Below are positions 1 to 64,000 of a stretch of DNA of 64,000 nucleotides, piece by piece. The position numbers were made by a program, and so were the translations under genes. The stretch covers positions 1,547,802 through 1,611,801 of the forward strand of contig JASSUJ010000001.1 in the NCBI GenBank assembly GCA_031963405.1, written 5' to 3'. Below the pieces are notes generated by a model that did no database searches, was not told the origin of the DNA, and saw nothing but the letters and a program-made list of their open reading frames with translations. Source of the stretch: Mycoavidus cysteinexigens. GTDB taxonomy: Bacteria; Pseudomonadota; Gammaproteobacteria; Burkholderiales; Burkholderiaceae. Numbering within the stretch: the stretch's first letter is position 1; every line of letters starts with the position of its first letter.

Positions 1-72
1 GCGTTTAGTTAAATAGGAACTCCAGCACAGCCCACTTTTGACGATGATGAACAGGCGCTTACAAAAAGAGCC

Positions 73-720
73 CTACATTTTTTTAGCGCGGATCTGCGCG
101 ATAAGAAAATCAAGCACCTGAATCGTGTTTTCAAAACTATTGGTCATCGCTGGCGAGGTCTCGTATTTCCCTTGCACAATAAGCGTCGGTACCCCATCAA
201 TTTTGTAGTCAGCGGCTAATTTGCTGTCTTGGCGCGCAGCGCTATCAGTTTTGAAAGCGTTATATTCTTCCAAAAATTTATCTTTACTAACGCCATATTG
301 CAGGAGGAAGTCGGCCTGTGCTTCTGGTGTTAGCAAATAATTTTTCTCAACCTGGATAGCTTCAAAAACTTTAGCAGATAGTTTTTTGGTTAGACCAAGT
401 GTATCAATCACATGGTAAAGCTTTTGATGCGTAATAAAGTCCTCTCGAAAAGCAACCGGCACCCGTTTAAAGACAACGTCAGCTTTTTGCTTTTTCGCCC
501 AGGCATTCACAATAGGCTCAAACGTGTAACAGTGTGGGCAGCCATACCAAAAAAATTCAGTCACCTCAATTTTGCCAGCAGGTACATTGGTCGGCCCAGC
601 CGCTGCCAAGATACGATAGTCAGTGCCGGCTTTAGGCGCTGCAGATGCAGCATAGACCACGTTTATTGCCAGTGCGAACAAAGCCAATAAAGTAAATAAT
701 GGACCGAGGATTTTTTTCAT
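73..720 (-). CDS. dsbA: Thiol:disulfide interchange protein DsbA
   Basis: 215-aa ORF with an N-terminal signal peptide (MKKILGPLFTLLALFALAINVVYA) and the thioredoxin-fold active site FFWYGCPHCYTFEP (CPHC). Confidence 0.9.
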   Translation of the reverse strand: MKKILGPLFTLLALFALAINVVYAASAAPKAGTDYRILAAAGPTNVPAGKIEVTEFFWYGCPHCYTFEPIVNAWAKKQKADVVFKRVPVAFREDFITHQKLYHVIDTLGLTKKLSAKVFEAIQVEKNYLLTPEAQADFLLQYGVSKDKFLEEYNAFKTDSAARQDSKLAADYKIDGVPTLIVQGKYETSPAMTNSFENTIQVLDFLIAQIRAKKM

Positions 721-1010
721 TGGTGAGCTACCTTTTCGTGGCTAAAACACTTTCAAATGCGTTACTCGAGGCTGTTTGCTTAAAAAGTATTATTTGTATT
801 CTCTTTCAGCTGTATTCGCTGAGCATCTTTTAAACGTAAGTGAAAAAGATTTTAAGGACTTGTTTAGAGTCTCCAAGAGAGTCTAAACAGACCCCCTCTT
901 CTTTACGTAGTTGTCAAATCCGGTGCGGCGCTCGAAATTCTCATATACCAAAATACATGCCGGCTTCTCCACTCCGGATGTATTTCTGAAAGACGCTAAG
1001 CAGGCTCTAA

Positions 1011-1159
1011 AGATCTGCCTACAAATCGCCTAAAAGTTCGTGTTTCGCGTATTTGCAAATGCTGGGCGATGCTTGCAACCCTGATGGTTGTCCAAAGGTT
1101 TACTCACCTAAGGGCCTCCCCCGACTGACTGCCTTTTAGACAATTTGTAGACAGGTTCT
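1011..1159. repeat. MITE/REP-like palindromic element, family B
   Basis: The left end is agatctgcctacaaatcgcctaaaag. The right end is gccttttagacaatttgtagacaggttct, its inverted complement. The core (cctcccccgactgac) is shared with copies at 29387, 32043, 59418 and 59669. The right end overlaps the stop codon of the SPOR gene. Confidence 0.7.
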
Positions 1160-1802
1160 AAGAAGCTTGCTTGCGAAAGCGAATCACAATTGAGTTAACA
1201 CCCTCTTCGGTAAGTCGTTGGCGGACGCTGTTCATCTCATCAAATTTCGCAAATGGGCCGAGGCGCACCCGGTAATACGTAAGGTCACTGCTGCTGCGTT
1301 GTGACACTTTTGATTCAAACCCTTGCAAGGCAAGGTGGGCACGTTGCTGCTCGGCGCCTGTATCGGTTTTGTAAGCGCCAACTTGTAGATAATAGCCAGT
1401 ATCGGCTGTATCAGATGGTGTCGATGGGCGTGTGCTTGGGGTAGGAGTACGCGCCACGCTTGGGGCTGATTTTTTAGGCGCTTTACGGCCTTCCTCTGGC
1501 GGTACTTCAATAATTTGCGAGTCGTCAAATTGGTCCTCTTCTTCAGCACGAGAGGCGGGGCTTAATGCAGCCGGCTTGCTCGGCACAATCAGACTAGACA
1601 AATCTCTTGCTGGTGCATTATTAGCAGATGACGTGCCAGATGCGCCAGTTGCAAGTGGCATGTGCTTTGATACTAATGGATTCGGCCCCCGCGTAATATA
1701 AAGCGCGACGATGACAGCAATCGCAAGCCCCGCAATCAATCCAATTACAAGGCCTACGAATGTTTTGCCACTTTGTTTTGAAGATTGGCGTAATTGAGTC
1801 AT
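1158..1802 (-). CDS. SPOR domain-containing protein (cell-division/peptidoglycan-binding, DedD-like)
   Basis: It has one TM helix (FVGLVIGLIAGLAIAVIVALYI), a Pro/Ser/Thr/Ala-rich linker and a C-terminal SPOR-like domain (YYLQVGAYKTDTGAEQQRAHLALQGF...YYRVRLGPFAKFDEMNSVRQRL). I chose the ATG at 1802 (MTQLRQ). The track ORF extends to 1928. Confidence 0.75.
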   Translation of the reverse strand: MTQLRQSSKQSGKTFVGLVIGLIAGLAIAVIVALYITRGPNPLVSKHMPLATGASGTSSANNAPARDLSSLIVPSKPAALSPASRAEEEDQFDDSQIIEVPPEEGRKAPKKSAPSVARTPTPSTRPSTPSDTADTGYYLQVGAYKTDTGAEQQRAHLALQGFESKVSQRSSSDLTYYRVRLGPFAKFDEMNSVRQRLTEEGVNSIVIRFRKQAS

Positions 1803-1930
1803 CTTAAATTCATCCCGAAATTTCCGAAAACTTGTTGCATAGTGAGTGGCGTACTTAAAGCTAGCCTCAATATGGTTCGATAGTGCATGGTTACGGCAAC
1901 TTCTCTCTTGTATAACGCATTCCATCAATG

Positions 1931-2052
1931 CCTAAAAAGCTGCGACTCGGAGTCAGGCAGCCCTCGGCATCCTCATGGTCGTTTTGTGCATTCTATTTCT
2001 GCATAGTTGTACTCGAATGCGAGCTTTCCTCGACTGACGCCCTTTTTTTAGC
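1931..2052. repeat. Degenerate family-B-like palindromic element
   Basis: The ends are cctaaaaagc...gactgacgccctttttttagc. The core fragments (cggcatcctcatgg, cctcgactgac) resemble family B copies. Confidence 0.4.
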
Positions 2053-2102
2053 CATTGATGAAGTGACTTCTAGTTGAGGCCATACTTTCTTATTTTCAAG
2101 CC

Positions 2103-3839
2103 CTACATCGTGAATGGGGCTGTCACGCCCAAAAGAGCCAAGCCGTTTGCAAGCACTTGACGCACTGCTGCAGCGAGCGCCACGCGTGCAGTACGTACCG
2201 TTGTGTCATCTACTAATACTCGCTCAGCATTGTAGAACGAGTGAAATTCGCGAGCGAGCTCGCGTAAGTAGAAAGCTACGCTATGCGGAGCCAGTTCGTC
2301 GGCTGCACGTGCCAGCATCATCGGATACTCGGCTAACAATTTCAGCAGCGCGACTTCATGTGCACTTGTGAGCGGCGTTACCTGAGCATGATTGAGGCTC
2401 TCTACTTCCCCTGCCCACTGTGCCAGTATCGAGCAGATACGCGCATGTGCATATTGTACGTAATAGACTGGGTTTTCATCATTGCGCTGCAAGGCAACGT
2501 CAATGTCAAAAACAAATTCCGTATCAGCTTTGCGCGACACCAAAAAGAAGCGTACCGCATCGCGTCCGCGTTGAACCATCGGCTCATCGGCTAACGCCAC
2601 TGAATCTATTTCTTTGCCGCCTGACCATTCGATCAAATCTCGCATCGTGACATAGCTACCTGCACGCTTAGAGATTTTTACGATTTCTCCGCCACGCATC
2701 ACGGTCACCATCTTATGCAGCACATAATCTGGATAATTTTTCGGAATGCCCAACTCGACTTGTTGTAAGCCAGCGCGCACCCGTGCAATGGTGCCATGAT
2801 GGTCAGACCCTTGCACATTGATGACTTTACTAAAGCCACGCTCCCACTTCGTAATGTGATACGCGATATCCGGTACGAAATAAGTATAAGAGCCGTCTGA
2901 TTTACGCATCACACGGTCTTTATCGTCGCCTTCTTCTGTGGTGCGTAGCCAAAGTGCGCCATCTTGCTCGTAACTTTTTCCCGTAGCAGCTAACGCGTTG
3001 ACCGCAGCCTCAACCCGCCCTTCGGTGTACAGCGATGATTCAAGATAGTACTGATTAAATTTGACGCCTATGGCCTGCAAATCAAGATCTTGTTCATGAC
3101 GTAAATAAGCCACCGCAAAGCAGCGAATGGCCTCCAAATTATCAATTTCGCCTGCGCCGGTAACGGCTACGTTATCAGTTGACGTAACCGTGGCATGGTT
3201 CAAATAGGCGCGTGCGATATCGGCAATATATTCCCCGTTGTAAGCCGCCTCAGGCCAAGCTGCATCGCCTGGTGTTAAACCACGAGCACGCGCTTGGACG
3301 GAGAGAGTCAGGGTCTCGATTTGCACGCCAGCGTCGTTATAGTAAAACTCACGATGGACTTGCCAGCCTTGACTCTCGAACAAATTCGAGAGGGTATCAC
3401 CCAGCACTGCTTGCCTGCCGTGACCCACATGTAATGGCCCTGTTGGGTTAGCCGAGACAAACTCGATGAGTACACGCTTGCCAAGCGCGCTATCAGTGCG
3501 GCCAAACTTTTCTTTTTCAGCCAGCACATGCGCGATGACTTCTTGCTTTGCTTGTGCAGATAAATGCAAGTTAATAAAGCCGGGGCCAGCGATTTCAGCG
3601 GCGTTGATTAATCCTTGTGCCTGCGGATGTGCCAGCACCGCATCGGCGAGCTGCTGGGCAAGTTGGCGTGGGTTAAGGCGTAATGGCTTAGCAAGCTGCA
3701 ACGCAATATTGCTGGCGACATCGCCATGTGCAACAACTTTTGGGCGTTCCAGCACAATTGGCGGCGCGTCAGCACCAGTCAGCTTGCTTACGGCATCGGA
3801 AAAAATGGATTCAAGGGTTTGTTTTTGGGCGGGTAACAT
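2103..3839 (-). CDS. argS: Arginine--tRNA ligase
   Basis: 578 aa with the class I HIGH-type motif ([12 protein letters not shown]). Length and sequence are typical of ArgS, including the C-terminal anticodon-binding region that ends ...[10 protein letters not shown]. Confidence 0.95.
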
Positions 3840-3925
3840 GAAATTTAAGATAAAAAGCGCTGTATTTTTGGAACAGGCTACCCTTTAAGGATGCATGTTT
3901 GAAGGTATATAGTAGGAAAGCAATA

Positions 3926-3951
3926 GTGCGTACATATCTATATGTACGCAC
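3926..3951. promoter_or_regulatory. Perfect palindrome (12-bp arms, 2-nt spacer), candidate operator
   Basis: gtgcgtacatat-ct-atatgtacgcac lies in the 164-bp divergent intergenic region between argS (start 3839) and the DUF1840-like gene (start 4004/4016). Confidence 0.4.
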
Positions 3952-4003
3952 ATGTGTATATTAGCAGCTGATAAGAAGAACACCACAGTAATGTTTTTAA
4001 AAA

Positions 4004-4345
4004 TTGGGAGTCATTGTGCTAGTTATTTTCAAATCAACCGCCGCCCCTGAAATTGTTATGTTGCAAGATCTTGCCCACTATCTATTAGGGGTAATCGGCA
4101 AGCATCTTGGCGAACGAGGTGTCATTACCCATCAGGAAATGCCCGAGGCTATGCAGCGGCTACAAGAGGCGATTGAAAACGAAAGAAAAGCAGATGCTGC
4201 ACAAATAGCGCATGTAGAGTTAGGTACGGATAATCATGACGAAAAAGAAGAGCGGCACATCAGCTTGGCGCAACGGGCTTTTCCATTGTTGGACATGATG
4301 CGTGTTGCCTACAAGCATGAAGCTGAGATTCTTTGGGGAGTTTAA
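4004..4345 (+). CDS. DUF1840-like conserved hypothetical protein
   Basis: The N-terminus (V)LVIFKSTAAPEIVMLQDLAHYLLGVIGK...GVITHQEMPEAMQRLQEAIE resembles the small DUF1840 family common in Burkholderiales. The start may be the GTG at 4016. Confidence 0.6.
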   Translation: MGVIVLVIFKSTAAPEIVMLQDLAHYLLGVIGKHLGERGVITHQEMPEAMQRLQEAIENERKADAAQIAHVELGTDNHDEKEERHISLAQRAFPLLDMMRVAYKHEAEILWGV

Positions 4346-4444
4346 AAGCCTTTAGCTTTTAAGCTGTGCACAAAATGATTTAAATTTATCTAAAACTCGG
4401 TAATTTTTATCATTTTGATTGCACAGACTTGCTTTGAACAGGTT

Positions 4445-7189
4445 TTACAATGAAGGAGCAAGTGCCCGTTGAGCCTCAGTTAACGATAGGCCGCTACGCT
4501 GCGCATAATCTTCAAGCTGGTCATGTCCAATTTTGCCGACTGAAAAATAGCAGCTTTCAGGGTGCGCTAGATAAAAGCCTGACACGCTGGCAGCAGGCAA
4601 CATGGCTAGCGATTCGGTCAGCTGCATACCAATTTCCTCACAACGCAACACGCCAAACATATCTTGTTTAACCAAATGGTCTGGGCAAGCAGGGTAGCCT
4701 GGCGCTGGCCGGATTCCTTGGTATTTTTCAGCAATGAGTTCCTTATTGCTTAAGTCTTCCTTCGCCGCATAACCCCATAATTCACGTCGCACTCGCTCGT
4801 GTAAGCATTCCGCAAATGCTTCAGCAAGACGATCAGCTAAAGCTTTAAACATCAGTGCGCTGTAATCATCTAACTTTTCTAGAAATTCATTCTCTTTAGT
4901 TTCAACGCCTAAGCCAGCAGTTACTGCGAATAAACCGATGTAATCGGCAATTCCAGTTTCTTTAGGAGCGATAAAGTCAGCCAGAGAACGATTTGGCCGC
5001 TGAATTTTTTCTCCTGCCGGACCATCAATCACCGGCCGCTCGCTTTGTTGACGCAAGTTGCGCCAAGTAAGAGCCGTTTGGGTGCGTGAAGCATCGGTGT
5101 AAATCTCGATATCATCATGGTTAACCGTATTGGCTGGTAGCAGTGTAATTACCCCATTGGCGCGTAGCCAATTGCCTTGAATTAGCTTGCTTAACATAGC
5201 TCGTGCGTCCGCATACACTCGCCGTGCTGCCTCACCTACGATTTGATCATCAAGAATGGCTGGGAACCCCCCCGCTAAATCCCATGTCTGGAAAAATGGC
5301 CCCCAGTCGATATAGTTTGCTAATTCAGTCAAGTTGTAGTTCTTGAACACGCGCCGCCCAATAAATTTAGGCTGAACAATCTGTGCGCGGGTCCAATCAA
5401 TCTGGTGCCGATTGGCGCGCGCGGCGGCCAGCGATACCATCGGTGTGGCTTTTTTCTGTGCGTGTAATTGGCGAATGCGTTCGTAATCGGTGTTTAGTTG
5501 GTCGATATAAGGCGCTGCGTTGGTAGCTGACAAAAGATTTGACACCACCGATACAGCGCGAGATGCATCGGGCACATACACGACCGGCCCCTCGTAATGC
5601 GGAGCAATTTTTACAGCGGTATGCACCCGCGATGTCGTGGCTCCTCCAATTAAAAGAGGAATTCTGCGCGTACGGAAGTACTCATCGCGTTGCATTTCCG
5701 AAGCGACATAAGCCATTTCCTCAAGGCTCGGTGTGATCAAACCTGATAGCCCAATGATGTCTGCACCCTCTTCTTTCGCCTTGGCGAGAATTTGGTTGCA
5801 TGGCACCATCACGCCCATATTGATCACTTCAAAGTTATTGCATTGCAGCACCACCGTGACGATATTTTTACCAATATCATGCACATCGCCTTTGACGGTG
5901 GCGATAACAATTTTGCCTTTCGCTCTCGCCTCGCCGCCACCACTCGCTTGCAATTGCGCTTTTTCTGCTTCGATAAAAGGCAGTAAATACGCAACTGCTT
6001 GCTTCATCACCCGCGCTGATTTCACCACTTGAGGTAAAAACATCTTCCCCGCGCCAAATAAATCGCCTACTACATTCATCCCCTCCATTAAAGGGCCTTC
6101 GATAACTTGAATCGCACGCTCAGTTTGCAAGCGAGCTTCCTCAGTATCTTCGTCAATAAAGGTAGTAATTCCATGCACGAGAGCATGCGCCAGGCGCTTT
6201 TCAACCGACTCTGTGCGCCAAGCCAGGTTGCTTTCTTGTTTCGCGCTACTGCCTTTATATTGTTCAGCGATTTCTAGTAGGCGCTCAGTTGCATTAGCTT
6301 GACCTGCTGGCTTCCGGTTGAGTACGACATCTTCGACACATTCGCGCAGTGGTGCATCGAGTTCGGCGTAAACCCCCAGCTGTCCGGCATTCACAATGCC
6401 CATGTCTAGGCCAGCTTGAATCGCGTGATAGAGGAATACCGTGTGAATAGCTTCGCGTAAGACATCATTGCCGCGAAAGGAAAAAGACACGTTCGACACG
6501 CCACCGCTGACTTTGGCATAAGGCAAATTGGCTTTAATCCAGCGCGTCGCCTCAATAAAATCGACCGCATAGTTATTATGTTCATCGATACCGGTGGCAA
6601 TCGCGAAAATATTCGGATCAAAAATAATTTCTTCAGGAGGGAAATTAAGCTCGTCCACCAGAATGCGATAACTGCGCTGACAAATCTGCGTCTTGCGTGC
6701 AAACGTATCAGCCTGCCCTTGCTCATCAAAGGCCATTACCACCACTGCGGCACCGTAGCGACGCACCAGCTTTGCCTGTTCCCTAAAAAGATCCTCACCT
6801 TCTTTCAGCGAAATTGAGTTAACAATCGCCTTGCCCTGCACACACTTTAAGCCCGCTTCGATGACTGACCATTTTGACGAATCAATCATCAATGGCACAC
6901 GCGAGATATCCGGCTCTGACGCTAGCAGATTCAAAAAGCGCACCATCGCTGCCTGTGCATCCAGCATCGCCTCGTCCATATTAATGTCGATAATCTGCGC
7001 ACCGTTTTCTACCTGTTGTCGTGCCACTGCCAGCGCTGCGTCAAATTGATCATTTAAGATCATCCGTGCAAAGGCTTTTGAGCCAGTGACGTTAGTGCGC
7101 TCACCGATATTTACAAATAAGGTGGACGCGCCAATATTTAGCGGTTCCAGGCCTGCTAAGCGCAGCGGTCGATCAAGCTCATTCATCAT
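4445..7189 (-). CDS. metH: Methionine synthase, large subunit-like part (pterin-binding, B12-binding and AdoMet-activation modules)
   Basis: 914 aa starting at the pterin-binding module ([11 protein letters not shown]). It carries the cobalamin-binding motif ([11 protein letters not shown]) and a C-terminal activation domain. The Hcy-binding module is missing and is encoded by the next ORF. Confidence 0.95.
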
Positions 7190-7337
7190 GCTGGATAAGG
7201 TAATGTTTAACGGTTAAGGCGAGCGAGTTAAAAAATGAAAGGAAGGGCTGGGTGAATCAAGAGCAGACACGCCGATGCAGACAATACGCTAATACGGTAA
7301 GCAGGTATAACGCAGCTTCTGGTTTATTTAGCTTTTC

Positions 7338-8429
7338 CTAAAACAAGGGGCGGGGCTTGATATGGGCAAGCGCTTGAGCAAGTGCCGCGATATGTTCAGG
7401 CGTAGTGCCGCAGCAGCCGCCGGCTACGTTAAGTAGGCCGGCTTGGGCAAATTCTTTCAGCAGGCTAGCAGTGACTTCGGGTGTTTCGTCAAAGCCTGTG
7501 TCAGACATGGGGTTAGGCAAACCAGCGTTCGGGTAGCATGAGATATAGCAGTCACACAATTTGGCTAATTCAGCCTGGTAAGGTCGCATCAATGCGGCAC
7601 CGAGCGCGCAATTTAATCCAAGAATGAGCGGTTGCGCATGGCGCACTGAATTCCAAAAAGCTTCCACGGTTTGCCCGGACAAAATCCGGCCAGACGCATC
7701 AGTGACTGTGCCGGAAATCATTATGGGCAAGCGCTCGCCACTGTTTTCAAATAATTCATCAAGCGCAAATAACGCTGCCTTGGCGTTGAGTGTGTCAAAA
7801 ATTGTTTCCACTAAGAAAAGATCAACGCCGCCTTGCAAGAGAGCTTCGGCTTGCTCGTAATAGGCTGTGCGCAACACATCAAAAGTGACATTGCGTGCGC
7901 CTGGGTCGTTCACATCAGGTGAAATGCTAGCGGTTTTGGGCGTTGGACCAAGTGCGCCAGCGACAAAGCGTGGTTTGTCAGGTGTTGCGTATCGGTCGCA
8001 GGCGGCGCGGGCAAGTTGTGCGGCCACTAAATTCATTTCGGATGCTAAGTCTTCTAACTGATAATCGGCTTGTGCAATGCGCGTCGCACCAAAAGTATTG
8101 GTCTCGATAATGTCTGCGCCAGCGGCCAAATATTGTTCATGAACAGCTGTAATAAGAGCCGGCTGCGTGAGCGAAAGCAACTCATGATTGCCTTTTACTT
8201 CCGTTGATAAACCCGCAAATCTTGCTCCGCGGTATTGCTCTTCCGTTAGGCGATGGCGCTGCAGCATCGTGCCCAAGGCACCATCTAAAATCACAATGCG
8301 TTCAGCCAGCAGTGCTGCCAGCGCGCCGCCGCGTGTATAAAGTTTAGGGGAAGTAGGGGTGCTGGGCGGGGTAAAGCCAACTGTGGTTGGTTCAGCGTCT
8401 ACAGAATCGACAAAATGGCTAGCATTCAT
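7338..8429 (-). CDS. metH: Homocysteine S-methyltransferase module of split methionine synthase
   Basis: 363 aa Hcy-binding domain ([10 protein letters not shown]..., Zn-ligand region GLNCALG and [11 protein letters not shown]). It lies 148 bp upstream of, and co-oriented with, the rest of metH. Confidence 0.9.
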
Positions 8430-8830
8430 TGCATCAAGATATAAAGCGTTATCAGTTAGGCCGGCGCTGCAAAACCGGGTGTGTCGTTATGCTTTTTTGC
8501 CCTGCAGGTTCCATTACCCGCAGGGCATGACAATTTTTGCTCGCCGTTTATTCAGCGCTTTCCTAAATGTTCAATTGAATTATCAATGACAAAGACAAAA
8601 GGCGAGCCGAGAAAGGAAACGATGCAGAAACTAGGAAAGTGCCCGGCACCCACCCATATTTGACAAAAACGCCAATCCACGGCCTGTCAGGCTGATAGAA
8701 AAGGCGCTATTAAAATAGATTGGCTTATACAGGAAAGCATTCAATAAGCCAGGGGCAAGCCGCAACAGGATAGGCAAGTCATACCACCTAGGCAATGATA
8801 GGTAATGCCCCTGGTCTATTTAGCGCTTCT

Positions 8831-9112
8831 TTAATGGAGCACAACTGGCTGGTGCATCAAGCTATCAAAGCCACCTAGGAATTCATCAACCTCTTCCTCG
8901 TTATCTTCTTGCCTGATTAACTTATGCACGCTTTTGCGAAATTGTTCAGCCATTGCTCCATTAATAAACAATTCTCGCTGTAAATGCTTCGCGACAATTT
9001 CATATCCTTCTGACTTACACGCCATATTCTCTTTGACACCTGGCGTTTTGCTGGGCGCTAAGAATTCGACAACGCAATAGTCTTCGCTATCGTAAATTAC
9101 ATTTACATGCAT
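8831..9112 (-). CDS. DUF3567-like conserved hypothetical protein
   Basis: 93 aa. The pattern YDSEDYCVVEF...GYEIVAKHLQRELFINGAMAEQFR...VDEFLGGFDSLMHQPVVLH matches my recollection of a small family conserved in Burkholderiales. Confidence 0.55.
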   Translation of the reverse strand: MHVNVIYDSEDYCVVEFLAPSKTPGVKENMACKSEGYEIVAKHLQRELFINGAMAEQFRKSVHKLIRQEDNEEEVDEFLGGFDSLMHQPVVLH

Positions 9113-9645
9113 GGCGCCACTCCTGTTGGTTGCCTTCGGTGGTTCTTATCCTCTATATAAAGCGGATTTGAGAGAATTCAATGGGTAATTTATCGCTTAT
9201 TTAAAGCGGGTATACCTTGTAAGGAAAAGAAGTGTTCAGTTTTACGAAGTTAATCACTTTTAATTTCGCTGTATTAGCCAAGAGAAGCAGCATCTATACC
9301 TCTAAGGAAACGCTGGATAAATCGAGAACAGTGTCTTGCCCCCTAATTTACTCAGCCCCTGCCTAATACGTTTGCATGGCTTTTGCTCTAATAAGGCCAT
9401 GCTATCATGACGCTTTCGACAAAGTGTGGCTGGTGCAAGAGTTTTTAAGAGACAAGCTTAAAAAGACCAAGAGGCAGTAGCACAGGATTAAAGAAGGTGG
9501 CGGACATTCTACTTCCTTATTTGTTCCTTGTAGCAACGCCGATGCTCTGGTCCCCGCTCAGTTTTGTCCCCTACGGTTAGTATTCTTCTAGCCCAGTGGG
9601 AAACAGGTTCTAACAGGCAAATAAACGCCGGCAAGAGGTAAGCAA

Positions 9646-10524
9646 ATGCAAAATATGCTTTATCCGGAACTCTACAAATCGCTCGAATCCGTTCGGTGGG
9701 ATATGGAAAAGGATATTCCATGGGATAAATTTGATGCGACACTGCTCTCCGATGAGCAAGCGGCCACCATCAAAATGAACGCGATTACCGAATGGGCCGC
9801 GTTGCCCGCCACCGAAATGTTCCTACGCGACAATCGCGAAGACAGCGATTTTTCGGCTTTTATGAGCGTATGGTTTTTTGAAGAACAAAAACATGCGCTA
9901 GTGCTGATGGAATATCTACGGCGCTTTCGGCCCGAATTTTTGCCAACGGAACAGGAACTGCATGAAGTGCGCTTTCCGTTTGATCCCGCCCCACCGCTAG
10001 AAACGCTAATGTTGCACTTCTGTGGTGAGATTCGCTTAAATCATTGGTATCGCTGCGCCGCTGAATGGCATACCGAGCCGGTCATCAAGCAAATTTACGA
10101 AACTATCTCACGCGACGAAGCACGGCATGGCGGCGCTTATTTGCGCTATATGAAAAAAGCGCTAGCGCGCTCCGGTGATATTGCGCGTGCGGCATTTGCA
10201 AAAATTGGTGTGCTCATGGCATCAGCGCGGCGCACCGATAAACCGCTACATCCCACTAACCTGCACGTTAACCGCACCCTTTTTCCGCGCGATACCGTGC
10301 AGTCCCGCCTGCCTGACCCAGAATGGCTGGAACACTGGCTTGATGAGCAAATTCGCTTTGACGCCACTTGGGAAAAAAAGGTGATCGAGCGTATTTTGCA
10401 TAATTTATCGCTGCTGTTTGAGCGTCCATTTGACACGGCGCAAGCACTTAACCGCTACCGCAAGGAAATCACGGCTCGCCTAGCGGAAAATGATGGCAAA
10501 GCGGATGAACTACAGCCGGTTTAA
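9646..10524 (+). CDS. Ferritin-like di-iron protein (acyl-ACP desaturase-like superfamily)
   Basis: 292 aa with two EExxH-type segments (FFEEQKHALV and SRDEARHGGAY), typical of ferritin-like di-iron carboxylate proteins. Confidence 0.65.
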   Translation: MQNMLYPELYKSLESVRWDMEKDIPWDKFDATLLSDEQAATIKMNAITEWAALPATEMFLRDNREDSDFSAFMSVWFFEEQKHALVLMEYLRRFRPEFLPTEQELHEVRFPFDPAPPLETLMLHFCGEIRLNHWYRCAAEWHTEPVIKQIYETISRDEARHGGAYLRYMKKALARSGDIARAAFAKIGVLMASARRTDKPLHPTNLHVNRTLFPRDTVQSRLPDPEWLEHWLDEQIRFDATWEKKVIERILHNLSLLFERPFDTAQALNRYRKEITARLAENDGKADELQPV

Positions 10525-10591
10525 TCGTACGGTGAAAGATTGCGTATTCGCTTATAACGCTCCAAACGCTGTATTTTTGCCTACTTATTAA

Positions 10592-11071
10592 ATGTCAGCT
10601 GCTTTCGAACGCAAAATTATTGACCGCGCCAGCCTCGCGGCTCGGCGCGCCTCTTTATCGGGCCCTGTGGTGTTTACCAACGGCGTCTTTGACATATTGC
10701 ATCGCGGTCATGTGACCTATCTAGACGCTGCACGTGCGCTGGGTGGTTGCCTCATTGTCGGCCTTAATACCGATGCCTCAGTACGGCAGCTTGGCAAAGG
10801 CAGCGACCGTCCGATTAACTCAGAAACAGACAGAGGCGCGCTCCTCGCCGCTCTAGAAAGCGTCGACTGGGTTGTCTGCTTTAACGAACCCACTCCCCTC
10901 GCTTTAATCCACGAACTCCACCCCGACCTACTCGTCAAAGGTGGCGACTACAACATGGACACGCTACCCGAAGCCGCGTTAGTACGCAGCTGGGCCGGCC
11001 ATGCCCTCACCATTCCATTCGAGCATCAACGGTCAACTACCGCACTGCTGCGTAAAGTACGGGAAAACTGA
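10592..11071 (+). CDS. hldC: D-glycero-beta-D-manno-heptose 1-phosphate adenylyltransferase (RfaE domain II)
   Basis: 159 aa cytidylyltransferase fold with FTNGVFDILHRGHVTYL (HxGH) and ...DLLVKGGDY. Confidence 0.85.
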   Translation: MSAAFERKIIDRASLAARRASLSGPVVFTNGVFDILHRGHVTYLDAARALGGCLIVGLNTDASVRQLGKGSDRPINSETDRGALLAALESVDWVVCFNEPTPLALIHELHPDLLVKGGDYNMDTLPEAALVRSWAGHALTIPFEHQRSTTALLRKVREN

Positions 11072-11084
11072 TCTTTTATTGGCT

Positions 11085-11627
11085 TTAAGCTAAATCCAAT
11101 TTCCTTTCTAATCGGCTAGGGGAGGCTTCTCCTTCCCACGTCATTACATATCCGATAAACGCGCTTAGAGCGGACTGCCCTCTTGTGGGCCTATTTTCAG
11201 ATTTAAGCGGTACTTCGGGAGCTGGGTATGTGCGTTGAGATTCAAGCAGTGCTTTAGAGGTTTGGTACCTACTTTGAGATTTAAGCGGTACTTCAGGAGC
11301 TGGGTATTTACTTCGGGGAGAAGAGGCTGCGTAGAGGTTAATTATTTCTTCTACTTCCACTTCCACAGCAAAGGGCTCAGAGATTTTTTTTCCTTCCAAT
11401 ATGCTTAATGTTTTGAGTATCTCTTCGTTTCTAGAGATAGCAAGTATGAGTGTCGGATCTAAGTTTTTATTTCGAGATAAAGTTTCATTTTTATAACCGG
11501 AAGAGAGAGGAGCAAGCAGCGGAGAACAAGCCTCTCTTCTAGAATGAAGATGAGATAACGAGCCGTCACGATCAGGAATGGGGGGGCGAGAGTTAGGATC
11601 AGGATAGGGTCCATAATTAATTCGCAT
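11085..11627 (-). CDS. AT-rich orphan protein with an internal repeat, candidate secreted effector
   Basis: 180-aa ORF in a visibly AT-rich block. It has an internal duplication (YPAPEVPLKSQSRYQ / YPAPEVPLKSENRPT) and an N-terminus MRINYGPYPDPNSRPPIP. A perfect PIP/hrpII box lies 138 bp upstream. I recognise no family. Confidence 0.6.
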   Translation of the reverse strand: MRINYGPYPDPNSRPPIPDRDGSLSHLHSRREACSPLLAPLSSGYKNETLSRNKNLDPTLILAISRNEEILKTLSILEGKKISEPFAVEVEVEEIINLYAASSPRSKYPAPEVPLKSQSRYQTSKALLESQRTYPAPEVPLKSENRPTRGQSALSAFIGYVMTWEGEASPSRLERKLDLA

Positions 11628-11764
11628 TACTTTATTCTCTTTTGTAAGATTGTTATATTTCTTGTCCAGCTCAAATATATTAATTGCTTTAAGCCGAGCA
11701 ACTCATCCTTAACTAAAATTTTCTATTAGTTTTACACGAGGAAAATTAGATTCTTTGCAAATCA

Positions 11765-11788
11765 CGAAGTAGCGTATGAACTCACGAA
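11765..11788 (-). promoter_or_regulatory. PIP/hrpII-type box TTCG-N16-TTCG
   Basis: The minus strand reads ttcgtgagttcatacgctacttcg (TTCGT-N15-TTCGT). It is about 138 bp upstream of the ATG at 11627 and in the gene's orientation. Confidence 0.6.
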
Positions 11789-12134
11789 AGGAGCAGATAG
11801 CAAGACAATAAATTCTCGCTACAGCTTGAGAAACCAAGATAAGAAAGTTGAGAAGCCAATATTGTTACTAGATTGATTTTTTACAAAATTGGCGTGGGAG
11901 TTGAATGGCAAGCTTTTGGTCTGTACTGCACAAAGCACTCTGGTTTATATGGCCTGGTTTGTTTTTTTGAAGTTTAAGGTGTAAGTTGTTTTTCTCTTCT
12001 ATATATAAATCGTTAAGAAATTTAATATATTATTAATATAGGTTAATGAAAATATCTTGAGGTAATTGTTTTGTTGGTTGAGTAAATTAAGAGTTGTGCA
12101 GTATCTTCATTTAAATTACATCGGTAAAAATTGT

Positions 12135-13337
12135 TTATTCGTGGTTTTCTATCACGCTTTGTCTGTAATATTTTTCGACCCAAGTCAATCCTTTCATCCT
12201 CCTCCAATCTGGTTCATTTTCACTCTCTCTTTGTTCTGAGTCTTCCGTTTTTTGTTGGTTAAGAGAGTTAGGTCTATCAGTATCATATTTTGTTGATTTG
12301 CTTGAATATGAATCTTTCTCAGATAAAGTTTTCTCTGCTGGTTCTGATTCTTCCGTTCCTTGATTGTTAAGAGAGTTAGCTCTATCAGTAGCATCTTTCT
12401 TTGCTTTAGATAATTTCTTTGCTTCGCTAATCATATTTTTTATATCTTGCACAGTAGTTGTCTCATAACTATTTTTATGTGCTAGATCAACGTCATATTT
12501 ATTTTTAAAAATATCCATTAGCACTGTGTTTGCTAAATTCATTTCTTCGCTGAACTTGTCTTTTGCTTGCTGTGAAATAGGGGTTTGATTTCTTGTCCAT
12601 CGAAGATAGGTATTGTTTTCATCTATTATTTGACCAATTAATACATAACCTTTTTGTGGTAATTCATCTATAAATGCATCAATATACGCTGTATTATTTT
12701 CTTTGCGATTAACAATTGCCCCGGTTTTTCTAATTATTGTATTAATGTATTCTGGATTTATTTTTCTAAATAAGAATTCACGTTTGAATTTTTTTATAAC
12801 TTCATATCGTTTTCTTTGAAGCTTCTCTATTGCTGCTTTTGTGTTGTCAACTTTAGTCTGCTCTAATAATTTTTCACTTTTCTTTAGATTCTGTTGAAAC
12901 TCGTCTTGTGCTTCATTAGGCTCCTCTTTTGACCGTATAGCTTCTTCTTTTTTTTCCAAATCGTCCTTTATCGCTTGTATAGCTTCTTCCTGCTGCGTCC
13001 AAAGTTCTTTTATTATTCTTATAGCTTCAGTTTCAATAGCTACGCCTTCTTTTTTTGTAATAAAAAAACTCCGCCATTTAGAAGACCAATTATTTAGCTC
13101 TGGCTGCTTTGTAGCGGCCTTTCTCTGATGCTGTGAAAAAGGAAAGATCGGTTTGCTCCGTAGGTTGTTTGCACTCTGTTTAACTGTATTTTTTAGTGAG
13201 ACAAGACTTCCTTTTATTTTGTTACGCGTGGTAGGGAAGGACGAAGGAGTAGTCCTTCCTGATGCTGATGTTTCTTTTTGGTACTGTTGATTTGGCTCTG
13301 TGCTATTTGTATTTTCGATACTTAGGGACGTTCGCAT
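12135..13337 (-). CDS. AT-rich orphan coiled-coil protein, candidate secreted effector
   Basis: 400-aa ORF. It has a Ser/Thr/Asn-rich N-terminus (MRTSLSIENTNSTEPNQ), a Lys/Glu-rich central coiled-coil-like region and a C-terminal duplicated segment (DATDRANSLNNQGTEESE / YDTDRPNSLNQQKTEDSE). A perfect PIP/hrpII box lies 236 bp upstream. Confidence 0.65.
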   Translation of the reverse strand: MRTSLSIENTNSTEPNQQYQKETSASGRTTPSSFPTTRNKIKGSLVSLKNTVKQSANNLRSKPIFPFSQHQRKAATKQPELNNWSSKWRSFFITKKEGVAIETEAIRIIKELWTQQEEAIQAIKDDLEKKEEAIRSKEEPNEAQDEFQQNLKKSEKLLEQTKVDNTKAAIEKLQRKRYEVIKKFKREFLFRKINPEYINTIIRKTGAIVNRKENNTAYIDAFIDELPQKGYVLIGQIIDENNTYLRWTRNQTPISQQAKDKFSEEMNLANTVLMDIFKNKYDVDLAHKNSYETTTVQDIKNMISEAKKLSKAKKDATDRANSLNNQGTEESEPAEKTLSEKDSYSSKSTKYDTDRPNSLNQQKTEDSEQRESENEPDWRRMKGLTWVEKYYRQSVIENHE

Positions 13338-13572
13338 GGCGTCCTCCTATAAAAGCGTAGATTAATTTTTTTAGGCAGCGCATGAATGCTGTTTTAAGCC
13401 AATTAGCACGGACTTAAATAAGCGTTAAATCAATCGAGAGCAAGACGGTTTGATGTAGATCGCGTGCCTATATGGCACAAAGGCATGACGCGCCCGCCCA
13501 GTTGATTCAGCATTTTCTTAAGCGGAGCTTTTTATATTTTTATACTGATTCAGTTAGATTTCTCTGAAAGCA

Positions 13573-13596
13573 CGAAATGGCAGATGCTTAAGCGAA
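13573..13596 (-). promoter_or_regulatory. PIP/hrpII-type box TTCG-N16-TTCG
   Basis: The minus strand reads ttcgcttaagcatctgccatttcg (TTCGC-N15-TTCGT), about 236 bp upstream of the ATG at 13337. Confidence 0.55.
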
Positions 13597-13646
13597 ATTA
13601 TCTGTAACAAAAGATAAGTTTTAGTTTGAGAGCTTGAAATGTTGCG

Positions 13647-14495
13647 CTAAGCGCAACAAGTAGCATCGCGTGCGATTAAGGCTAATCCTGAGAGTACGAG
13701 GTGCTCGTGATAGGTATAAGGAATAGTGAGACGTTGGGCGACTTCAGCGGCGCTGCCGCCGCTTAAGACACAGCGCGGGATGGTGTTAAGTTGTTGATGC
13801 AGGTCGCGCCAGGCACGCTCGATAAGTGCAGCTTGGGCGAGCAGACAGCCTTCGCTGACAGCTGCTTTTGTGTCGCGAGCGAAGCGTGTTGTGTTGCTGC
13901 CATGCGGTAAAGTGGGAGTGGCAGCAGGAGTGAGCGTGGGAAGTTGTGCTGTGTATTGGCCAAGCGCCTGCATCATCAGCGTGGCGCTAGCAGCGATTAG
14001 CCCACCACTGAAGGTGCCGTTTGCATCCAGGCTTTCGAGTGTGGTGGCAGTGCCAAGCGTAGCGAGCAGGAGCGGTTCGTCAGGATAGGTGGCGCGTGCG
14101 CCGATTAAACCTGCCCAGCGGTCACTGCCAAGCTGCTGAGGTTGGTGATAAAGGTTGGTGACGCCGCATTGGTATGGCTGCGCACTGATGATATGCCGCG
14201 GTGTATGCGGCCAGTGTTGGCTAATGAGCTCGCTCAGCCGTTGCTCAACGGCGTTGCCAGCAACGTTTGAAATCCACACGCTATGTGGGGCAGGGAGTGC
14301 CGACCAATCAGGTGCGGTTGGCATTGCTAAAGCAGGCAATGTTGTGCTGGGTGGTGAATGCGCATGCGCAAAGGTGCCAAGCGCACTGCGCTCGCCGCTG
14401 GCGCTAATGAGAGCCCATTTAACACAACTATTGCCAGCGTCAATAAGTAAAAAAAAGTCGTCAACACACGCGGCCGATAAGCTACTGGGCTTCAT
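13647..14495 (-). CDS. coaX: Type III pantothenate kinase
   Basis: Baf/CoaX family with LLIDAGNSCVKWAL near the N-terminus. The ATG at 14495 overlaps the birA stop as ATGA. An alternative ATG lies at 14513. Confidence 0.85.
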   Translation of the reverse strand: MKPSSLSAACVDDFFLLIDAGNSCVKWALISASGERSALGTFAHAHSPPSTTLPALAMPTAPDWSALPAPHSVWISNVAGNAVEQRLSELISQHWPHTPRHIISAQPYQCGVTNLYHQPQQLGSDRWAGLIGARATYPDEPLLLATLGTATTLESLDANGTFSGGLIAASATLMMQALGQYTAQLPTLTPAATPTLPHGSNTTRFARDTKAAVSEGCLLAQAALIERAWRDLHQQLNTIPRCVLSGGSAAEVAQRLTIPYTYHEHLVLSGLALIARDATCCA

Positions 14496-15403
14496 TCGCC
14501 TGGCTCCGAGCATGATTTCTGCGCAGAGTCTTCTGTTGGGCTTAGGCGTAGCGAGAGGTCTCCGCTGGCAATTGGCTTAATACCGCTCTCACTCTCTAGT
14601 AGCAAACGGCCTATTGAGTCGATGCCAAGCGCAATACCATGTGTGCTTGCTAAACCGCCCTCTAGCAACGTGACACGCTTGCCTGCATAAGCGTGGGCTG
14701 CATTCCATGCGTCTTGGAAAGGCGCAAATCCTTCTACGCTAAAACGTGTAAGCATGGCGGCGAGCGCATTTAGCAAAGCAGCAAAAGTATCCGTCATAGA
14801 AAGGGTCGGCAACAAACGCGCAAGCGCGGCTGGCTGGTTTATACGAGGTGAGGAGGACTTGAGCTCATCTAAATGTTGAGCGAGCGTATCCTCGCCATAA
14901 AGATTAAGACCAATGCCGATCACAGCAGCGCTGGAAGCAGGGGTATGCCAAGCAGTTTCGATCAAGATACCGGCGAGTTTGGCACCATCGAGTAGCACGT
15001 CATTAGGCCACTTCAAGGCTAGCCGCTGTGGTTCAGCCAACGGCAGCGTACGCAACCCGGCAAGCAGCGCTGTTCCAGTGGCGAGGCTTAAGCCCGCCAA
15101 TTCATGAATGGGGCGGGGTATCAAATAAGCAATAGAAAAAAGCAGTGCATTACCGCTCAACCCAAGCCAGCTGCGCCCAAGCCTGCCCCGACCTTGCGTT
15201 TGCGAATAAGCTAAGCGCGCTAGCGGCCGGCTAAACTCGTCCTGCTGGGTGCGCCAGCGCGTGATTAAATCCGTATTGGTGGAGCCGGTTTCGTTAACAA
15301 TTTCTAGTGTGAACTGACGTGCGCGCTCACTGAGCTGATGAGAAAGCTGTATCGGGTCGAGGCGGCGCTTGGCGCGGTCGGTAGAAGAGGAAGAAGCCAC
15401 CAT
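14492..15403 (-). CDS. birA: Biotin--[acetyl-CoA-carboxylase] ligase
   Basis: BPL/LPL catalytic-domain motifs are present (QTQGRGRLGRSWLG, KWPNDVLL). I chose the ATG at 15403. The track ORF starts at the GTG at 15454. Confidence 0.85.
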   Translation of the reverse strand: MVASSSSTDRAKRRLDPIQLSHQLSERARQFTLEIVNETGSTNTDLITRWRTQQDEFSRPLARLAYSQTQGRGRLGRSWLGLSGNALLFSIAYLIPRPIHELAGLSLATGTALLAGLRTLPLAEPQRLALKWPNDVLLDGAKLAGILIETAWHTPASSAAVIGIGLNLYGEDTLAQHLDELKSSSPRINQPAALARLLPTLSMTDTFAALLNALAAMLTRFSVEGFAPFQDAWNAAHAYAGKRVTLLEGGLASTHGIALGIDSIGRLLLESESGIKPIASGDLSLRLSPTEDSAQKSCSEPGE

Positions 15404-15529
15404 GCAAGGCGTAGAGTAATGGTCACGGATTGAAAGCCACTCACTTATCCGCACACAGATAGGGGCGCGGTTGGGTGAGGCGAAAAAACCCCCACATATT
15501 ACCTATATGCTATGGTCTCTGCACAGCTT

Positions 15530-15606
15530 TAGGTAAAGGAAGCACCGAATAAGCCTAAGCCGCGTCATACCGTGCTCGCGATTGATTCAACGCTTCCTTA
15601 CCTAAC
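15530..15606. repeat. Short palindromic element, family C
   Basis: The inverted ends are aggtaaaggaagcaccgaataagc ... gattgattcaacgcttccttacct. The motif GGAAGCGCTGAAT(A/C)A and its complement recur at about 8548, 8720, 9303, 13500, 16621, 24416, 35091, 35175, 52748, 52838, 52996 and 55038. Confidence 0.5.
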
Positions 15607-15843
15607 TTCTAGGTGAAGTGCCTTTCTTGCTGGGTCGCTTTTGAGTAAATGAGTGGACAGTTTCTTGGTCGCCCACTCATAATCGTAAACAACTCAAGCA
15701 TAGCGCTGGCTCGCGACGAGTGACGGCTAGCGTGTAAAACTCTCTTTTATATTCGTGTTTTAGCGCTCGCTTGCATAAATTGGGCAGTCAGAGCAGATAA
15801 ATAGAGGCACGGTAATGAATATAAATTTCTATAAGGTATAAGC

Positions 15844-16383
15844 ATGCATTCTTTTTCTGAGATTCGATTGCGGGCACTGGAAAGAAATGACCTACATTTC
15901 GTGCATATGCTGAATAACAACCAGCGCATCATGCCTTACTGGTTTGAAGAGCCTTATGAGGCTTATGTCGAGCTGGTGCTGCTGTACGATAAACATATCC
16001 AAGATCAAGGCGAGCGGCGCTTTATTGTTGAGAGCCGGGCGGGCGACATGGTCGGCTTAGTCGAGCTGGTTGAAATTGATTACATTCACCGGCGTGCTGA
16101 GTTTCAAATTATTATCGAGCCAAGCCACCAAGGGCGCGGCTATGCTGAAAAAGCGACTTTACTCGCGATTGATTATGCGTTTCGGGTACTGAATTTATAT
16201 AAGCTTTATTTGATTGTTGATAAAGAAAATCACAAAGCAATCCACATTTACACAAAATGCGGTTTCGTTCTTGAAGGGAATCTGTTGCAGGAGTTTTTTG
16301 TCAACGGCATCTATCGAGATGCGATCAGAATGTGCTTGTTCCAGCCTAAATATTTGGCTAGCGAAGAGAGCAACGGCGCATAA
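15844..16383 (+). CDS. speG: Spermidine N1-acetyltransferase (GNAT)
   Basis: 179 aa. It is collinear with my recollection of E. coli SpeG along nearly its whole length ([64 protein letters not shown]). Confidence 0.9.
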
Positions 16384-16440
16384 AAGGCTTTTTCAAGGCG
16401 CGAGGCAAGGCTGCAATTTAGAGGCGAAATCTAATTGGGA

Positions 16441-16516
16441 TGGCGCGCCTGGCAGGGGTCGAACCTGCGACCTTCGGCTTCGGAGGCCGACACTCTATCC
16501 ACTGAGCTACAGGCGC
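16441..16516 (-). tRNA. tRNA-Arg (anticodon CCG)
   Basis: The reverse complement gcgcctgtagctcagtggatagagtgtcggcctccgaagccgaaggtcgcaggttcgacccctgccaggcgcgcca folds as a cloverleaf. Acceptor stem is gcgcctg/caggcgc, the anticodon loop is ctCCGaa, the T-arm is ggttcgacc, and the CCA is encoded. Confidence 0.9.
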
Positions 16517-17074
16517 TTTAAGATTATTTCTACGAAAATAACTAAAGATCGAACGTATAAATTGTATAGACCTTAAATGCAGGGCTGAAGCATACCCATT
16601 TCAGCGCCTAAAGTCCATTTAAGGAAGCACTGAATAGCCTAGAGGCGATGTATATCTCTGCCGTCTGCATTCCTGGCTTGCGCTATCCGGCACTTCTTTG
16701 CGTAGAATGTATTTCATCAATATCTAAAAATTGTTAAAGAAGGGGCAACTTAGTTGCCCAGCTAAGAAGAGCGCGGCGCAGCAAGCAATAGCTAGTTGGA
16801 TTTGAATTTTGTTTCAGGTAAATCTTTTCGCATGCTCAGATTAAGCGGAATTTGTGAAGATCAAGTGTTCAACCCAAATACTGCACGTTATCAACGAATA
16901 TGCTTATGAGAAGAGCTGAATAAACTGCTTTTAGTGCTTATACATTAGGCTTATCAGCCTTTCGGGTAAGTGCTTTATTCAAGGTTTTCTATGTTCGCAA
17001 TCTGTCACGGCCCTTGGTCGGCTTAGGCATGGCCTGTGCAACGTTTGCCCTGTTAATTATTTAAACCAAACAAG

Positions 17075-17686
17075 ATGAGCCAAGACTCTCAAAAAGAAAC
17101 GCTGTTTAAAAGCCCGAAGCGGCTGATTATTGCCCTGATTGCTGGATTTCTCATCCCCATTGCCACCATTGGTTTGCTGATTAGCTATGTGCGTAACATA
17201 AGCTTACCAAACGCTGGTACGGACGCTATGTCAGCCTCAGCTATCACGCAGCGCATTGCGCCTGTTGCGCAGGTAGCTATCCAGGAAATGCCAGCCTCAG
17301 CTGCTAGCGAAGTGGCAGATAACGCGACATCAGCCTCACCAACTGCAGCCGATAGCGCCAATGGAGAAGCGATTGCTGCTGCCATCGCAGCAATTCCTAG
17401 TGCTGCTTCTATGGCTGCCAAGAGCAAGGCTGGCCCTGCAGATGCAGCGCAAGCGGGTAAAGCGCTGTACACACAAATTTGCCAAACCTGCCATGCTACG
17501 GGCTTATTAAGTGCGCCAAAATTTGGTAACAAAGCAGATTGGGCGCCCCGCCTGAAAAGCCCAGTCAGCGAAATTTATCAGTATGCGTTGCAAGGCAAAG
17601 GCAGTATGCCGCCCAAAGGGGGCTCGAATGCGTCTGATGAAGAAATAAAAGCAGCTGTTGACTATATGCTCAAGGCAGTAAAGTAA
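17075..17686 (+). CDS. Membrane-anchored cytochrome c5 family protein
   Basis: It has an N-terminal TM helix, an Ala/Ser-rich linker and a C-terminal mono-haem domain with CQTCHATG and ...GSMPPKGG. Confidence 0.8.
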   Translation: MSQDSQKETLFKSPKRLIIALIAGFLIPIATIGLLISYVRNISLPNAGTDAMSASAITQRIAPVAQVAIQEMPASAASEVADNATSASPTAADSANGEAIAAAIAAIPSAASMAAKSKAGPADAAQAGKALYTQICQTCHATGLLSAPKFGNKADWAPRLKSPVSEIYQYALQGKGSMPPKGGSNASDEEIKAAVDYMLKAVK

Positions 17687-17848
17687 AAGTATTTATTGCT
17701 GGAGCTGCTTATTATCTACTTATGCTCAGCACAAATTATTGCTTAAGAAATTTAGCAATCAGCCTCACTTTAGCCAAGCGCAAATTATCTGAACAATACC
17801 TAGTTAGTGGGTTAGCAGCGAAGCTCGTCTTATTAGAAAAAACCCTTA

Positions 17849-18307
17849 ATGAAAACGATTTGTTTTTTTCAGCGTCTTAGCGGTAGTTGGATAATTAGTC
17901 GTTTTATTTCAAACCATGGTTGTGTGCGGGGAGATGCTACGTTTAGGCAAATTGAAACAAACGTTCTTCACTACCATGAACAAGGGCTGCTTACTCTAGA
18001 AAGCTCGAAGCGAACGTTGGCGTGCTATAGGGACTATGTTTACCGTTATGAATATGAATCGGATGCTATTTTTGTTTATTTTGTAGAAGCTGGAAAAGCA
18101 GATCGATTGTTTCATATGCTTCGTTTTCCGCTCAGCGACGAACCGTCAGTGGCACGTGCCACGCATCATTGCAAAAGCGATACTTATGAGGCTATTTACG
18201 AATTAATTAATGCTGATAATTTTAAAATTACTTATAAAGTCAGCGGGCCTAACAAAAATTACGAATCGCATACCTTTTTTCAGCGTAAGCCCTTCTTGGC
18301 TGTATAA
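17849..18307 (+). CDS. Hypothetical protein (possibly DUF6314/lipocalin-like)
   Basis: 152-aa ORF with beta-rich sequence (GSWIISRFI..., YRYEYESDAIFVYF, KITYKVSGPNKNYESHTFF). The family assignment is from memory only and is weak. Confidence 0.45.
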   Translation: MKTICFFQRLSGSWIISRFISNHGCVRGDATFRQIETNVLHYHEQGLLTLESSKRTLACYRDYVYRYEYESDAIFVYFVEAGKADRLFHMLRFPLSDEPSVARATHHCKSDTYEAIYELINADNFKITYKVSGPNKNYESHTFFQRKPFLAV

Positions 18308-18458
18308 AATAATTAAAGCTAATAATATTGGAGATGAAGTTGTTGCTTGGTTTGAGACGTGGGGTGAAGAAAATGCAAAGGCTGTGCCTGTATCCAACCT
18401 TACCCCGACATAACCGAGGTAAGGTCTTTATATTTTTATTAAGCGAAGAGATTTTTTA

Positions 18459-19202
18459 TTATCTGGGAATAATATTTAAAGAATAGAGATGTAGGCCGGC
18501 ATTTCTATAGTCTAGTTTTGGAATGATAATCGAAATAATATTATTATCTTGTTCCTCTGTGTCAAATAAAAGAGAAGCGCATTGCTCTGAGTTTGCCTCA
18601 GATAATTCAAATTCTTCTTCATGCAACTTTTCTTTACCGAAACTGCCAATATAAACTTTATATTTTCCTAATGGCTTTGTCCCATAACCGCAGTTAGTAG
18701 ATGCTTCGATATGAAGGGAAAATTTCTTAGGAAATGGCGAAGCAAACTCAATTAAAACAGTATCCCTGTTCAACTGTGCATATCGCCCTCTTATTGGGAC
18801 ATCAAGAACTATGCGCCCGCCTCCCTTTGTGAACATTTCAGTTGCTCCTTGAAACCCCTCAATGCGCGTGACTACGTTGCTAGATGCACTGGTAAAGTTA
18901 AAGAAAATATTATTTTTTACGGGTAAATTTGAGCTTGCTATTGAGCTTCGGCTTAAAGTTTCATTTAGTTTTTCTAATAACTTTTCTAGCGCTGAAATTC
19001 TTTGATTGGTATCTTTAATTGAATTTTCTATAGTGCATGATCTATTTTTTTGCTCAAGTTTAAATTCCTCAAACCCTTCATTAAGTTCTCTAAATTCTGC
19101 GCCTAGCTCATTTACCGTCTCAGAAAGCGAGCTATTATCCTCTATAGGAAAATCATGTTCAATTGGAGGGTTATTCTGAACTGTAGTATTAATTATGCGC
19201 AT
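18459..19202 (-). CDS. AT-rich orphan protein with an N-terminal coiled coil and a beta-rich C-terminal domain
   Basis: 247-aa ORF. It starts MRIINTTVQNNPPIEHD, has a heptad-like segment (RISALEKLLEKLNETL), then a beta-strand-rich C-terminal half. The region is AT-rich and I recognise no family. Confidence 0.55.
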   Translation of the reverse strand: MRIINTTVQNNPPIEHDFPIEDNSSLSETVNELGAEFRELNEGFEEFKLEQKNRSCTIENSIKDTNQRISALEKLLEKLNETLSRSSIASSNLPVKNNIFFNFTSASSNVVTRIEGFQGATEMFTKGGGRIVLDVPIRGRYAQLNRDTVLIEFASPFPKKFSLHIEASTNCGYGTKPLGKYKVYIGSFGKEKLHEEEFELSEANSEQCASLLFDTEEQDNNIISIIIPKLDYRNAGLHLYSLNIIPR

Positions 19203-19708
19203 GCCAATCTCCTAAAGATGAATGCTATATTTAATTAAAAATCTATAAAAAATTCAGGATATATATGTATTTATGCCAAATTGCAATTTAATTTTTTGGG
19301 ACTTTTGCTATTTTTTACAATAAGGTGTTTTCTTTAAAAGTACCTTCTTTAGCTAAGCAGTTTTTTTTAATTTAAGTCGGTCTACTAAGCAAAATTCAAA
19401 CCCGATTAAGAATTAATCATATATAGATAAATTTCACTGCGTAGTTAGCCAACGCTTATTTCAGCTGGGTATGCTGAACTGCCTATTTATATAAAGGCAA
19501 AAAAAACGTTGTGTGGTGGTGAGTTGCGATTTGGAAGGCCGTTAGAGGCGAAGGCTAATTAGATTTTTGCAGCAACTAAAAACGTGTGCATTAGATATGT
19601 TGATCGATGTGCCAATAAAGCCGAGTCAGCCTAGCATTTTTAATGCTAAAGCCCTGCTAAATAAGATGCGCCGAATTATTCATATGATTACTTAAAACGG
19701 GATAACGG

Positions 19709-19745
19709 CAGCGGAGCCGATTCAAAAAACAAATCGGCTCCGCTG
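19709..19745. terminator. Stem-loop, candidate terminator downstream of the Tim44-like gene
   Basis: cagcggagccgatt-caaaaaaca-aatcggctccgctg forms a 14-bp perfect stem about 50 bp beyond the stop at 19794. The flanking U-tract is weak. Confidence 0.45.
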
Positions 19746-19793
19746 CGGTGCGTGCTCTGGCTGAGAAGCGCAGCACTTGATCAGAAGTAGAGG

Positions 19794-20774
19794 TTAATCC
19801 AGCTGCTGAATACCCGCTAATTTCCATTCACTATTGCTAGTCTCATCCTTCGTAAAGTTCCATACTTCGACGAAAGTTTCAGCTTTGACTTGTTCTTCTG
19901 TTTCTCGAATCAGGCCTGAAAAACGTACGCTGGCTAAAGGTTCGACGCCTTCATTTTCCATGCTTAGGAGTTCGGCATTGAGTTGTTCGACATCGGTGTG
20001 GCTTGGGGTTGTGCCGCGCTCGGTGACGTCGAGTTTGATTTCAGCAAACATTTCAGCCGTTGTAAATTTACGAATATCGTTTAAATCGCCTGTATCCCAA
20101 GCCGCTTGTAAGCGAATGAATTGGACTTTGGCCGCACGCAGGAAAGCCTCGTTATCAGAATGTGCCGCAGGCGGCTGCATATCTATCGTGGTTGCTGCGG
20201 CTGTCTCGACTGTGGCAGCTGGCGCTGGAGTGAAGGGCTCTGCCGGCTGGCCCGCGGTAAAAGCAGGCTTATAGGAAGTAAAGGCAGGCTCTTGTCCACC
20301 GCGAGCATTCTGCGCATCTGCATTGCTTTTGCGCGATTTAAATAGACGAATTATCCAGTAAACAGCCAATACGACTAAACCGATAACTAATAGATTGGAC
20401 AGCATGCCGCCTAATGCCCCGCCTAAACCCAGGTGTGACAATAGCGCCGCAATGCCAAGCCCCGCCGCCAGGCCAGCTAAAGGCCCAAGCCAGCGATTGC
20501 GTGGCTGAGCTGGGGGTGTTTGCGGCGAGGCGTTTTGATTGCGTTGTGAGGCATGCTGATTTTGCCCAGGAGGCATGGCGCCCCGATGTTGCTGCTGAAT
20601 GGAGTGCGACTGACGACCGAAGCTACGCCCGCCCCCCATTCGCTTTGCTTGCGCGTCCTGTGCGAACAAACTGAATGCAAGCACAAATGCCAGCGCGGTT
20701 GTGCCGAGAAATTTCAAAGAAGTAAGGTTGCGCAAGCGCGCAAATAAAACCGGAAGAGAAGAAAGCAAAGCCAT
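19794..20774 (-). CDS. Tim44-like domain-containing membrane protein
   Basis: It has a signal/TM segment, a Gly/Gln-rich linker, a second TM and a C-terminal Tim44-like domain (FLRAAKVQFIRLQAAWDTGDLNDIRKFTTAEMFAEI...WKLAGIQQ). Its position next to ubiE matches other Burkholderiales. Confidence 0.8.
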   Translation of the reverse strand: MALLSSLPVLFARLRNLTSLKFLGTTALAFVLAFSLFAQDAQAKRMGGGRSFGRQSHSIQQQHRGAMPPGQNQHASQRNQNASPQTPPAQPRNRWLGPLAGLAAGLGIAALLSHLGLGGALGGMLSNLLVIGLVVLAVYWIIRLFKSRKSNADAQNARGGQEPAFTSYKPAFTAGQPAEPFTPAPAATVETAAATTIDMQPPAAHSDNEAFLRAAKVQFIRLQAAWDTGDLNDIRKFTTAEMFAEIKLDVTERGTTPSHTDVEQLNAELLSMENEGVEPLASVRFSGLIRETEEQVKAETFVEVWNFTKDETSNSEWKLAGIQQLD

Positions 20775-20802
20775 TGATAACGCCTCTTAAAAAGATAAAA
20801 CT

Positions 20803-21534
20803 TTAGTATTTTGTGCCGACATGTAATGCCACGACGCCGGCTGATAAATTGTAGTACTCAACTTTATTGAATCCTGCTTGTTCCATCATCATCTTTAATT
20901 CATTTTGATCTGGATGCATGCGAATCGATTCGGCTAAATAGCGATAACTCTCTGCGTCCCCTGCAATCTTGCGCCCGAGCCAAGGCAGCACTTTAAATGA
21001 GTAAAAATCATACGCTTTGGCTAAAGGTTGATAAACCTTTGAGAATTCAAGCACAAGCAGCTTGCCGCCGTGTTTGAGCACGCGCTGCATTTCAGCGAGT
21101 GCGGCTTGCTTATGGGTCATATTGCGTAATCCAAAAGCGACTGTTACGACATCGAAGTAATGGCTAGGAAAGGCGATTTTTTCGGCGTCACACAATAGTG
21201 TGGGCACGATAAGTCCTTTATTCAGCAAGCGATCTCGTCCTACCCGCAGCATTTCTTCATTGATATCACTCAACCACACTTCACCATGCTCACCGACCTG
21301 CTTGGCAAATGCCTGCGACAGGTCGCCCGTGCCACCAGCCAAATCTAATACCTTAAAGCCCGTGCGCACGCCGGCTTGTGACACAGTGAAAGCTTTCCAT
21401 AAGCGGTGCATGCCAACTGACATGACATCGTTCATGACATCGTATTTTTTGGCCACCGAATTAAATACATCGGCTACTTTTTTAGCTTTTTCATCTTCAT
21501 CAACGCGCTGAAAGCCGAAGTGAGTTTGGTTCAT
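20803..21534 (-). CDS. ubiE: Ubiquinone/menaquinone biosynthesis C-methyltransferase UbiE
   Basis: 243 aa with THFGFQRV...[24 protein letters not shown] and the SAM motif [10 protein letters not shown]. Confidence 0.95.
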
Positions 21535-21701
21535 AAAGGTTACCTTAGCTTATCTCAGCTGTTTGCGGCAGAGCTTGCAAAAATCGCTGAATCATTGATC
21601 AGAAAAAGCCGTTCTGTGCGGCGTCATGCTTTTGCGCCACGCCTATAAATACACGGCTGTCTGGGATGGCATACCTGGCTCTAGATGGAGTCAGCTTTTC
21701 C

Positions 21702-22121
21702 TTAATGAAGCGTTGAGGGGTAGTCGCGGCTGAGTGAGGCAGCAGCCAATTCGTCCAGATACTTTTGCCAGAGCGCATCATAGCCTATCGCCAGCTCATA
21801 TAAATAATCCCATGAATAAATGCCTGACGCATGGCCATCTGAAAAAGTTGGCTGGATTGCGTAATTGCCAACAGCCGCAATCGATGTAATCCCGACCTCA
21901 CGCTTGCCAGCTTGTAATGTTGAGTGCTGACGACGATGGCCGCGCACCTCAGCAGATGGCGAATACACACGTAGATATTCAAAAGGTAAGGCAAATGAAC
22001 GGTCATCAGCATATTGCACTTCAAGCGAGCGTGACTTTTTGTGTACAACCATTCCAGTTGGAATAGGGGTATTGGCTTTAAGTCCGGCCATGGTTTTCTT
22101 TATGCTTTCCCACTTGTTCAA
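21702..22121 (-). CDS. DUF971 domain-containing protein
   Basis: 139 aa with LEVQYADDRSFALPFEYLRVYSPSAEVRGH ... GNYAIQPTFSDGHASGIYSWDYLYEL, typical of DUF971. Confidence 0.8.
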   Translation of the reverse strand: MNKWESIKKTMAGLKANTPIPTGMVVHKKSRSLEVQYADDRSFALPFEYLRVYSPSAEVRGHRRQHSTLQAGKREVGITSIAAVGNYAIQPTFSDGHASGIYSWDYLYELAIGYDALWQKYLDELAAASLSRDYPSTLH

Positions 22122-22468
22122 GCGGAGTATAGATTTTAAAAAGAGGCTCAGTACGAAGAGTTGTGAGTCGGTGTTAGTGATTCTCTTTACGTTAGCTGGA
22201 GCAAAGAGGTGTTATTTATTGCCTTCTTCATTCACAAGTCTAATGTTGAGTTTCTAAGTGGGCGATAAAAATTGCATACGGATTGTAAAAGTTAGGCGTG
22301 TCATGTAGGGGAGTTCCAGCTATCTTACTTCAGTGTTTTACACGATATGCCAAATGTTGCTGGGTATATATAAATCTTGTGTAACGCATTGAGCCTAGCT
22401 ATGCAAAAACAGCTGCGTTAATTATCAGCTTAGTTTCTTCTAAGAATCTGTCTCCAGGAGATATACCA

Positions 22469-23146
22469 ATGCTCCCTATTGAAACACTGCCATCCCAGTC
22501 ATCGATCCTCACCAATCACGCTCGTAGGGTTGACCACACTCCTCATAAACTTGACGCAGCCATTCAGCCTTTGCTTCAGGAGGCCGAGAAAATACTTGAA
22601 GAACTCGGACCTGTACCTCCATTGGAGGGGTACATGAGAAAAACTCCTTCGGTGCTGGCGGATAGCTTTTTAAGCGGTGTCCAAGCAGTAGCGAAAAGGG
22701 GTGATACAACAATGTTGTACATGGCTATGTTTATACCAGTAAGTGCAGTAGTAAGTGCATTAGCAGATATTTTTTTAGCGAAAACAGAATCCAAGCTTAA
22801 CGAAAAAATCGCGCTGCTTATTCTGCTTTGTATGCTCATCCCCTCTTTTGCTCAAAATTTTGGAAGCTACACGCTGCAAAGACACAATTGGTTATCGTTG
22901 CACGATATTGCTGAAAACTTAGTTTCAACTTTAAAGCTAGCCGAGGCAGCAGCAGAAGGTGAAACACAGCAGCCATCATCTTTAGCGCGAAAGGTAATAT
23001 CAGATAAGGTCGCATTACAAGCGCTTAAGGAGCGTATAGCGGCTCCAATGCGAGCAATGACACCGGAAGACAACTTACTTATTGAGCGACTGCAAAGCCT
23101 TCTTGAACAAACAGCGCTTTTTTGCCGAAACTCGCCAATTTTTTAA
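22469..23146 (+). CDS. Orphan membrane protein with paired hydrophobic segments
   Basis: 225-aa ORF starting MLPIETLPSQSSILTNHARR. Two hydrophobic stretches (MLYMAMFIPVSAVVSALADIFL and IALLILLCMLIPSFAQNF) are separated by a short loop. The C-terminal half is helical. I recognise no family. Confidence 0.5.
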   Translation: MLPIETLPSQSSILTNHARRVDHTPHKLDAAIQPLLQEAEKILEELGPVPPLEGYMRKTPSVLADSFLSGVQAVAKRGDTTMLYMAMFIPVSAVVSALADIFLAKTESKLNEKIALLILLCMLIPSFAQNFGSYTLQRHNWLSLHDIAENLVSTLKLAEAAAEGETQQPSSLARKVISDKVALQALKERIAAPMRAMTPEDNLLIERLQSLLEQTALFCRNSPIF

Positions 23147-23257
23147 AGATGCGCGATCTATAAGTGGCAAAAATTTTTTTGCTCCGCTTTGCAGAAGAAA
23201 TGAAAATAATATAAAAGCTAAAATATTTTTTAGTATTTAATTATTTATTGTTTTATT

Positions 23258-24223
23258 TTAGACACATAATAAAAAAGAGACATCATGTCGAATATCTCTT
23301 TTTTTGCTGACTGACTCTTGATTAATTGCCTTAGAAAATTTATCAATAACTTCTATTGTCGTTCCTTCTTCTTGTGGAAGCTTTTCTGCCTCTTCTAAAG
23401 TGGTTTTCGCTTTTTTTATTCTTTTTCTAGGTTCATCTGCGAAATTATCAAATTTTTCGTGTGGAATTGAGAAAGCGTTAGTGCCTAGCAAAAATTGTTT
23501 CGCCCTACCTTTTGATGTGCCCTCGGCGTGTAAACGTGTTTCTGCCTCTTGGTGAGTAAGAAATTCATTTTCTACGAGAAGTTTTAGCTCTTCTGCATTT
23601 CTCTTAAGTGCACCACGTGATCCTGCATTCGCACCCGTTAAATATCGTTTAACCGTGCTCTTCGCTGCGCCCTTTTCTTGTAAAAGTTTTTCTGCCTCTT
23701 TACGAGTAAGGTGGCCGTTTTCTATAAGAGGTCTAAGCTCTTTTGCATACTTCTTAAATTCGCCAGTTGGGCTTGGGTTTGTGCCAGGGGACATATATTT
23801 TTTAGCCGTATCTTTTGCAGCACCCTTCGCTTGTAAATGCTTTTCTGCCTCTTTACGGGTAAGGATGCCATTTTCTACGAGAGGTCTAAGCTTTGCTGCA
23901 TATCCCCTAAGTTTTCCCCATGAGATTGTGCTCATATCCATAAAATACTGCTGAGCTGCACCCTGCGCTATGTCTTTGACGGGTAAATATTCTTGCCCCC
24001 CTTGCTCAGTTATACCTTCGCTTCTTATAGAGGAGCTACAGAGCCTCTGCATATTTCCTTGATTAAGGTATGTCTCTGCTGTCAGTAGATTATTACGGCC
24101 AGGAGATACAACGTCGTCCAACGGCGTATGTAGAGGTTCGCTAACTTCGTGTGCGGATTTATTAAGTGCTGCTGTAACGCTTGAGGTAGGTTGAATCGTA
24201 TTGCTTAAGGTTATTGCTGTCAT
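23258..24223 (-). CDS. Orphan tandem-repeat protein (about 4 x 51 aa), candidate secreted effector
   Basis: 321 aa starting MTAITLSNTIQPTSSVTAAL. Repeats such as YAAKLRPLVENGILTRKEAEKHLQAKGAAKDTAKKY / YAKELRPLIENGHLTRKEAEKLLQEKGAAKSTVKRY / NAEELKLLVENEFLTHQEAETRLHAEGTSKGRAKQF, plus a degenerate fourth, are also visible as DNA similarity over 23333-23917. A perfect PIP/hrpII box lies 74 bp upstream. Confidence 0.65.
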   Translation of the reverse strand: MTAITLSNTIQPTSSVTAALNKSAHEVSEPLHTPLDDVVSPGRNNLLTAETYLNQGNMQRLCSSSIRSEGITEQGGQEYLPVKDIAQGAAQQYFMDMSTISWGKLRGYAAKLRPLVENGILTRKEAEKHLQAKGAAKDTAKKYMSPGTNPSPTGEFKKYAKELRPLIENGHLTRKEAEKLLQEKGAAKSTVKRYLTGANAGSRGALKRNAEELKLLVENEFLTHQEAETRLHAEGTSKGRAKQFLLGTNAFSIPHEKFDNFADEPRKRIKKAKTTLEEAEKLPQEEGTTIEVIDKFSKAINQESVSKKRDIRHDVSFLLCV

Positions 24224-24296
24224 GGGGGGGTATTTCGCGCTTTATTTTTCTATCCAAAAGTTTATGGGCAGCGATACCCATAAACGTAATAAATAG

Positions 24297-24320
24297 CGAA
24301 TATTTTTGCGTTAAAACGAA
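24297..24320 (-). promoter_or_regulatory. PIP/hrpII-type box TTCG-N16-TTCG
   Basis: The minus strand reads ttcgttttaacgcaaaaatattcg (TTCGT-N15-TTCGC), about 74 bp upstream of the ATG at 24223. Confidence 0.6.
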
Positions 24321-24500
24321 GCGATAGCTTTTTTAATTTTTCTGTACTTTCGACTGTTACAAAAAAATTATTTAAATAGGAATAAACAATTGAGATAAAT
24401 ATCAGTCGTTTAGGGAAATGCTGAATCAATCCCTATTTGTCTTCCTAAAAGCAAGAAGGCCGATTAGGTGGGCGCGCGAGAATTATTCGGCTTATGCAAT

Positions 24501-24935
24501 TTACAATTGTTGCGCGTGCTGTAACTCAGTCAATAAAGCTGTGCCCAGTGCTTTAGCCTGTTGCGCGCGCGCCTCTAATTTTTCTGGATTAGCTTCGCGC
24601 ACGCGTGCGGCCCAAATGGGCTGAGGAAAGTGCGCATCGTCGTGATAGCGTGGAATGACGTGCCAATGTAAATGGGGCACTTGGTTGCCGAGACTTGCGA
24701 AATTTATCTTAGTCGGCTGCATAAGCTCGTGTAATACACGCTCGAGGGCCGCTATGACATTCATTAGATGAGTACGTTGCGCTGTAGTGAGTGCGGAAAA
24801 TTCAGTCACATGGCCATGCCATATCACGCGGCAAAAACCTGGGTAATCGGGTTCATCGAGCACTCTTACGATACGCAACGACTCGTCACGCCATAGCAGC
24901 TCGCCGCCTTCATGGTTACAAAACACGCAGTTCAT
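24501..24935 (-). CDS. HIT family (histidine triad) protein
   Basis: 144 aa with the histidine triad NQVPHLHWHVIPR. Confidence 0.85.
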   Translation of the reverse strand: MNCVFCNHEGGELLWRDESLRIVRVLDEPDYPGFCRVIWHGHVTEFSALTTAQRTHLMNVIAALERVLHELMQPTKINFASLGNQVPHLHWHVIPRYHDDAHFPQPIWAARVREANPEKLEARAQQAKALGTALLTELQHAQQL

Positions 24936-25040
24936 TGTGGCTTTAAGAAAACACTAAACGAGTTCTTAGAAGTAGGGACTTCTGTTAAAAGACCAGGATT
25001 GCGGCGCAACCAAGTAGTGCCGCAATCCCTGCGAATTTTT

Positions 25041-28000
25041 TTACACCAATACACGCTCAATTCCACCAGCGTTCGCCTGGTTGACGTAATCGACTAGCCA
25101 ATTTTTACCGAGTTTATGACGCGCAATTTCAACCACGATATAGTCGGCCTCTACGTTGGCATCGTCGCCATAGCGCGACAGTCCTTGCAGACACGAAGGG
25201 CAGCTGGTTAGGATTTTTACTGGGCTAGCATTGCTGTCTTTTTCCTCGGGGAATGCTTGGTTTAAGCGTGCCACACCCTTCTTAATTTCTTCCTCTTTGC
25301 GAAAGCGTATTTGGGTTGAGATATCTGGGCGGGTAACGGCCAAGGTACCTGACTCTCCGCAACAACGATCATTTTTCTCGATGGTATAGCCGCTCTTAGC
25401 CGTGTCCATCAATTGATTGACAAGGGCGATGGGCTCCATGGTTTTGATCGGTGTGTGACATGGGTCGTGGTACATATAACGCATGCCCTCGATGGCTTGT
25501 CCATTTTGGTCGCTGAGGGTTACGCCTTTTTCTAATAAAAATTCATGAATATCAATCAACCGACAGCCAGGGAAAATCTTGTCAAATTCATAGCCGGAAA
25601 TTTGGTCGTAGCAAGTGCCGCATGACACGATGACGGTTTTTATATCTAAATAATTCAGCGTATTAGCAACACGGTGGAACAGCACCCGATTATCAGTGAC
25701 GATTTTTTCCGCTTTATCGAATTGCCCAGCGCCACGCTGTGGGTAGCCACAGCAGAGATAGCCTGGCGGTAATACGGTTTGCACGCCCACATGCCATAGC
25801 ATCGCTTGAGTCGCTAAGCCCACTTGTGAAAAAAGTCGCTCAGAGCCGCAGCCAGGAAAATAAAACACGGCTTCTGTATCAACCGTTGTCGCATTAGGGT
25901 TGCGGATAATCGGTACGGTTTTGTTGTCTTCAATATTTAAAAGTGCACGGGCCGTTTTTTTAGGCAAATTGCCGGGCATTTTTTTGTTAATGAAGTGGAT
26001 CACCTGCTCAGCAATAGGTGCTTTGCCAACGGTTGCTGGCGGACGTGCAGTTTGCTTGCGGGCAAATTTCTTAAAGAGCTGATTACCCAGCCGTTGCGCT
26101 TTGTAGCCCCATTTAATCAAGACCTCGCGCGTCATGCGGATGGTGCGTGGGTCAGTGGCGTTTAAGAAAAACATACTGGCTGCCGAGCCTATATTGAATT
26201 TCTTTTTGCCCATTTTGCGCAGCAAATTGCGCATATTCATTGTCACGTCGCCAAAATCGATTTTGACGGGGCAAGGAGTTAAGCATTTGTGGCAGACGGT
26301 GCAATGGTCTGCCACGTCGTTAAAGGCTTCCCAATGCTTGACTGAAATACCGCGGCGAGTTTGCTCTTCATAAAGAAAAGCTTCAATCAGCAAAGAGGTC
26401 GCCAAGATTTTATTGCGCGGGCTATACAGTAGGTTCGCTCGCGGTACATGTGTCGCGCACACTGGCTTACATTTGCCGCAGCGCAGGCAATCTTTAATAC
26501 TATGGGCAATCTCGTCAATATCAGAGCGCTGCATAATCAGCGACTCGTAATCCATTAGCGCAAAGCTAGGGGTATACGCATTGCGCAGATCAGCATGCAA
26601 GCCTGGCAGATTAAGCAATTTGCCTTGATTAAAGCGTCCCTGCGGGTCAATGCGTTGCTTATAAGCGCGAAAATCGGCTAACTCCGCGTCCGTCAGAAAT
26701 TCCAGCTTGGTAATGCCAATACCATGCTCGCCCGAAATCACGCCATTCAGCCTACGCGCCAGCTGCATAATTTTGGCCACCGCCTGATGCGCGTCTTGCA
26801 GCATCTCATAGTCATCCGAATTCACCGGAATGTTCGTATGTACGTTGCCATCGCCCGCGTGCATATGCAGTGCAATAAAAACACGGGAGTGCAATATGCG
26901 GGCGTGGATTTTCTGCACTTCATCAAGAATCGGCTGGAAGGCTCCGCCATTGAAGATCTGCCTCAGTAAAGCGCGTATTTCCTTTTTCCACGAGACACGT
27001 ACGCTACGCTCCTGCAACACATCAAAGACGGTCGCCTCAGGTTGCGTACTAGCGCATTGCGCCAAGAATGCCGCATCGCTTTGATCACCAAGTGCTTGTA
27101 GTGCTGTGCATGCGCTAGATAACTTAGTATCTAAATGGTCGCGCCAATAATTCCAGCGTGCGCGTACCGCTGCCAGCAGCGTAAGTGCACGATTAACTCG
27201 ATCTTCAAGCAGCTCAGCACCCGGAATTTCGTGTGCATCATCCGTTTTACCGAGCGGTAGCTCGCGGCCCTTGAAAAATACTTCCAACGCATCAATAAGC
27301 TGCAATTTGTTTTTCAGCGACAACTCAATATTGAGGCGTTCAATCTCGTCTGTATACTCGCCCATTTGGTCAAGCGGGATGACCACATCCTCGTTGATCT
27401 TAAAGGCGTTGGTATGTTTGGCAATTGCTGCGGTGCGGGCGCGATCAAGCCAGAAGCGTTTGCGTGCCTCGGCGCTCACAGCGACAAAACCTTCTCCACG
27501 CCTGGAGTTGGCAATACGTACCACTTCAGAGGCGGCAACGGCTACGGCATTGGCATCGTTGCCAACAATATCACCGATTAACACCATTTTGGGCAAAGCC
27601 GCCTCAGCGCCTTGCTGTTTTGATTTGGTCGCATAGCCCACGGCGCTTAAGTAGCGCTCGTCCAAATGCTCAAGGCCTGCCAGTTGCACTGAAGGTGTCG
27701 TTAGCGTTTGGCCATCGGCCGTATCGGTGGGGTTTACTTTGGCTAGACTAAATAAATAATCTTTGATTTCGACAATGCTCGGAATAGCCTCGCGCGCTGG
27801 GCCAAAAAATTCAAGGCAAACCGTGCGGGTGTGCGCTGGCATTTTATGCAGTATCCAGCGGGCGCTGGTAATGAGGCCATCGCACCCTTCTTTTTGTATG
27901 CCAGGTAAACCCGCGAGAAATTTGTCGGTGACATCTTTACCCAAGCCAGCTTTACGGAAGCGCTGCCCTTCAATTTTTAGCTCTTCCGTGCGCAAGAGCT

Positions 28001-29129
28001 TTTGCCCTGGCGCATGGTGGCCATCAAACCATTTCAGTTCGAAACGAGCGAGCGGCACTTCGTGAATTTTGCCAAGGCTATGGTCTAGGCGCGTGACTTC
28101 GAGCCAATTGCCTTCTGGGTCAACCATGCGCCACCAGGCTAAGTTATCGAGCGCAGTGCCCCATAAAACAGCTTTTTTGCCGCCGGCATTCATGGCGATA
28201 TTGCCGCCAATACAGGAAGCATCTAGGGAAGTTGGGTCAACTGCGAAGACGTAGCCTGCTTGCTCAGCCGCTTCACTCACGCGTCTGGTTACCACGCCCG
28301 CCCCAGAAAAAATGGTCGCAACTGAGTCCGACACGCCAGGCAGTGCGGTTAATTCAACCGCGCCGAGCTGTTCTAATTTCTCGGTATTAATGACAGCCGA
28401 GAGAGGGGTCAACGGCACTGCGCCACCGGTATAGCCGGTGCCGCCTCCGCGTGGAATGATCGTGAGGCCTAGCCTAAAGCAACCTTGGATAAGGCCGGCT
28501 ATTTCAGCCTCGCTATCGGGTGTGAGAACGACGAACGGATACTCAACGCGCCAATCGGTCGCGTCGGTGACGTGCGAGACACGCGATAGGGCATCGAATT
28601 TGATGTTGTCTGGACGGGTATAGTGACCAAGCACCTTACGCGCACGCCGGCGTAGCTTGTTGAAATGCGTGAACTCAGCGCTAAACTTATCGACGGCGCT
28701 GCGCGCTGTCGCGAGCAATGAGCCCACGCGTGTGATACGCGCTTGCTGCCTGGCTTGGTCGTCTTCCGTAGTAGGCACAAGCAAATCAACGTAGCGACGC
28801 TTATCAATTTCTGACAGCCGATGATTTAAGGCGGAGATTAAAAGTGCGCGTCGTTTGCGGTTATCCAGCAAATCGTCTTGCACATAAGGATTGCGGCGCA
28901 CCACCCAAAGGTCGCCGAGCACTTCATACAGCATGCGCGCTGAACGGCCCGTACCTCGTTCGGTACGTAACTCGACGAGAGTGTGCCAAGCCTCTTCACC
29001 CAAAAGTCGAATCACAACTTCGCGATCAGAAAAAGAGGTGTAGTTGTAAGGAATCTCACGCAAGCGAGGCGTGTCGGTGGGCGGTGTGCCGCTAGTTAGG
29101 TGCGGCTCGAAAATAGCAGGTGCGTTCAT
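25041..29129 (-). CDS. Large FAD-linked oxidase fused to an Fe-S / CCG-domain oxidoreductase (GlcD-GlcF-like fusion)
   Basis: About 1360 aa. It contains an FAD-binding PCMH-type region ([16 protein letters not shown]), 4Fe-4S cluster motifs ([11 protein letters not shown] and [12 protein letters not shown]) and C-terminal Cys-rich CCG repeats (CCGYPQ, CCGESG). I chose the ATG at 29129. The track ORF starts at the TTG at 29138. Confidence 0.9.
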
Positions 29130-29177
29130 GTGCGGCAAATTGTACTGTATTGCTTACCCCAAGGTCGGTCTTATCTA

Positions 29178-29280
29178 AGAACTTGTTTAGGATTTCCCTA
29201 GCGCCCTCGCGCCGCCTTGCCGTACGTTTTGTACTGTCTGCGTCGGCGCGAGGGCGCTAGGGAAACCCTAAACAAGTTCT
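29178..29280. repeat. Palindromic element, family A (complete copy)
   Basis: A nearly perfect long inverted repeat: agaacttgtttaggatttccctagcgccctcgcgcc ... ggcgcgagggcgctagggaaaccctaaacaagttct, around the core gccttgccgtacgttttgtactgtctgcgtc. Confidence 0.8.
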
Positions 29281-29294
29281 AGTCAAGGTGGTGG

Positions 29295-29386
29295 CTTAGG
29301 GTTTCCCTAGCCCCGCGCCGCTTTGCCGTACGTTTTGTACTGTCTGCGTCGGCGCAAGGCCACTAGGAAAACCCTAAACAAGTTCT
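29295..29386. repeat. Palindromic element, family A (second, left-truncated and diverged copy)
   Basis: cttagggtttccctagccccgcgcc...gtacgttttgtactgtctgcgtcggcgcaaggccactaggaaaaccctaaacaagttct sits directly after copy A1. Confidence 0.7.
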
Positions 29387-29516
29387 AAGAGCCGGTTCCC
29401 GATCTCCCTAAAAGGCCGTGATTTGGCGTTGGGCGGTGCTCGGAATTCTCACGGTTCCTGTGCTCCGGTCTCCCTCAACTGACGACCTTTTAGAGAGATC
29501 GTAAATCGGCTCTTAG
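29387..29516. repeat. MITE/REP-like palindromic element, family B
   Basis: aagagccggttcccgatctccctaaaaggccgtgatttgg...ggtgctcggaattctcac...ctccggtctccctcaactgacgaccttttagagagatcgtaaatcggctctt has inverted termini and the shared family B core. Confidence 0.7.
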
Positions 29517-29546
29517 AGCCTAAACATATTCTAAGGGAGCTGCTGC

Positions 29547-31004
29547 TTATGTTTTACTTGATGCGTGCTTGGCATAGCGTGCTAATGTTTCTTTACGTGC
29601 CTCATCATGGACAACAAGCGGGCGCGCATAGGTTTTGCTCAATTGTACGTTAGCAAGCGCCAACGTCTCAGTGCTTGCTTGCCAGGGTGCGTGTATCGTT
29701 TTGCTCGGCAAGTTTTTTAGTTCGGGAATGTAGCGGCGAATAAATTCACCTTGCGGGTCAAATTTAATCGACTGGGTAATGGGGTTAAAGATACGAAAAT
29801 AAGGCTGTGCATCACAACCTGTTGATGCTGACCACTGCCAGCCGCCGTTGTTCGCGGCTAAATCAAAGTCATTTAATTGTGCGGCAAAATATTGTTCACC
29901 CCAGCGCCAGTTAATCCCTAAATCTTTGGCGAGAAAACTGGCTGTTAGCATACGTAGCCGATTGTGCATATAGCCTGTTTGATTCAGCTGACGCATCGCC
30001 GCGTCCACCAACGGGTAGCCAGTACGCCCTTCACACCAAGCGGCAAAATACTTATCAGCCAGTACGCCTGAGCGCCATTCGATAGACGCATATTCTGCGC
30101 GAAAGGCTTCCTGCGCGACGTGTGGGTGATGAAACAAAATCATAAAATAAAAATCACGCCAAATCAGCTCACTCAGCCACACTGCCGCCCCTTGATTGCC
30201 ACGTAGCATTTCAGCATGCGCAAGTCGTGCGAGGGTACGAATAGAAATAGTGCCAAAACGTAAATGCACTGACAAATAACTCGGCCCTTTGCGCGCTGGG
30301 TAGTCACGCTTTTCATGATAGTGCTTTAGACGTGGCAAAAAATCACCGAGCAATTGGGCTGCGCCTTCACTGCCTGCAGGTAAAGCAATACGTCGTTCAG
30401 CCGCAGCGCTAAAGCCAAGTGCTTTCAGTGATGGGAGTTGCGTAGGCTGGTTGGCTGGCGGCACTGCTAAAGCAGAGCAATTTTCTTCGAGCGGAAAAGG
30501 AGATAAATGCTCAGGACGAAGTTCTCTTAGCCAAGCATTTTTGTAGGGCGTAAAAACAGTATAAGGCGTTTTTCCTTGCGTCAAAATTTCGTCGATCTCA
30601 AAGATCACTTGATCTTTATAGGCGAAAAGCGCGCAACCCTGGCTATGTAGTTGCAAGCTTACTTTTCGGTCACGTTCAAGCGCCTGAGGCTCGTAATCAC
30701 GATTAATAAAAACCGCTTGAATCTTTAATTGACGTACCAGTTTAGGAATCTCTTCCTGTGCATTGCCATGCAGCACAATCAGCTTGCCACCCGCTTGTGC
30801 CAATTGCTTTTGTAAAGAAGCTAAACAGTCATGAATAAACGGAATACGCCGATCATCAGATGGCAGTGGTGCCAAGATAGAGGTATCGAAGACAAACACA
30901 CAAAAAACTTGACGGGCGTGCCGCAATGCTTGAGATAAAGCGGCCTGATCATTAACGCGCAAATCACGACGGAACCAAACTAAGCCACGTTCAAATTCGC
31001 TCAT
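29547..31004 (-). CDS. phrB: Deoxyribodipyrimidine photo-lyase (cryptochrome/photolyase family)
   Basis: 485 aa with N-terminal [16 protein letters not shown] and C-terminal FAD-binding-domain motifs ([47 protein letters not shown]). Confidence 0.9.
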
Positions 31005-31057
31005 CAGATAGTGTTTCCAATAGATCTATGAACAGGTTCTAAGCTACTTGGCATAAG

Positions 31058-31516
31058 TTATGGCCTCACAAAGAGCCGTTTGTCCCAAATGACGGGTTGC
31101 GGCTTGGACACAATAATACGTGCTGCGTCTGGATGCGTCGGGTTAACCAGTGCATTCCATTCCTGCTGAGCGATGACTGATGGAACCAACAGTACAGCAG
31201 AGCGCGCCTCTGTTAACCATTGATCGCCGAATAAACGTGCAGATTGGCTGGATGAGGCGTTCCAATCTTCCGGTAAAGTTTCGACAGTAGCCTTTTCGAC
31301 CGACACAGCATCAGGTACCTCAGCTATCACGCAGACATGCGTGTGCGGTATGCGTCCAATGCTGGTGCGCACTAGAATTTCAAGCATGGCGCCCGCATAA
31401 GTAAGAGCCGCATAAATAACGGGCCGCCCCGGGCTATTAAATCGCCCACCTATCAGCATTGCACCAGAACCAGACCATACCGGGTGGCGTCCATCAGCAA
31501 TACGATAGAGCCGCAT
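31058..31516 (-). CDS. RES domain toxin (RES-Xre type II TA system)
   Basis: About 152 aa from the ATG at 31516 (MRLYRIADGRH...). The RES-domain signature region is GGRFNSPGRPVIYAALTYAGAMLEILV ... LVPSVI. The start overlaps the antitoxin stop (TAATG). Confidence 0.85.
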   Translation of the reverse strand: MRLYRIADGRHPVWSGSGAMLIGGRFNSPGRPVIYAALTYAGAMLEILVRTSIGRIPHTHVCVIAEVPDAVSVEKATVETLPEDWNASSSQSARLFGDQWLTEARSAVLLVPSVIAQQEWNALVNPTHPDAARIIVSKPQPVIWDKRLFVRP

Positions 31517-31941
31517 TATGCCGGTAGCCCATAACATAACTCCCACAGCAATTTCTCGACCCGCCGCGCACCCAATTCAGTCATGGCAACAGCTAGCGGG
31601 GTTTGTCCCTCTAATAGGGCATGGGGTTTGTTAAGGAAGTCTCTGGCCTCCTCTTCTGAATCCCACACATACTGCGCTGTCGCGAAAACGCGTGCCAACC
31701 GTTCTGCTTTTCCTGACTCGTCTGGATTGAGCTTGGAGCGGCGTTTGAAGGTGGCTTCTGGAATGATGCTATAGAGCAATATCCGACAATCGGAAGGGTT
31801 GCGTGCTGCATGTTTGACACTGATCAATAGCGCAGATTTCGGCAGGCCAAGACGCACTCGTTCATCTAGCTCAGCAAATGTTTTTGGCAAAGGCATCAAG
31901 GCCATTACCGCAGCAATTTCTTCAGGGGATACGCTTACCAT
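31516..31941 (-). CDS. Xre/MbcA/ParS-like antitoxin (DUF2384 toxin-binding domain)
   Basis: 141 aa. The C-terminal region AQYVWDSEEEARDFLNKPHALLEGQTPLAVAMTELGARRVEKLLWELCYGL is typical of DUF2384 antitoxins paired with RES toxins. It lies directly upstream of, and is translationally coupled to, the RES ORF. Confidence 0.8.
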   Translation of the reverse strand: MVSVSPEEIAAVMALMPLPKTFAELDERVRLGLPKSALLISVKHAARNPSDCRILLYSIIPEATFKRRSKLNPDESGKAERLARVFATAQYVWDSEEEARDFLNKPHALLEGQTPLAVAMTELGARRVEKLLWELCYGLPA

Positions 31942-32042
31942 GGCTTTTCTCTGGTATCAAATGATGCTTAATTATATGTCATATGATACTTATTGTGCTT
32001 TGCCTTATATGCGCTTGAGCTAGGAGGTGCTGTCGATTACTA

Positions 32043-32196
32043 AGAACCTGTCTACAAATTGCCTAAAAGGCTGTGATTCGCGTTTTTTCAAATCCTGGGT
32101 GGTGCTCGGAATCCTCATGTACTAACGTACACTCCGGTTCCTGCGCTCCGGCCTCCCCCGACTGACAACCTTTTAGACAATTTTTAGACAGGCTCT
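32043..32196. repeat. MITE/REP-like palindromic element, family B (best-preserved copy)
   Basis: agaacctgtctacaaattgcctaaaaggctgtgattcgcg...ggtgctcggaatcctcatgtac...ctccggcctcccccgactgacaaccttttagacaatttttagacaggctct has clear terminal inverted repeats. Confidence 0.8.
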
Positions 32197-32380
32197 AAAA
32201 GAAAGACCTTCCTTAATTTTTGTCCTGCCTGGCTAAAGGTTAAGTTTTTCGCTAGCTCATCAAATGAGCTGAATGTTTTTATGTAACGTGGATAAATAAC
32301 AGAACTACATTAATGCCTGAGGTGAGAGTGGTTTGACAAGATATAATTTTATGGACTAATGAAAGACGTATGATTTATTT

Positions 32381-32511
32381 AGCGCCTGTTCAAATCCTCA
32401 AAAAGACGATTAGTAGTGGTGAGAGGTAATCATGTTGGAGTGAGGAAGAAACCTCAACGTGTAGACCACAAACTTCTATTTCTATTTTTCTGAGATTTTG
32501 AACAGGCGCTT
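32381..32511. repeat. Palindromic element, family E
   Basis: The termini are agcgcctgttcaaatcctcaaaaag ... tttttctgagattttgaacaggcgct (inverted). A terminal fragment gaacaggcgct also occurs at 47-57. Confidence 0.6.
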
Positions 32512-32549
32512 AGCGCACCAATCCAGCAACCGTATTTATCCACACTCGC

Positions 32550-34088
32550 ATGTCTGAACCCGATTACTTAAAGAAAATCCTTAACGCGCGCGTCTATGAC
32601 GTGGCGTGTGAAAGTGCGCTTGACTATGCGCCTAATTTGTCCGCGCGGCTTTCAAACGCTATTTATCTTAAGCGTGAAGACAGCCAACCGGTGTTCTCGT
32701 TCAAGCTGCGCGGTGCTTATAACAAGATGGTGCAGTTGTCGACAGCTGAATTGGCGCGAGGCGTGCTGGCTGCCTCTGCGGGTAATCATGCGCAAGGCGT
32801 GGCTTTGGCAGCGCAGCGACTGAATTGTCAGGCAGTAATTGTGATGCCCCTCACTACGCCACAGGTCAAGATTAATGCGGTGCGCGCGCGCGGTGGTGTA
32901 TCGGTTGAAGTGATTTTGGCGGGTGCTTCGTATAGCGATGCTTATGAGCATGCATTGCAGCTGCAGCATGAACGCGGTTTAACTTTTGTGCATCCGTTCG
33001 ATGACCCTGAGGTTATTGCAGGCCAAGGCACGGTGGCGATGGAAATACTGCGCCAACATCAAAAGCCGCTCGATGCGATTTTTGTCCCAATCGGTGGTGG
33101 TGGATTAATTGCCGGTGTCGCAGCCTACGTCAAGATGGTGCGGCCAAGCATTAAAGTGATTGGTGTGCAAACTGAAGATTCAGCCGCGATGGCGCAATCA
33201 CTCGCGCAGGGAAAACGTGTTGTGCTAACTGACGTGGGACTGTTTTCTGATGGGACAGCCGTTAAGTTAGTTGGTGAAGAAACTTTTCGTTTGTGTCGCG
33301 CTTATGTAGATGAAGTGATCTGTGTGAATACAGACGCAGTTTGCGCGGCTATTAAGGATGTTTTTGAAGACACCCGTAGCCTGCTTGAGCCAGCAGGTGC
33401 GCTTGCGGTAGCAGGGGCTAAAGCTTATGTGCAGCGTGAGGCTTTAACCGGCGCTAATTTGGTGGCAATTACGTCTGGCGCTAATCTGAATTTCGACCGC
33501 ATGCGCTTTGTAGCGGAACGCGCTGAGGTGGGGGAAGCACGTGAAGCCGTATATGCGGTGACGATTCCTGAAGAACGTGGCAGCTTCAAACATTTTTGCT
33601 CATTGATTGGCGCGCGCCATGTGACTGAGTTTAATTACCGCATCGCACAAGCAAAACAAGCGCACATTTTTGTTGGGATACAGATTAAAGATCGCAGTGA
33701 AAGCGAGGAGATCGCTGAGATTTTTAATCAGCATGGATTTGTTGCCCTTAATTTGACGCATGATGAGCTAGCTAAGCAGCATTTGCGGCATATGGTGGGC
33801 GGCCACTCACCGTTGGCGCGTGACGAATTACTCTACCGCTTTGAGTTTCCTGAATATCCAGGCATGTTGATGAACTTCCTGTCATCCATGGCGCCGCAAT
33901 GGAACATTAGTCTGTTTCATTATCGGAACCAAGGCGCAGACTATGGCAGCATTTTGGTCGGGTTTCAGGTGCCAGCAGCGGATATGGCTGCGTTTGAGCA
34001 ATTTCTCGTCGCGCTTAAATTACCTTATTGGAATGAAACAGCGCATCCCGCGTATAAGCTTTTCTTAGCTCAAGGAAGCGCTGAATAA
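32550..34088 (+). CDS. ilvA: Biosynthetic threonine ammonia-lyase (threonine dehydratase)
   Basis: 512 aa with the PLP lysine motif SFKLRGAYNKM, the GGGGLIAG loop and two C-terminal ACT-like regulatory domains. Confidence 0.95.
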   Translation: MSEPDYLKKILNARVYDVACESALDYAPNLSARLSNAIYLKREDSQPVFSFKLRGAYNKMVQLSTAELARGVLAASAGNHAQGVALAAQRLNCQAVIVMPLTTPQVKINAVRARGGVSVEVILAGASYSDAYEHALQLQHERGLTFVHPFDDPEVIAGQGTVAMEILRQHQKPLDAIFVPIGGGGLIAGVAAYVKMVRPSIKVIGVQTEDSAAMAQSLAQGKRVVLTDVGLFSDGTAVKLVGEETFRLCRAYVDEVICVNTDAVCAAIKDVFEDTRSLLEPAGALAVAGAKAYVQREALTGANLVAITSGANLNFDRMRFVAERAEVGEAREAVYAVTIPEERGSFKHFCSLIGARHVTEFNYRIAQAKQAHIFVGIQIKDRSESEEIAEIFNQHGFVALNLTHDELAKQHLRHMVGGHSPLARDELLYRFEFPEYPGMLMNFLSSMAPQWNISLFHYRNQGADYGSILVGFQVPAADMAAFEQFLVALKLPYWNETAHPAYKLFLAQGSAE

Positions 34089-34264
34089 AGCGTAAATGAG
34101 AAGTGCCGACACATACAGCACGCAGCGTGTTTTTCGTATGCTCTGGCACTTTCTCATCCCTCGCTTTGCCGTGCTACTGTATTGTCTGCTGCCAATCATT
34201 CGAGAAACCCGCTAGTCCAGTGAGGGCAGGCCCCTAACTAAGTCCAACTTTTTCATAGGCTAAG

Positions 34265-35089
34265 ATGACTCTCGCCCACTCCCCGCTTGGTAAAACTGTT
34301 GAGCCAAGTACCCACTATGATCCCACTTTGCTATTCCCCATCGAGCGGCAGCATGCGCGTGATGAAATCGGGGTGCCTACGCCTTTGCCTTTTTTAGGCG
34401 TGGATATTTGGAATGCCTATGAATTGTCATGGCTCGACTTGCGCGGTAAGCCGCATATCGCATTGGCGCAAGTCATGGTGCCGGCAGACTCGCCAAACTT
34501 AGTTGAATCAAAGTCGTTCAAACTTTATTTGGGTTCATTTGCACAGACTCAAATTGCCTCAAGCGAGGCGTTGCGCGAGACCATTCGCCAAGATTTATCT
34601 AAGCTATGCGGCGTTCAAGTCACGGTGACGCTCACTCTTCCTTACGAGTTCGGGCAGTTGCAAGTGCAAGAGCTGGATGGATTATTACTGGACCGGCTTG
34701 AGCTTGATGCGGATGTGTACCACCCTTCAACAGCTCTGCTTAAAGCAGACCTCGAAGCGGCGCCTATCGAGGAAACGCTGGTTTCCAATTTACTCAAATC
34801 AAACTGCCCGGTAACTGGCCAGCCAGATTGGGGGAGTGTGCAGATTCGTTATGTAGGGCCACCGATTGAGCATGCTGGGTTATTGCGTTATCTCATCTCG
34901 TATCGTCTGCATACCGGATTTCATGAGCAGTGTGTTGAGCGTATCTTTATGGACATTTCGCGTATTTGCCGACCGCTTAAGTTAGCAGTCTATGCGCGTT
35001 ATACGCGCCGAGGCGGGTTGGATATCAACCCGTTTAGAGCGAACTTTAACGTATCACCGCCAGATAATTTACGTACTGCTCGACAATAA
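34265..35089 (+). CDS. queF: NADPH-dependent 7-cyano-7-deazaguanine reductase (two-domain type)
   Basis: 274 aa with [12 protein letters not shown] and the catalytic Cys region [19 protein letters not shown]...[15 protein letters not shown]. Confidence 0.9.
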
Positions 35090-35192
35090 AGGAAATGCTG
35101 GATAAATCGTGAGTCAGGAAGGTTGATGCAGGCAGTACAAATGCACGGCAATTTGGCTTGGCACTGTTCTCGGTTGATTCAGTGCTTCCTAC
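35089..35192. repeat. Short palindromic element, family C
   Basis: aaggaaatgctggataaatcgtgag ... ggttgattcagtgcttcct starts at the last base of the queF stop codon (35087-35089). Confidence 0.5.
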
Positions 35193-35217
35193 ATCGGCAT
35201 CGTAGGGAGCATATTGG

Positions 35218-36504
35218 ATGCAAAGTAAGACCTATCAGAAACGCCCACTTGACCCGTTGGGTAAAGGGTTGGGCGTTTTATCCCAGCACGCGCAGGAAGG
35301 ACAAGATAAGGCGAACGTCTATCGCAGTTGGAACTTATTAAAAGAAGACATTAGTCTGCCCACGGCGGTGCTGTATGAGCGACGGCTTGAGCACAACCTG
35401 CAATGGATGCAGCACTTTGTTACTGAATATGGTGCCAAACTTGCGCCGCACGGTAAGACCACAATGGCACCCCAACTGTTTCATCGGCAACTTCAAACGG
35501 GTGCCTGGGCTATTACGCTGGCTAATGCGATTCAAGTGCAAGTCGCTTATCACTGTGGTGTGCGGCGTGTGCTGATGGCCAATCAGCTGATAGGTCGGCG
35601 TGATATGGAAATTATCGCGAGCCTTTTGAAAGATCCGGAATTTGAATTTTTTTGCCTGATTGATTCAGTTGAAGGCGTTGATCAGCTGGGACAATTTTTT
35701 CATGCAGCTGGCCTCTCGGTGCAGGTGCTGTTGGAAATGGGCGTGACGGGTGGGCGTACAGGCGTGCGTACGATGGCGCAGCGCGATGCCGTACTCGCTG
35801 CGCTAGCGCGCTGGCCCGATACGTTAAAGTTAGCCGGGATTGAGTTGTACGAAGGCGTATTGTCCGAAGAACATGCCGTGCGGTCGTTTTTGCGCAAAGC
35901 CGTGGAATGGGTTCATTTATTTGCCCGCGACAAGCGCTTTGGGCGTGAGACAGTGGTGCTATCCAGCTCAGGTTCAATTTGGTATGACGTGGGCGCAGAG
36001 GAATTCTCCAAAGCTTCGGTACAAGGCTTAGCCATTGATATAGTCTTGCGCCCGGGTTGTTATTTAACCCAAGATGGCGGCTTTTATAAAAAAGCACACG
36101 AACGTATTTTGGCCCGTAATCCCATCGCGCAGCGTATGGGAGAGGGATTATTGCCGGCGCTGCAAGTTTGGGCCTATGTGCTATCAGTACCCGAGCCGAA
36201 CCGAGCCATTATTGGCCTAGGCAAGCGTGATGCTGCATTTGATGCCGGCTACCCTATACCCGCCAAGCATTACCGCCCTGGCACGCCTGCCCCGGTGGAA
36301 ATTACTCCGGATTATGGTTGGGAAATATCTAAGATGATGGATCACCACGCCTACCTGAACATCCAAACTGAGGACGATTTGCGCGTGGGCGATATGGTGG
36401 CGTTTGACATCTCTCATCCTTGCTTAACTTTCGATAAATGGAAGCAACTGCTGGTAGTGGATGATAATTACCAAGTCGTCGATTGGATTGAAACTTACTT
36501 TTAA
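35218..36504 (+). CDS. PLP-dependent D-serine deaminase-like / D-threonine aldolase-like protein (alanine racemase N-terminal fold)
   Basis: 428 aa with LAPHGKTTMAP (PLP-Lys context) near the N-terminus and a C-terminal D-serine-dehydratase-like segment (MVAFDISHPCLTFDKW). The exact substrate cannot be assigned. Confidence 0.7.
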   Translation: MQSKTYQKRPLDPLGKGLGVLSQHAQEGQDKANVYRSWNLLKEDISLPTAVLYERRLEHNLQWMQHFVTEYGAKLAPHGKTTMAPQLFHRQLQTGAWAITLANAIQVQVAYHCGVRRVLMANQLIGRRDMEIIASLLKDPEFEFFCLIDSVEGVDQLGQFFHAAGLSVQVLLEMGVTGGRTGVRTMAQRDAVLAALARWPDTLKLAGIELYEGVLSEEHAVRSFLRKAVEWVHLFARDKRFGRETVVLSSSGSIWYDVGAEEFSKASVQGLAIDIVLRPGCYLTQDGGFYKKAHERILARNPIAQRMGEGLLPALQVWAYVLSVPEPNRAIIGLGKRDAAFDAGYPIPAKHYRPGTPAPVEITPDYGWEISKMMDHHAYLNIQTEDDLRVGDMVAFDISHPCLTFDKWKQLLVVDDNYQVVDWIETYF

Positions 36505-36625
36505 GAGCCTGTCTACAAATCGCCTAAAAGCCCGTGCTCTCGTGTGCCGTGAAAAATCTTAGTTAGGTAGGCTTTCCTTGGCCTTGCCTGATTAACTATT
36601 AACTGTCTTCTTCAATTGTCAAACT

Positions 36626-37438
36626 ATGTCTTTCATCCAATCTCTTACAGACGCGTGGCAGCGCACGAATTCTTTACTGTGTGTAGGCCTTGACCCTGAA
36701 CCGTCACGCTTTCCTGCCCAGTTTGCGGGACGCCCCGACGCAATTTTTGAATTCTGTCGTGCCATCGTCGATGCAACAGCACCTTATGCGTGCTCGTTTA
36801 AACCGCAAATTGCTTACTTTGCTGCGCATCGTGCAGAAGAGTCACTGGAGAGAGTGATTGCTTATATTCATGAGCAGCACCCAGATTTGCCTGTGATTCT
36901 TGACGCCAAACGGGGTGACATTGGTAGCACGGCGCAACAATATGCACACGAAGCATTTGAGCGTTACCAAGCTGACGCAGTAACGGTGAATCCGTATTTA
37001 GGGTTTGATTCGCTAGAACCTTATCTCGCCTATGCTGATAAAGGGGTAATCGTGCTGTGCCGCACATCGAATCCAGGTGGTTCTGATTTGCAATTTTTGC
37101 CAGTGGGTGAGCAGCTGCTTTATCAAAAAGTGGCGCAGCTTGCAGCACAGAAGTGGAATACCAATGGCCAGCTTGGCCTTGTGGTTGGCGCTACCTTCCC
37201 ACAAGAAATTGCCAGCGTGCGTGCGCTAGTGGGCGATATGCTTTTATTAATTCCTGGCATTGGTGCACAAGGCGGCGACGTTGCTGCCACCGTACAAGCT
37301 GGACGCACGGCAGCTGGCTCAGGCATGCTGATCAACTCATCCCGCGCCATCATTTACGCAAGCCAAGCAGAAGACTTCGCCACCGCCGCAGCCCGTGCTG
37401 CACAGCAAATGCGGGATGCGATTAATCAGTATCGGTAA
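36626..37438 (+). CDS. pyrF: Orotidine 5'-phosphate decarboxylase (type 2)
   Basis: 270 aa with [28 protein letters not shown] and the PGIGAQGGD loop. Confidence 0.9.
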
Positions 37439-37625
37439 ATCATACTTTTGGGCATTGACCCAGCAGATAGCGGGCTATTCCTCATGCTACAGTTGACTTA
37501 TTCTTATCGGCTATTTGTCGTTAAATTGATGGTTAATGTCATTAAAAGGACCTAATTTCTCGATAGAGACAATGTTTTATAGGCAGCCTTGACAAGCCCT
37601 TTCAATGCAATTTTTATAAGAAAGC

Positions 37626-38330
37626 TTACCGGGGCCGGGATCGGCTTCTCTTTACTGTATGGGAAATTTCTTGAGAAGCTTGCTGCGGCGCTAAAGGTGC
37701 AGAGGGGCGGCGCGTGCGAGACTGACTTATGTCTAGCTGTTGCGGACGCTCAACTGACACTGAAGAGTATGAATTTTCCGTAGCGTAAGCAGTGTTGCGC
37801 TGAGACTGCGATGTCAACGAGGTTTGCGTAGCAGGGTCTGCTTCTTTCGCGCGTGCTTGATCATAAACAGAATAAGTCTCTCCTAGCGCTATTGCAGGCG
37901 TAGCAGCTTGCGATTGATGAGCATAAGGCGAAGCCTCATGTTTTGCCTGGGACTGCGCCGGGGGTGTCAAAACGTTTGGATATGACTGCGCAGATTGAGT
38001 GTAAGGATGAGGTGACCCACTCCCTGGCAGCGCGTGGGGTGGTGATGCTTCTTCGTAAGTAGGAGGGGAAGTTTCGAAAGCTGACCTCCCTAACGGGTCA
38101 TCTCTAACCTGAGAATGTGCAGCTTCGGCAGTTTGCTCACTTGAGGGTAACGGTGCGCTATTTTTGCCTTTAAGGAGTCTCAGCATGTTAGAGAGTCTCT
38201 GCTGAATACCAGCCTGCGGTTTTTTTTCAGTTTTCTCTGTAGTGGTGGAAGCTGCACTAGAAGTGTTACTACCGCTATTGCTTTTCTCTACCGGCCTCAT
38301 CACCCTTCTCCTTTTATTCTTTAGCTTCAT
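37626..38330 (-). CDS. Low-complexity Ser/Pro/Gln/Ala-rich orphan protein with a PPxY motif
   Basis: The 234-aa ORF looks disordered throughout. PPTY is at aa 89-92 (nt 38055-38066). The start is either MKLKNKRRRV or MRPVEKSNSGSNTSS (ATG at 38300). A one-mismatch PIP-like box lies at 38396-38419. Coding status is less certain because of the low-complexity composition. Confidence 0.5.
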   Translation of the reverse strand: MKLKNKRRRVMRPVEKSNSGSNTSSAASTTTEKTEKKPQAGIQQRLSNMLRLLKGKNSAPLPSSEQTAEAAHSQVRDDPLGRSAFETSPPTYEEASPPHALPGSGSPHPYTQSAQSYPNVLTPPAQSQAKHEASPYAHQSQAATPAIALGETYSVYDQARAKEADPATQTSLTSQSQRNTAYATENSYSSVSVERPQQLDISQSRTRRPSAPLAPQQASQEISHTVKRSRSRPR

Positions 38331-38559
38331 AGATGTAATTTCTACATATATATGCTCACTATAAGAAGTAGTGGTATATGGCTATCTCAAGACTCAGAAA
38401 AGAAGTAAAGCAAAGCGAAATAGGGCAAGTGTGCAGCTCTGTCCCCCTGTCCTTTTAAGATCGCAGAATAGCTTTTTACTGGAGGGAGTCTCTCATTGAT
38501 ACAAAAGTGCGCTTGCATCGAAAATTCGGTGCAGCTGAGTAATTAATATGTATTGAAAA

Positions 38560-39426
38560 TTACTTATCAGCAGGCTGCATTAGCTTTTCTCTTAATGCTT
38601 TTAATACTGATCCGCTTTCGGGGTGCACGCCGTGCCAGACAAAGAATGATTCAGCAGCTTGTTCGACGAGCATGCCGAGTCCGTCGGTGGTGTGGGCTTG
38701 GTGAGCGCTAGCGTGCTGCATAAAGGCGGTAGGTTGCCCGCTATACATGAGATCGTAGGCGAGGGTGTGGCGTGTGAGTGCGGTGGTGTCAAATTCGGGT
38801 AGCGCGCCATTGAGGCTGCTGGCGGTAGCGTTGATGATGAGGTCAAACGGGCCGCGTGCGATTTCACTGCCGCCACCTATTAAGCGACAGCCTGTGCTGA
38901 GCGCAGCGGCTGCAAAATGATCTGCAAGCTCAGCAGCACGTGCAGCGGTACGGTTGGTAATAACAATTTCAGCAGGCTGCGTCTCAAGCAGCGGTAATAG
39001 GATGCCTCGCGCAGCGCCCCCGGCGCCTAATAGCAGAATACGAGATTGGGTAAGTGTGAAACCAAGGTTATGCACCAGATCACGCACTAAACCGATACCG
39101 TCGGTATTGTCGCCATATAGAAATTCGCCTTCTACACGCAAGGTGTTCACTGAGCCTGCTGCTGCAGCACGCTCAGACAGGGTGTCAGCTAGTGCATGAG
39201 CTTCTAATTTGAAAGGCGTCGTAACGTTAAGGCCACGCCCGCCATGCGCGATAAAGTCACGCACTGTCTTGGTAAAGCTACCAAGTGGCGCCAGTAAGCG
39301 CGTGTACTCGATAGGCTCGTGCGTTTGGCTGGCAAAAAGGCTATGGATAAAAGGCGATTGGCTATGCTCCACTGGGTTGCCAATCACTGCATAGGAATGC
39401 CGACCTAAGTCAGATGGCGGTGTCAT
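38560..39426 (-). CDS. aroE: Shikimate dehydrogenase
   Basis: YAVIGNPVEHSQSPFIH, the NVTTPFK motif and the LLGAGGAARG NADP loop are present. I chose the ATG at 39426. An alternative ATG at 39459 overlaps the upstream gene by 8 nt. Confidence 0.9.
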   Translation of the reverse strand: MTPPSDLGRHSYAVIGNPVEHSQSPFIHSLFASQTHEPIEYTRLLAPLGSFTKTVRDFIAHGGRGLNVTTPFKLEAHALADTLSERAAAAGSVNTLRVEGEFLYGDNTDGIGLVRDLVHNLGFTLTQSRILLLGAGGAARGILLPLLETQPAEIVITNRTAARAAELADHFAAAALSTGCRLIGGGSEIARGPFDLIINATASSLNGALPEFDTTALTRHTLAYDLMYSGQPTAFMQHASAHQAHTTDGLGMLVEQAAESFFVWHGVHPESGSVLKALREKLMQPADK

Positions 39427-39451
39427 GCAGACCTTCTCATCGTGTTCGATT

Positions 39452-41449
39452 TTAGGCATTTGTGCTTGTCGTCTCTTCGCTACACTCAGTCTTTTCCTCA
39501 GCAGCTAACTCGGGCACCGATTCAGCAGGCGGTGTTTCAGCAGTCTCAGTCGTATTCAATACTTGTACGAGGCGGCACGAGAGATCCAGAATCAATTCAT
39601 CAGTACTCAGAATATCTAGCAACAACTTAGTACCGTTTGCTTGAATGCCCAGGCCAGGTACGTTAAGCGAGAGGGGAATCTCGTCAAGTCGTACCAAGTC
39701 ACCTTTTATGACTGAAGCGACAACGCGTTCACGTTTTTCCTGCCGCAACCAACGCAAACACCAGAAGCGTTCCATCTTTCTTTGATGGTCGTTATACGCT
39801 GCGTAAGTGTCGGTGAAGCTTTGCGCTATCGTATACAGCGCTGCATCTTTGGGCTTAAAGGGCGAGGTTAATTTGGCAGCGACGCCATCTTGTATGCAGG
39901 AGATCAACTGCCATTGGTTGACCAAATCGATGTAGCGGCGCAGCGGTGATGTGCTCCACGCATATTGCGCTACCCCTAAGCCTTCATGCGGGGCAGGCGT
40001 AAGCTGCATGCGCGTGCGGTTGGCGCCAAATGAGCGCTGTGTGCGATAAATGCCGGGTACGCCATGCTCAGCAAGTAATCCGCCCCAGGTGCTGTTCGCC
40101 AAAATGGCAAGTTCAGCGACAATTAAGCCAATGGGCGAATGGCGTGGACGGGGTAGGATGGTGACGTGTTCGTTATCGATATAAAAACTAAACTCAGCAT
40201 ATTGCTGGGTTTCTCGTCTTAGCCCGTAACCAATGCGTGCTTCCTGCCGCTTTTCATAGAGTGCTTGCGCAAATGGCCAGAGCACGGCGATTTCATCTTT
40301 GTACGGATAGTCGCCGCTGCCTGCCGCAAGTGCTTCTTCGGTAACTTTGTCATCCAGTTGGTGGTAACGCAGATTATGCGCAATAAAAACGCTTTCTACG
40401 CGGCTCTCGCTCGCCACAATTTGTTGCGAGGTGGTGTCAATAATGACGTACAGCGAGAGGGCGGGCCGGTTGCCCCCTTCTTGGAGTGTAAATACGTCAA
40501 CGACAGCGTCGGGCAGCATGGTAATTTTCTCGCCCGGCATATACACCGTAGATAAGCGATCTCGTGCGAGAACATCGACAGGATCGTCGCATTTAATCCC
40601 AAGCGCTGGAGCGGCGATATGAATGCCAATCCGTAGCAGCCCATCTGCAAGGCGTTGTACCGAGAATGCGTCGTCAATTTCAGTCGTCGTGACATCATCA
40701 ATCGAAAACGCTTGCACGTCGGCGGTAGGCAGCTTATCTAATTGCGCATTAGCTAAATTTAATTTGGCGCTTGCTGGCCAAACCACGCCGCGCGGAAAGA
40801 ATTCAGCCAGAAAACGTGCCTCATGCAAGGCGCGTGGTGAGGCGATACCGCCGCAATCAAGCATTAACTGGGCGTGCGATTTGCCGAGCGCAGCAGAGGC
40901 AGCATCGAGCGCCTTATATTCAAGCGTGCTTTTGTCAGGCTGAGTTAATAAGGTGAGTGCTTTATCTTTGAGGGCATCGGGCAAGCGTAAATTTTTTAAT
41001 TCTGCTTCATAGCCCGCCTGAATTTCGGCTTGCTGCCGGCGGCGCTCAAGGGCTACGAGCGCGGCTTTTAATTGTTCTGCTGGAGCGCGCTGATAATTGC
41101 CCCGTCCTTTGCGGCGAAAATAGGCAGGCGCACCGTGTAGCTTCAGCGCGAGCGCAGCACGCTCAGCGGGTGCGGCGCTTGCGCCAAAGTATTCGTTGGC
41201 CAGTGCGAGAAAGTGAAACTCTTCTTCAGGCGCGCATTCCCACAAAAAATCAGGATCAATTTGCTGTGCGCATTCATTGGCTGTATGTACCCAATCCGTC
41301 AGTGAAGGCGTCTCAAACTCAATCAAAATTTCTTTTGCTTTAACTTTCGCCCGTCTGCCACCTGGCAATTCGACTTGCAATGCTTCACCTTGGCGCGACA
41401 AGATAGTGCCGGCTTTAAAGCTTCCTGATTCTTCAAAAAAAATATTCAC
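39452..41449 (-). CDS. RNB-domain exoribonuclease (RNase II/R family)
   Basis: About 665 aa with an RNB catalytic-core motif (FSIDDVTTTEIDDAFS) and ...TSPLRRYIDLVNQWQL. The GTG at 41449 (VNIFFEESGSFKAG) overlaps the yqiA-like stop as GTGA. Confidence 0.85.
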   Translation of the reverse strand: MNIFFEESGSFKAGTILSRQGEALQVELPGGRRAKVKAKEILIEFETPSLTDWVHTANECAQQIDPDFLWECAPEEEFHFLALANEYFGASAAPAERAALALKLHGAPAYFRRKGRGNYQRAPAEQLKAALVALERRRQQAEIQAGYEAELKNLRLPDALKDKALTLLTQPDKSTLEYKALDAASAALGKSHAQLMLDCGGIASPRALHEARFLAEFFPRGVVWPASAKLNLANAQLDKLPTADVQAFSIDDVTTTEIDDAFSVQRLADGLLRIGIHIAAPALGIKCDDPVDVLARDRLSTVYMPGEKITMLPDAVVDVFTLQEGGNRPALSLYVIIDTTSQQIVASESRVESVFIAHNLRYHQLDDKVTEEALAAGSGDYPYKDEIAVLWPFAQALYEKRQEARIGYGLRRETQQYAEFSFYIDNEHVTILPRPRHSPIGLIVAELAILANSTWGGLLAEHGVPGIYRTQRSFGANRTRMQLTPAPHEGLGVAQYAWSTSPLRRYIDLVNQWQLISCIQDGVAAKLTSPFKPKDAALYTIAQSFTDTYAAYNDHQRKMERFWCLRWLRQEKRERVVASVIKGDLVRLDEIPLSLNVPGLGIQANGTKLLLDILSTDELILDLSCRLVQVLNTTETAETPPAESVPELAAEEKTECSEETTSTNA

Positions 41450-42048
41450 TGAAAAACTCTCTTCAGGCGGCCGCTTGGACAAGCGATACCGCAAAATTTT
41501 AAGACTTCATCGACATGCTCAGCAAAATCACTCAGGCCATGATTGCTGCCCTGGATGAGCGTGGTCCTAACTTTAGGATATTTTGTAAGCATGTCCCGAT
41601 AATCGAGTACTTGGTCGCCCGTAGCGGCAATTAAATAATAGCGCTCCGGGCGCGTTATGTTGGGCATTGCAAATTCGGTTAATTCATCTAAATAAGCGGG
41701 CAGGCACGCCGTATCGCTAATCATCTGTTCGTTCACCTGCTCGCTCAAATAGCGTGGCGCATCATGTGATGGCTGGGTAGCCGGATTAAGTAATACAGCG
41801 CGACAGCCAAATTGCTCAGCAAACCAAGTTGCATAATAGCCACCTAATGAGCTGCCTATCAACGTGAGATCAGCTGGCGCATACGTGTTGCACAGCGCTT
41901 TGATAAGCGCGCCGGTTTTAGCCGGTGAGATAGGAAGCTGCGGGCACTGCCAAAGGTCCGCGTAGCCTAGCTCCGTAAGCCGCGCTGCTAGCAGCTGTGC
42001 TTTAAACGAAGCGGGCGATGCGCGAAAACCATGCAGATAGACAATCAT
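41446..42048 (-). CDS. YqiA/YcfP-family alpha/beta hydrolase (esterase)
   Basis: 200 aa with MIVYLHGFRASPAS and the nucleophile elbow GSSLGG. The start overlaps the mpl stop (ATGA). Confidence 0.8.
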   Translation of the reverse strand: MIVYLHGFRASPASFKAQLLAARLTELGYADLWQCPQLPISPAKTGALIKALCNTYAPADLTLIGSSLGGYYATWFAEQFGCRAVLLNPATQPSHDAPRYLSEQVNEQMISDTACLPAYLDELTEFAMPNITRPERYYLIAATGDQVLDYRDMLTKYPKVRTTLIQGSNHGLSDFAEHVDEVLKFCGIACPSGRLKRVFQ

Positions 42049-43460
42049 CCTTGCACTTGAGCAAACTCAGCGGCGCCGAGCGTAGTGAGTAACTTATCGT
42101 GAATTCCACCAAAGCCGCCATTACTCATGACTAGAATATGGTCGCCAGGACGTGCCTGGGTCGCGACAGCGCGTATGAGTTGATCCAGATCGTCAAACGC
42201 ATACGCACGCTCTTCGCCTAGTGGCGCAAGGGTTAGTGCTAAATCCCAGTTGAGTGTGTCACGCCCTTCTTTGACGCTATAGCCGAATACTAAATCAGCG
42301 CCAGCCAAGCTAGTTAAGAGGCGTGCCTTCATCAGCCCAAGTTTCATCGTATTGGAACGTGGCTCAAGCACGGCCAGAATGCGCCCCTGCTCGCCAATCC
42401 GTGCTCGCAAGCCTGCAATGGTCGTGCCGATGGCAGTGGGATGGTGGGCAAAATCATCGTATAGGGTGATGCCATTTACCTCGCCGCGCACTTCCATGCG
42501 GCGTTTGACGCCCTGAAATTCGCTCAGTGCCTCTGCACCTTGCGCTGGCGGAACGCCCAGATGGCGCGCAGCCGCAATAGCAGCAAGGGCATTGAGGCGA
42601 TTATGCTCGCCTTGCAGTGCCCAGTTAACGGTGCCCACTTGTTGTGCTTGCCAGTGGATAGCGAATTTCTCTGCTGTGGCTGAGGTGCCATCGATAATCT
42701 GCGCCTGCCATCCATCGGGCGTGCCAAAATATTCAAGCTCGCTCCAACAGCCACGGTCGATGACACGTTTTAAAGCCTCTTCTCGACCGTTCACAAGCAG
42801 CCGCCCAGAAGCAGGTACGATACGCATTAAATGATGAAATTGCGTTTCAATCGCTGCAAGATCAGCGAAAATATCAGCATGATCATATTCAAGGTTGTTG
42901 AGAATGACGGTGCGAGGACGATAGTGGACAAATTTTGAGCGCTTATCAAAAAACGCTGTATCGTACTCATCAGCTTCGATAACAAAAAAATTGGAGTCAG
43001 CGTTAAGACGTGCCGATACGCCAAAATTGAGTGGCACGCCGCCAATTAAAAAGCTTGGATTAAGGCCAGCTGCTTCAAGCAGCCACGTCAGCATGGAGGC
43101 GGTAGTGGTCTTGCCGTGAGTGCCGGCTACGGCTAGTACCCATTTATTGGCTAAGACGTGCTCGCTAAGCCATTGTGGGCCTGATGTATAGGGCAGGCCT
43201 CGATCGAGGATGGCTTCCATTAACGGATTGCCGCGCTTAACGACATTGCCAATCACATAAAGATCAGGTGCCGAATCGAACTGAGTGAGCTGAGCAGTGC
43301 TGTAACCGTCAATCAACTCAATGCCTTGCGCCTCAAGCTGTGTGCTCATCGGCGGATAAACCTGAGCGTCGCAGCCAGTGACTCGATGACCAGCGGCGCG
43401 TGCTAACAAAGCAAGGCCGCCCATGAAAGTGCCGCAAATGCCAAGGATATGGATATGCAT
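42045..43460 (-). CDS. mpl: UDP-N-acetylmuramate:L-alanyl-gamma-D-glutamyl-meso-diaminopimelate ligase
   Basis: Mur ligase family with MHIHILGICGTFMGGLA and the P-loop VAGTHGKTTT. I chose the ATG at 43460. The track ORF extends to 43499. Confidence 0.9.
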   Translation of the reverse strand: MHIHILGICGTFMGGLALLARAAGHRVTGCDAQVYPPMSTQLEAQGIELIDGYSTAQLTQFDSAPDLYVIGNVVKRGNPLMEAILDRGLPYTSGPQWLSEHVLANKWVLAVAGTHGKTTTASMLTWLLEAAGLNPSFLIGGVPLNFGVSARLNADSNFFVIEADEYDTAFFDKRSKFVHYRPRTVILNNLEYDHADIFADLAAIETQFHHLMRIVPASGRLLVNGREEALKRVIDRGCWSELEYFGTPDGWQAQIIDGTSATAEKFAIHWQAQQVGTVNWALQGEHNRLNALAAIAAARHLGVPPAQGAEALSEFQGVKRRMEVRGEVNGITLYDDFAHHPTAIGTTIAGLRARIGEQGRILAVLEPRSNTMKLGLMKARLLTSLAGADLVFGYSVKEGRDTLNWDLALTLAPLGEERAYAFDDLDQLIRAVATQARPGDHILVMSNGGFGGIHDKLLTTLGAAEFAQVQG

Positions 43461-43590
43461 CAGAGTGTATCGAGGAAAGATGGGTATAAAGCGTTGCATT
43501 GTACCCTTGTCGACGCGTTTTGCTTGCCCGCCTTTGCCTGTTCTATTAATGATTTACTCCGCTAACTAGAAGGCGGATGGATGTAATTAA

Positions 43591-44145
43591 ATGAAAAAAA
43601 ATAAAATGACACGTCAGATTTTGTCCAACATTAAGCAAGAAGAGCAAGGTATCTCAAGCTTTGCCGTGGAAGCGGGGCAGCTTGAGCAGTTAGCTGTCTT
43701 ACGCAAAATCGCTTTGCATTGGATGGCGCGCTTAGCTAGCTTTAATCCGTATTTAATAGGTGAGGTATTAGAGGGTACGGCCACTCAATACTCTGATATT
43801 AGTTTGCAGATTTTTTGCGATGACACAAAAGAGCTGGCTATTTTTCTGCTCGACGCAGGGATCCAATATCAAGTTAACCCAACGCCAGTCACTCGCTTTA
43901 CTCACGCCAGCAAACATCGCAGTGAGACGCTGAGCTTTATTTGGCAGAGCGCAAATAATGAAGAGGCAGTAGGGATTCACCTTGAGGTATATGATCTGGA
44001 CGATTTACGCCGGCTGCCACGTGCTGATGCGCAGGGTAGGCCCCTGCGTATGAATCAGCAAAAAGTTGCTGCATTGATTAAAAATAGTGAGGGTAGCGAG
44101 GCAGAATCTGCAAATGGCTTGTCTGATGCGCCACCTTCTGTTTAA
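43591..44145 (+). CDS. Conserved hypothetical protein (possibly a minimal nucleotidyltransferase-like fold)
   Basis: 184-aa ORF. The segment LIGEVLEGTATQYSDISLQIFCDD loosely resembles the GS-x-G...D-x-D core of nucleotidyltransferases. The assignment is weak. Confidence 0.5.
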   Translation: MKKNKMTRQILSNIKQEEQGISSFAVEAGQLEQLAVLRKIALHWMARLASFNPYLIGEVLEGTATQYSDISLQIFCDDTKELAIFLLDAGIQYQVNPTPVTRFTHASKHRSETLSFIWQSANNEEAVGIHLEVYDLDDLRRLPRADAQGRPLRMNQQKVAALIKNSEGSEAESANGLSDAPPSV

Positions 44146-44236
44146 GAAGCAAATTAATAAGCGAGATAAAAGGTGAGATAAAAGGCGAGCGCTGGTGGCT
44201 TGTGCAACCTAAAGCTAAATTTATCTAGAAAAATAA

Positions 44237-44788
44237 ATGAAGACAAAGCGCCTTTTTATATTGATGTGGTTGGTTGGCGGGTTAGCTTGCACGATTGGCC
44301 TTTATGCCAGCTGGCGCTTTTTTAAAGAGCCGTTTAAACAAACCAGACCAAGCACGAATCTTGCCGCGTTGTGGCAGGCTAAGCTGCCCGACCAAGTGGG
44401 CCGTATGCAGTCGCTTGCTCAATATCGAGGCCGCCCGCTTGTGGTGAATTTTTGGGCTGCATGGTGTGAGCCTTGTGTTGAAGAGATGCCCGTGCTATCC
44501 GCTTTGCAAAAGAAATACGCAGCTAAAGGCGTTCATTTTATTGGTATCGCCGTTGACTCTGCGACTAACGTCGCGCAATTTATGCAAAAAGTAAAAGTAG
44601 ATTACGCGCTTTATAGCGCTGGCTATGGAGGACTAGCGCTTGCGCGTGCACTGGGTAATACGCAGGGCGGGCTGCCCTTTACCGTATTAATCGATGCTTC
44701 AGGCAAGATACATAGCACGCTGCTTGGCAGTGTTACGCGTGATGAAAAGCGGTTAAACGCTTTGTCAGAGCAACTGGATGCGTTGTAA
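44237..44788 (+). CDS. TlpA-family thiol:disulfide oxidoreductase (thioredoxin fold)
   Basis: It has an N-terminal TM/signal anchor and the redox motif VVNFWAAWCEPCVEEMP. Confidence 0.8.
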   Translation: MKTKRLFILMWLVGGLACTIGLYASWRFFKEPFKQTRPSTNLAALWQAKLPDQVGRMQSLAQYRGRPLVVNFWAAWCEPCVEEMPVLSALQKKYAAKGVHFIGIAVDSATNVAQFMQKVKVDYALYSAGYGGLALARALGNTQGGLPFTVLIDASGKIHSTLLGSVTRDEKRLNALSEQLDAL

Positions 44789-44820
44789 TTTGGTGAGGGT
44801 TTTACCCATTTGCTTTTATG

Positions 44821-45602
44821 TTAGTGCCTATGCTGTGCACGCCGACCTTCTTGATTCCCCAAAATCTTCGCCGCTTCTGACTTAATAGCTTGGATTGCCT
44901 CTTCTACAGGCTTCTGTCCAAGATTATTTCTCACACTTTTTGCGGCGCTCAACGCCGTTTCCCCTTTTATCCCCACTACCCCCTCTATATCAACTAGCGT
45001 GGGGTTTGCGCCTTTGAATTTCACCGCGTGTTCTGCTGTAGGGTCATTTAGGGTCTCTGTTAGGGTGTGCAGCGCCGTTTTGCCATCCCGTTGCCCTGTT
45101 TTTCCAGCTTATCGAATGCTGCTGCTGAGATATGCAGTGCCGTTTTACGATCTTGATCAATTAATTTGGGATCCGCGCCTTTCTCGAGCAAGAGCGTGAT
45201 GACTTGGGCTGCATGCTTAGCTGCGGGGCCACGTAAGGCTTTTGCTACGATATTCAGTACTAGCTGCCCCTCTTTATCATGCTGATTAAGTTCTATTCCG
45301 CCCTTAGACAATAGCTCGTTGATGACTGTTGCAGCGTGCTCCGCTCCAGGGCCATTTAGGGCTTTTGCCGCGACATGCAGTGCTGTTTTACGATCGTGAG
45401 TAGTGAGTTCGGGCTCTTGATCGTTTCTGAGCAGTAGCGTGATTACCTCTGTCGCCTGCTGTGCTTCCTGGCCGTCTAGCAATATGGTTGCGAGATGCAA
45501 CGCCATCCTACGGTTTTGATGAGCTAGCTCTGGGGTTGTGCGGTCCGCGAGCAATTGTTGGATTTCTGCTAGCGTTGGTTTTACTTGCTCAATATCAGGC
45601 AT
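44821..45602 (-). pseudogene. Ankyrin-repeat protein gene interrupted by a frameshift at a T5/A5 run
   Basis: Two adjacent ORFs (45060-45602 and 44821-45024, whose frame is open upstream to about 45110) both encode ANK-like repeats (KTALHVAAKALNGPGAEHAATVINELL; KTALHTLTETLNDPTAEHAV). Adding one A to the A5 run (plus-strand T5 at 45099-45103) gives a single 260-codon ORF that reads ...DKLEKTGQRDGKTALHTL.... Confidence 0.7.
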
Positions 45603-45763
45603 ATCTATGATTATCCGCTCAGGGTTTACCTTCTTCGCTAGCTCAATAAACCGTTCCTTGCTTCACGTAGCTTGACGGTAGTTGGAAGATAGTCTGGAAT
45701 CTTTGAAATAAAATGAGTTCTAGTAAAGTAAGGCAATCGTTCAAATGCTTTCGTAGGGTGATA

Positions 45764-45787
45764 CGAAATTTTGCTTGAGCACGCGAA
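45764..45787 (-). promoter_or_regulatory. PIP/hrpII-type box TTCG-N16-TTCG
   Basis: The minus strand reads ttcgcgtgctcaagcaaaatttcg (TTCGC-N15-TTCGT), about 162 bp upstream of the ankyrin gene ATG at 45602. Confidence 0.55.
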
Positions 45788-46085
45788 AAATGTTTTGAGG
45801 ATAGAAGGTGTTTTTTTATTTTGGCTTTAATTAAGGGCTGATGAAGTTAACATGCACAATTTGCAAGCAGCGTAAAACAAATTTAGGGGAGAGCTAAATA
45901 AGTTGGGCGATGCGGAGTATTCTGGCTGTGCAGGCCGTACTGCTTGCCTTAGCATTCTTTGCGCGTAATTTATGCAGAGCTTTGTTAAGCAAAATTTACG
46001 TTTAATTACTTTTAAGCTACACAAAAACTGGACAATTTCTCTCTTTCAACGGTAAAGTTCGCCCATTTTTCAGAAATTGACTTAT

Positions 46086-46538
46086 ATGATTTCACGCATA
46101 TTGGTATTGCACGGACCCAATCTCAATTTGCTTGGGCAGCGCGAACCGGAAATATATGGTCATTTGACGCTGGATGAGATTAATCAAAAGCTCATTGCGC
46201 ACGCTCAGGCTAAGGGCGTGGTGTTGGAAACCTTTCAAAGTAATTGCGAAGGCACGTTAATTGACCGCTTACATCAAGCGCATCAGGATGGCGTCGAGTT
46301 TGTGATTATTAATCCGGCGGCCTACACGCACACAAGTGTGGCCCTGCGCGATGCGCTAATGGGTGTGGATACGCCGTTTGTGGAAGTGCATTTATCAAAT
46401 ATTTACAGTCGTGATGCCTTTCGGCATAAATCGTTTTTCTCCGACCTAGCGCAAGGTGTAATCTGTGGCTTTGGTTGGCAAGGTTATTTGTTTGCGCTCG
46501 ATTTCGCTTTGAACACCGCTACCGCTAAATCGCGTTGA
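46086..46538 (+). CDS. aroQ: Type II 3-dehydroquinate dehydratase
   Basis: [36 protein letters not shown] and [12 protein letters not shown] are present. I chose the ATG at 46086. Confidence 0.9.
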
Positions 46539-46573
46539 GCGTGTCAGGCATGGATAAGAAAGGGAATATCTAG

Positions 46574-47032
46574 ATGGATTTACGCAAGTTAAAAACCCTA
46601 CTCGACTTAGTGTCGGAATCTAATATCGCAGAATTAGAAGTCACTGAGGGTGAAAGTACGGTCCGCATCGTTAAAAGCGTGCCGCCAGTTTATTTGCCCG
46701 CTGCTCCGGCAGAGTCGCAATTGACTACATTCACGCAAGCCGCTCCGGCTCCCATCGTTTCTATGGAAGGCGCAGCTTCTGCGGCGCCAGGGCCGCAAGC
46801 TCATTTGTTGACCTCACCCATGGTAGGTACCTTTTACCGCGCTTCTTCACCTGGCTCGGAACCCTTCGTACAGATTGGCGATACCGTCAGAGAAGGTCAA
46901 ACCCTCTGCATTATTGAAGCGATGAAACTGCTCAACGAAATTGAAGCAGATAAGGCTGGCGTCGTAAAAGAAATTTGTGTCGAAAACGGCCAAGCGGTTG
47001 AGTTTGGTCAGACTTTGTTTGTGATTGGTTAA
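46574..47032 (+). CDS. accB: Acetyl-CoA carboxylase biotin carboxyl carrier protein
   Basis: 152 aa with an Ala/Pro-rich linker and the biotinylation motif CIIEAMKLLNEIEAD. Confidence 0.95.
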   Translation: MDLRKLKTLLDLVSESNIAELEVTEGESTVRIVKSVPPVYLPAAPAESQLTTFTQAAPAPIVSMEGAASAAPGPQAHLLTSPMVGTFYRASSPGSEPFVQIGDTVREGQTLCIIEAMKLLNEIEADKAGVVKEICVENGQAVEFGQTLFVIG

Positions 47033-47041
47033 TGGGTTTGT

Positions 47042-48406
47042 ATGTTTGAAAAGATCCTAATTGCTAACCGTGGCGAGATTGCGCTGCGTATTCAGCGCGC
47101 CTGCCGTGAGCTTGGCATAAAAACCGTTGTGGTCTATTCGGAAGCTGACAAAGAAGCCAAGTATGTGCGCCTGGCCGATGAGGCTGTGTGCATTGGCCCG
47201 GCTGCATCAGCGCTTTCTTATCTGAATATGCCGGCCCTTATCAGTGCGGCTGAAGTTACCGATGCTGAAGCGATTCATCCTGGCTATGGCTTTCTCTCAG
47301 AAAATGCCGATTTTGCTGAACGCGTTGAGCAATCTGGCTTTACTTTTATTGGGCCGAGACCAGAAACGATTCGTTTAATGGGCGATAAAGTTTCTGCCAA
47401 GCAAGCCATGATTAGAGCTGGTGTGCCTTGCGTGCCTGGCTCCGAAGGCGCATTGCCTGAGGATCCGAAAGAGGTGAAGAAGATTGCGCGGGAAATCGGT
47501 TACCCCGTGATTATTAAAGCGGCAGGCGGTGGCGGCGGGCGTGGTATGCGCATTGTGCATACGGAAGCGGCTTTGATTAATGCGGTCAGTATGACGCGGC
47601 AAGAAGCGGGCGCTGCATTTGGTAATCCCCAAGTGTATATGGAGAAATTCCTCGAAAATCCGCGCCATATCGAAATTCAAATACTCGCAGACAAACATAA
47701 AGGGGCAATTTGGCTGGGCGAGCGCGACTGCTCGATGCAGCGCCGCCACCAAAAAATTATTGAAGAAGCACCAGCCCCGCACATTCCGCGGCGTTCCATT
47801 GAGCGCTTAGCAACCCGCTGTGCAGATGCGTGCAAGAAGATGGGCTACCTGGGCGCGGGTACCTTCGAATTTCTCTATGAGGATAATGAGTTTTACTTTA
47901 TCGAGATGAATACGCGGGTGCAGGTTGAGCACCCGGTGACGGAGATGATTACCGGTTTTGATATCGTCCAAGCGCAAATTCTTGTAGCGGCTGGTCAACG
48001 CTTGCCTAAGCAGCGCGAGGTTACGTTTAATGGCCATGCGATTGAGTGCAGGATTAACGCGGAGCACGCGGTCAAATTCACGCCTTCTGCGGGCCTCATT
48101 ACCTTACTGCATGCGCCGGGTGGCCCAGGGATTCGGGTGGATTCGCACGCTTACACAGGCTATTTTGTGCCGCCGCACTATGACTCGATGATTGGCAAAG
48201 TCATTGCCTACGGCGCCACGCGTGAGCAAGCGATTAAACGGATGCGCATCGCGCTCTCCGAGATGGTCGTTGAAGGCATTTATACGAATATCCCCCTGCA
48301 CCGTGAGCTGATGTTGGATGCGAAATTCGTTGAAGGCGGTACCAGCATCCATTATCTAGAAAATAAAATGGCGGCCAATCAGCAAGCAGCGTTAGAAAAG
48401 GTGTAA
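47042..48406 (+). CDS. accC: Acetyl-CoA carboxylase biotin carboxylase subunit
   Basis: 454 aa with [17 protein letters not shown], the ATP-grasp loop [13 protein letters not shown] and [14 protein letters not shown]. Confidence 0.95.
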
Positions 48407-48490
48407 GCCTAGCTAGTAAGTACGCTCTTAGCAAAGATTCGCCAAGGTAATTACGGACTAGTGAGGGTTTGCTTGAGTTGAGACGAGTAA

Positions 48491-48531
48491 TGCTTCAAGG
48501 CCAGTACGTTAAGTACTGGCCTTGAAGCATA
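48491..48531. repeat. Perfect 18-bp-stem hairpin downstream of accC
   Basis: atgcttcaaggccagtac-gttaa-gtactggccttgaagcat has no U-tract on either strand, so it looks REP-like rather than a canonical terminator. Confidence 0.6.
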
Positions 48532-48572
48532 AAGTCACCATCCAGCTTAGGCAGACCTTCGTTAGGAAACAT

Positions 48573-48650
48573 TAGACTTCTTTCGATTCCCCGTAGCAAG
48601 GAATTCCTTTGATGCGGAATGACGCCGTTACGGGGGGCGAAAGAAGTCTA
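48573..48650. repeat. Palindromic element with 13-bp termini
   Basis: tagacttctttcg...(ccccgta / tacgggg inner repeat)...cgaaagaagtcta. Confidence 0.5.
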
Positions 48651-48791
48651 TTAAAGAAACTAAGAGCGAAATCACCTCTTCTTACCGTGCAGGCGCATTA
48701 TCTGCGGTGGCATTCTTTACTCCCGATTTATTCAGCACTTTCCCCGAACTAAAAAGCGCGCAGCGCTGCTCAAATAAAAGTTGATGCTGTG

Positions 48792-49979
48792 ATGGAACTG
48801 GCTAATAAACATTTCGTACTCGGCTTAACAGGCGGTATCGCCTGCTATAAATCGGCCGAATTGACCCGCTTACTTAGCAAGGCGGGGGCGAGCGTGCAAG
48901 TTGCGATGACTGAGGCAGCTACGCAATTTATAACGCCCGTGACCATGCAAGCGCTCTCAGGGCAGCCGGTGTATACAAGCCAATGGGATGCGCGTAGCGC
49001 AGATAATATGGCGCACATTGGCCTATCACGGCGCGCTGATGCCATTATTGTTGCGCCCGCCTCAGCAGATTTCTTGGCCAAGCTCACGCATGGGCTGGCT
49101 GATGATTTACTCTCAACCCTTTGTCTTGCCCGTGATTGTCCGTTGCTCGTCGCGCCCGCAATGAATTTGCAAATGTGGCAAAACCCAGCTACGCAGCGCA
49201 ATATCGCGCAATTGCAAGCTGACAACATAACTGTGCTTGGCCCCGATACAGGTGCGCAAGCATGTGGAGAGACAGGCGCTGGGCGCATGCTTGAGCCTCA
49301 CAGTATTCTTGCTGCGATAACGGCCTTCTTTCAGCCCAAGTGGCTAGCGGGTAAGCGTGTACTCCTCACTGCAGGCCCAACCTTTGAACCTATCGACCCC
49401 GTACGCGCGATGACTAATCGCTCCAGCGGCAAAATGGGCTTTGCCCTTGCACGAGCCGCCTTTGAGAGTGGGGCACAGGTTGAGTTGATCGCAGGCCCAA
49501 CTGCGCTTGCCACGCCAGAAGGTGTAAAGCGTAAAGAAGTCGAAACCGCCCAGCAAATGTTTGAGGCAGTAATGACTGCAGCTCCTCAGGCAGATATCTT
49601 CATTGCAGTAGCCGCCGTGGCTGACTGGCGCGTTAGCGAAGTGGCACCACATAAAATCAAAAAAAATGCTGCAGGCAAGGTGCCGCAACTTAACTTCGTA
49701 CAAAACCCCGATATTTTGGCAAGTGTTGCCACGCTGCCAAGCCCGCCATTTTGCGTCGGGTTTGCTGCCGAGAGCGAAGACCCTGAAAAGCATGGCGAAG
49801 CTAAGCGCCTGCGTAAAAATGTTCCGCTACTTATTGGCAACCGTTGCCCTGCTGCCTTTGGCAGTGACGATAACGAGCTGATGTTATTTGATGCGGCTGG
49901 CATCACGCGCTTGCCTCGCGACAGTAAGCAAGCGTTAGCACGTTTACTCATTGCTGAGATCGCACGCCGCTTACCTTGA
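48792..49979 (+). CDS. coaBC: Bifunctional phosphopantothenoylcysteine decarboxylase / phosphopantothenate--cysteine ligase
   Basis: It has an N-terminal flavoprotein domain (LGLTGGIACYKSAEL, PAMN..M) and a C-terminal CoaB domain (ITNRSSGKMG-type: MTNRSSGKMGFALA). The ATG is at 48792. Confidence 0.9.
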   Translation: MELANKHFVLGLTGGIACYKSAELTRLLSKAGASVQVAMTEAATQFITPVTMQALSGQPVYTSQWDARSADNMAHIGLSRRADAIIVAPASADFLAKLTHGLADDLLSTLCLARDCPLLVAPAMNLQMWQNPATQRNIAQLQADNITVLGPDTGAQACGETGAGRMLEPHSILAAITAFFQPKWLAGKRVLLTAGPTFEPIDPVRAMTNRSSGKMGFALARAAFESGAQVELIAGPTALATPEGVKRKEVETAQQMFEAVMTAAPQADIFIAVAAVADWRVSEVAPHKIKKNAAGKVPQLNFVQNPDILASVATLPSPPFCVGFAAESEDPEKHGEAKRLRKNVPLLIGNRCPAAFGSDDNELMLFDAAGITRLPRDSKQALARLLIAEIARRLP

Positions 49980-50194
49980 GTGCTCTTCCGTGCTGGTATT
50001 GCAGTTGCAGTGCTTGCAAGTGGTATTTACCTTTTATTGCAAGCTTTGCTCTCTTTTCTTCCTCATAGGTTTTTTATAAAACGCCTAGTTTGCTTTGTAT
50101 TGATTAAAATTTTTTAATAAATCGACTGCCTACATTAGCGTTGCTATGCATTTTGGATAAATTCTGAGATGAATTTTTCTGATGAATAATCTAT

Positions 50195-51082
50195 TTATTC
50201 AGTTGGATTGCTTGATAATTTTTCTCTATCTTCGCGGAAATATAACCCTATTTCTCTATTTATATTAATGAATTCTTCTGTTGAATAAATTATTAAATTA
50301 TTTACTGAGTCTAATATTTTTTTGTCATTTTCATCAAAATCTAATTCTGCCTCGATGCTTGTATTAATCAAGTCTTCCTTTTCCTCTTCTTCTTCTTCTT
50401 CTTCTTCTTCTTCTCCGTTTATAGTAGTTAATTCTTTTTTTAATTCATCTAATAAGTTTTTATCGTATTCGTTGTCGCATAAATTGCTTGCCTTGGCTAT
50501 TAAATTTTTTACTAATGAAATAGTATGCTGAATGTATTTCGTGTAGGTATAGGATTCAACTATATCTATATTTTCTCCTATGAAGTAAATTATATTTGCC
50601 GAAATTTCCAATTTTAAAAAATCTCTAATTTCTTTTAAATCATGAAATTTATTTTCGTCTGTGCAAGAATTGATTTCTATTTGTAGGTTTTGTGCTATTT
50701 TTTTAAGTTTGCTATAGGATTTTTTGTCATTTGGAGATTTTCTGATGGCTAATATTAATTTTTCTATTTCTTCTATTTTTTTTGATTTTTCTAAAATTAA
50801 TATATTTCCCTCTTTTCTTGCAATGCTCTGTATTTCCATACGAGTATAGTATGAATCTTCCTGGGATTTTTCTTTTTGGTTTTTTATTCTGTCAATAGTT
50901 ATTTTAATAAGTGTTTCTTTTCTTAAGTCTGGATAGTTGCTTTTAGCTCCTTTTTTGCAATGCGCAATTTTTGGTTGCTCAGATAAAATGGCGTGCGTTG
51001 TAGTGTGGGATTGGATAGGTGAGTCAGTTAATGTAGCAGTCCTAATAGTGCTAATAGAATTGCTATGCGGATTTATATTCAT
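50195..51082 (-). CDS. Very AT-rich orphan protein with a poly-Glu tract, candidate effector
   Basis: 295-aa ORF starting MNINPHSNSISTIRTATLTDSPIQSH. The body is Lys/Glu/Ile/Asn-rich and contains an 11-Glu run followed by KED. It lies on the opposite strand between coaBC and dut. A one-mismatch PIP-like box lies at 51177-51200. Confidence 0.6.
   Translation of the reverse strand: MNINPHSNSISTIRTATLTDSPIQSHTTTHAILSEQPKIAHCKKGAKSNYPDLRKETLIKITIDRIKNQKEKSQEDSYYTRMEIQSIARKEGNILILEKSKKIEEIEKLILAIRKSPNDKKSYSKLKKIAQNLQIEINSCTDENKFHDLKEIRDFLKLEISANIIYFIGENIDIVESYTYTKYIQHTISLVKNLIAKASNLCDNEYDKNLLDELKKELTTINGEEEEEEEEEEEKEDLINTSIEAELDFDENDKKILDSVNNLIIYSTEEFININREIGLYFREDREKLSSNPTE
50387..50413. repeat. 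(TTC)9 / (GAA)9 trinucleotide microsatellite
   Basis: Nine perfect ttc units on the plus strand encode most of the poly-Glu run of the 50195-51082 ORF. Confidence 0.95.
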
Positions 51083-51389
51083 ATTAACCTATATAATTAA
51101 TATTAAAAACCTTTTTAATTTATCGGGGACATGAATATTTTTTTAGTTCATTAGTTATTTAATAAAATTACAAATCAGAAAAAATGTCTGCTATTGCGAA
51201 CTTATTTTTACAGAATGACTGCATAATTCCGCTGCTATTGGTCAAACAGGCTTCCTGAGTCAACCCACTCACAAATAATTCCTTCATTTATTTACAATGG
51301 CACTATTAGGCTTAAATTGGCTTAGCAAAGCACGCTTATTTACTCATTCATCTACACCTTGCCTACACAGGCATAAATATTTTCCGGTT

Positions 51390-51836
51390 ATGAAAATCAA
51401 TCTAAAAATTCTCGATGCTCGGATTCGCGAGCAACTTCCCGCATATGCGACAAACGGTAGCGCTGGCTTGGATTTACGCGCTTGTCTTGATGCGCCGATG
51501 ACACTTAACCCAGGTGAGACCACTTTAGTGCCAACCGGTATAGCGATTCATCTGGACGACCCAGCTTATGCCGCGCTGATCTTGCCTCGCTCAGGGCTTG
51601 GGCATAAACATGGGATTGTGTTGGGGAATTTGGTTGGGCTTATTGACTCGGATTATCAAGGACAGTTGATGATTTCAACCTGGAATCGCGGCAGTCAAGC
51701 TTTCACACTCGAGCCCTTCGAGCGTTTGGCACAACTTGTTGTGGTGCCTGTCGTTCAGGCTGAATTTAATCTGGTTGATGATTTCAACGAAAGTGTGCGA
51801 GGTGTCGGTGGCTTTGGAAGCACTGGCACGGCTTGA
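51390..51836 (+). CDS. dut: dUTP diphosphatase
   Basis: 148 aa from the ATG at 51390 ([12 protein letters not shown]...), with [29 protein letters not shown] and [10 protein letters not shown]. Confidence 0.9.
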
Positions 51837-52346
51837 GTTGGGGGTGTAGGCCGATGAGATGGCTGTAGCATGCTTGTAGTACTTGCGTAGCCTCTCTTAT
51901 AAGAGCTTGTATGGCGTTCTCTAAGGAGAGTCTCGTATTGGATTTTTTGGGAGGCTAAAAACAAGCTTTAAAATTTATCCTCTTTGTTTTCAGCTTCAGA
52001 AAAACGTCGACATCCTCTGCCAGATGGCTAACATGCAAAGCTACGTACAAATCCGCGCAGCGTTCATGCTAAAGTAATTTCACTTCTTGATTGGTCGACT
52101 TAATTTGATGCGCCAGGCGGTAAAAATTTTATCGAGAGGCTTATACAAATGCTGAGCAAACCAGGAGTGAGGCCATACTTCTTTGCCATGTAGGCATGTG
52201 GCCTGCATCGGCATTCTTTGCTCTCGCTGTGTTTCGCTATATTTCTCTGTAGTCGGCGTTTTCCTAAACGCTTGCTCCAGTGTTTTTTTGATTGCAGATT
52301 TTTAAACCACTTTTTCAGCTCACCTTGCTTGCTTAGGCTAACCGCT

Positions 52347-52589
52347 ATGAAACTGAACGACGTATTAAATGAGTTGCAGACCAAACTCTCTGATCTGCTC
52401 AAAGATTCGCCCGCGCAGGACGTTAAGCGCAATATAGAAGCCGTCTTAAAGCAGGGTTTTACAAAACTCGACTTAGTTACCCGAGAAGAGTTTGACGTAC
52501 AAAAGCAAGTCCTGGCGCACGCTAGCGTCAAGATCGAAGAGCTCGAGCACCGTATCGCGCAACTTGAACAGCGGCCTCTTAACCAATAA
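52347..52589 (+). CDS. ubiK: Ubiquinone biosynthesis accessory factor UbiK (YqiC/BMFP family)
   Basis: 80 aa from the ATG at 52347. LVTREEFDVQKQVLAHASVKIEELEHRIAQLE is typical of the UbiK coiled coil. Confidence 0.8.
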   Translation: MKLNDVLNELQTKLSDLLKDSPAQDVKRNIEAVLKQGFTKLDLVTREEFDVQKQVLAHASVKIEELEHRIAQLEQRPLNQ

Positions 52590-52746
52590 AGAGACGGAGT
52601 TAGGGAGAGTCTGCATAAGCCGGCTGGCAAGGAATGCCTTTGGCTAGTACACCAAAAATATGGCAAGGATGCATGACGCCGCCAGCCGGCTTATGCGGAT
52701 CTTCCTTAGGCGATTAACTGCGTAGCGCACTGCCAGCTTGAGTCGT

Positions 52747-52853
52747 TAAGGAAGCGCTGAATTAGTGGTGAGCAAGGAAAGTTGATATAGATAGCAGTGT
52801 GGGTATGTATCAGAAGCTTAATGCCTCCCTCAATTAGATTCAGTGCTTCTTAA
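52747..52853. repeat. Short palindromic element, family C
   Basis: taaggaagcgctgaattagtggtgagc ... attagattcagtgcttcttaaa has inverted termini. Confidence 0.5.
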
Positions 52854-53297
52854 AAGTAGTGGTACAGCCTGTTAAAAGCCGATCCTTCATTGATGATGTT
52901 TTATTTAAGCAAGCGCTGAATAAATTGATTGTGAGCGGCCCCTATTCTCTAAGCGTACTAGACTGTATTGCCTGCATTGGTATTTCTTGCTCGCAGTTTA
53001 TTCAGCGCTTTTCTAAGCCCAAAAGTAGAGGCTCATCTTGCAGCAGGCAGCACTTCTTAGAAGCTTTTTATCGCTTTTCAAAATAACCAATGCGACGCTC
53101 CTCGGTAGAGATACCTGGGGATAGAAGGGTACAAAATTTTTAGGTAGCTCTTTTCTTTGTCTGCCCTGGACTCTGCTTTCTTGCTTTTTCTTCTTGTAGC
53201 GAAGATGTCTTCTGAAAGGGCTCGAGAGTGCAAAGTAGCACTTAAGGGCGGCCAAACAAATAGTTAAACAAGTAGCCATTAAGTCCCAGGAGAACAT

Positions 53298-54848
53298 ATG
53301 TCGCTTGCCGTGGTGCGCAGCCGTGCGCTAACGACCGCAAGTGCACCTGAAGTGACGGTAGAGGTGCACCTAGCTAATGGCTTACCCTCATTTTCGATTG
53401 TGGGACTGCCTGACCTTGAAGTTCGAGAAAGCCGTGAACGTGTGCGCGCAGCTTTACAAAACTGCCAATTTGAGTTTCCTACCCGTCGTATTACGGTCAA
53501 TCTTGCTCCAGCTGACTTACCTAAAGAGTCAGGCCACTTTGATTTGCCCATTGCGCTTGGCATTTTGGCGGCGAGTGGGCAATTAGCAGTGGAATCGCTA
53601 AAAGACAGAGAATTTGCAGGTGAGTTGTCTTTGGGTGGAGCATTACGGCCTATGCGCGGTGCTTTTGCGATGGCTTGTGGGCTAGCGCATAAAGTAACGG
53701 CAGCACAGGAGGGGCTGACAGCATCGCTTCCGCCGGCTGAAATATATGTGCCGCTGGCTAGTGCTGCCGAGGCGGCACTAGCACCAGGTATAACGGTATT
53801 CGGCGTAGTCGATTTGCTTGAGTTGTGTATGCACCTGGCGGGCACGCCTGAGAAGCAATTAGCGCCAGTTATCGCTAGCACTGCCTTGAAGCCTGCAGTA
53901 GCAGGGCCAGATCTCGCGGACGTGGTGGGGCAAAGCGCAGCTAAGCGCGCCCTCGAAGTAGCTGCGGCAGGAGCGCATCATCTGCTGATGGTTGGCCCGC
54001 CTGGCGCGGGTAAATCAATGTTGGCTGCTCGCTTAGTTAGCATTCTGCCTCCTATGTCAGATGATGAAGCGCTAACCTGTGCTGCACTATTAAGCGCAAG
54101 CGCAGCTGGCTTTACACCTGCGCAGTGGCGCCGTCGTCCCTTTCGCGCGCCGCATCATTCGGCGAGCGCGGCGGCCTTGGTTGGGGGTGGCAACCCACCA
54201 CAGCCAGGTGAAATTACTTTAGCTCACCATGGCGTACTTTTTTTGGATGAGTTTCCCGAGTTTGATCGACGCGTTTTGGAAATGCTGCGCGAGCCGTTAG
54301 AAGCTGGGTTAATCACTATTTCACGCTCAGGCTGTCAAGCTGAATTTCCGGCAGCTTGTTTGCTTGTAGCTGCGATGAACCCTTGTGCCTGCGGATGGTT
54401 GGGCGACCCGCTTGGACGGTGCCGCTGTACGCCGGAAAATGCTGCACGCTATCGGCGTAAATTATCCGGCCCTCTTTTAGACCGTATTGATCTACAAATT
54501 GAAGTGCCCGCCCTGACACCGTTTGAACTTGCCGAGCGAGCCAGTATACCTTCTGAGCCAAGTGCGACGGTGGCGGCGAGAGTCGTTGCGGCACGTGTAC
54601 GGCAACTTGCTCGCCAGCAACAGTTAAATGGTTTTCTTAGCTCGTCCAAGATAGACACCTTTTGTCAGCCTAATGCCGCCGGCCAAACTTTACTGCGCGA
54701 AGCGGGCACGAAATTTGGCTGGTCAGCTCGTGCTTATTACCGTGTACTTAAGGTTGCGCGTACTATCGCTGACCTGGCTCAGGCTGAGATGCCAGGCACG
54801 CCCCATATTGCCGAAGCGATTCGGTATCGCCATGTATTTAGCGTATGA
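53298..54848 (+). CDS. comM: YifB/ComM-family Mg-chelatase-like AAA+ ATPase
   Basis: 516 aa. It has an N-terminal Lon-protease-like domain (VEVHLANGLPSFSIVGLPD..VRESRERVRAAL), Walker A (GPPGAGKSMLA), Walker B (GVLFLDEFPEF) and a Cys cluster (NPCACGW...RCRC). Confidence 0.9.
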   Translation: MSLAVVRSRALTTASAPEVTVEVHLANGLPSFSIVGLPDLEVRESRERVRAALQNCQFEFPTRRITVNLAPADLPKESGHFDLPIALGILAASGQLAVESLKDREFAGELSLGGALRPMRGAFAMACGLAHKVTAAQEGLTASLPPAEIYVPLASAAEAALAPGITVFGVVDLLELCMHLAGTPEKQLAPVIASTALKPAVAGPDLADVVGQSAAKRALEVAAAGAHHLLMVGPPGAGKSMLAARLVSILPPMSDDEALTCAALLSASAAGFTPAQWRRRPFRAPHHSASAAALVGGGNPPQPGEITLAHHGVLFLDEFPEFDRRVLEMLREPLEAGLITISRSGCQAEFPAACLLVAAMNPCACGWLGDPLGRCRCTPENAARYRRKLSGPLLDRIDLQIEVPALTPFELAERASIPSEPSATVAARVVAARVRQLARQQQLNGFLSSSKIDTFCQPNAAGQTLLREAGTKFGWSARAYYRVLKVARTIADLAQAEMPGTPHIAEAIRYRHVFSV

Positions 54849-55649
54849 AAATATAGCTGATCGAGGAACCTGCCGAAGATTTTAAGAAGCGCCCTTATTT
54901 GGGAGACTTATTTGGATGACTTTTGCAGTCGGGTAAAGCTGGACGGGGGACGGAATATACATAGTGAGCATGCATATTCCGAGCACTGCCTGACCCTGAA
55001 GAAATGTGCTTTTTAAGGACTGTAAGCAGGTTCTTAGAAAGCGCTGAATCATTCGTGAGCAAGCATGCTACTAAACGTTGATGATGGTTTTATCACTATC
55101 AACGACCAAACTTAGGCATCGCAGGTCTCGTCCCAAGAAAAAATTGACTCTTCTAGCTTAACTTCTACTTTTACGTCCCATTAAAAAAGTGAGCTCGCTA
55201 CGCTTTTGAGAGGTCGTCTACAGATTGCTTAAAAAGGCTGTGCTTAGTTTTTTGGAAGAAGGCAAAACGTTAATTAGAAGCCTTATGGCCATCTATGCAA
55301 GCATCGCTTTCTGTGCAGCTTTAGCAAATGCAGGCTTGTCTGATGTTGGGCTTCTCGGATTGCCTGATAGCCTTTTGGACAGCTTTTGAAAGGAAAAATA
55401 AAAAGAAAAGATAGGGCTTGATACAGCGAATTTCCAGGAAATTTTTATCGAAAAAGCTTGACAAAATCTAATTTATGCACATTAAGGGATATAGTTTTGC
55501 TGCGCTAAAGGGGCTTTCTGCTAAACCGTATATATTTTTGTAAAGCCTTGATTTATAAGGATTTTATATTTTTTCGGTCAGGCATAACAGAAAATCACCC
55601 GGCCTATACCAGTATCAATTCTGTTTGAAAAGGAGAGTTTTCAACAAAA

Positions 55650-55672
55650 TTATCCACAAGCTCTGTGGATAG
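55650..55672. promoter_or_regulatory. Inverted pair of DnaA boxes
   Basis: ttatccaca-agctc-tgtggatag comprises a perfect TTATCCACA box and a one-mismatch box on the other strand. A further TTATNCACA match (ttatgcaca) lies at 55473-55481. All sit in a 1.1-kb gene-free AT-rich region. Confidence 0.4.
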
Positions 55673-56005
55673 AATTAAAAACCTATAAAAATCGGATAGT
55701 TAAATGAGAATCTGAAATGTTTGCTGAGAAAATCTGCATACATTAGCTCAGGTATTTGGCTGCAGAAGTTACTTCATGAATAGCTTGTCCCTTCGTTAGC
55801 ATCCTATGATTTGCAGAGAATGCAGCATTCAAGCTGAAGCATATATAAGGAATAGGGATGATTTTTGACGCTATGAGCTTGCTCAACTCAATGTCTCTAA
55901 CAAGATAAGCGGTAGAGGTGAGAATAGGCTGCTATTGAGGTTCCTTCTTCACCCTAATAGGCAGGCTATACTTCTCTTCTCTTCACCTACTTGCCCGCTC
56001 TCTTG

Positions 56006-56545
56006 ATGAACCAAGTTGCCCTCTCACCTTCTCGTCGTAAAGCGGTGACTTTACTAAAAAGCTTTGTTTTGTTTGCCGTTTTAAGCGCTATGGTATGGCT
56101 CACTTGGTTTGCGTTTAATCCAGCTAAGTTTGTGCCCAACACTACCTTCACTTTATTATCAGGTCAAAAAATTTCGACCACCCAGCTCAAAGGTAAAGTT
56201 TATGTAGTCAATTTTTGGGCGACGAGCTGCAGCAGTTGCATTAAAGAAATGCCTCAACTCATTAATACTTACAATAAATTTAGAGGGCGCGAGTTTGAAT
56301 TGATTGCAGTTGCCATGAGCTATGACACGCCTATATATGTCGCTAATTATGTGCAAACGCACCAATTACCATTCAAAGTCGCATTGGATGATGGTTTAGT
56401 GGGAAAAGACTTTGGCAATGTACAACTCACGCCGACTATGTTTGTGATTGATAAAAAGGGCCATGTTTTAAAACGTTATGTGGGACCGCCAAATTTTGAT
56501 GAGCTAAATAATTTGCTTGAGTCTGAATTGGCTAAGCAAGCTTAG
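56006..56545 (+). CDS. TlpA/redoxin-family thiol:disulfide oxidoreductase
   Basis: It has an N-terminal membrane anchor and the motif VVNFWATSCSSCIKEMP. I chose the ATG at 56006. The track ORF starts at the TTG at 55991. Confidence 0.75.
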   Translation: MNQVALSPSRRKAVTLLKSFVLFAVLSAMVWLTWFAFNPAKFVPNTTFTLLSGQKISTTQLKGKVYVVNFWATSCSSCIKEMPQLINTYNKFRGREFELIAVAMSYDTPIYVANYVQTHQLPFKVALDDGLVGKDFGNVQLTPTMFVIDKKGHVLKRYVGPPNFDELNNLLESELAKQA

Positions 56546-56686
56546 CTATTGAGCCGGTGCAGGTGAGCTTATTAAGCCGGTTTGGATTGGTTTACTGTCT
56601 TCCAGAAGAGTTCCATAAGGCATATTAATTGCTTGCCAGTTAGAAAAGTCATATGAGGTAATCCTTAAAATAATTAATTATTTTTG

Positions 56687-57904
56687 ATGAGAAGCGGTGA
56701 TGAGATGACTGAACCATTCGCTGTGAGCGGGTGCTTTGCTTCGAGAGCACAAAAATTATCCGCCGAACCCCTTTTGCTATCTCAAAACTCTTCCAAAGAA
56801 ATTATCAAGCCTACCGATCAAGGGTCATGCGATGCGCTTAAGAAATCATTAAGCTCTTCTAATTTAGGTTGGAATGACGCACTTCCGCCTAGGCCTGCTT
56901 TAAAACGGTTCAATACAGGCGATACTTTGCTAGATCTCAATACGCCAGAGTATGTTTCTCGTCGGACCTCCGTTTCTTCTATCGATACTCTTGTGGATAT
57001 CAGCTCTGTTTCTAGGCCAGAGGAGATGAAGCAAGTCGAAGCAGATATAAAAGCAAGTGAAGGAAAATTAGCAGTAGAGAAAAAAAGATTATTAGTTTTT
57101 GAAGCAGAGCTCGCGGAAAAAGAAGCGCTTAAAGATAATTTTGAGAAATTTATTTGTAAATTTAATAACGTTATTAAAAATAGGTCAGAGCAAATATCTT
57201 ATTTCTTAGAAAAGATAAATAGCATTGACGAAAGATATATTGCCAAATTAAATAAACTTGAAGGAATGCGTCGAGATTTACCGGCCGAAAGTAGGAAATT
57301 TAAGTTTTTAAATTTCTTTAGGTTTCTTGGGATTTTTAAAATTTTTAATATAGAAGATAAAAATTTAATTCTAAAAAATAAAATAAAAGAACTTGCGGCG
57401 GAAATCGATAGAGACAGAAGCAGCTATGCTGAATTAACTAAAATTTGGCTTTCCATTGAAAAAAATAATCAATTATCATTTAGCCGCTCCTCCATGGAAG
57501 GTATACGGAGCTTTTCTAGTCAAGCGCTTTTTGATGAGGAAAGTAAAAAAATTGAATCTTCTTTAGCAATGCTAAATAAAAAACAGAGCTTTGTTTTTGA
57601 CTCTCTTCTATCTTCACTGAAACAATATGGTCTTGATAAAGTTTTTGGAGAAATCAGGCAGAAAGCGGAAGATATCAATAAGAATTTTGAGGGAAATGTT
57701 AGGCAAAAATATATAGAGTTTGAAAAATCTGTTTTTGAAAAGAAATTTGCGCTAGTGCTTGCAGAACGCCAAAATTTATCTGAAAAAATTGAGCAGAGAA
57801 AAGTGGAGATGAAGCAGCTAGAAGAAGAATTAGATAAAAAAAGAGAATTATTAAAATTAAGCGATGAGCTCGATCAATTCCTGTTTCTCAAAACACAAAA
57901 TTAA
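56687..57904 (+). CDS. AT-rich orphan coiled-coil protein, candidate effector
   Basis: About 405-aa ORF. The first ~110 aa are Ser/Pro-rich and less AT-rich. A long Lys/Glu/Asn/Ile-rich helical region follows, containing one hydrophobic/amphipathic segment (FKFLNFFRFLGIFKIFNI). I recognise no family and found no PIP box. Confidence 0.55.
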   Translation: MRSGDEMTEPFAVSGCFASRAQKLSAEPLLLSQNSSKEIIKPTDQGSCDALKKSLSSSNLGWNDALPPRPALKRFNTGDTLLDLNTPEYVSRRTSVSSIDTLVDISSVSRPEEMKQVEADIKASEGKLAVEKKRLLVFEAELAEKEALKDNFEKFICKFNNVIKNRSEQISYFLEKINSIDERYIAKLNKLEGMRRDLPAESRKFKFLNFFRFLGIFKIFNIEDKNLILKNKIKELAAEIDRDRSSYAELTKIWLSIEKNNQLSFSRSSMEGIRSFSSQALFDEESKKIESSLAMLNKKQSFVFDSLLSSLKQYGLDKVFGEIRQKAEDINKNFEGNVRQKYIEFEKSVFEKKFALVLAERQNLSEKIEQRKVEMKQLEEELDKKRELLKLSDELDQFLFLKTQN

Positions 57905-58170
57905 CTTCTGTGGATGATAGAAATGCTAAGAGGGCCCGGTTCGTCTTCGCTTCATCTATTCGTAACAGTATTACGATGTAAATAAGTACTTTATTTTTTC
58001 TGCCATTGAGGGTACAGCGCATATAAATGTGAGCAATTCTTACACGCTCCTTTACGCCGAGGAGCTTTTCTCTTTTAAAAGGCAGGATGGATGGAGATGA
58101 ACTGCGTATCACAAACCGCCATAAAGGACCTCGTTTCTGCTGCCCCTTGGCCTTAAATTGAGGACGCGCC

Positions 58171-58348
58171 TAAGAGCCTGCTCCAAGCCTCCCAAAAGTA
58201 CCCTTCTTCGCGTATTTGTCGAATCCGGTGCGGTGCTTGAAGCCCTTATGTACTACTTCAGTACACGCCGGTTTTTTAAGATTTACCCAAGGGCAGGACT
58301 CATCAAATTAGGGAAGGGATGAAAAACGCTGAGCAGGGTTTTAGAGCC
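58171..58348. repeat. Family-B-related palindromic element (variant)
   Basis: The ends are taagagcctgctccaagcctcccaaaag ... gagcagggttttagagcc. The internal tttgtcgaatccggtgcggtgcttgaag matches the element at about 846-1008 (gtcaaatccggtgcggcgctcgaa). Confidence 0.5.
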
Positions 58349-58395
58349 TTTACGCCAATAGCGATGACATCGCCTTCGCTTGATTCAGCCCTTCT

Positions 58396-59391
58396 TTAAA
58401 CCACACCAGCTTCGTGCGCCTGTACATCGGCATGATAGCTTGAGCGTACCATCGCCCCGACGGCGGCATGGGTAAAGCCCATTTGGTAGGCGGCTTCCTC
58501 GTATTTTTTAAATACGTCTGGGTGAATATAAGCGCGTACTGGCAGATGATGCTCTGATGGTTGCAGATACTGACCAATGGTTAGCATATCCACATCATGC
58601 GCACGTAAATCACGCATGACTTGCAGAATTTCTTCTTCACTTTCTCCAAGCCCCACCATGAGTCCCGACTTCGTTGGAGTGTTTGGATGCGCGGCTTTAA
58701 ATTTTTTCAATAAATTTAACGAATGCTGATAGTCGGAACCAGGGCGTGCTTCTTTATATAAACGCGGCACGGTTTCAAGGTTGTGATTCATTACGTCAGG
58801 TGGCGCAGCATTTAAGATCGACAATGCGCGGTCGTCACGGCCACGAAAATCAGGCGTCAATATTTCAATACGTGTGTTCGGCGATAAGGCGCGTACATGC
58901 TCAATACAGGCGACGAAATGGGCAGCGCCGCCATCACGCAAATCATCGCGGTCAACGCTGGTAATCACGACGTATTTGAGCTTGAGCGCGGCGATGGTTT
59001 TAGCCAAATTCCCGGGCTCGTTAGCATCTAATGGGTCAGGCCGCCCATGCCCCACATCACAAAAAGGACAGCGCCGCGTGCACTTGTCACCCATGATCAT
59101 AAAGGTCGCGGTGCCTTTGCCAAAGCATTCGCCAATATTTGGACAACTGGCCTCTTCGCAGACCGTATATAGCTTATGTTCGCGCAAAATCTGCTTAATT
59201 TCATAAAAGCGCGAGCTGCCAGTGGCTGCTTTGACGCGAATCCAATCCGGTTTCTTCAATTTTTCTGCGGGAACAATTTTGATTGGAATACGCGCCGTTT
59301 TAGCCTGCGACTTTTGTTTGACGGTTGGGTCGTAAGCTTCGAGAGCTGGCGGCGGTGGTAAAGCAGAGTTTCTTTCGGATGCAGTCGTCAT
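58396..59391 (-). CDS. lipA: Lipoyl synthase
   Basis: 331 aa with the N-terminal cluster [12 protein letters not shown] and the radical-SAM motif [10 protein letters not shown]. Confidence 0.95.
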
Positions 59392-59417
59392 ATTAAGCGT
59401 CTATGTGTCAGGTCTGG

Positions 59418-59564
59418 CTAGAACTCATTTCATAAATACCTAAAAGGCTGTGATTTGGGGGCGGGCGGTGCTCGGAATCCTCATGTACTTATGTACATTT
59501 CGGTTCTTGTGCTCCGGCCTTCCCCAACTGACAACCTTTTAGACATTTATGAAACGAGTTCTAG
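59418..59564. repeat. MITE/REP-like palindromic element, family B
   Basis: ctagaactcatttcataaatacctaaaaggctgtgatttgg...ggtgctcggaatcctcatgtac...ctccggccttccccaactgacaaccttttagacatttatgaaacgagttctag has long inverted termini. Confidence 0.8.
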
Positions 59565-59668
59565 TTTAAGGCAATGCCGAAACAAGGGGCGTTGTCGCGG
59601 CGAGCGGCTGGTATTAAATGTAATGTCTGCATTAGCATTTCTTATGCGCGATTTATTTAACGCTCTCT

Positions 59669-59829
59669 AAGAATCTGCCTACAAATCGCCTAAAAGGCCG
59701 TGATTCGCATGTTTGCCAATGCTGGGTGGTGCTAAGCGTTGTCGTGTACGCCGATTTTTACAAGGTTTTACTCAACTGCAGGCGCACCCTCAATAAGGGC
59801 ATTTTTGAAAGACCTGCAGCAGGTTCTTA
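59669..59829. repeat. MITE/REP-like element, family B (diverged right half)
   Basis: The left end is aagaatctgcctacaaatcgcctaaaaggccgtgattcgc. The right end is ...gacctgcagcaggttctta. Confidence 0.65.
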
Positions 59830-59841
59830 GTACAGCGTAAG

Positions 59842-60417
59842 TCAAGATAAGTGTAACAGCCTAAAAAGTAACGGAATTGCGCTTGTGGCAGCAACGACAA
59901 TTGTGCCTAGTTTGATCGTTAGGCGTAGCTCCAGTTCTTTAACTTGATGCCGCAAGGAGTCATGCCTAATATCCACGTCTTTACGTAAATCACCTATTTC
60001 ATGGCGCAATGACTCATGCTTAGTATCCATGTCTTTACGTAGACCGCTTATTTCATGGCGCAATGACTCATGCTTAGTATCCATGTCTTTGCGTAGACCG
60101 CTTATTTCATGGCGCAATGACTCATGCTTAGTATCCATGTCTTTGCGTAGACCGCTTATTTCATGGTGCAATGACTCATGTTTAGTATCAACGTCTTTAC
60201 GCAAATCGCTTATTTCATAGCGAAGCTGGGTAATGTCTTGTGTCCGTAAATTGCTAATTTCGTGGCGCAATTCCGTCATATCTTGTGTAGTTGCCAGATC
60301 AGCATCCTCATATGATTTTCGCACGACATTTGAGAAAGCTTTCGCTTGTCGTGCTGGCACGCCAGCCTCTGTTAATGTTTCGACAAATTGAAGTGTATCG
60401 AAAGCGACGGCGGCCAT
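59842..60417 (-). CDS. DUF1640-like coiled-coil protein with expanded 18-aa tandem repeats and a C-terminal TM helix
   Basis: The N-terminus MAAVAFDTLQFVETLTEAGVPARQAKAF is as in DUF1640 proteins. HEISGLRKDMDTKHESLR is repeated about five times. The C-terminus carries a hydrophobic helix (LGTIVVAATSAIPLLFRLL). Confidence 0.7.
   Translation of the reverse strand: MAAVAFDTLQFVETLTEAGVPARQAKAFSNVVRKSYEDADLATTQDMTELRHEISNLRTQDITQLRYEISDLRKDVDTKHESLHHEISGLRKDMDTKHESLRHEISGLRKDMDTKHESLRHEISGLRKDMDTKHESLRHEIGDLRKDVDIRHDSLRHQVKELELRLTIKLGTIVVAATSAIPLLFRLLHLS
59947..60216. repeat. 54-bp tandem repeat, 5 copies (central 3 nearly identical)
   Basis: The unit atggcgcaatgactcatgcttagtatccatgtcttt(a/g)cgtagaccgcttatttc occurs at 60001, 60055 and 60109, with diverged copies at 59947 and 60163. 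It is in frame within the DUF1640-like CDS. Confidence 0.9.
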
Positions 60418-60690
60418 CAGAATTTCCTTTTGATCCGAATTTTAGCAAATTGGTAGGAAGCTTCTTAAAAGCGATGCGTTGCAAGAGGAGCTCACCATTT
60501 TTGCGGTGCTTGATATGCAACGACTCTCTACCTAATGGTGCTTATTTATAGCAGAGCTTAATAGAGACATCTATATAACGTTAGGCCATATAAATTGATT
60601 ACCGCTGCCCTACGCCCGGTTTAGGTCAAGGCAGGCAGATTCTTCGATAGGCGTCGGCATGCCTTGCCCAAGGGGTTGTGCAGAGGTTCC

Positions 60691-61350
60691 TTAGGTGGGG
60701 CGAACGGTACCGCTCGAAATCTGTTGGATGAGGTGCTCAGCTAAAGTATCTGCCACCTCATGCCAGCTTGCCATTACTCCAAGCGTTGCCATATCAACTG
60801 TTGCCAGCCCTGCATAGCCGCAAGGATTGATGCGGTTAAAGGGCTGTAGATCCATTCGCAGATTTAAACTGACGCCGTGATAGCTGCAGCCGCCCCGTAT
60901 TTTTAACCCTAATGCGGCGATTTTCGCATAGCCTGCTTGTTGGCTTTGGATATAGATGCCTGGTGCGCCGGTTTGACGCTCCCCCTGTAATTGATAGACC
61001 GCTAGCGTATTGATCACAGCTTGCTCAATGCGTACCACCAGCTCGCGCACCATTAAGGTGCGCCGTCGTAGATCAATTAATAAATAAGCAACGATTTGCC
61101 CTGGACCATGAAAAGTAATTTGCCCACCGCGATCAGTTTTGACTAAAGGGATGCTGGCATCAGGTTTAAGCAAATGGGCTGGGTCACCAGCTTGCCCTAA
61201 GGTATACACAGGCGGATGCTCAACTAACCACAACTCATCAGGTGTATGAGAAAGGCGCGCTTGAGTAAAAGCCTGCATTGCGTCAAAACTGGTTTGGTAT
61301 GGCTCGATGCCACGCCAACGGATATGGATGGGCAATTGCGAAGCGCTCAT
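60691..61350 (-). CDS. lipB: Lipoyl(octanoyl) transferase
   Basis: 219 aa with [28 protein letters not shown] and GIYI...[14 protein letters not shown]. Confidence 0.9.
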
Positions 61351-61408
61351 ATGGCTTTTCTGCTGATTTGCCAGTCGGGGTAAGTAAGCCTTATCACCAC
61401 TACCCGCT

Positions 61409-61678
61409 CTAAAGCACGACTGACACCATCGGATGAGAGGTAAGTGCGCGGTATATATTATCTAGATGCTCACGATCTGTCGCATGCACGGTGCATGTCA
61501 GACCAAGATAATTGCCACCTTGCGAAGCGCGTATTTCCATGCGGTTTTTATCAAAGCCTGCATCGAACTGCTTAAGCAGTGTCAAGATAGTGTCAGCAAA
61601 GAAAGGATGTGATTTCCCCATCACTTTGATGGGGAAATCACAGGGAAACTCAATTAAAGATTGTTTGGCTGATTGCAT
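61409..61678 (-). CDS. YbeD/DUF493 family protein
   Basis: 89 aa with [13 protein letters not shown] and a C-terminal ...HPMVSVVL. It lies upstream of lipB as in many proteobacteria. The start overlaps the stop of the upstream carboxypeptidase gene (TAATG). Confidence 0.8.
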
Positions 61679-62952
61679 TATTTTTGCGTGAAGAAGCTAA
61701 ACCAGCGTGATGGCCACTTTTCCTTAACTTTTAATAGAGCTTTATCGCGTAGACGTCGCACAATGCCAGCTTGCGCTATATCTTCAAACGCCACGATAGG
61801 AAAGGCAGCAATTTCTTTATTATCAGCGCTTATGGTAACCGTGCCCACTGTCTGGCCGCGTTTAATCGGTGCGATAAGTGGATAAGCATCATTCACGGTG
61901 GTTTTAATCTTATCAGTTGTGCCTCTTGGTACAGTCACAATCTGATTGGCGAGAACACCCGCTTTTACCGTATTGCCTAGCCCCTGATAAACGCGAGGCG
62001 TGCTAATGATTTGCCCTTCTTTATACAGCCGAATAGTGTCATATGCTTGGTAGCCATAATTTAACATCTTCAAGCTATCTTGCACGCGATCATGCTCTTT
62101 GCGCTCACCCATCACTACTGTCACTAGGCGTCGATTCATCTCTGGGGCATCAGGCATCGGGCGCTTTGCCGAGGCAATTAAGCAATAGCCTGCTGCTTGT
62201 GTATGCCCAGTTTTTACACCGTCAACGGTTGAGTCTAACCACAGTAGGCGGTTGCGGTTTAATTGACGAATTTTGTTATGGGTAAATTCTTTGGTCGAGA
62301 AAATAGCGTAGTACTCTGGAAAATCCCGAATCAGTCGGGTCGACAAAGTCGCTAAATCGCCTGCGGTAGTGTAGTGCTGAGGGTGTGGCAAGCCATTGGT
62401 ATCGGCATAGTGGGTATGCTTTAAGCCTAGGCGTTGTGCTGCATTATTCATCATCGTGACGAAATTTGCTTCATTGCCGCCCACCAGCTCAGCCAGCGCG
62501 AGCGTCGCGTCGTTGCCTGATTGCACGATCATGCCATAGATTAGACTGCGCACAGTCACTGGCTTATTCGCTTCCAAAAACATGCGCGATTCGTCGCGAG
62601 CGACGTTCTTCACAATGTCGCTTGGCAACGTCGTTTGGTTCATCGAGATTTTCTTGTCTCTAAGCGCCTCAAATACGATGTACGAGGTCATCAGCTTGGT
62701 CAGTGACGCTGGCTCTACACGCTCTTGCGCATTCGCTGAAGCGAGTATTTGATTACTCGTTGCATCGATGAGCACCCACGAGCGTGCTAAAACAGCAGGC
62801 GGCGGCACTTGTGCAAATGCTGTGCTGGATAATTGCGGCATTAAAAGCGCGCAGAACGCGGCAGCTAATACAGGACGGGAGATAGGGCAAAGAGCTGAAA
62901 TGGAAAGGCGCATAGAATAAAACCGGCGAAAAAAGAATCTGTTGGCAATCAT
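61678..62952 (-). CDS. dacC: D-alanyl-D-alanine carboxypeptidase (PBP5/6-type, peptidase S11)
   Basis: It has a signal peptide, the active-site motifs PASLTKLMT (SxxK), SGND (SxN) and KTGHT (KTG), and a C-terminal PBP5 beta-domain. The start is ambiguous, with ATGs at 62952 and 62913. The track ORF extends to 63000. Confidence 0.85.
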   Translation of the reverse strand: MIANRFFFRRFYSMRLSISALCPISRPVLAAAFCALLMPQLSSTAFAQVPPPAVLARSWVLIDATSNQILASANAQERVEPASLTKLMTSYIVFEALRDKKISMNQTTLPSDIVKNVARDESRMFLEANKPVTVRSLIYGMIVQSGNDATLALAELVGGNEANFVTMMNNAAQRLGLKHTHYADTNGLPHPQHYTTAGDLATLSTRLIRDFPEYYAIFSTKEFTHNKIRQLNRNRLLWLDSTVDGVKTGHTQAAGYCLIASAKRPMPDAPEMNRRLVTVVMGERKEHDRVQDSLKMLNYGYQAYDTIRLYKEGQIISTPRVYQGLGNTVKAGVLANQIVTVPRGTTDKIKTTVNDAYPLIAPIKRGQTVGTVTISADNKEIAAFPIVAFEDIAQAGIVRRLRDKALLKVKEKWPSRWFSFFTQK

Positions 62953-62983
62953 TGTCGACTGACAGATCATTGAATGGAAAATA

Positions 62984-63631
62984 TTATACGCACCAGGCAT
63001 CCGTGATGATGCGCTTTAAAATGTGTAGCTTGCGATGAAAAAAATGGTCTGCACCAGGTATCACGATCACTGGTAATTCTTGTGGCCGTGCCCAATCGTA
63101 GACAGCGCTAGGCGCAATGGTCTCGTCTTGCTCACCATGAATTACGATGGTGTTGCTGGGCACTTGTGCCATGTCCCATTTGCCAGCTGCAGTACCGATA
63201 AAAACGAGTCGTTGCGCCGGTGTGCCTTGCTGCGCCAGGTGCTGCGCGATATGAGATGCGACAAAGGTACCAAACGAAAAGCCAGCTAAGATGAGTGGCA
63301 ATTCGGCGTAAGGCGCTTGGCTACGTATATGCGCTAGCACAGTGAGCAAATCTTCTTGCTCGCCTTGCCCGTGGTCATGTTCCCCTTCTGTATTGCCAAC
63401 GCCACGAAAATTTGAGCGTACGGCTAGATAGCCAAGTTGGGTAAAGGTGCGGGCAAGGGTTTGAGTGACTTTATTATCCATCGTGCCGCCATATAACGGG
63501 TGAGGATGAGCAATCAACGCGATGCCTCGCAGGGGAGTGTCCTGTGCGCGGGCAGCATCGGGTAAGTCAAGCGCCACTTCAATACGCCCAACGTTACCGT
63601 CAATCAGATATTTTTGAGTGTGAGTATTCAT
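62984..63631 (-). CDS. Alpha/beta-fold hydrolase (COG2945-like)
   Basis: 215 aa with IAHPHPLYGGTMDNKV, the nucleophile elbow GFSFGT and IHGEQDE...ADHFF. Confidence 0.75.
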   Translation of the reverse strand: MNTHTQKYLIDGNVGRIEVALDLPDAARAQDTPLRGIALIAHPHPLYGGTMDNKVTQTLARTFTQLGYLAVRSNFRGVGNTEGEHDHGQGEQEDLLTVLAHIRSQAPYAELPLILAGFSFGTFVASHIAQHLAQQGTPAQRLVFIGTAAGKWDMAQVPSNTIVIHGEQDETIAPSAVYDWARPQELPVIVIPGADHFFHRKLHILKRIITDAWCV

Positions 63632-64000
63632 CTTTTATAAGAGAGCCTTCCTAAATTGGATGGTGGCGCCATGCTTCACGGCCAGTATATTTAGTACTGT
63701 CTGCGTCGGCATGCCTTGCCTTCCGACTTATGCAGACCTACCCAAAGATTGAGCGCACAAGGGGATAACCGTTCGCCTCATCCAAAACTCGCGTAGCTGC
63801 ATCATATGCTCGCTAAGCTAGCATTAAAAGCGACCGAGAATGAAGCAGGCCAAAGCGCCTATATATTTCGGAAGAATCCGAAAGCGCTCTATTTTGACTC
63901 AGGTTGCATTCAACTTTCTGACTACGTGCTAGCTTCTTCCTTCTGCTTGCTGCGCGTGCTAGCGCGGTTATTGCCATCGATTGCAGCAATTAATTCATTT

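Follow-up and report, generated by a model that had tools for sequence, protein, structure and literature searches.

Between hldC and coaX in the genome of this Mycoavidus strain (2.44 Mb, mean G+C 46.6%) lies an AT-rich islet of two genes, at positions 11085-13646 of the 64,000-nt stretch of DNA analysed here, which we call the window. On the left it is flanked by hldC (10592-11071, + strand), encoding D-glycero-beta-D-manno-heptose 1-phosphate adenylyltransferase (TIGR02199, rfaE domain II, 188.5 bits, above the cut-off), and on the right by coaX, encoding type III pantothenate kinase (13647-14513, - strand; Pan_kinase PF03309, E 5e-42), with birA beyond it (14492-15454, - strand). An earlier note on this DNA, made from the sequence alone, had described a sharp drop in base composition between the two flanking genes and two co-oriented orphan ORFs of 180 and 400 aa with about 0.5 kb of very AT-rich DNA between them. 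All of this is borne out: ORF-A (11085-11627, 180 aa) and ORF-B (12135-13337, 400 aa) both lie on the - strand, 507 bp of 30.8% G+C separate them, and the islet as a whole has 36.1% G+C against 52-59% in its flanks, falling to 29-31% at 12000-12850. By G+C the islet falls among the lowest ~1.8% of 2.5-kb intervals genome-wide, one of about 39 comparable low-GC regions, and the GC3 of its ORFs (0.26-0.33, the upper value being that of ORF-A, vs 0.45 for the genome) places them in the lowest 2-7% of genes. Rfam gave no match to 10500-14000 at E<=0.1, no consensus sigma-70 promoter was found 5' of either ORF, and a scan for terminators around the ORFs gave none above shuffle expectation.

The 180-aa product of ORF-A, a candidate type III effector, is predicted to be mostly disordered and is Pro/Ser-rich (AF2 model pLDDT 51.2, pTM 0.16); an open frame of 180 codons has a chance of only ~3e-5 at its composition. 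The protein contains three PxxPx[KR] motifs, PPIPDR at residue 15 and PEVPLK at residues 111 and 137, and just one other of the 1936 proteins of the genome has at least three. The motif is short, and two of the three copies stem from a single duplication. That duplication, noticed earlier as the peptide YPAPEVPLKS occurring twice, is recovered at the DNA level by a repeat search as two 40-nt units (11190-11229 and 11268-11307, - strand) that are 93% identical at a spacing of 78 nt. The first 50 residues hold 14% Ser and 38% S+T+P+N+Q, at the 86th-88th genome percentile, which is no more than moderately unusual, and residue 10 is acidic. A search of 5.8e9 proteins with ORF-A matched only ORF-A itself. 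We also considered homology between ORF-A and the genes that occupy the same position in other lineages, and found it undetectable by hhalign (probability 2.6%), BLASTP (E 0.09) or profile search, which did not retrieve the counterparts.

ORF-B, likewise a candidate type III effector, founds a family confined to Mycoavidus. Its start codon follows a Shine-Dalgarno sequence, AGGAGG, at 7 nt, and the probability of a 400-codon frame staying open by chance at 34% G+C is ~7e-14. The protein begins with a disordered, Ser/Thr/Asn/Gln-rich region (residues 1-106), whose first 50 residues contain 18% Ser and 56% S+T+P+N+Q, at the 99.8th percentile of the genome. Its AF2 model (pLDDT 49.7) then predicts a Lys/Glu helical hairpin (residues 85-193), in keeping with the long Lys/Glu-rich helical region noticed before (K 12% and E 10.7% of the protein), and a small alpha/beta domain (residues 206-326) with the conserved core FRKINPE...YVLxGQ..D....YLRW. 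The C-terminus is disordered, with a 36-aa unit that is repeated and the tail motif PDW...W. A repeat search finds two 76-nt units in ORF-B (12224-12299 and 12332-12407, - strand), 82% identical at 108-nt spacing, so that the duplicated D(A/T)DR(A/P)NSLN... peptide of the earlier note is real at the DNA level as well. Searching the PDB with a profile of the ORF-B family alignment gave 0 matches at E<=1. A Pfam scan of all five family members at E<=1 returned scattered coiled-coil noise and nothing else.

Neither protein resembles a known family, as had been supposed: Pfam, NCBIfam and the PDB gave no match, and the best Foldseek alignment of the islet models to the PDB (E 0.13, TM about 0.1) is meaningless. 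These same resources revealed no known effector family or eukaryote-like domain, the short PxxPx[KR] motif of ORF-A being the only such feature. No paralogue of either ORF is present in its own genome, and no homologue outside Mycoavidus was found among 5.8e9 and 1.84e9 proteins.

Each ORF is preceded by its own PIP/hrpII box, as the earlier note had claimed, in the form of a perfect TTCG-N16-TTCG on the strand of the gene and in non-coding DNA. The box of ORF-A, TTCGTGAGTTCATACGCTACTTCG, occupies 11765-11788 (- strand), 137 bp 5' of the ATG, and that of ORF-B, TTCGCTTAAGCATCTGCCATTTCG, occupies 13573-13596 (- strand), 235 bp 5' of the ATG. A -10-like hexamer follows each box: TAAAAC at 11729-11734 (- strand), 30 nt past the ORF-A box and inside a block conserved in four lineages, TGTAAAACT, and TATAAA at 13539-13544 (- strand), 28 nt past the ORF-B box. 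The four TTCG-N16-TTCG boxes in the window, against 2.7 expected by chance, show nothing when taken alone, a judgement that is overturned by a spacing control at the scale of the genome. Of 96 N16 boxes genome-wide, 49 are intergenic and 44 face a gene start within 320 bp, whereas every other spacing from N8 to N25 yields only 1-8 such gene-facing boxes. Moreover, a YANNNT hexamer lies 31-32 nt past the box in 27 of the 44 promoters and 29-33 nt past it in 32 of them, against a background of 0-5 per position, and the base after each TTCG half-site is mostly C or T. The box is a genuine regulatory element in this genome. A strict YANNNT at 29-33 nt is missing from both islet promoters, which belong to the remaining 12 of the 44. 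A pattern scan of metagenomes for the ORF-A box gave 0 matches.

The genome also encodes the expected regulators and secretion machinery. One of its only two AraC-family genes (P0003, 476 aa, genome 1015286-1016716) is an HrpB homologue, matching end to end, at 33% identity and E 5e-70, the AraC-family gene that Ralstonia megaplasmids carry between hrcT and hrcC. All 7 species genomes of the genus have P0003, with 71-89% conservation, and an OmpR-type, HrpG-like regulator adjoins it. A cluster at 2.06-2.08 Mb contains SctV/HrcV (genome 2066529-2068583; TIGR01399, 880 bits) among ORFs of the sizes of hrcU, V, R, Q, J, N, T and C, with divergent hrpII boxes at 2069646 and 2069741. The HrpG/HrpB pair is about 1 Mb from this type III secretion system (T3SS) cluster, and the islet is 0.5 Mb from it. 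As a class, the box-associated genes have an N-terminal composition typical of type III substrates, with 15.4% Ser in the first 50 residues against 7.9% (p 2e-13) and 40% S+T+P+N+Q against 27% (p 2e-15). Their G+C is 41% against 47.5% (p 1e-13), so that low G+C is common to the whole box regulon. Both islet genes are placed by their boxes in the predicted HrpB/type III regulon, a conclusion that goes beyond the interpretation offered in the earlier note.

The succession of coaX, box, ORF, box, ORF and hldC recurs in three other Mycoavidus lineages, namely G001, G006 and a set of Logan contigs. While the flanking proteins are 75-94% identical between lineages (for the window against G001 and G006, 86-91% for hldC and 79-81% for coaX), ORF-B is only 24-29% identical, and the islet coding sequences diverge at 6-12 times the rate of the flanks. 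The ORF-B frame is nevertheless open in all four lineages (400-508 aa), with an omega of 0.35-0.6 against 0.05-0.19 in the flanks where dS is measurable, that is, for the G001/G006/Logan pairs only, dS between the window and its relatives being saturated (>1) and unreliable. The promoters behave differently from the genes. Across the four lineages all 16 half-site positions of the two boxes are invariant, vs 18 of 32 spacer positions (p 0.001): the ORF-A box differs only at spacer positions 7-9 and 12, and in the ORF-B box both half-sites are invariant while 10 of 16 spacer positions vary. Nucleotide similarity of 70-79% between lineages extends through promoter and 5'UTR and ends at the ATG of both genes.

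Taking promoters, proteins and conservation together, we consider it probable, at roughly 0.6, that the islet comprises two independently transcribed HrpB-regulon genes encoding candidate type III effectors that evolve very fast in an endosymbiont of Mortierellaceae. Because each gene stands behind a conserved type III regulon promoter, its product is probably a protein injected into the host fungus. Inside the host or on contact with it, HrpG would activate HrpB, which would bind the box and drive transcription from the weak -10-like element about 30 nt downstream. Transcripts would start near 11722 and 13532, about 7 nt past the -10-like elements, and their 5' leaders would measure roughly 95 nt for ORF-A and roughly 195 nt for ORF-B. 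The disordered, polar N-termini of both proteins would then be recognised by the HrpB-co-regulated T3SS at 2.07 Mb and the proteins delivered into the fungal cytoplasm. There ORF-A might work by linear-motif mimicry, binding SH3 scaffold proteins of the host through its three motifs, which fit the class-II SH3-ligand consensus PxxPx[KR], and ORF-B might use its coiled-coil hairpin and its small alpha/beta domain to act on some target. These host targets are conjecture, given the low confidence of the models (pLDDT 50-51) and fold searches that yielded nothing. The low G+C, including GC3, and the extreme divergence would reflect weak constraint or diversifying selection under AT-biased mutation, and not recent import.

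The compositional contrast could also be read as the mark of a foreign island that this strain recently took up between hldC and coaX from an AT-rich donor, and 36% G+C, GC3 values in the lowest 2-7% of genes and the tight coaX-hldC junction in other genera of the family would all fit such an event. As a recent event, however, it is largely refuted, and we regard it as extremely improbable: the islet and both its promoters occupy the same junction in three lineages whose flank dS relative to the window is saturated (>1), low G+C characterises the whole box regulon, and the protein searches gave no homologue outside Mycoavidus. Nor did we find a donor, mobility gene, integrase, transposase or tRNA border at the islet, the only flanking direct repeat being a weak one of 20 nt at 80% identity. 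Of the two explanations proposed earlier for the low G+C, horizontal acquisition or rapid lineage-specific evolution, the second is supported by the divergence of both ORFs, and the first, in its recent form, fails the synteny comparison that had been suggested for it, since the junction in G001, G006 and the Logan contigs is not empty but holds the same islet. The gene order accordingly indicates that the islet is not recent. To have called it inserted is still right at a deeper level. Across 12 further genera of the family, coaX and hldC converge as direct neighbours with 25-1075 bp between them, a spacing that marks the islet as an old insertion or expansion; an old acquisition and an origin in situ would fit equally.

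Two further readings bear on function. Orphan status, very low G+C, disordered models and the undetectable homology of ORF-A to its counterparts might suggest non-functional remnants or chance frames in a decaying, AT-rich spacer of a reduced genome, with the boxes as relics. We think this very unlikely: the odds of a chance frame as long as ORF-B are very small, four lineages keep that frame open with omega below 1 and a conserved core, its Shine-Dalgarno sequence is strong, and the promoters are conserved beyond neutral DNA with invariant half-sites. It is unlikely, though worth weighing, that both genes belong to the HrpB regulon but encode something other than translocated effectors, for example bacterial-side or extracellular accessory proteins (secreted helpers, regulators, chaperone-like T3SS factors) or unrelated HrpB-controlled functions. 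The evidence for regulon membership is identical under this reading, and structural T3SS operons plainly lie behind some of the 44 box promoters (2069646 and 2069741). In Ralstonia HrpB controls non-effector genes too, and its targets there do not all encode translocated proteins. However, close relatives usually share conserved versions of accessory and structural T3SS proteins, whereas the islet ORFs are the least conserved genes nearby, the islet is 0.5 Mb away from the T3SS cluster, and disordered polar N-termini, coiled coils and proline linear motifs typify translocated proteins.

Within the preferred reading of HrpB-controlled candidate effectors, we would raise tentatively, as a possibility we do not favour, that the two HrpB promoters are conserved as 'expression slots' while the coding sequences behind them turn over. 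The suggestion comes from the similarity that runs through box, -10 region and 5'UTR and stops at the start codons, and from an ORF-A that has no demonstrable homology to the other occupants of its slot, a pattern that would fit either gene replacement or gene birth out of AT-rich DNA. Between Logan and G001, coaX is 92% and ORF-A 81% identical but ORF-B only 29%, and the Logan ORF-B is 50% identical to that of G006. An ORF-B allele so discordant with its flanks would point, as part of the same suggestion, to recombinational exchange or to long-lived effector allele classes among Mycoavidus in different fungi.

To our knowledge, almost nothing is known of how Mycoavidus controls its Mortierellaceae hosts, and our literature search found no paper linking the hrpII box to Mycoavidus. 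With the genome-wide test, an islet of odd composition becomes part of a defined group of about 40 HrpB-type promoters, and this group supplies concrete effector candidates for the study of a fungal endosymbiosis. For general biology this is the expected kind of gene in the expected kind of regulon, and the islet offers a clean case of promoters better conserved than the genes they drive. ORF-A, disordered and rich in SH3-ligand motifs, and ORF-B are small, tractable proteins with which to ask which fungal processes the symbiont targets.

Several known systems invite comparison. In the Xanthomonas PIP-box (HrpX) promoter, two TTCG half-sites are followed about 30-32 bp downstream by a -10-like YANNNT; the Mycoavidus promoters are likewise bipartite, with a YANNNT peak at 31-32 nt, but the islet promoters have only a near-match -10 and the organism is a betaproteobacterial endosymbiont. 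The Ralstonia-type regulon shares with Mycoavidus the TTCG-N16-TTCG box in promoter orientation (PMC9945535; PMC11261895), here 35-310 bp before the ATG, as well as an AraC-type HrpB homologue with a full-length match and dispersed monocistronic genes with Ser/Pro-rich N-termini, and the standard criteria by which type III effectors are predicted in Ralstonia include an hrpII box and an N-terminal export pattern (PMC9945535). It differs in that the Mycoavidus host is a fungus and not a plant, that the islet proteins lack similarity to known effector families, that the G+C of the islet is below the genome mean and not merely atypical, and that the HrpG/HrpB pair lies far from the T3SS cluster. 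The Btl (TAL-like) effectors of endofungal Mycetohabitans are secreted and have an hrpII box within about 200 bp upstream, and secretion-signal predictors often fail on them (PMC11261895). The islet proteins have neither TAL repeats nor sequence kinship with Btl effectors, and their hosts are Mortierellaceae, not Rhizopus, but in both cases the bacteria are endofungal Burkholderiaceae and the genes are preceded by an hrpII box.

The AT-rich islet (11085-13646) lies between hldC (10592-11071, plus strand; TIGR02199 at 188 bits) and coaX (13647-14513, minus strand; Pan_kinase, E 5e-42), beyond which is birA. The description in the earlier note is confirmed: the reported sharp drop in base composition is a G+C of 36.1% with a trough of 29-31%, against 52-59% in the flanks and a genome mean of 46.6%, and the two co-oriented ORFs of 180 and 400 aa, said to be 0.5 kb apart, are both on the minus strand (ORF-A, 11085-11627; ORF-B, 12135-13337), separated by a 507-bp spacer with 30.8% G+C. 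The internal duplications are present in the DNA as 40-nt units 93% identical and 76-nt units 82% identical, and neither protein has a match in Pfam or NCBIfam. The islet is within the lowest ~1.8% of 2.5-kb windows in this 2.44-Mb single-contig genome, one of about 39 low-GC regions comparable to it.

Each ORF was also said to have its own hrpII box, and TTCG-N16-TTCG is indeed found on the gene strand at 11788-11765 and 13596-13573. Because the count in the window (4 observed, 2.7 expected) is not above chance, we tested the whole genome. Across spacings N8 to N25, box counts follow only the 3-nt codon periodicity, with N16 (96 boxes) as the one exception. With genes called crudely, 49 of the boxes at this spacing were intergenic and 44 faced a gene start within 320 bp, compared with 1-8 such boxes at each other spacing. 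A YANNNT hexamer peaks 31-32 nt past the box in 27 of the 44 promoters (32 of 44 at 29-33 nt; background 0-5 per position). The same two-part layout, a box followed by a hexamer, has been described for PIP-box promoters in Xanthomonas and hrpII-box promoters in Ralstonia. The TTCG-N16-TTCG boxes are a real regulatory element in this Mycoavidus genome. The islet promoters have only near-matches to the hexamer: TATAAA, 28 nt past the box, for ORF-B, and TAAAAC, 30 nt past it, for ORF-A. We consider it very probable that ORF-A and ORF-B belong to the HrpB regulon.

The ~44 promoter-oriented boxes form a regulon dispersed across the genome. Two further boxes in the window, at 24320-24297 and 45787-45764 (both minus strand), precede ORFs of 321 and 180 aa. 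Outside the window, at contig positions 1349995-1355975, four tandem genes (300-576 aa) with one hrpII box apiece appear to form a family of paralogous candidate effectors; a block downstream in their promoters (AAAAAGTTTAGTCTGARRGC) also occurs in the box promoters at 47311 and 2423224.

Only two AraC-family genes are present in the genome. One of these, P0003 (476 aa, 1015286-1016716), matches over its full length (33% identity, E 5e-70) the AraC-family gene located between hrcT and hrcC on Ralstonia megaplasmids, which is the position of hrpB. It adjoins a 244-aa HrpG-like OmpR-type response regulator and is conserved at 71-89% in all 7 species genomes of the genus. The regulator pair (1014159-1016716) is ~1 Mb away from the type III secretion cluster, and several box-bearing genes surround it, including a 1226-aa ORF at 1008989-1012669. 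Two SctV genes exceed the hrcV cut-off, and the genome therefore has two injectisome loci: a cluster at 2.06-2.08 Mb whose divergent operons have one box each (2069646, plus; 2069741, minus), and a second SctV (1144066-1145976, at 1.144 Mb) with no hrpII box within about 25 kb. Mycoavidus is an endosymbiont of Mortierellaceae.

Gene order, speG-birA-coaX-[2.6-2.8 kb]-hldC-desaturase, does not differ in G001 and G006, the species genomes closest to this one, and their flanking proteins are 75-94% identical. In a fourth lineage, recovered from Logan assemblies (three runs), speG-birA-coaX-box-ORF-box-ORF recurs. Both boxes are at matching places in all four lineages, with half-sites invariant at 16/16 positions versus 18/32 in the spacer (Fisher p 0.001). 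Nucleotide sequences are 70-79% similar through the box, -10 region and 5'UTR; this similarity is lost at each gene's start codon and picks up again at the hldC stop. Orthologues of ORF-B, identified by position, have 439-508 aa (24-29% identity, core and tail motif conserved), and only this handful of Mycoavidus proteins was retrieved when 1.84 billion representatives were searched with a profile. The three positional counterparts of ORF-A constitute a family of their own, with 41-81% identity among members; membership of ORF-A in it was not demonstrable by hhalign (probability 2.6%) or BLASTP (E 0.09), and a PPIPxR motif is common to the ORF-A proteins. In the more distant Mycoavidus clade, coaX and hldC are on separate contigs and the ORF after coaX differs from those of the islet. 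One such genome, G003, has directly after coaX, where the window has the islet, a Ser-rich 545-aa ORF (L018:6415-8052) with four copies of a ~30-aa tandem repeat (EDRKTFSAMMKEN.Y.LSKTVEEF.KFQSQ) and no exact hrpII box upstream, as well as two small membrane ORFs between birA and coaX. In the window itself, 55 nt of the ORF-B 5' leader (13482-13536) are 80% identical to genome positions 1721297-1721347; this stretch contains the palindrome GTGCCATATAGGCAC, falls inside a ~100-nt segment missing in G001 and G006, and may represent a piece of a small repeat element.

The earlier note took the compositional contrast to suggest horizontal acquisition or rapid lineage-specific evolution. By Nei-Gojobori estimates, the flanks have dN of 0.04-0.14 and omega of 0.05-0.19, and ORF-B has dN of 0.75-0.80 among the window, G001 and G006. 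That the islet is simply decaying DNA is very improbable: omega of 0.35-0.6, taken from pairs with unsaturated dS only, means that its genes are under constraint, though much more weakly so than the flanking ones. In 12 other genera of the family, coaX and hldC are adjacent and convergent, with 25-1075 bp between them, and only the window's subclade of Mycoavidus has the 2.6-2.8-kb interval; the islet is therefore an old insertion or in-situ expansion. Rapid evolution is supported. Recent import, which the base composition might suggest, was rejected and is most improbable, since no mobility genes, tRNA border or donor were found. In the Logan lineage (L027-L029, against L016 and L017), coaX (92%) and ORF-A (81%) are G001-like, and ORF-B is G006-like, with only 29% identity to that of G001 and 50% to that of G006. 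Such discordance inside 3 kb points to recombination or old allele classes. A further possibility, of low probability, is conserved promoter slots whose cargo turns over.

Our preferred reading, to which we assign a probability of about 0.6, is that ORF-A and ORF-B are HrpB-controlled candidate type III effectors, translocation included, in an old fast-evolving islet. That they are HrpB targets but are not translocated is an unlikely alternative. Each retrieves only itself among 5.8 billion proteins. ORF-A is modelled as largely disordered (pLDDT 51) and contains three class-II SH3-ligand consensus motifs PxxPx[KR] (PPIPDR, and PEVPLK twice); at least three are found in only 2 of 1936 genome proteins. 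The low-confidence ORF-B model (pLDDT 50) has a disordered N-terminus, a long helical hairpin corresponding to the Lys/Glu-rich region noted earlier, a small alpha/beta domain (residues 206-326, pLDDT 60-80) and a disordered tail with the repeats; solved structures gave no hit, whether searched by fold or by sequence. Compared with 1892 other ORFs of the genome, the 44 box genes are richer over their first 50 residues in Ser (15.4% versus 7.9%, p 2e-13) and in S+T+P+N+Q (40% versus 27%, p 2e-15), have fewer hydrophobic residues at the N-terminus, are lower in G+C (41% versus 47.5%, p 1e-13) and GC3 (0.36 versus 0.45), and are 3.5-fold enriched within low-GC regions. The polar N-terminus is extreme in ORF-B (56%, 99.8th percentile) and moderate in ORF-A (88th percentile). 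Effector prediction in Ralstonia uses, as standard, an hrpII box plus an N-terminal export pattern (PMC9945535), and in Mycetohabitans, which is related and likewise endofungal, the secreted Btl effectors are preceded by the same hrpII box (PMC11261895).

Follow-up and report, generated by a model that had tools for sequence, protein, structure and literature searches.

Probable HrpB/HrpX-type promoter boxes mark candidate type III effector genes in a segment of the Mycoavidus cysteinexigens genome

Introduction

In a segment of the Mycoavidus cysteinexigens genome, perfect TTCG-N16-TTCG repeats precede genes with no recognisable family, which raises the question whether these repeats are sites for an HrpB/HrpX-type activator and whether they mark genes for proteins that are injected into the fungal host. 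The source organism belongs to the Mycoavidus lineage of endofungal Burkholderiaceae and has a reduced genome with a GC content of about 47-49%. [quoted passage not shown] Our literature search found no paper on hrpII boxes or on a box-defined effector set in Mycoavidus. The DNA analysed, hereafter the window, is a stretch of 64,000 nucleotides from contig JASSUJ010000001.1 (positions 1,547,802 to 1,611,801 of the forward strand; GCA_031963405.1), of which 78% is coding and 14.0 kb intergenic. As relatives we compared two other Mycoavidus genomes (loci L001 and L002), BRE-AD051 (L010) and AG77 (L011).

Results

A pattern scan of the window returned four perfect TTCG-N16-TTCG boxes, all on the minus strand (Table 1), at the positions reported in a first-pass annotation of this DNA, and all four also satisfy the stricter TTCGB-N15-TTCGB form, as it had claimed. 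The annotation further held such a set to be very unlikely by chance, a claim that stands for the placement of the boxes and falls for their number: 2.67 copies of TTCG-N16-TTCG and 1.59 of the stricter form are expected in the whole window, and four copies are reached in 25/100 and 7/100 shuffles, respectively. Taken alone, the whole-window count lacks significance, and the original argument from equal base frequencies therefore overstates the case. Placement, by contrast, is significant. None of the four boxes falls in coding DNA of the window (1.1 expected) and all four fall in its intergenic DNA (0.27-0.43 expected), each co-oriented with the downstream gene and no more than 300 bp upstream of it (0.10 expected, Poisson P about 4e-6). 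The window has about 11 orphan or ankyrin genes, four of which have a box ahead of them, and about 42 housekeeping genes, none of which does. Two one-mismatch TTCG-N16-TTCT variants ahead of further orphan genes were likewise found as described. One-mismatch matches as a class show no enrichment between genes (12/42 intergenic versus 22% expected), and both variant boxes therefore need separate support.

Table 1. Boxes, putative -10 elements and downstream genes in the window.
Feature	Position	Strand	Description
Perfect box 1, TTCGTGAGTTCATACGCTACTTCG	11765..11788	-	TTCGB-N15-TTCGB; 137 bp 5' of ATG at 11627
-10-like TAAAACT	11728..11734	-	31-37 nt past box 1
Candidate effector gene g11627	11085..11627	-	180 aa, no family, Pro/Ser-rich, conserved PPIPxR motif
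Perfect box 2, TTCGCTTAAGCATCTGCCATTTCG	13573..13596	-	235 bp 5' of ATG at 13337
-10-like TAAAAAT	13536..13542	-	31-37 nt past box 2
Candidate effector gene g13337	12135..13337	-	400 aa, 34% GC, no family, polar N-terminus, predicted long helices
Perfect box 3, TTCGTTTTAACGCAAAAATATTCG	24297..24320	-	73 bp 5' of ATG at 24223; full-pattern match
-10 element TAAACT	24259..24264	-	31 nt past TTCGB half-site of box 3
Candidate effector gene g24223	23258..24223	-	321 aa orphan
Perfect box 4, TTCGCGTGCTCAAGCAAAATTTCG	45764..45787	-	161 bp 5' of ATG at 45602; full-pattern match
-10 element TACTTT	45725..45730	-	32 nt past TTCGB half-site of box 4
Ankyrin-repeat gene g45602	45060..45602	-	180 aa
One-mismatch box TTCG-N16-TTCT	38396..38419	-	65 bp 5' of g38330 (ATG)
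TATAGT	38358..38363	-	At canonical -10 offset of variant box 38396-38419
Candidate effector gene g38330	37626..38330	-	234 aa, Ser/Thr/Pro/Gln-rich, no family
One-mismatch box TTCG-N16-TTCT	51177..51200	-	94 bp 5' of g51082 (ATG)
Candidate effector gene g51082	50195..51082	-	295 aa, 28% GC, polar N-terminus, acidic run, no family

The published full pattern, TTCGB-N15-TTCGB-N30-32-YANNNT, places the -10 element 30-32 bp past the second TTCGB (PMC13436205). A properly spaced -10 element, which the first-pass annotation could not confirm, is present as a strict YANNNT behind boxes 3 and 4, giving two full-pattern matches in the window (0.15 expected; 1/100 shuffles reach two). Boxes 1 and 2 are followed at +32..+37 by AAAACT and AAAAAT, respectively; in both hexamers the conserved A and T are rightly placed and the first base is A rather than Y, so that the AAAACT of box 1 departs from the pattern at this base and keeps the canonical offset. 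The copy of box 2 in L001 is a strict full-pattern match including YANNNT, and GTGTAAAACT at the -10-like region of box 1 is invariant across three species. Upstream of g11627 and g13337 we looked for a sigma-70 -35/-10 consensus promoter and found none. As a positive control for the full pattern we used the hrp cluster of R. solanacearum GMI1000, in which 10/12 boxes fit. The promoters of g11627 and g13337 also have in common an extra conserved element, AAT(C/T)TAA(T/C), which lies outside the known motif.

Two other Mycoavidus genomes have boxes 1 and 2 at the corresponding positions with conserved half-sites, which makes three genomes in all. Box 1 recurs in the orthologous promoters at L001:12757-12780 and L002:12602-12625, where a large part of the 16-nt spacer is kept along with both half-sites, and box 2, which adjoins the 3' side of coaX, recurs at L001:10910-10933 and L002:10914-10937. 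CoaX is 79% identical between Mycoavidus genomes, whereas the proteins behind the two boxes are only 22-29% identical (22-27% for the g11627 orthologues in L001 and L002, 24-29% for those of g13337). That the half-sites have been kept in three species while flanks and coding sequence diverged argues for ongoing selection. The gene g24223 is absent from the sister genomes examined, and BRE-AD051 lacks g45602 at the syntenic site.

BRE-AD051 carries a perfect box with a -10 element (box at L010:14509-14532) ahead of a patatin-like phospholipase gene (747 aa) downstream of aroE, and a one-mismatch box with a -10 element ahead of a gene for an F-box-like/LRR protein, both at sites syntenic to the two variant-box genes of the window. 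Variant box 38396-38419 aligns with this perfect box at the same aroE-downstream site and is a credible candidate. Variant box 51177-51200, for which we found neither a YANNNT at the canonical offset nor an alignment with a sister-genome promoter, is a weak candidate, the least supported of the six; it sits in an AT-rich background. The aroE slot of AG77 holds a WD40 gene with no box ahead of it, and the sole box at the AG77 locus sits within a coding region, which shows that chance matches do occur.

Turning to the products, we found that five of the six box-gene proteins lack a relative in Pfam, the PDB or the representative library, in agreement with the earlier statement that they belong to no recognisable family, and the ankyrin call for g45602 was upheld (Ank_2, 40 bits). 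None of the six resembles a known effector family, and a eukaryote-type domain occurs only in g45602 (the ankyrin repeats). Structure prediction for g24223 suggests three tandem three-helix repeats behind a disordered N-terminal region of about 100 aa. Within their first 50 aa the six proteins contain 43% S/T/P/N/Q, compared with 26% for other genes (Mann-Whitney P=1.6e-4), and the GC content of the six genes is 0.41 versus 0.49. The proposal that the N-termini resemble those of T3SS substrates fits five of the six proteins in composition, their N-termini being polar with no more than one acidic residue among the first 12, and fails for the ankyrin protein g45602, whose N-terminus is not effector-like, as two of its first 12 residues are acidic and Ser is missing from its first 50 aa. 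No Sec-type hydrophobic N-terminus was found among the six. In both proteins that were folded with AlphaFold the N-terminal region is of low confidence, and disorder is predicted for the N-termini.

We then considered regulator and secretion system. The window contains no gene for an HrpB/HrpX AraC-type activator, and no Mycoavidus protein is among the 120 matches listed in HrpB homology searches; low-GC HrpB candidates considered as Mycoavidus were rejected, as they proved to be Uliginosibacterium-like and Herminiimonas sequences. Published tables for M. cysteinexigens B1-EB list orthologues of B. rhizoxinica hrpB and of an HrpG-like response regulator, together with hpaB and sctD/E/Q/R/S/V (PMC5877345 supplement). 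One paper describes the T3SS of Mycoavidus AG77 as resembling Salmonella/Yersinia systems. The same motif with the same -10 distance occurs on T3SS clusters of Ralstonia, of a Herminiimonas-like contig and of Mycetohabitans.

Among known systems, the hrpII box of the R. solanacearum HrpB regulon, which we grouped with the HrpB regulon of the Burkholderia pseudomallei T3SS2, has a core identical to that of the window boxes, and the distance from box to YANNNT is the same in the GMI1000 hrp cluster and behind two window boxes. Both organisms are Burkholderiaceae, and in both the boxes precede dispersed genes, for effectors in R. solanacearum and for candidate effectors in the window. By contrast, R. 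solanacearum is a plant pathogen with 67% GC and Mycoavidus a reduced endofungal symbiont, the window proteins have no homology to Ralstonia Rip effectors, two window promoters use AAAACT or AAAAAT instead of YANNNT, and regulator dependence, experimentally established in Ralstonia, is putative for the window promoters. With the PIP box of the HrpX regulon (Xanthomonas, Acidovorax, Xylophilus) all four perfect boxes share TTCGB-N15-TTCGB, and two fit the full pattern used for effector mining in these genera (PMC13436205; PMC6913199), which belong to another bacterial class or family, have plant rather than fungal hosts and share no effector families with the window. The closest biological analogue is the hrp T3SS of Mycetohabitans (Burkholderia) rhizoxinica with its hrpII-box btl genes. 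This neighbouring genus is also endofungal and in the Burkholderiaceae, its HrpB orthologue adjoins sctC, plain boxes stand ahead of its sctD and hrpB1 operons, and its btl (TAL-like) effector genes have an hrpII box no more than about 200 bp upstream (PMC11261895). It differs in its host, Rhizopus as against Mortierellaceae for Mycoavidus, and the window candidates are not TAL-like.

Discussion

Motif, placement, promoter geometry, conservation and cargo were observed directly in this genome and its relatives. On the strength of placement, -10 spacing, conservation and the relatives' cargo, which support the first-pass view of dispersed HrpB/HrpX-type boxes marking candidate T3SS effector genes, we regard the boxes as probable sites of an HrpB/HrpX-type AraC activator (hrpII/PIP), with downstream genes that most likely encode T3SS substrates. 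They would extend the known HrpB/hrpII-box regulon. We infer that HrpB binds the boxes, that the genes are co-regulated with the T3SS and that their products are secreted. In the mechanism that we propose, each box would present two TTCG half-sites 20 bp apart to the activator, about 31-32 bp upstream of the -10 hexamer of a promoter without a usable -35, and transcription would therefore depend on the activator. The box genes would be co-induced with the Hrp-type T3SS, and the cargo would consist of AT-rich, lineage-variable and fast-evolving genes. Their products, which have either a disordered, polar N-terminus or repeats of eukaryote-like type, most likely serve as T3SS substrates that the bacterium delivers into its fungal host. 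As such the box genes are good but unproven candidates for injected proteins. Points that we counted against this reading are the Salmonella/Yersinia-like T3SS reported for AG77, the AG77 aroE slot without a box and the coding-region position of the sole box at that locus, the two of four boxes without a strict YANNNT, the lack of a Mycoavidus protein among the listed HrpB matches, the N-terminus of g45602, the lack of resemblance to known effector families and the broader content of HrpX/HrpB regulons in other bacteria.

The boxes could instead be genuine HrpB-type sites while some or all of the products are not T3SS substrates and act as accessory, regulatory or otherwise exported members of the regulon. 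HrpX/HrpB regulons elsewhere do include non-secreted and type II-secreted proteins, among them type II-secreted enzymes under HrpX, and in Acidovorax a gene with a PIP box and HrpX dependence is not translocated (PMC6913199); the atypical N-terminus of g45602 and the lack of resemblance to known effectors in all six proteins agree with this. We nevertheless consider it unlikely, as a Sec-type N-terminus is missing from all six, five begin with a polar stretch poor in acidic residues, the N-terminal regions of the two folded proteins are of low confidence, the relatives' cargo consists of domains that act in eukaryotic cells (patatin, F-box-like/LRR, ankyrin), and gene presence varies between species.

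Quite unlikely, in our judgement, is that the direct repeat is bound by another transcription factor that has nothing to do with the T3SS, or that it is left over from a regulon that lost its regulator or T3SS in genome reduction. The exact motif with its -10 distance matches the HrpB/HrpX architecture of T3SS clusters in Ralstonia, in Mycetohabitans and on the Herminiimonas-like contig, half-sites persist in three species amid diverged surroundings, and published tables for the genus include orthologues of hrpB and of T3SS genes, even if hrpB is missing from the window and Mycoavidus from the listed HrpB matches, AG77 has no box at the equivalent slot, and the element shared by the g11627 and g13337 promoters is foreign to the known motif. 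That the boxes arose by chance in AT-rich intergenic DNA, a reading favoured by the ordinary whole-window count, the unenriched one-mismatch class and the coding-region box of L011, is extremely improbable given their placement, the -10 matches, the positions conserved in other species and the perfect box ahead of the BRE-AD051 patatin gene.

If the box is functional in Mycoavidus, a genome-wide search for TTCGB-N15-TTCGB with a spaced -10 element would rank the effectors of a second endofungal model, among them the six window genes and the BRE-AD051 patatin and F-box-like/LRR proteins, and manipulation of Mortierellaceae hosts by these bacteria would become testable. Box-based effector mining is standard in plant-pathogen genomics, and the Mycoavidus case extends it without adding a new principle.

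More tentatively, HrpB-box promoters might act as fixed landing pads between Mycoavidus housekeeping genes, with the effector cargo swapped between species, a possibility that, if true, would give a reduced endosymbiont genome a way to turn over its effectors. A general family scan matched no transposase or integrase family, either in the genes that it covered in the window or in those listed for L010 and L011. At the slot downstream of aroE, the window and BRE-AD051 can be aligned across the box region, but the gene that follows encodes a 234-aa orphan in the former and the 747-aa patatin phospholipase in the latter, and AG77 has the WD40 protein there.

Placement of hrpII boxes in the window

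The four perfect hrpII boxes (TTCG-N16-TTCG) that the first-pass annotation had placed on the minus strand were all confirmed, and each also satisfies the stricter plant-inducible-promoter (PIP) form, TTCGB-N15-TTCGB. The earlier judgement that they are very unlikely to arise by chance holds for their placement, but not for their number. The whole window contains four hrpII boxes versus 2.67 expected, a count reached by 25 of 100 dinucleotide-preserving shuffles, and four PIP boxes versus 1.59 expected (reached by 7 of 100 shuffles), which is unremarkable. To assess placement, genes were mapped from ORFs and family scans, and coding DNA makes up 78% of the window on this map. No perfect box lies in coding DNA (about 1.1 expected), all four fall within the 14.0 kb of intergenic DNA (0.27-0.43 expected), and all four are co-stranded with, and at most 300 bp upstream of, a gene, compared to 0.10 expected (Poisson P about 4e-6). 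As previously claimed, the boxes point at orphan genes: behind them we found three orphans (g11627, g13337 and g24223, named by ATG coordinate) and one gene for an ankyrin-repeat protein (g45602), while none of the roughly 42 housekeeping genes of the window has a box in front. One-mismatch matches showed no enrichment between genes (12 of 42 in the window are intergenic), and the two TTCG-N16-TTCT variants upstream of g38330 and g51082 therefore need more than motif statistics.

Promoter architecture

Activation by HrpX/HrpB requires both a box and a correctly spaced -10 element, the operational promoter definition being TTCGB-N15-TTCGB-N30-32-YANNNT (PMC13436205). As a positive control we used the 49-kb hrp cluster of R. 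solanacearum GMI1000, which encodes the AraC-type HrpB (477 aa) and holds 12 boxes versus 1.6 expected, 10 of them matching the full pattern with the -10. On a Herminiimonas-like contig the full pattern also stands before the hrcC operon, and on a metagenome contig of 57% GC before the hrpB1 operon of a T3SS cluster, showing that the box plus -10 architecture reaches Oxalobacteraceae-type Hrp2 clusters.

In the window the full pattern occurs twice (boxes 24320 and 45787) versus 0.15 expected, and 1 of 100 shuffles reached two. TAAAACT and TAAAAAT are located at +31..+37 of boxes 11788 and 13596, respectively, and provide the A and T of the -10 at the canonical offset with A instead of Y as first base. 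The -10 element, which had been left unconfirmed, is thus strict at boxes 24320 and 45787 and at variant 38419 (TATAGT at the canonical offset), partial at boxes 11788 and 13596, and not matched by a strict YANNNT at the canonical offset of variant 51200. Upstream of g11627 and g13337 no sigma-70 promoter with a -35 was found, which is what promoters that depend on an activator should show.

Only promoters of the g11627 and g13337 families share a further conserved element, AAT(C/T)TAA(T/C), 13-20 nt past the box, which is kept in three species (the window and L001 and L002, loci of two Mycoavidus MAGs). It falls outside the known hrpII/PIP architecture and could be the site of a second factor or a trace of promoter duplication. 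Between box and start codon, the g13337 5' leader contains 115 bp of inserted DNA, including a GC-rich hairpin, that L001 and L002 lack and that has no second copy in the window.

Conservation and possible exchange of cargo

The window belongs to a Mycoavidus-lineage endosymbiont of Mortierellaceae fungi. It has a GC content of 47% and housekeeping genes typical of Burkholderiales; among genomes of the species collection it is closest to the two Mycoavidus MAGs (CoaX identity 79%). Its Mpl has a 100% identical NCBI counterpart, and is 86% and 75% identical to the proteins of BRE-AD051 and of the locus taken as AG77 (L011), respectively. Both MAG loci have boxes at two orthologous positions, one directly 3' of coaX, the other ahead of the following gene. 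Both half-sites are invariant in the alignments, and one promoter also keeps GTGTAAAACT invariant. The g11627 and g13337 proteins are 22-29% identical to their MAG orthologues, versus 79-86% for housekeeping neighbours. A promoter better conserved than the coding sequence behind it is the pattern to be expected of a regulatory site before a fast-evolving effector gene. Behind boxes 24320 and 45787 lie genes that are inserted between conserved housekeeping genes and have no counterparts in the sister genomes.

At the aroE-pyrF slot, where the window has g38330 behind variant 38419, BRE-AD051 encodes a patatin-like phospholipase (87.8 bits) whose gene has a perfect box 65 bp upstream, followed at canonical spacing by a -10. 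Between the two species the box regions align and the cargo proteins are unrelated, which suggests that the promoter was kept and its cargo replaced; the cargo after aroE in AG77, a WD40 gene unrelated to either, has no box. At the dut-coaBC slot, where the window has g51082, BRE-AD051 encodes a protein of 520 aa that has LRRs and, below threshold, an F-box-like match (LPPEMIFMIDQYL), an architecture similar to that of Ralstonia GALA effectors. This gene is preceded by TTCT-N16-TTCG and then TATTAT at the canonical offset, and its promoter and that of g51082 do not align. Of the two one-mismatch variants proposed earlier, 38419 is hence credible, having TATAGT and an alignable promoter, and 51200 is weak, with neither a strict -10 nor an alignment. 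A possible wider reading suggested by these comparisons is that of promoter-anchored effector slots whose cargo is exchanged between species. Immediately upstream of mpl, AG77 has the type VI secretion genes VgrG, VasE, DotU and IcmF (L011:1-7373); this position is without type VI secretion genes in the window and in BRE-AD051.

Candidate effector proteins

No recognizable family had been reported for the encoded proteins, and ankyrin repeats were indeed the only Pfam match among the six box-gene proteins; PDB sequence searches with four candidates returned nothing meaningful. As a group they have N-termini of polar composition: S/T/P/N/Q make up 43% of the first 50 residues versus 26% in other window proteins (P=1.6e-4), but the ankyrin protein is atypical. 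The six genes are also AT-richer than other window genes. A search with g24223 against 1.84 billion representative proteins recovered only itself and one weak repeat match. Its model predicts about 100 disordered residues followed by three tandem three-helix repeats, and Foldseek found no significant structural neighbour of this model in the PDB.

The distant match of g24223 is P0329 (E=5e-5), which has repeats and an N-terminus resembling a signal peptide. In g24223 itself, three, possibly four, tandem repeats of ~50 aa form three-helix units with the motif LxxLVENGxLTxxEAE. The g11627 family keeps PPIPxR (PxxPxR, SH3-ligand-like) in three species, the remainder being 22-27% identical.

Regulator and secretion system

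Searches seeded with Ralstonia HrpB and a low-GC homologue yielded no Mycoavidus protein among the 120 matches listed. HrpB shares only 36-37% identity between Ralstonia and the sister endofungal genus Mycetohabitans, so that a Mycoavidus orthologue would plausibly rank just below these 120 matches. Tables for M. cysteinexigens B1-EB include orthologues of B. rhizoxinica hrpB, an HrpG-like response regulator, hpaB and several sct genes, as well as an AraC-type protein with 43% full-length identity that clusters with EscR/EscS; the AG77 T3SS is described as Salmonella/Yersinia-like (PMC5877345). In Mycetohabitans, HrpB (L012:20001-21455) adjoins sctC, and the sctD and hrpB1 operons have plain boxes in front. 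The Mycetohabitans btl effector genes also carry an hrpII box (PMC11261895). A literature search found no paper on hrpII boxes in Mycoavidus.

Low-GC HrpB candidates picked by amino-acid composition were rejected as Mycoavidus, belonging to the 57% GC metagenome contig, a Uliginosibacterium-like contig of 55% GC and the Herminiimonas clade.

In our judgement these genes are probably best explained as dispersed members of an HrpB-type regulon in Mycoavidus, with candidate T3SS effectors as its products, and membership of the four genes behind perfect boxes is well supported. Such a regulon would help to find effectors in a second endofungal model, by an already-known principle rather than a new one.

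Coordinates of boxes, genes and other features (window positions unless a locus is named)
Feature	Position	Strand	Remark
Box 11788	11765-11788	-	before g11627
Box 13596	13573-13596	-	before g13337
Box 24320	24297-24320	-	before g24223
Box 45787	45764-45787	-	before g45602
Variant 38419	38396-38419		before g38330
Variant 51200	51177-51200		before g51082
g11627	11085-11627	-	
g24223	23258-24223	-	
AAT(C/T)TAA(T/C) regions	11740-11765, 13548-13573		
g13337 leader insertion	13387-13501		
aroE-downstream slot, window	37626-38565		234-aa orphan
aroE-downstream slot, BRE-AD051	L010:14410-16840		747-aa patatin phospholipase
aroE-downstream slot, AG77	L011:14228-16740		662-aa WD40 protein
hrcC operon promoter	L007:5752-5813		Herminiimonas-like contig
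hrpB1 operon promoter	L004:3433-3494		57% GC metagenome contig
Box-less ORF	18459-19202	-	polar N-terminus; missing from sister loci
Box-less ORF	22469-23146	+	missing from sister loci
Box-less ORF	43591-44145	+	
Box-less ORF	52100-52666	-	
Box-less ORF	56684-57904	+	coiled-coil-like
Homocysteine S-methyltransferase domain gene	7338-8429	-	363 aa
Rest of MetH	4445-7189	-	914 aa
tRNA-Arg(CCG)	16441-16516	-	sole Rfam/ARAGORN match in window

Other features of the window

Five more ORFs have no family or a weak match only, and lack a box even with one mismatch allowed; two of them are AT-rich (34-36% GC). The products of the five may be effectors controlled in another way, or non-effectors. Apart from a single tRNA gene, we also noted that methionine synthase is divided between two ORFs (4445-8429, minus strand).

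Follow-up and report, generated by a model that had tools for sequence, protein, structure and literature searches.

In the genome (2.44 Mb) of a Mycoavidus, a fungus-dwelling relative of Burkholderia, an orphan reading frame of 321 codons, here called ORF321, lies behind a PIP/hrpII box, the promoter element of Hrp2-type T3SS genes. This raises the question of whether it is a genuine gene of the T3SS regulon, and if so whether its repetitive product is a protein that the bacterium delivers into its host. The DNA analysed was a window of 64 kb, i.e., the whole stretch in which the locus was found, and the features that bear on the question are collected in Table 1. The original prediction had described the frame as a protein of approximately 50-aa tandem repeats of no familiar class, convergent with a second orphan and placed between a DUF971 gene and a HIT gene. 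The frame, its orphan neighbour and the identities of the flanking genes (DUF971 is now GBBH-like_N) were all confirmed.

Table 1. Features of ORF321 and its surroundings (positions are those of the window).
Feature	Residues	Position	Strand	Remarks
Lower-GC islet, 2.4 kb, with ORF225 and ORF321		22122..24500	.	Between DUF971/GBBH-like_N and HIT genes
ORF225, convergent orphan	225 aa	22469..23146	+	Two adjacent hydrophobic helices; lacks a PIP box of its own
ORF321 CDS, orphan candidate T3SS effector	321 aa + stop	23258..24223	-	
Degenerate unit 4	256-307	23303..23458	-	Unit HMM 7.9 bits; 43-nt core retained; low pLDDT
Basic cluster PRKRIKKAK	265-273	23405..23431	-	Resembles monopartite nuclear localisation signal; sequence pattern only
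Repeat unit 3	206-255	23459..23608	-	Three predicted helices
Repeat unit 2	156-205	23609..23758	-	Three predicted helices
Repeat unit 1	105-155	23759..23911	-	Three predicted helices
Degenerate unit 0	~55-104	23912..24061	-	Weak similarity to units 1-3
Diverged full-length copy of ~109-bp palindromic MITE-like element	~27-63	24037..24144	.	In frame
Codons 1-26 (MTAITLSNTIQPTSSVTAALNKSAHE)	1-26	24146..24223	-	Ser/Thr-rich, T3SS-export-signal-like; acid-free before E26
-10-like hexamer TAAACT (YANNNT)		24259..24264	-	31 nt after PIP box
Terminator-like hairpin		24260..24285	-	11-bp stem then TTTT; overlaps -10; between box and ATG
PIP/hrpII box TTCGT-N15-TTCGC		24296..24320	-	Exact consensus match; presumed HrpB binding site

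An open frame of 321 codons is expected by chance only ∼0.003 times in a genome of the same DNA composition. Across the repeat units dN/dS was 0.33-0.65, and synonymous differences between units 1 and 2 outnumbered nonsynonymous ones (Fisher p = 0.004). Pieces of ORF321 at 97-98% identity were found in two soil metagenomes, and a piece of 88% identity in a sequencing run containing a related strain. Together with repeat spacings that are all multiples of three, the excess of synonymous over nonsynonymous change, the chance figure for the frame and the environmental pieces argue that ORF321 is a real protein coding gene. A search for RNA-seq runs containing ORF321 found none. Of the 12 differences listed for the fragment from the related strain, 10 were nonsynonymous and 2 synonymous, an excess that would fit either diversifying selection or weak constraint.

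The islet is missing from the two closest congeners (G006 and G001), in which the DUF971 gene directly follows the HIT gene. No family match was obtained for ORF225; a role as a T3SS chaperone was considered and rejected on sequence, given its 225 aa, two hydrophobic helices and lack of a family match.

The box upstream of ORF321, TTCGTTTTAACGCAAAAATATTCGC, is an exact match to the PIP consensus as originally predicted, although the ATG begins 72 nt past its end and not 74. The window contains four PIP boxes where 1.6 would be expected, a count that is not significant, being attained in 7 of 100 shuffles; the weight of the box comes from enrichment across the genome rather than from the window count. 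Boxes of the form TTCGB-N15-TTCGB number 73 genome-wide, compared with 18-55 at other spacings. When a YANNNT hexamer at +30 to +32 was also required, 38 full promoters were found, that of ORF321 among them; control spacings gave 0-6 and a reversed-pattern control gave 8, so that roughly 2-6 of the 38 would be expected by chance. Over all N15 boxes, the hexamer offsets peak sharply at 30 and 31, with 20 and 14 boxes, respectively, compared with 1-5 at each of the others. Full promoters stand before SctU (hrcU), HrpB1, a NEL E3 ligase and two ankyrin-repeat proteins. Distances of 63-105 nt between box and ATG recur among the PIP-preceded ORFs, at least seven others of which have their ATG 70-74 nt from the box, as ORF321 does. 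Hence the PIP box of ORF321 is very likely functional, as judged from its sequence, geometry and company.

The genome also encodes an Hrp2-type T3SS, with two SctV genes, and a candidate regulator. A 481-aa AraC-type protein aligns over 99% of its length to Ralstonia HrpB (33% identity, E = 8e-70) and shares 36% identity with Xanthomonas HrpX and 40.6% with the regulator within the Mycetohabitans hrp cluster; these alignments identify it as a full-length HrpB/HrpX orthologue. The literature open to searching held nothing on a Mycoavidus PIP regulon. This regulon also holds apparently metabolic genes (a CrtI-like protein, a polyprenyl synthase and a dehydrogenase, as judged by eye), and a PIP box alone is therefore no proof of an effector. 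Between the box and the ATG of ORF321 lies a terminator-like hairpin that may insulate the gene against read-through from the HIT gene, a role that we only infer because such hairpins are in no excess over chance (1 found, versus 2.3 in shuffles).

Signals for T3SS export, as known from Hop and Rip effectors, are Ser-rich, free of acidic residues over the first ∼12 positions, aliphatic at position 3 or 4, and disordered. The N-terminus of ORF321 conforms to this rule in both sequence and predicted disorder. Its first 50 residues are 12% Ser and 26% Ser plus Thr, no Asp or Glu occurs before residue 26, Ile occupies position 4, and residues 1-98 are predicted to be disordered (pLDDT <50). Only 1.5% of background ORFs combine at least 26% Ser plus Thr in the first 50 residues with an absence of Asp and Glu from the first 25.

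Directly behind this segment, a palindromic MITE-like element is read in frame within ORF321, which is a new observation. The copy matches positions 2-109 of the element model (nhmmer, E = 8e-14) and spans 108 nt, a multiple of three. It agrees with the consensus at 75 of 108 bases, and carries a decayed hairpin (z = -0.62; the consensus hairpin is at -70.7 kcal/mol). Both BLAST and phmmer revealed dispersed copies elsewhere in the genome, in a family of ∼403 loci, and copies are also read in frame inside other long ORFs. Weak matches to the N-terminal region at other places in the genome had raised the possibility of a shared effector N-domain; this was rejected, as they are translations of the dispersed element.

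The anticipated tandem units of roughly 50 aa are borne out as three clear units (aa 105-255) with one degenerate unit on either side. Units 1-3 are 42-60% identical in protein and 63-71% in DNA, and score ∼100 bits each with the unit HMM. Unit 4 is 24% identical to unit 1, while unit 0 (14% identity) went undetected by the HMM. Repetition at the DNA level, also part of the original prediction, was recovered with a gap-free repeat finder as a 134-nt repeat in three copies (23492-23928, spacings of 150 and 153 nt) and a 43-nt core in four (23352-23853, spacings of 156, 150 and 153 nt). Tandem Repeats Finder reported no repeats in the ORF321 DNA because the copies are too diverged. Units 1-3 are strongly basic, with a pI of 9.96 and a net charge of +12.

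As the original prediction supposed, the units are modular and helical: in a model of the three clear units, each is predicted to form three helices of 16, 10 and 8 residues (mean pLDDT 80.6). All models were built without an alignment and have pTM values of 0.31-0.45, making the packing between units unreliable. Foldseek comparison of the full-length and 3-unit models with PDB and BFVD, one of the checks originally proposed, gave no match with E < 0.1. The top neighbours were RecX (3d5l_A, 3dfg) in PDB and phage Ltp-type lipoproteins, all non-significant (E 0.1-2.5, TM 0.17-0.34). Even RecX, the best PDB match, falls short of significant similarity (E = 1.4-2.5, TM 0.27-0.34), and ORF321 has no Pfam match to it by sequence. 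HTH proteins among the neighbours all had E > 1, and the HTH_31 profile matches weakly (E = 0.021; 15.6 bits, the cut-off being 27).

Sequence searches likewise placed the repeat outside every curated family. No ANK, TPR, LRR, PPR, Sel1 or TAL repeat was detected by Pfam at E ≤ 10, in agreement with the exclusion of these classes in the original prediction. Whether the query was the complete protein, the 3-unit piece or the unit profile, searches of Pfam, NCBIfam, PHROGs and PDB sequences returned only sub-threshold noise (CARD, PML_C, TMP_3, HTH_31, KIN17), and these and the Foldseek searches support the claim of a novel repeat. No homologue was found by a word-indexed search of 5.8 billion clustered proteins, in 40 relatives, by a unit-profile search of 120 family genomes, or in genome contigs and JGI metagenome contigs. 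ORF321 is absent in six congeners, and the described effector families, including Rip, Xop and Hop, hold no homologue in Pfam, NCBIfam, PDB or the protein sets searched. Nor did paralogues with other repeat numbers, for which the original prediction had suggested looking, come to light in this genome, where the unit HMM with filters off detects ORF321 alone. A 177-aa PIP-preceded ORF at C1:275 kb, similar by eye, was linked neither by the unit HMM nor by an all-against-all BLAST of the PIP-preceded ORFs.

The sole match in a full HMMER search of 1.84 billion representatives was a 335-aa protein (P0003; E = 5e-5) with a Sec signal and four 46-aa units (IREQVENGTLTAEQAQEQLQGLG), from a Firmicutes metagenome-assembled genome. 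The units of the two proteins align with 79% probability over 33 columns (hhalign), and share a core in helices 1-2, (I/L)R..VENG.LT.E.A...LQ..G. In Pfam, P0003 exceeds the thresholds of HTH_32 and of SHOCT-like_DUF2089-C (36.1 bits, the cut-off being 27), and it touches DUF2680. It may be regarded as one marginal remote relative of ORF321.

On balance, we favour the interpretation that ORF321 belongs to the HrpB regulon as a lineage-specific gene and encodes a substrate for the Hrp2-type T3SS of this Mycoavidus endosymbiont, and hold it to be probable though by no means secure. Its position behind a genuine-looking promoter of the T3SS regulon is what makes an injected effector the probable product. 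The same regulon also includes non-effector genes, and the protein might instead be HrpB-regulated but not translocated, acting inside or on the cell that makes it, perhaps as a regulator or an accessory factor composed of tandem HTH-like modules. The HTH-like pattern of the units and their weak HTH_31 match would suit such a role, as would the bacterial and phage origin of the best, non-significant fold neighbours, themselves tandem three-helix proteins. We nevertheless think it unlikely: no HTH family rises above threshold, a disordered, Ser/Thr-rich stretch of 100 residues at the N-terminus is typical of T3SS substrates rather than cytoplasmic regulators, and a fast-evolving orphan in an islet is a better fit to host-facing proteins. 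There is also the concern that ORF321 is a young or decaying gene without maintained function, its PIP match being fortuitous or a relic. An orphan of a single genome with a mobile element in its 5′ part, degenerate terminal repeats and a 10:2 ratio of nonsynonymous to synonymous differences in a related strain could be explained in this way. We give this reading rather low credence, since chance accounts for few of the full PIP promoters, the frame is unbroken over 321 codons of AT-rich DNA, synonymous differences predominate between the units, and the gene has been kept in no fewer than two or three strains, environmental or related.

Two further alternatives concern the start of the protein and the nature of its repeats. 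The ATG is preceded by no Shine-Dalgarno sequence (GAAATACCCCCCCATG), in contrast to most other PIP-preceded ORFs, whereas AAGGA directly precedes M58, whose ATG lies in the terminal inverted repeat of the MITE. Translation from M58, or from M95/M97, would yield a product without the putative export signal and leave the MITE in a long 5′ UTR. Many copies of the element do lie at the very 5′ end of stop-to-stop frames, ahead of real starts, and by rough estimate a 36-codon element would be open in a given frame by chance in ∼10-18% of cases. Against this, the spacing of 72 nt between box and ATG matches the modal geometry of other PIP genes, at least one further PIP-preceded ORF (at C1:14115) likewise lacks a Shine-Dalgarno sequence, the frame is open from the ATG at 24223 through the MITE, and its first 26 residues are effector-like in composition; a downstream start thus appears improbable. 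Least convincing to us, and very unlikely, is the possibility that the repeats are divergent SHOCT, SHOCT-like or DUF2680-type hairpins that serve oligomerisation and bind no host target. It draws on P0003, as the only match among the representatives, from the hhalign result and from the families whose cut-offs that protein passes or approaches. ORF321, however, matches none of the SHOCT, SHOCT-like or DUF2680 models at E ≤ 10, and its third helix and linker have no counterpart in P0003. The likeness, which is confined to helices 1-2 and rich in Glu, Gln and Leu, may therefore reflect compositional bias, and P0003 is of low specificity, as it matches many unrelated Pfam families.

If ORF321 is indeed a T3SS substrate, its sequence, promoter geometry and the genome-wide enrichment suggest that HrpB would bind the PIP box at 24296-24320, with transcription starting a few bases past TAAACT, at about 24252. 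Translation would begin at the ATG at 24223, a start supported by the recurrent spacing of box and ATG, in a frame that is observed directly. The disordered, Ser/Thr-rich and acid-free N-terminus would then act as the export signal, behind which the old MITE insertion adds 37 residues in frame without breaking it. Once in the fungus, a basic array of predicted three-helix modules of ∼50 aa, each presumably folding independently and joined to the next by Gly/Pro/Asn linkers, could bind a host macromolecule in a multivalent manner. This scaffold reading is drawn from architecture. A pI of ∼10, the HTH-like turn of helix 2, Gly and helix 3, and the NLS-like PRKRIKKAK lead us to lean, speculatively, towards a target that is either nucleic acid or a protein of repetitive or oligomeric structure. 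A bolder version, which we consider improbable, would make ORF321 the founder of a class of modular nucleic-acid-binding effectors that the Hrp2 T3SS injects and that go to the fungal nucleus; there, each HTH-like three-helix module would read DNA or RNA, and the protein would be a functional analogue of TALE/Bat proteins on another fold, diversifying rapidly between Mycoavidus strains.

The promoter has close counterparts in the PIP/hrpII-regulated effector genes of Xanthomonas (HrpX) and Ralstonia (HrpB), which have an identical cis element with a -10 YANNNT 30-32 bp downstream and an orthologous AraC-type activator. As in those regulons, the Mycoavidus boxes also stand before hrcU and hrpB1 of an Hrp2-type cluster, and the effector genes are similarly dispersed in low-GC islets. 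Unlike them, ORF321 belongs to a bacterium that lives within a fungus, has no Rip, Xop or Hop homologue, and is a candidate regulon member and T3SS substrate. The insertion of the palindromic element is reminiscent of the Rickettsia palindromic elements (RPE), which insert in frame into protein-coding genes. Both are dispersed palindromes (∼109 bp in Mycoavidus) within ORFs of a reduced-genome intracellular bacterium, but the lineages are unrelated and the likeness is one of these general features, not of sequence.

Among the close counterparts of the protein itself are TAL effectors and the Bat/BurrH TALE-likes of Mycetohabitans, which are also tandem-repeat helical proteins and candidate T3SS cargo of an endofungal member of the Burkholderiaceae (PMC11261895). 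Like ORF321, they are built of repeat modules whose terminal copies are degenerate, and they too combine a basic repeat region with a cluster resembling an NLS. The ORF321 unit differs in its period (50-51 aa with three helices, compared with 33-35 aa and two helices), and the array comprises only 3-5 units, lacks the TALE-type hypervariable residue pair and has no sequence or Pfam similarity to these proteins. The unit size and three-helix topology predicted for ORF321 also recur in RecX, with its three tandem repeats of ∼50 aa and three helices each, and in the phage Ltp-type ‘host cell surface-exposed lipoproteins’, which consist of HTH-like domains of three helices in tandem; the scores are non-significant, however, the sequences show no similarity and the biological setting is another. 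SHOCT, SHOCT-like and DUF2680 hairpins have the core of helices 1-2 in common with ORF321 by way of P0003, from which ORF321 differs in that P0003 is a Sec-signal protein of Firmicutes; no Pfam model of these hairpins is reached by ORF321, which has the additional third helix.

To our knowledge, the effectors of endofungal bacteria are almost unknown. In Mycetohabitans, the TAL-like family comprises the sole effectors described as secreted (PMC11261895). The present analysis offers a concrete, predicted HrpB regulon of about 35 promoters in the Mycoavidus genome, a protein within it whose repeat type lacks any family, and a case in which a palindromic mobile element has been taken up in frame just after a presumed secretion signal. 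Should ORF321 prove to be translocated, its small independent three-helix modules would make a tractable system, one that could reveal how a symbiont manipulates its Mortierella-type host and might provide a new modular binding scaffold.

The original prediction described a tandem-repeat protein, an observation that was confirmed. The gene in question (ORF321) is a 321-codon open frame; at this DNA composition, chance would yield about 0.003 such frames per genome. Three clear tandem units, 51, 50 and 50 aa long, span residues 105-255 (LRGYAAKLRPLVENGILTRKEAEKHLQAKGAAKDTAKKYMSPGTNPSPTGE; FKKYAKELRPLIENGHLTRKEAEKLLQEKGAAKSTVKRYLTGANAGSRGA; LKRNAEELKLLVENEFLTHQEAETRLHAEGTSKGRAKQFLLGTNAFSIPH); they share 42-60% identity in protein and 63-71% in DNA and are followed by a degenerate fourth. 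The repetition was also visible in the DNA, as claimed, where a 134-nt stretch is present in three copies, 150 and 153 nt apart, and a 43-nt core is occurring four times at spacings of 156, 150 and 153 nt, every one a multiple of three; Tandem Repeats Finder missed the array. Synonymous differences between the units exceed nonsynonymous ones (dN/dS 0.33-0.65; Fisher p=0.004 for the synonymous excess between units 1 and 2), indicating past protein-level constraint on the frame.

Features of the ORF321 islet, the window and the source genome (window positions unless prefixed C1, the genome's own contig, or given in Mb)
Feature	Position	Strand	Remarks
Lineage-specific islet	~22122-24500		2.4 kb; lower GC; holds ORF225 and ORF321
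ORF225	22469-23146	+	second islet orphan
ORF321	23258-24223	-	open frame, 321 codons
ORF321 unit 0	aa ~55-104	-	before unit 1; weaker still than unit 4
ORF321 unit 4	aa 256-307	-	degenerate
Terminator-like hairpin, then T-run	24260-24285	-	overlaps predicted -10 of ORF321 PIP promoter
ORF321 PIP/hrpII box	24296-24320	-
Further PIP boxes	11764-11788, 13572-13596	-	without YANNNT at +30 to +32
Further PIP box	45763-45787	-	YANNNT at +32; 5' of 180-aa ankyrin-repeat ORF
Palindromic element copies	7239-7341, 24037-24144, 35089-35190, 52601-52708, 63640-63742
HrpB/HrpX orthologue, 481 aa	G000:C1:1015271-1016716 (locus L011 298-1743)
SctV genes	1.144 Mb and 2.067 Mb		NCBIfam
Example regulon promoters	C1:2069646-2069869, C1:484907, C1:1351063-1355998, C1:1218290

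The claim that the repeat lies outside the known classes held, as no curated family matched ORF321. No homologue was found among 5.8 billion clustered proteins, in the genomes of six congeners and 34 further relatives, in the genome_contigs or JGI metagenome contigs, or, using the unit profile, in 120 family genomes. When 1.84 billion representatives were scanned in full with HMMER, one match emerged (E=5e-5), P0003. This protein of 335 aa, encoded in a Pelotomaculum-like metagenome-assembled genome, has a signal peptide and carries four units of 46 aa each (...IREQVENGTLTAEQAQEQLQGLG...).

DUF971 directly follows the HIT gene in the two closest congeners, whose HIT proteins are 78-79% identical, and the DNA separating the two genes here is therefore a lineage-specific islet. 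Its other orphan, ORF225, encodes two adjacent hydrophobic helices; it has neither a family match nor a PIP box, and is alone in its own protein cluster. Short contigs from two soil metagenomes contain ORF321 pieces 97-98% identical, part of the box included, with three synonymous and two nonsynonymous changes. In a related strain present in sequencing run X5, identity is 96-99.6% for the housekeeping flanks, 93-94% for the islet's intergenic DNA and just 88% for an ORF321 piece (23809-23959, set against 21035-21588), with 10 of the 12 listed differences nonsynonymous and two synonymous. The gene is therefore present beyond this assembly and fast-evolving, which is compatible with diversifying selection or relaxed constraint.

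The predicted box upstream of ORF321 is present, at 72 nt from the ATG rather than the 74 proposed, and forms a full promoter (TTCGTTTTAACGCAAAAATATTCGC, TAAACT at +31), defined as a box plus a Xanthomonas-type -10, YANNNT at +30 to +32. The PIP box count in the 64-kb window is by itself not significant. Across the genome, a single contig of 2,444,062 bp and 46.6% GC, TTCGB-N15-TTCGB occurs at 73 sites, where control spacings between 8 and 23 nt yield 18-55, and full promoters number 38, against 0-6 at control spacings and 8 for the reversed pattern, with sharp peaks of YANNNT at offsets 30 and 31. Because of these control counts, the ORF321 promoter, judged on its sequence, is very probably genuine. 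The 38 are mostly intergenic and lie 42-308 nt 5' of ORF starts; distances of about 63-105 nt form a clear group. Behind them lie SctU (Pfam E 2e-100) and HrpB1 (6e-25), at the divergent promoters adjoining one SctV gene, as well as an E3 ligase with a NEL domain (8e-30), two proteins with ankyrin repeats and many orphans with Ser-rich N-termini; such apparatus and effector-type genes indicate that the motif defines a genuine HrpB regulon. One cluster holds four consecutive orphan genes, each PIP-driven, and a 603-aa PIP-driven ORF at G000:C1 ~1625.8 kb (+) shows by eye a C-X5-R-like phosphatase signature (CDGGMGRT), with no Pfam match at E<=0.001. Fewer sites were counted in congeners, 14-31 compared with 14-17 for controls.

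Two SctV/HrcV proteins clear the NCBIfam cut-off in this genome, which has only two AraC-type proteins. One of the latter, 481 aa long, can be aligned across 99% of its length to Ralstonia HrpB (33% identity, E 8e-70), Xanthomonas HrpX (36%) and the regulator within the Mycetohabitans rhizoxinica hrp cluster (40.6%); its gene is unlinked to both T3SS clusters. HrpB regulation of ORF321 has strong backing in sequence statistics. The hairpin between box and gene, whose occurrence is not above chance, could block read-through from the HIT gene.

The N-terminus is effector-like: residues 1-26 (MTAITLSNTIQPTSSVTAALNKSAHE) contain no acidic residue ahead of E26, and S+T make up 26% of the first 50, a combination found in 1.5% of long background ORFs. 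Weak 'N-terminal paralogues' across the genome were rejected as translations of a dispersed repeat. Iterated nhmmer defined this as a palindromic, MITE-like element of ~109 bp (consensus TTAAGGAAGCTCTGCATAACCCC...GGGGTTATGCAGAGCTTCCTTAA; consensus hairpin -70.7 kcal/mol) at 403 loci in the 2.44-Mb genome, 255 of them near full length. The ORF321 copy is full-length yet diverged (75/108 bases as in the consensus), its hairpin has decayed (z=-0.62), and it encodes residues ~27-63 in frame, directly after the putative export signal. About 30 full-length copies lie wholly within stop-to-stop frames of at least 200 aa, about 10 of them mid-ORF (e.g., C1:672291 in a 1229-aa frame). Rickettsia palindromic elements are inserted in frame, and the Mycoavidus copies inside long frames may be analogous.

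AlphaFold2 models, made without an alignment, agree with the modular helical repeats proposed: residues 1-98 are predicted disordered and each unit is predicted to form three helices of ~16, 10 and 8 residues (unit pLDDT 70-87 in the full model; mean 80.6 for residues 100-255 modelled alone). Low pTM (0.31-0.45), together with the Gly/Pro/Asn linkers, suggests a beads-on-a-string arrangement, not a rigid solenoid. Foldseek returned nothing significant with these models; the nearest architectures, tandem three-helix like ORF321, were RecX in the PDB (E 1.4-2.5) and phage Ltp-type lipoproteins in BFVD (E 0.1-0.2). Units 1-3 are basic (pI 9.96, net charge +12), unit 4 contains a nuclear localisation signal-like PRKRIKKAK, and the stretch from helix 2 through a turn with Gly to helix 3 (TRKEAEKHLQ-AKGA-AKDTAKKY) looks helix-turn-helix-like by eye, with no HTH profile above threshold (best HTH_31, E=0.021).

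Several alternatives bear on these features. The repeats could be members of a SHOCT/DUF2680-like hairpin family; P0003 exceeds the Pfam cut-offs for HTH_32 and SHOCT-like_DUF2089-C, whereas ORF321 does not, and the likeness between them is confined to helices 1-2 (hhalign 79% over 33 columns), possibly a remote or convergent helical-hairpin motif, not family membership. Translation could instead start downstream, at M58 or further on, since the M58 ATG belongs to the MITE inverted repeat and the ATG at 24223 lacks a Shine-Dalgarno sequence; at least seven other regulon members have their ATG 70-74 nt past the box. A young or decaying gene would be another account, to be set beside both the divergence in X5 and the synonymous excess between units. 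Finally, ORF321 may be HrpB-regulated and not translocated. Its secretion is inferred from N-terminal features and genomic context.

On balance, we consider it rather probable that ORF321 is a lineage-specific, HrpB-controlled T3SS effector whose small three-helix modules, together a basic array, would have a host macromolecule as their ligand; nucleic acid is our preferred, speculative guess. As a tandem-repeat effector candidate behind a PIP box, it is of a known kind; the repeat type is new, and the in-frame MITE is unusual.

Follow-up and report, generated by a model that had tools for sequence, protein, structure and literature searches.

Two consecutive minus-strand open reading frames, 45060-45602 (180 aa; ORF-A) and 44821-45024 (67 aa; ORF-B), follow a PIP/hrpII box in a stretch of 64,000 nucleotides from Mycoavidus cysteinexigens (the window, whose positions are used throughout unless a genome coordinate is given), and they raise the question of whether they represent one gene that has been broken, an intact gene miscalled at a homopolymer, a switchable gene, or two separate genes. 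A sequence-only reading of the window had listed both ORFs at these positions, where they are indeed found, and had proposed that they are parts of one ankyrin-repeat effector candidate. The genome is represented by a single contig of 2,444,062 bp with 46.6% GC. Our preferred explanation, to which we give odds of roughly two in three, is that this is a real, PIP-box-driven candidate effector gene with ankyrin-like repeats, genuinely broken and decaying in this genome. The features of the locus are listed in Table 1.

Table 1. Features of the ankyrin-like locus, in window positions; the paralogue is given in genome (G000) coordinates.
Feature	Position	Strand	Description
tlpA-like	44237-44788	+	Left neighbour of the 1.22-kb insertion
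Lineage-specific insertion, 1.22 kb	44789..46009		Gene and promoter, between tlpA-like and aroQ
ORF-B remnant, -1 frame	44821..45108	minus	Repeat 4, C-terminal capping repeat, stop codon
18-nt in-frame deletion site relative to soil relative	45016..45017	minus	Removes most of helix 2 of repeat 4
Truncated repeat 3	45088..45152	minus	65 nt instead of 120-123; contains the frame break
A5 run (plus-strand T5)	45099..45103	minus	One more A joins both frames
ORF-A	45602-45060	minus	180 aa; N-terminal cap, three complete 40-41-residue repeats, truncated repeat 3, 12-residue out-of-frame tail
-10-like hexamer TACTTT (YANNNT)	45725..45730	minus	33 nt after second TTCG, 32 after TTCGB
PIP/hrpII box TTCGC-N15-TTCGT (TTCG-N16-TTCG)	45764..45787	minus	Fits TTCGB-N15-TTCGB; 161 nt from ATG
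aroQ	46077-46538	+	Right neighbour of the 1.22-kb insertion
Closest paralogue in the genome (L130), 499 aa	G000:C1:1216532-1218031	minus	Intact, own upstream PIP box

The relationship between the two frames is consistent with a single ancestral gene. The downstream frame remains open upstream of ORF-B, as had been pointed out, and extends to 45108, directly after a TAA at 45111-45109, with both frames open across 45063-45108. The first start codon available to ORF-B is a GTG at 45024 that sits inside helix 2 of repeat 4, making ORF-B implausible as an independent gene. Addition of a single A fuses the frames as proposed, reading ...DKLEK-TGQRDGKTALH... over 168 + 92 = 260 codons, and within the 20 nt that must contain the shift no homopolymer other than the A5 run reaches 4 nt. 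The successive ALH motifs are spaced by 120, 123, 120, 65 and 120 nt, and the frame change is located inside the single short repeat unit (45152-45088). This unit, repeat 3, aligns to the first half of a normal unit only, with helix 2 and the connecting loop missing. Its shortfall relative to the 120-123-nt units is 55-58 nt (i.e. 3n+1), so that one deletion gives both the truncated repeat and the frameshift, and from the repeat spacing a single deletion of ~55 nt would account for the break as well as an A6-to-A5 slip would. Alternatively, repeat 3 could have been a half repeat of 66 nt in the ancestor and have lost a single A. Since the repeat with the break is short by 55-58 nt, the homopolymer there may be incidental.

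Both ORFs had been described as encoding ankyrin-like repeats, and for ORF-A this holds at the level of Pfam thresholds, its scores against the gathering cut-offs being 40 versus 27.3 bits for Ank_2, 31.2 versus 21.1 for Ank and 27.0 versus 27.0 for Ank_5. ORF-B alone has no Pfam match, yet it carries the same DGKTALH...AEHA unit, and its DNA is 82% similar to repeat 1 over 28 nt. The unusual conserved insert reported within the repeats is real, with 39 residues aligning to 31 positions of the Ank model, and the repeat period of 120-123 nt corresponds to 40-41 codons rather than to the canonical 33 residues of ankyrin. In a search of 1.84 billion representatives ORF-A has 6,073 matches with E <= 0.001, the best-scoring of them in large multi-repeat proteins. 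A single-sequence AF2 model of ORF-A (mean pLDDT 75.5) contains three stacked helix pairs with lengthened helices, with pLDDT values of 80-91 for most of residues 11-140, two dips to ~70, and values below 55 from residue 150 onwards. Foldseek comparison of the model with the PDB finds no match at E <= 0.001; the best are designed helical repeat proteins (E >= 0.028) and not natural ankyrins, and because these nearest folds match only weakly we refer to the repeats as ankyrin-like. The ORF-B part, folded separately from ORF-A and likewise from its single sequence, gives a model with a pLDDT of 53 that lacks a helix at the site of the repeat 4 deletion (see below).

The TTCG-N16-TTCG box noted upstream of the gene is present at 45787-45764, separated from the ATG by 161 nt, and genome-wide counts show it to be a regulon motif. 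There are 96 TTCG-N16-TTCG sites, of which 50 are intergenic, and 45 of these 50 are oriented towards a gene start within 400 nt, compared with 4-12 intergenic and 1-4 gene-oriented boxes for each of eight control spacings (12-15 and 17-20); spacing-16 boxes are thus enriched more than 10-fold in oriented intergenic positions. The fifth position of the TTCG half-sites is never A (0/90 in the 45 promoters). In 31 of them, the locus promoter included, a YANNNT hexamer begins at an offset of 31-33 nt from the box; at this locus the offset of 32 nt from TTCGB falls within the 30-32 nt expected for such promoters. Divergent PIP boxes precede an HrpB1_HrpK-family gene and a sctU-sctV operon, in which SctV scores 902 bits against TIGR01399 (cut-off 692) and SctU 359 bits against TIGR01404 (cut-off 358), so that the type III secretion operons themselves carry the box. 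The genome also encodes an AraC regulator of 476-481 aa that shares 64% identity with a protein recorded for Mycoavidus cysteinexigens and, along its entire length, 38-44% with proteins of 476-480 aa from Burkholderia, Trinickia, Paraburkholderia and Mycetohabitans; the Burkholderia and Mycetohabitans homologues are presumably HrpB. Assignment of the locus promoter to the HrpB/HrpX (PIP/hrpII) regulon is thus well supported by its sequence. Scans for terminators and sigma-70 promoters give nothing exceeding shuffled background.

Membership in this regulon suggests that the gene was originally a candidate effector for injection into the fungal host, and we infer HrpB-dependent expression, secretion and host targeting on this basis. 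Secretion of ORF-A is nevertheless uncertain, as its N-terminus has no Ser and carries the acidic residues Asp3 and Glu5; under the usual composition rules an N-terminus without Ser and with acidic residues at positions 3 and 5 is atypical for Hrp-type signals. Within the window there are PIP boxes at 11765-11788, 13573-13596, 24297-24320 and 45764-45787, and six of ten sampled genes behind PIP boxes have no Pfam match.

The gene and its promoter occupy a position at which related genomes have none. The interval between tlpA-like and aroQ is 1.29 kb here and ~110 nt in the two nearest congeners, and the two genes are also adjacent, with a gap of ~190 nt, in 17 outgroup Burkholderiales loci, nearly all from Burkholderiaceae. 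From this adjacency in congeners and outgroups, the segment 44789-46009 is a derived insertion specific to the lineage. No second copy or repeat of it was found elsewhere in the genome, and on these grounds a mobile-element origin is rejected; recent foreign origin is likewise rejected on composition, the gene having 50.4% GC and its flanks 50.8%. The spacer between the PIP box and aroQ contains a minus-strand 65-aa ORF (45827-46024) that is probably spurious.

Relatives carrying the same insertion are represented in environmental DNA. Three separate soil metagenome studies yielded short contigs that are 95-99% identical to parts of 44805-46043, one of which (X3 record 8) spans the right insertion junction, whereas no RNA run was found to contain the locus. 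Since these contigs match both the insertion and its aroQ-side junction, close relatives with the same insertion occur in soils. Another contig (X2 record 6) has no difference listed within the PIP box, and the PIP box-aroQ spacer is the part most diverged from the soil sequence (11 differences in 222 nt). Within the gene there are four SNPs relative to the soil contigs, one synonymous and three non-synonymous and conservative, which are too few to gauge selection.

The most informative of these contigs (X1 record 2; 265 nt) covers 44805-45051 with two mismatches and has 18 extra nucleotides behind 45016. With these 18 nt, repeat 4 reads AEHAVK-LIKPLLS-KGANP, in which a canonical helix 2 leads into the KGA(N/D)P turn, as compared with AEHAVKFKGANP in this genome. 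Because a ~99%-identical soil contig has 18 in-frame nucleotides that restore helix 2, the genome carries a second lesion in which most of helix 2 of repeat 4 has been lost, and with this deletion in repeat 4 even a fused 260-codon ORF would encode a damaged protein. Being in frame, the 18-nt deletion is also compatible with ongoing selection on a frame that is translated. The soil contigs stop at 45051 and resume at 45156, and the A5 run falls in the gap (45052-45155); they show no intact allele of repeat 3.

Searches for an intact counterpart found no ORF-A orthologue in 5.8 billion proteins, in GTDB species genomes or in 1.84 billion representatives, and no orthologue of the ORF-B part in 5.8 billion proteins; all of these searches returned generic ANK proteins only. 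JGI metagenome contigs likewise contain no intact allele or orthologue, the matches being two loci with 42% identity over 57 aa. The closest relative within the genome is the 499-aa paralogue (29% identity, E 1.3e-8), which shares the long-period ANK-like repeats and the C-terminal capping repeat but differs from the broken gene in having all of its repeats at full length, an extra N-terminal region of ~300 residues and a Ser-rich start. Its residues 79-110 resemble an F-box at a score below threshold (E 0.0044; 17.3 bits versus a cut-off of 20.5), and the protein could by this analysis be an F-box/ANK effector comparable to Legionella AnkB. We tentatively entertain the idea, although we think it has the odds against it, that the two genes belong to a small Mycoavidus-specific family of 40-residue-period ankyrin-like type III effectors undergoing host-driven on/off allelic loss. 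Such a family would have an intact member with an F-box-like segment and soil relatives that keep the repeat 4 helix 2 which this strain has lost, and would represent natural on/off allelic variation of an injected protein in wild fungal-endosymbiont populations.

Three explanations had been offered for the split, namely recent pseudogenisation, a sequencing error at the homopolymer, and slippage-based switching, and the first of these fits best. The possibility that the true sequence is A6 and the gene an intact 260-codon ORF is raised by the fact that one base in the A5 run mends the break, by the single 2.44-Mb contig, which suggests long reads, and by the position of the A5 site between the matching soil contigs, where no read passes over it. 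We compared 250 ORFs, each 200 aa or longer and drawn from 400 kb of the nearest congener, with this genome, in which 208 have an orthologue. Of these orthologues, 200 can be aligned without a change of frame along 90% or more of their length and the other eight differ at over-called N-termini only, such that no frameshift was found in 240,849 nt containing 1,011 homopolymers of 5 or more. The 95% upper bound on error is ~0.3% per run and less than 1% for the gene, and an A6 product would in any event retain a half-length repeat 3 and a repeat 4 without helix 2, a pattern of decay and not of one miscall; we thus regard assembly error as improbable. Still less probable is that phase variation, transcriptional slippage or -1 ribosomal frameshifting at A5 provides some full-length protein. 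Re-pairing of tRNA-Lys on A-AAA in the -1 frame is conceivable, and -1 is the frame that continues the repeats. Known contingency loci and transcriptional slippage sites, however, have tracts of ~7 or more, whereas this one is only A5; G-GAA-AAA lacks the X XXY YYZ pattern of a slippery heptamer; the 91 nt starting at the site have a less stable predicted fold than shuffled sequences (-13.5 versus a mean of -18.9 kcal/mol, z = +1.92); and the resulting product would still be structurally damaged. That the two listed ORFs are native independent genes in tandem is the least credible proposal of all, in that the first start codon of ORF-B falls midway along a repeat helix, the repeats keep their register from one side of the break to the other, and the paralogue holds the same C-terminal repeat within one protein.

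A stronger competitor, albeit one that we still judge unlikely, is that the truncation is functional or adaptive, with the 180-aa three-repeat protein being the relevant product, still expressed and secreted, and ORF-B a leftover. In keeping with this, the PIP box and the -10-like hexamer are intact, with no box difference listed against the soil relative, the repeat region is modelled with good confidence, and the exact 180-aa sequence has been called as a protein (one entry, NCBI-sourced, in a 15-billion-protein collection). On the other hand, the collections searched yielded no orthologues for a test of selection, and the few known SNPs are mostly non-synonymous. The solenoid moreover ends in an uncapped half repeat followed by 12 nonsense residues with pLDDT below 50, and the N-terminus is atypical for type III secretion signals, as described above.

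We thus favor the reading in which a genuine gene has been broken and is decaying, and the following series of events would account for it. An ankyrin-like alpha-solenoid gene would have been inserted between tlpA-like and aroQ in this lineage, driven by a HrpB/HrpX (PIP/hrpII-box) promoter of the Hrp-type T3SS regulon. The frame would then have been lost inside repeat 3, either through a ~55-nt (3n+1) deletion or through loss of 1 nt at the A run, and the part downstream of the break would since have lost 18 nt and with them helix 2 of repeat 4. The product that could still be made would be at most 180 residues, comprising the N-terminal cap, three intact repeats and a 12-residue nonsense tail, and ORF-B would be an untranslated remnant.

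Ankyrin-repeat effectors of intracellular bacteria include AnkB and AnkX of Legionella, AnkG of Coxiella and RipY of Ralstonia, and the ANK genes of Wolbachia are strain-variable and often truncated. The Mycoavidus gene resembles the former in having ANK-scoring repeats in an endosymbiont genome with at least 20 ANK ORFs, and the latter in decaying by frameshift and deletion. It differs from such effectors in its repeat period of 40-41 residues rather than 33 and in the absence of a catalytic or F-box partner domain; it scores just 32.8 bits with the NCBIfam AnkG model (cut-off 500), and its presumed route is the T3SS, unlike ANK effectors that are delivered by type IV systems. The genome as a whole is rich in ANK sequences, with 50 Ank_2 matches in ~20 ORFs of its 2.44 Mb, including a 2,734-aa open frame (e.g. 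around 245 kb). Few of the Ank_2 ORFs have PIP boxes, and most may therefore use another secretion route.

The closest known systems are the type III effector genes with hrpII (HrpB) or PIP (HrpX) boxes, including btl of Mycetohabitans (PMC11261895, PMC6913199); the comparison set spans Ralstonia, Xanthomonas, Acidovorax, Burkholderia and endofungal Mycetohabitans, in the last of which the hrpII box has likewise been used to flag btl effector genes (PMC11261895). Shared features are a TTCGB-N15-TTCGB box less than 200 nt from the start codon with YANNNT ~32 nt downstream, a genome with an Hrp-type T3SS that carries the box on its own operons and a 476-481-aa AraC regulator, and the status of an orphan present in one lineage only and inserted between housekeeping genes. 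Unlike those genes, the Mycoavidus gene is broken and has an N-terminus without the usual Ser-rich composition, its regulation and secretion are predicted from sequence, and the host is a Mortierella-type fungus rather than the plant of plant-associated systems.

By itself the locus is of minor importance, since broken accessory genes are expected in host-restricted bacteria and the switching mechanism finds no support. It nonetheless adds a single entry to the effector repertoire known for Mycoavidus-type endosymbionts, which live in Mortierella-type soil fungi. It shows that insertion between housekeeping genes brings in members of the PIP-box regulon that are later lost, and it illustrates that alleles in a less decayed state can be recovered from soil metagenome fragments. 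Of more use than the gene itself are the ~45 PIP-box promoters across the genome, most of the sampled ones fronting Pfam-less genes. Four paralogous PIP promoters cluster at G000 1351064-1355975. There are also two SctV/FHIPEP genes in the genome, one in the Hrp-type cluster with PIP boxes (G000:C1:2066562-2068520) and the other at 1144066-1145976, and thus probably two type III systems.
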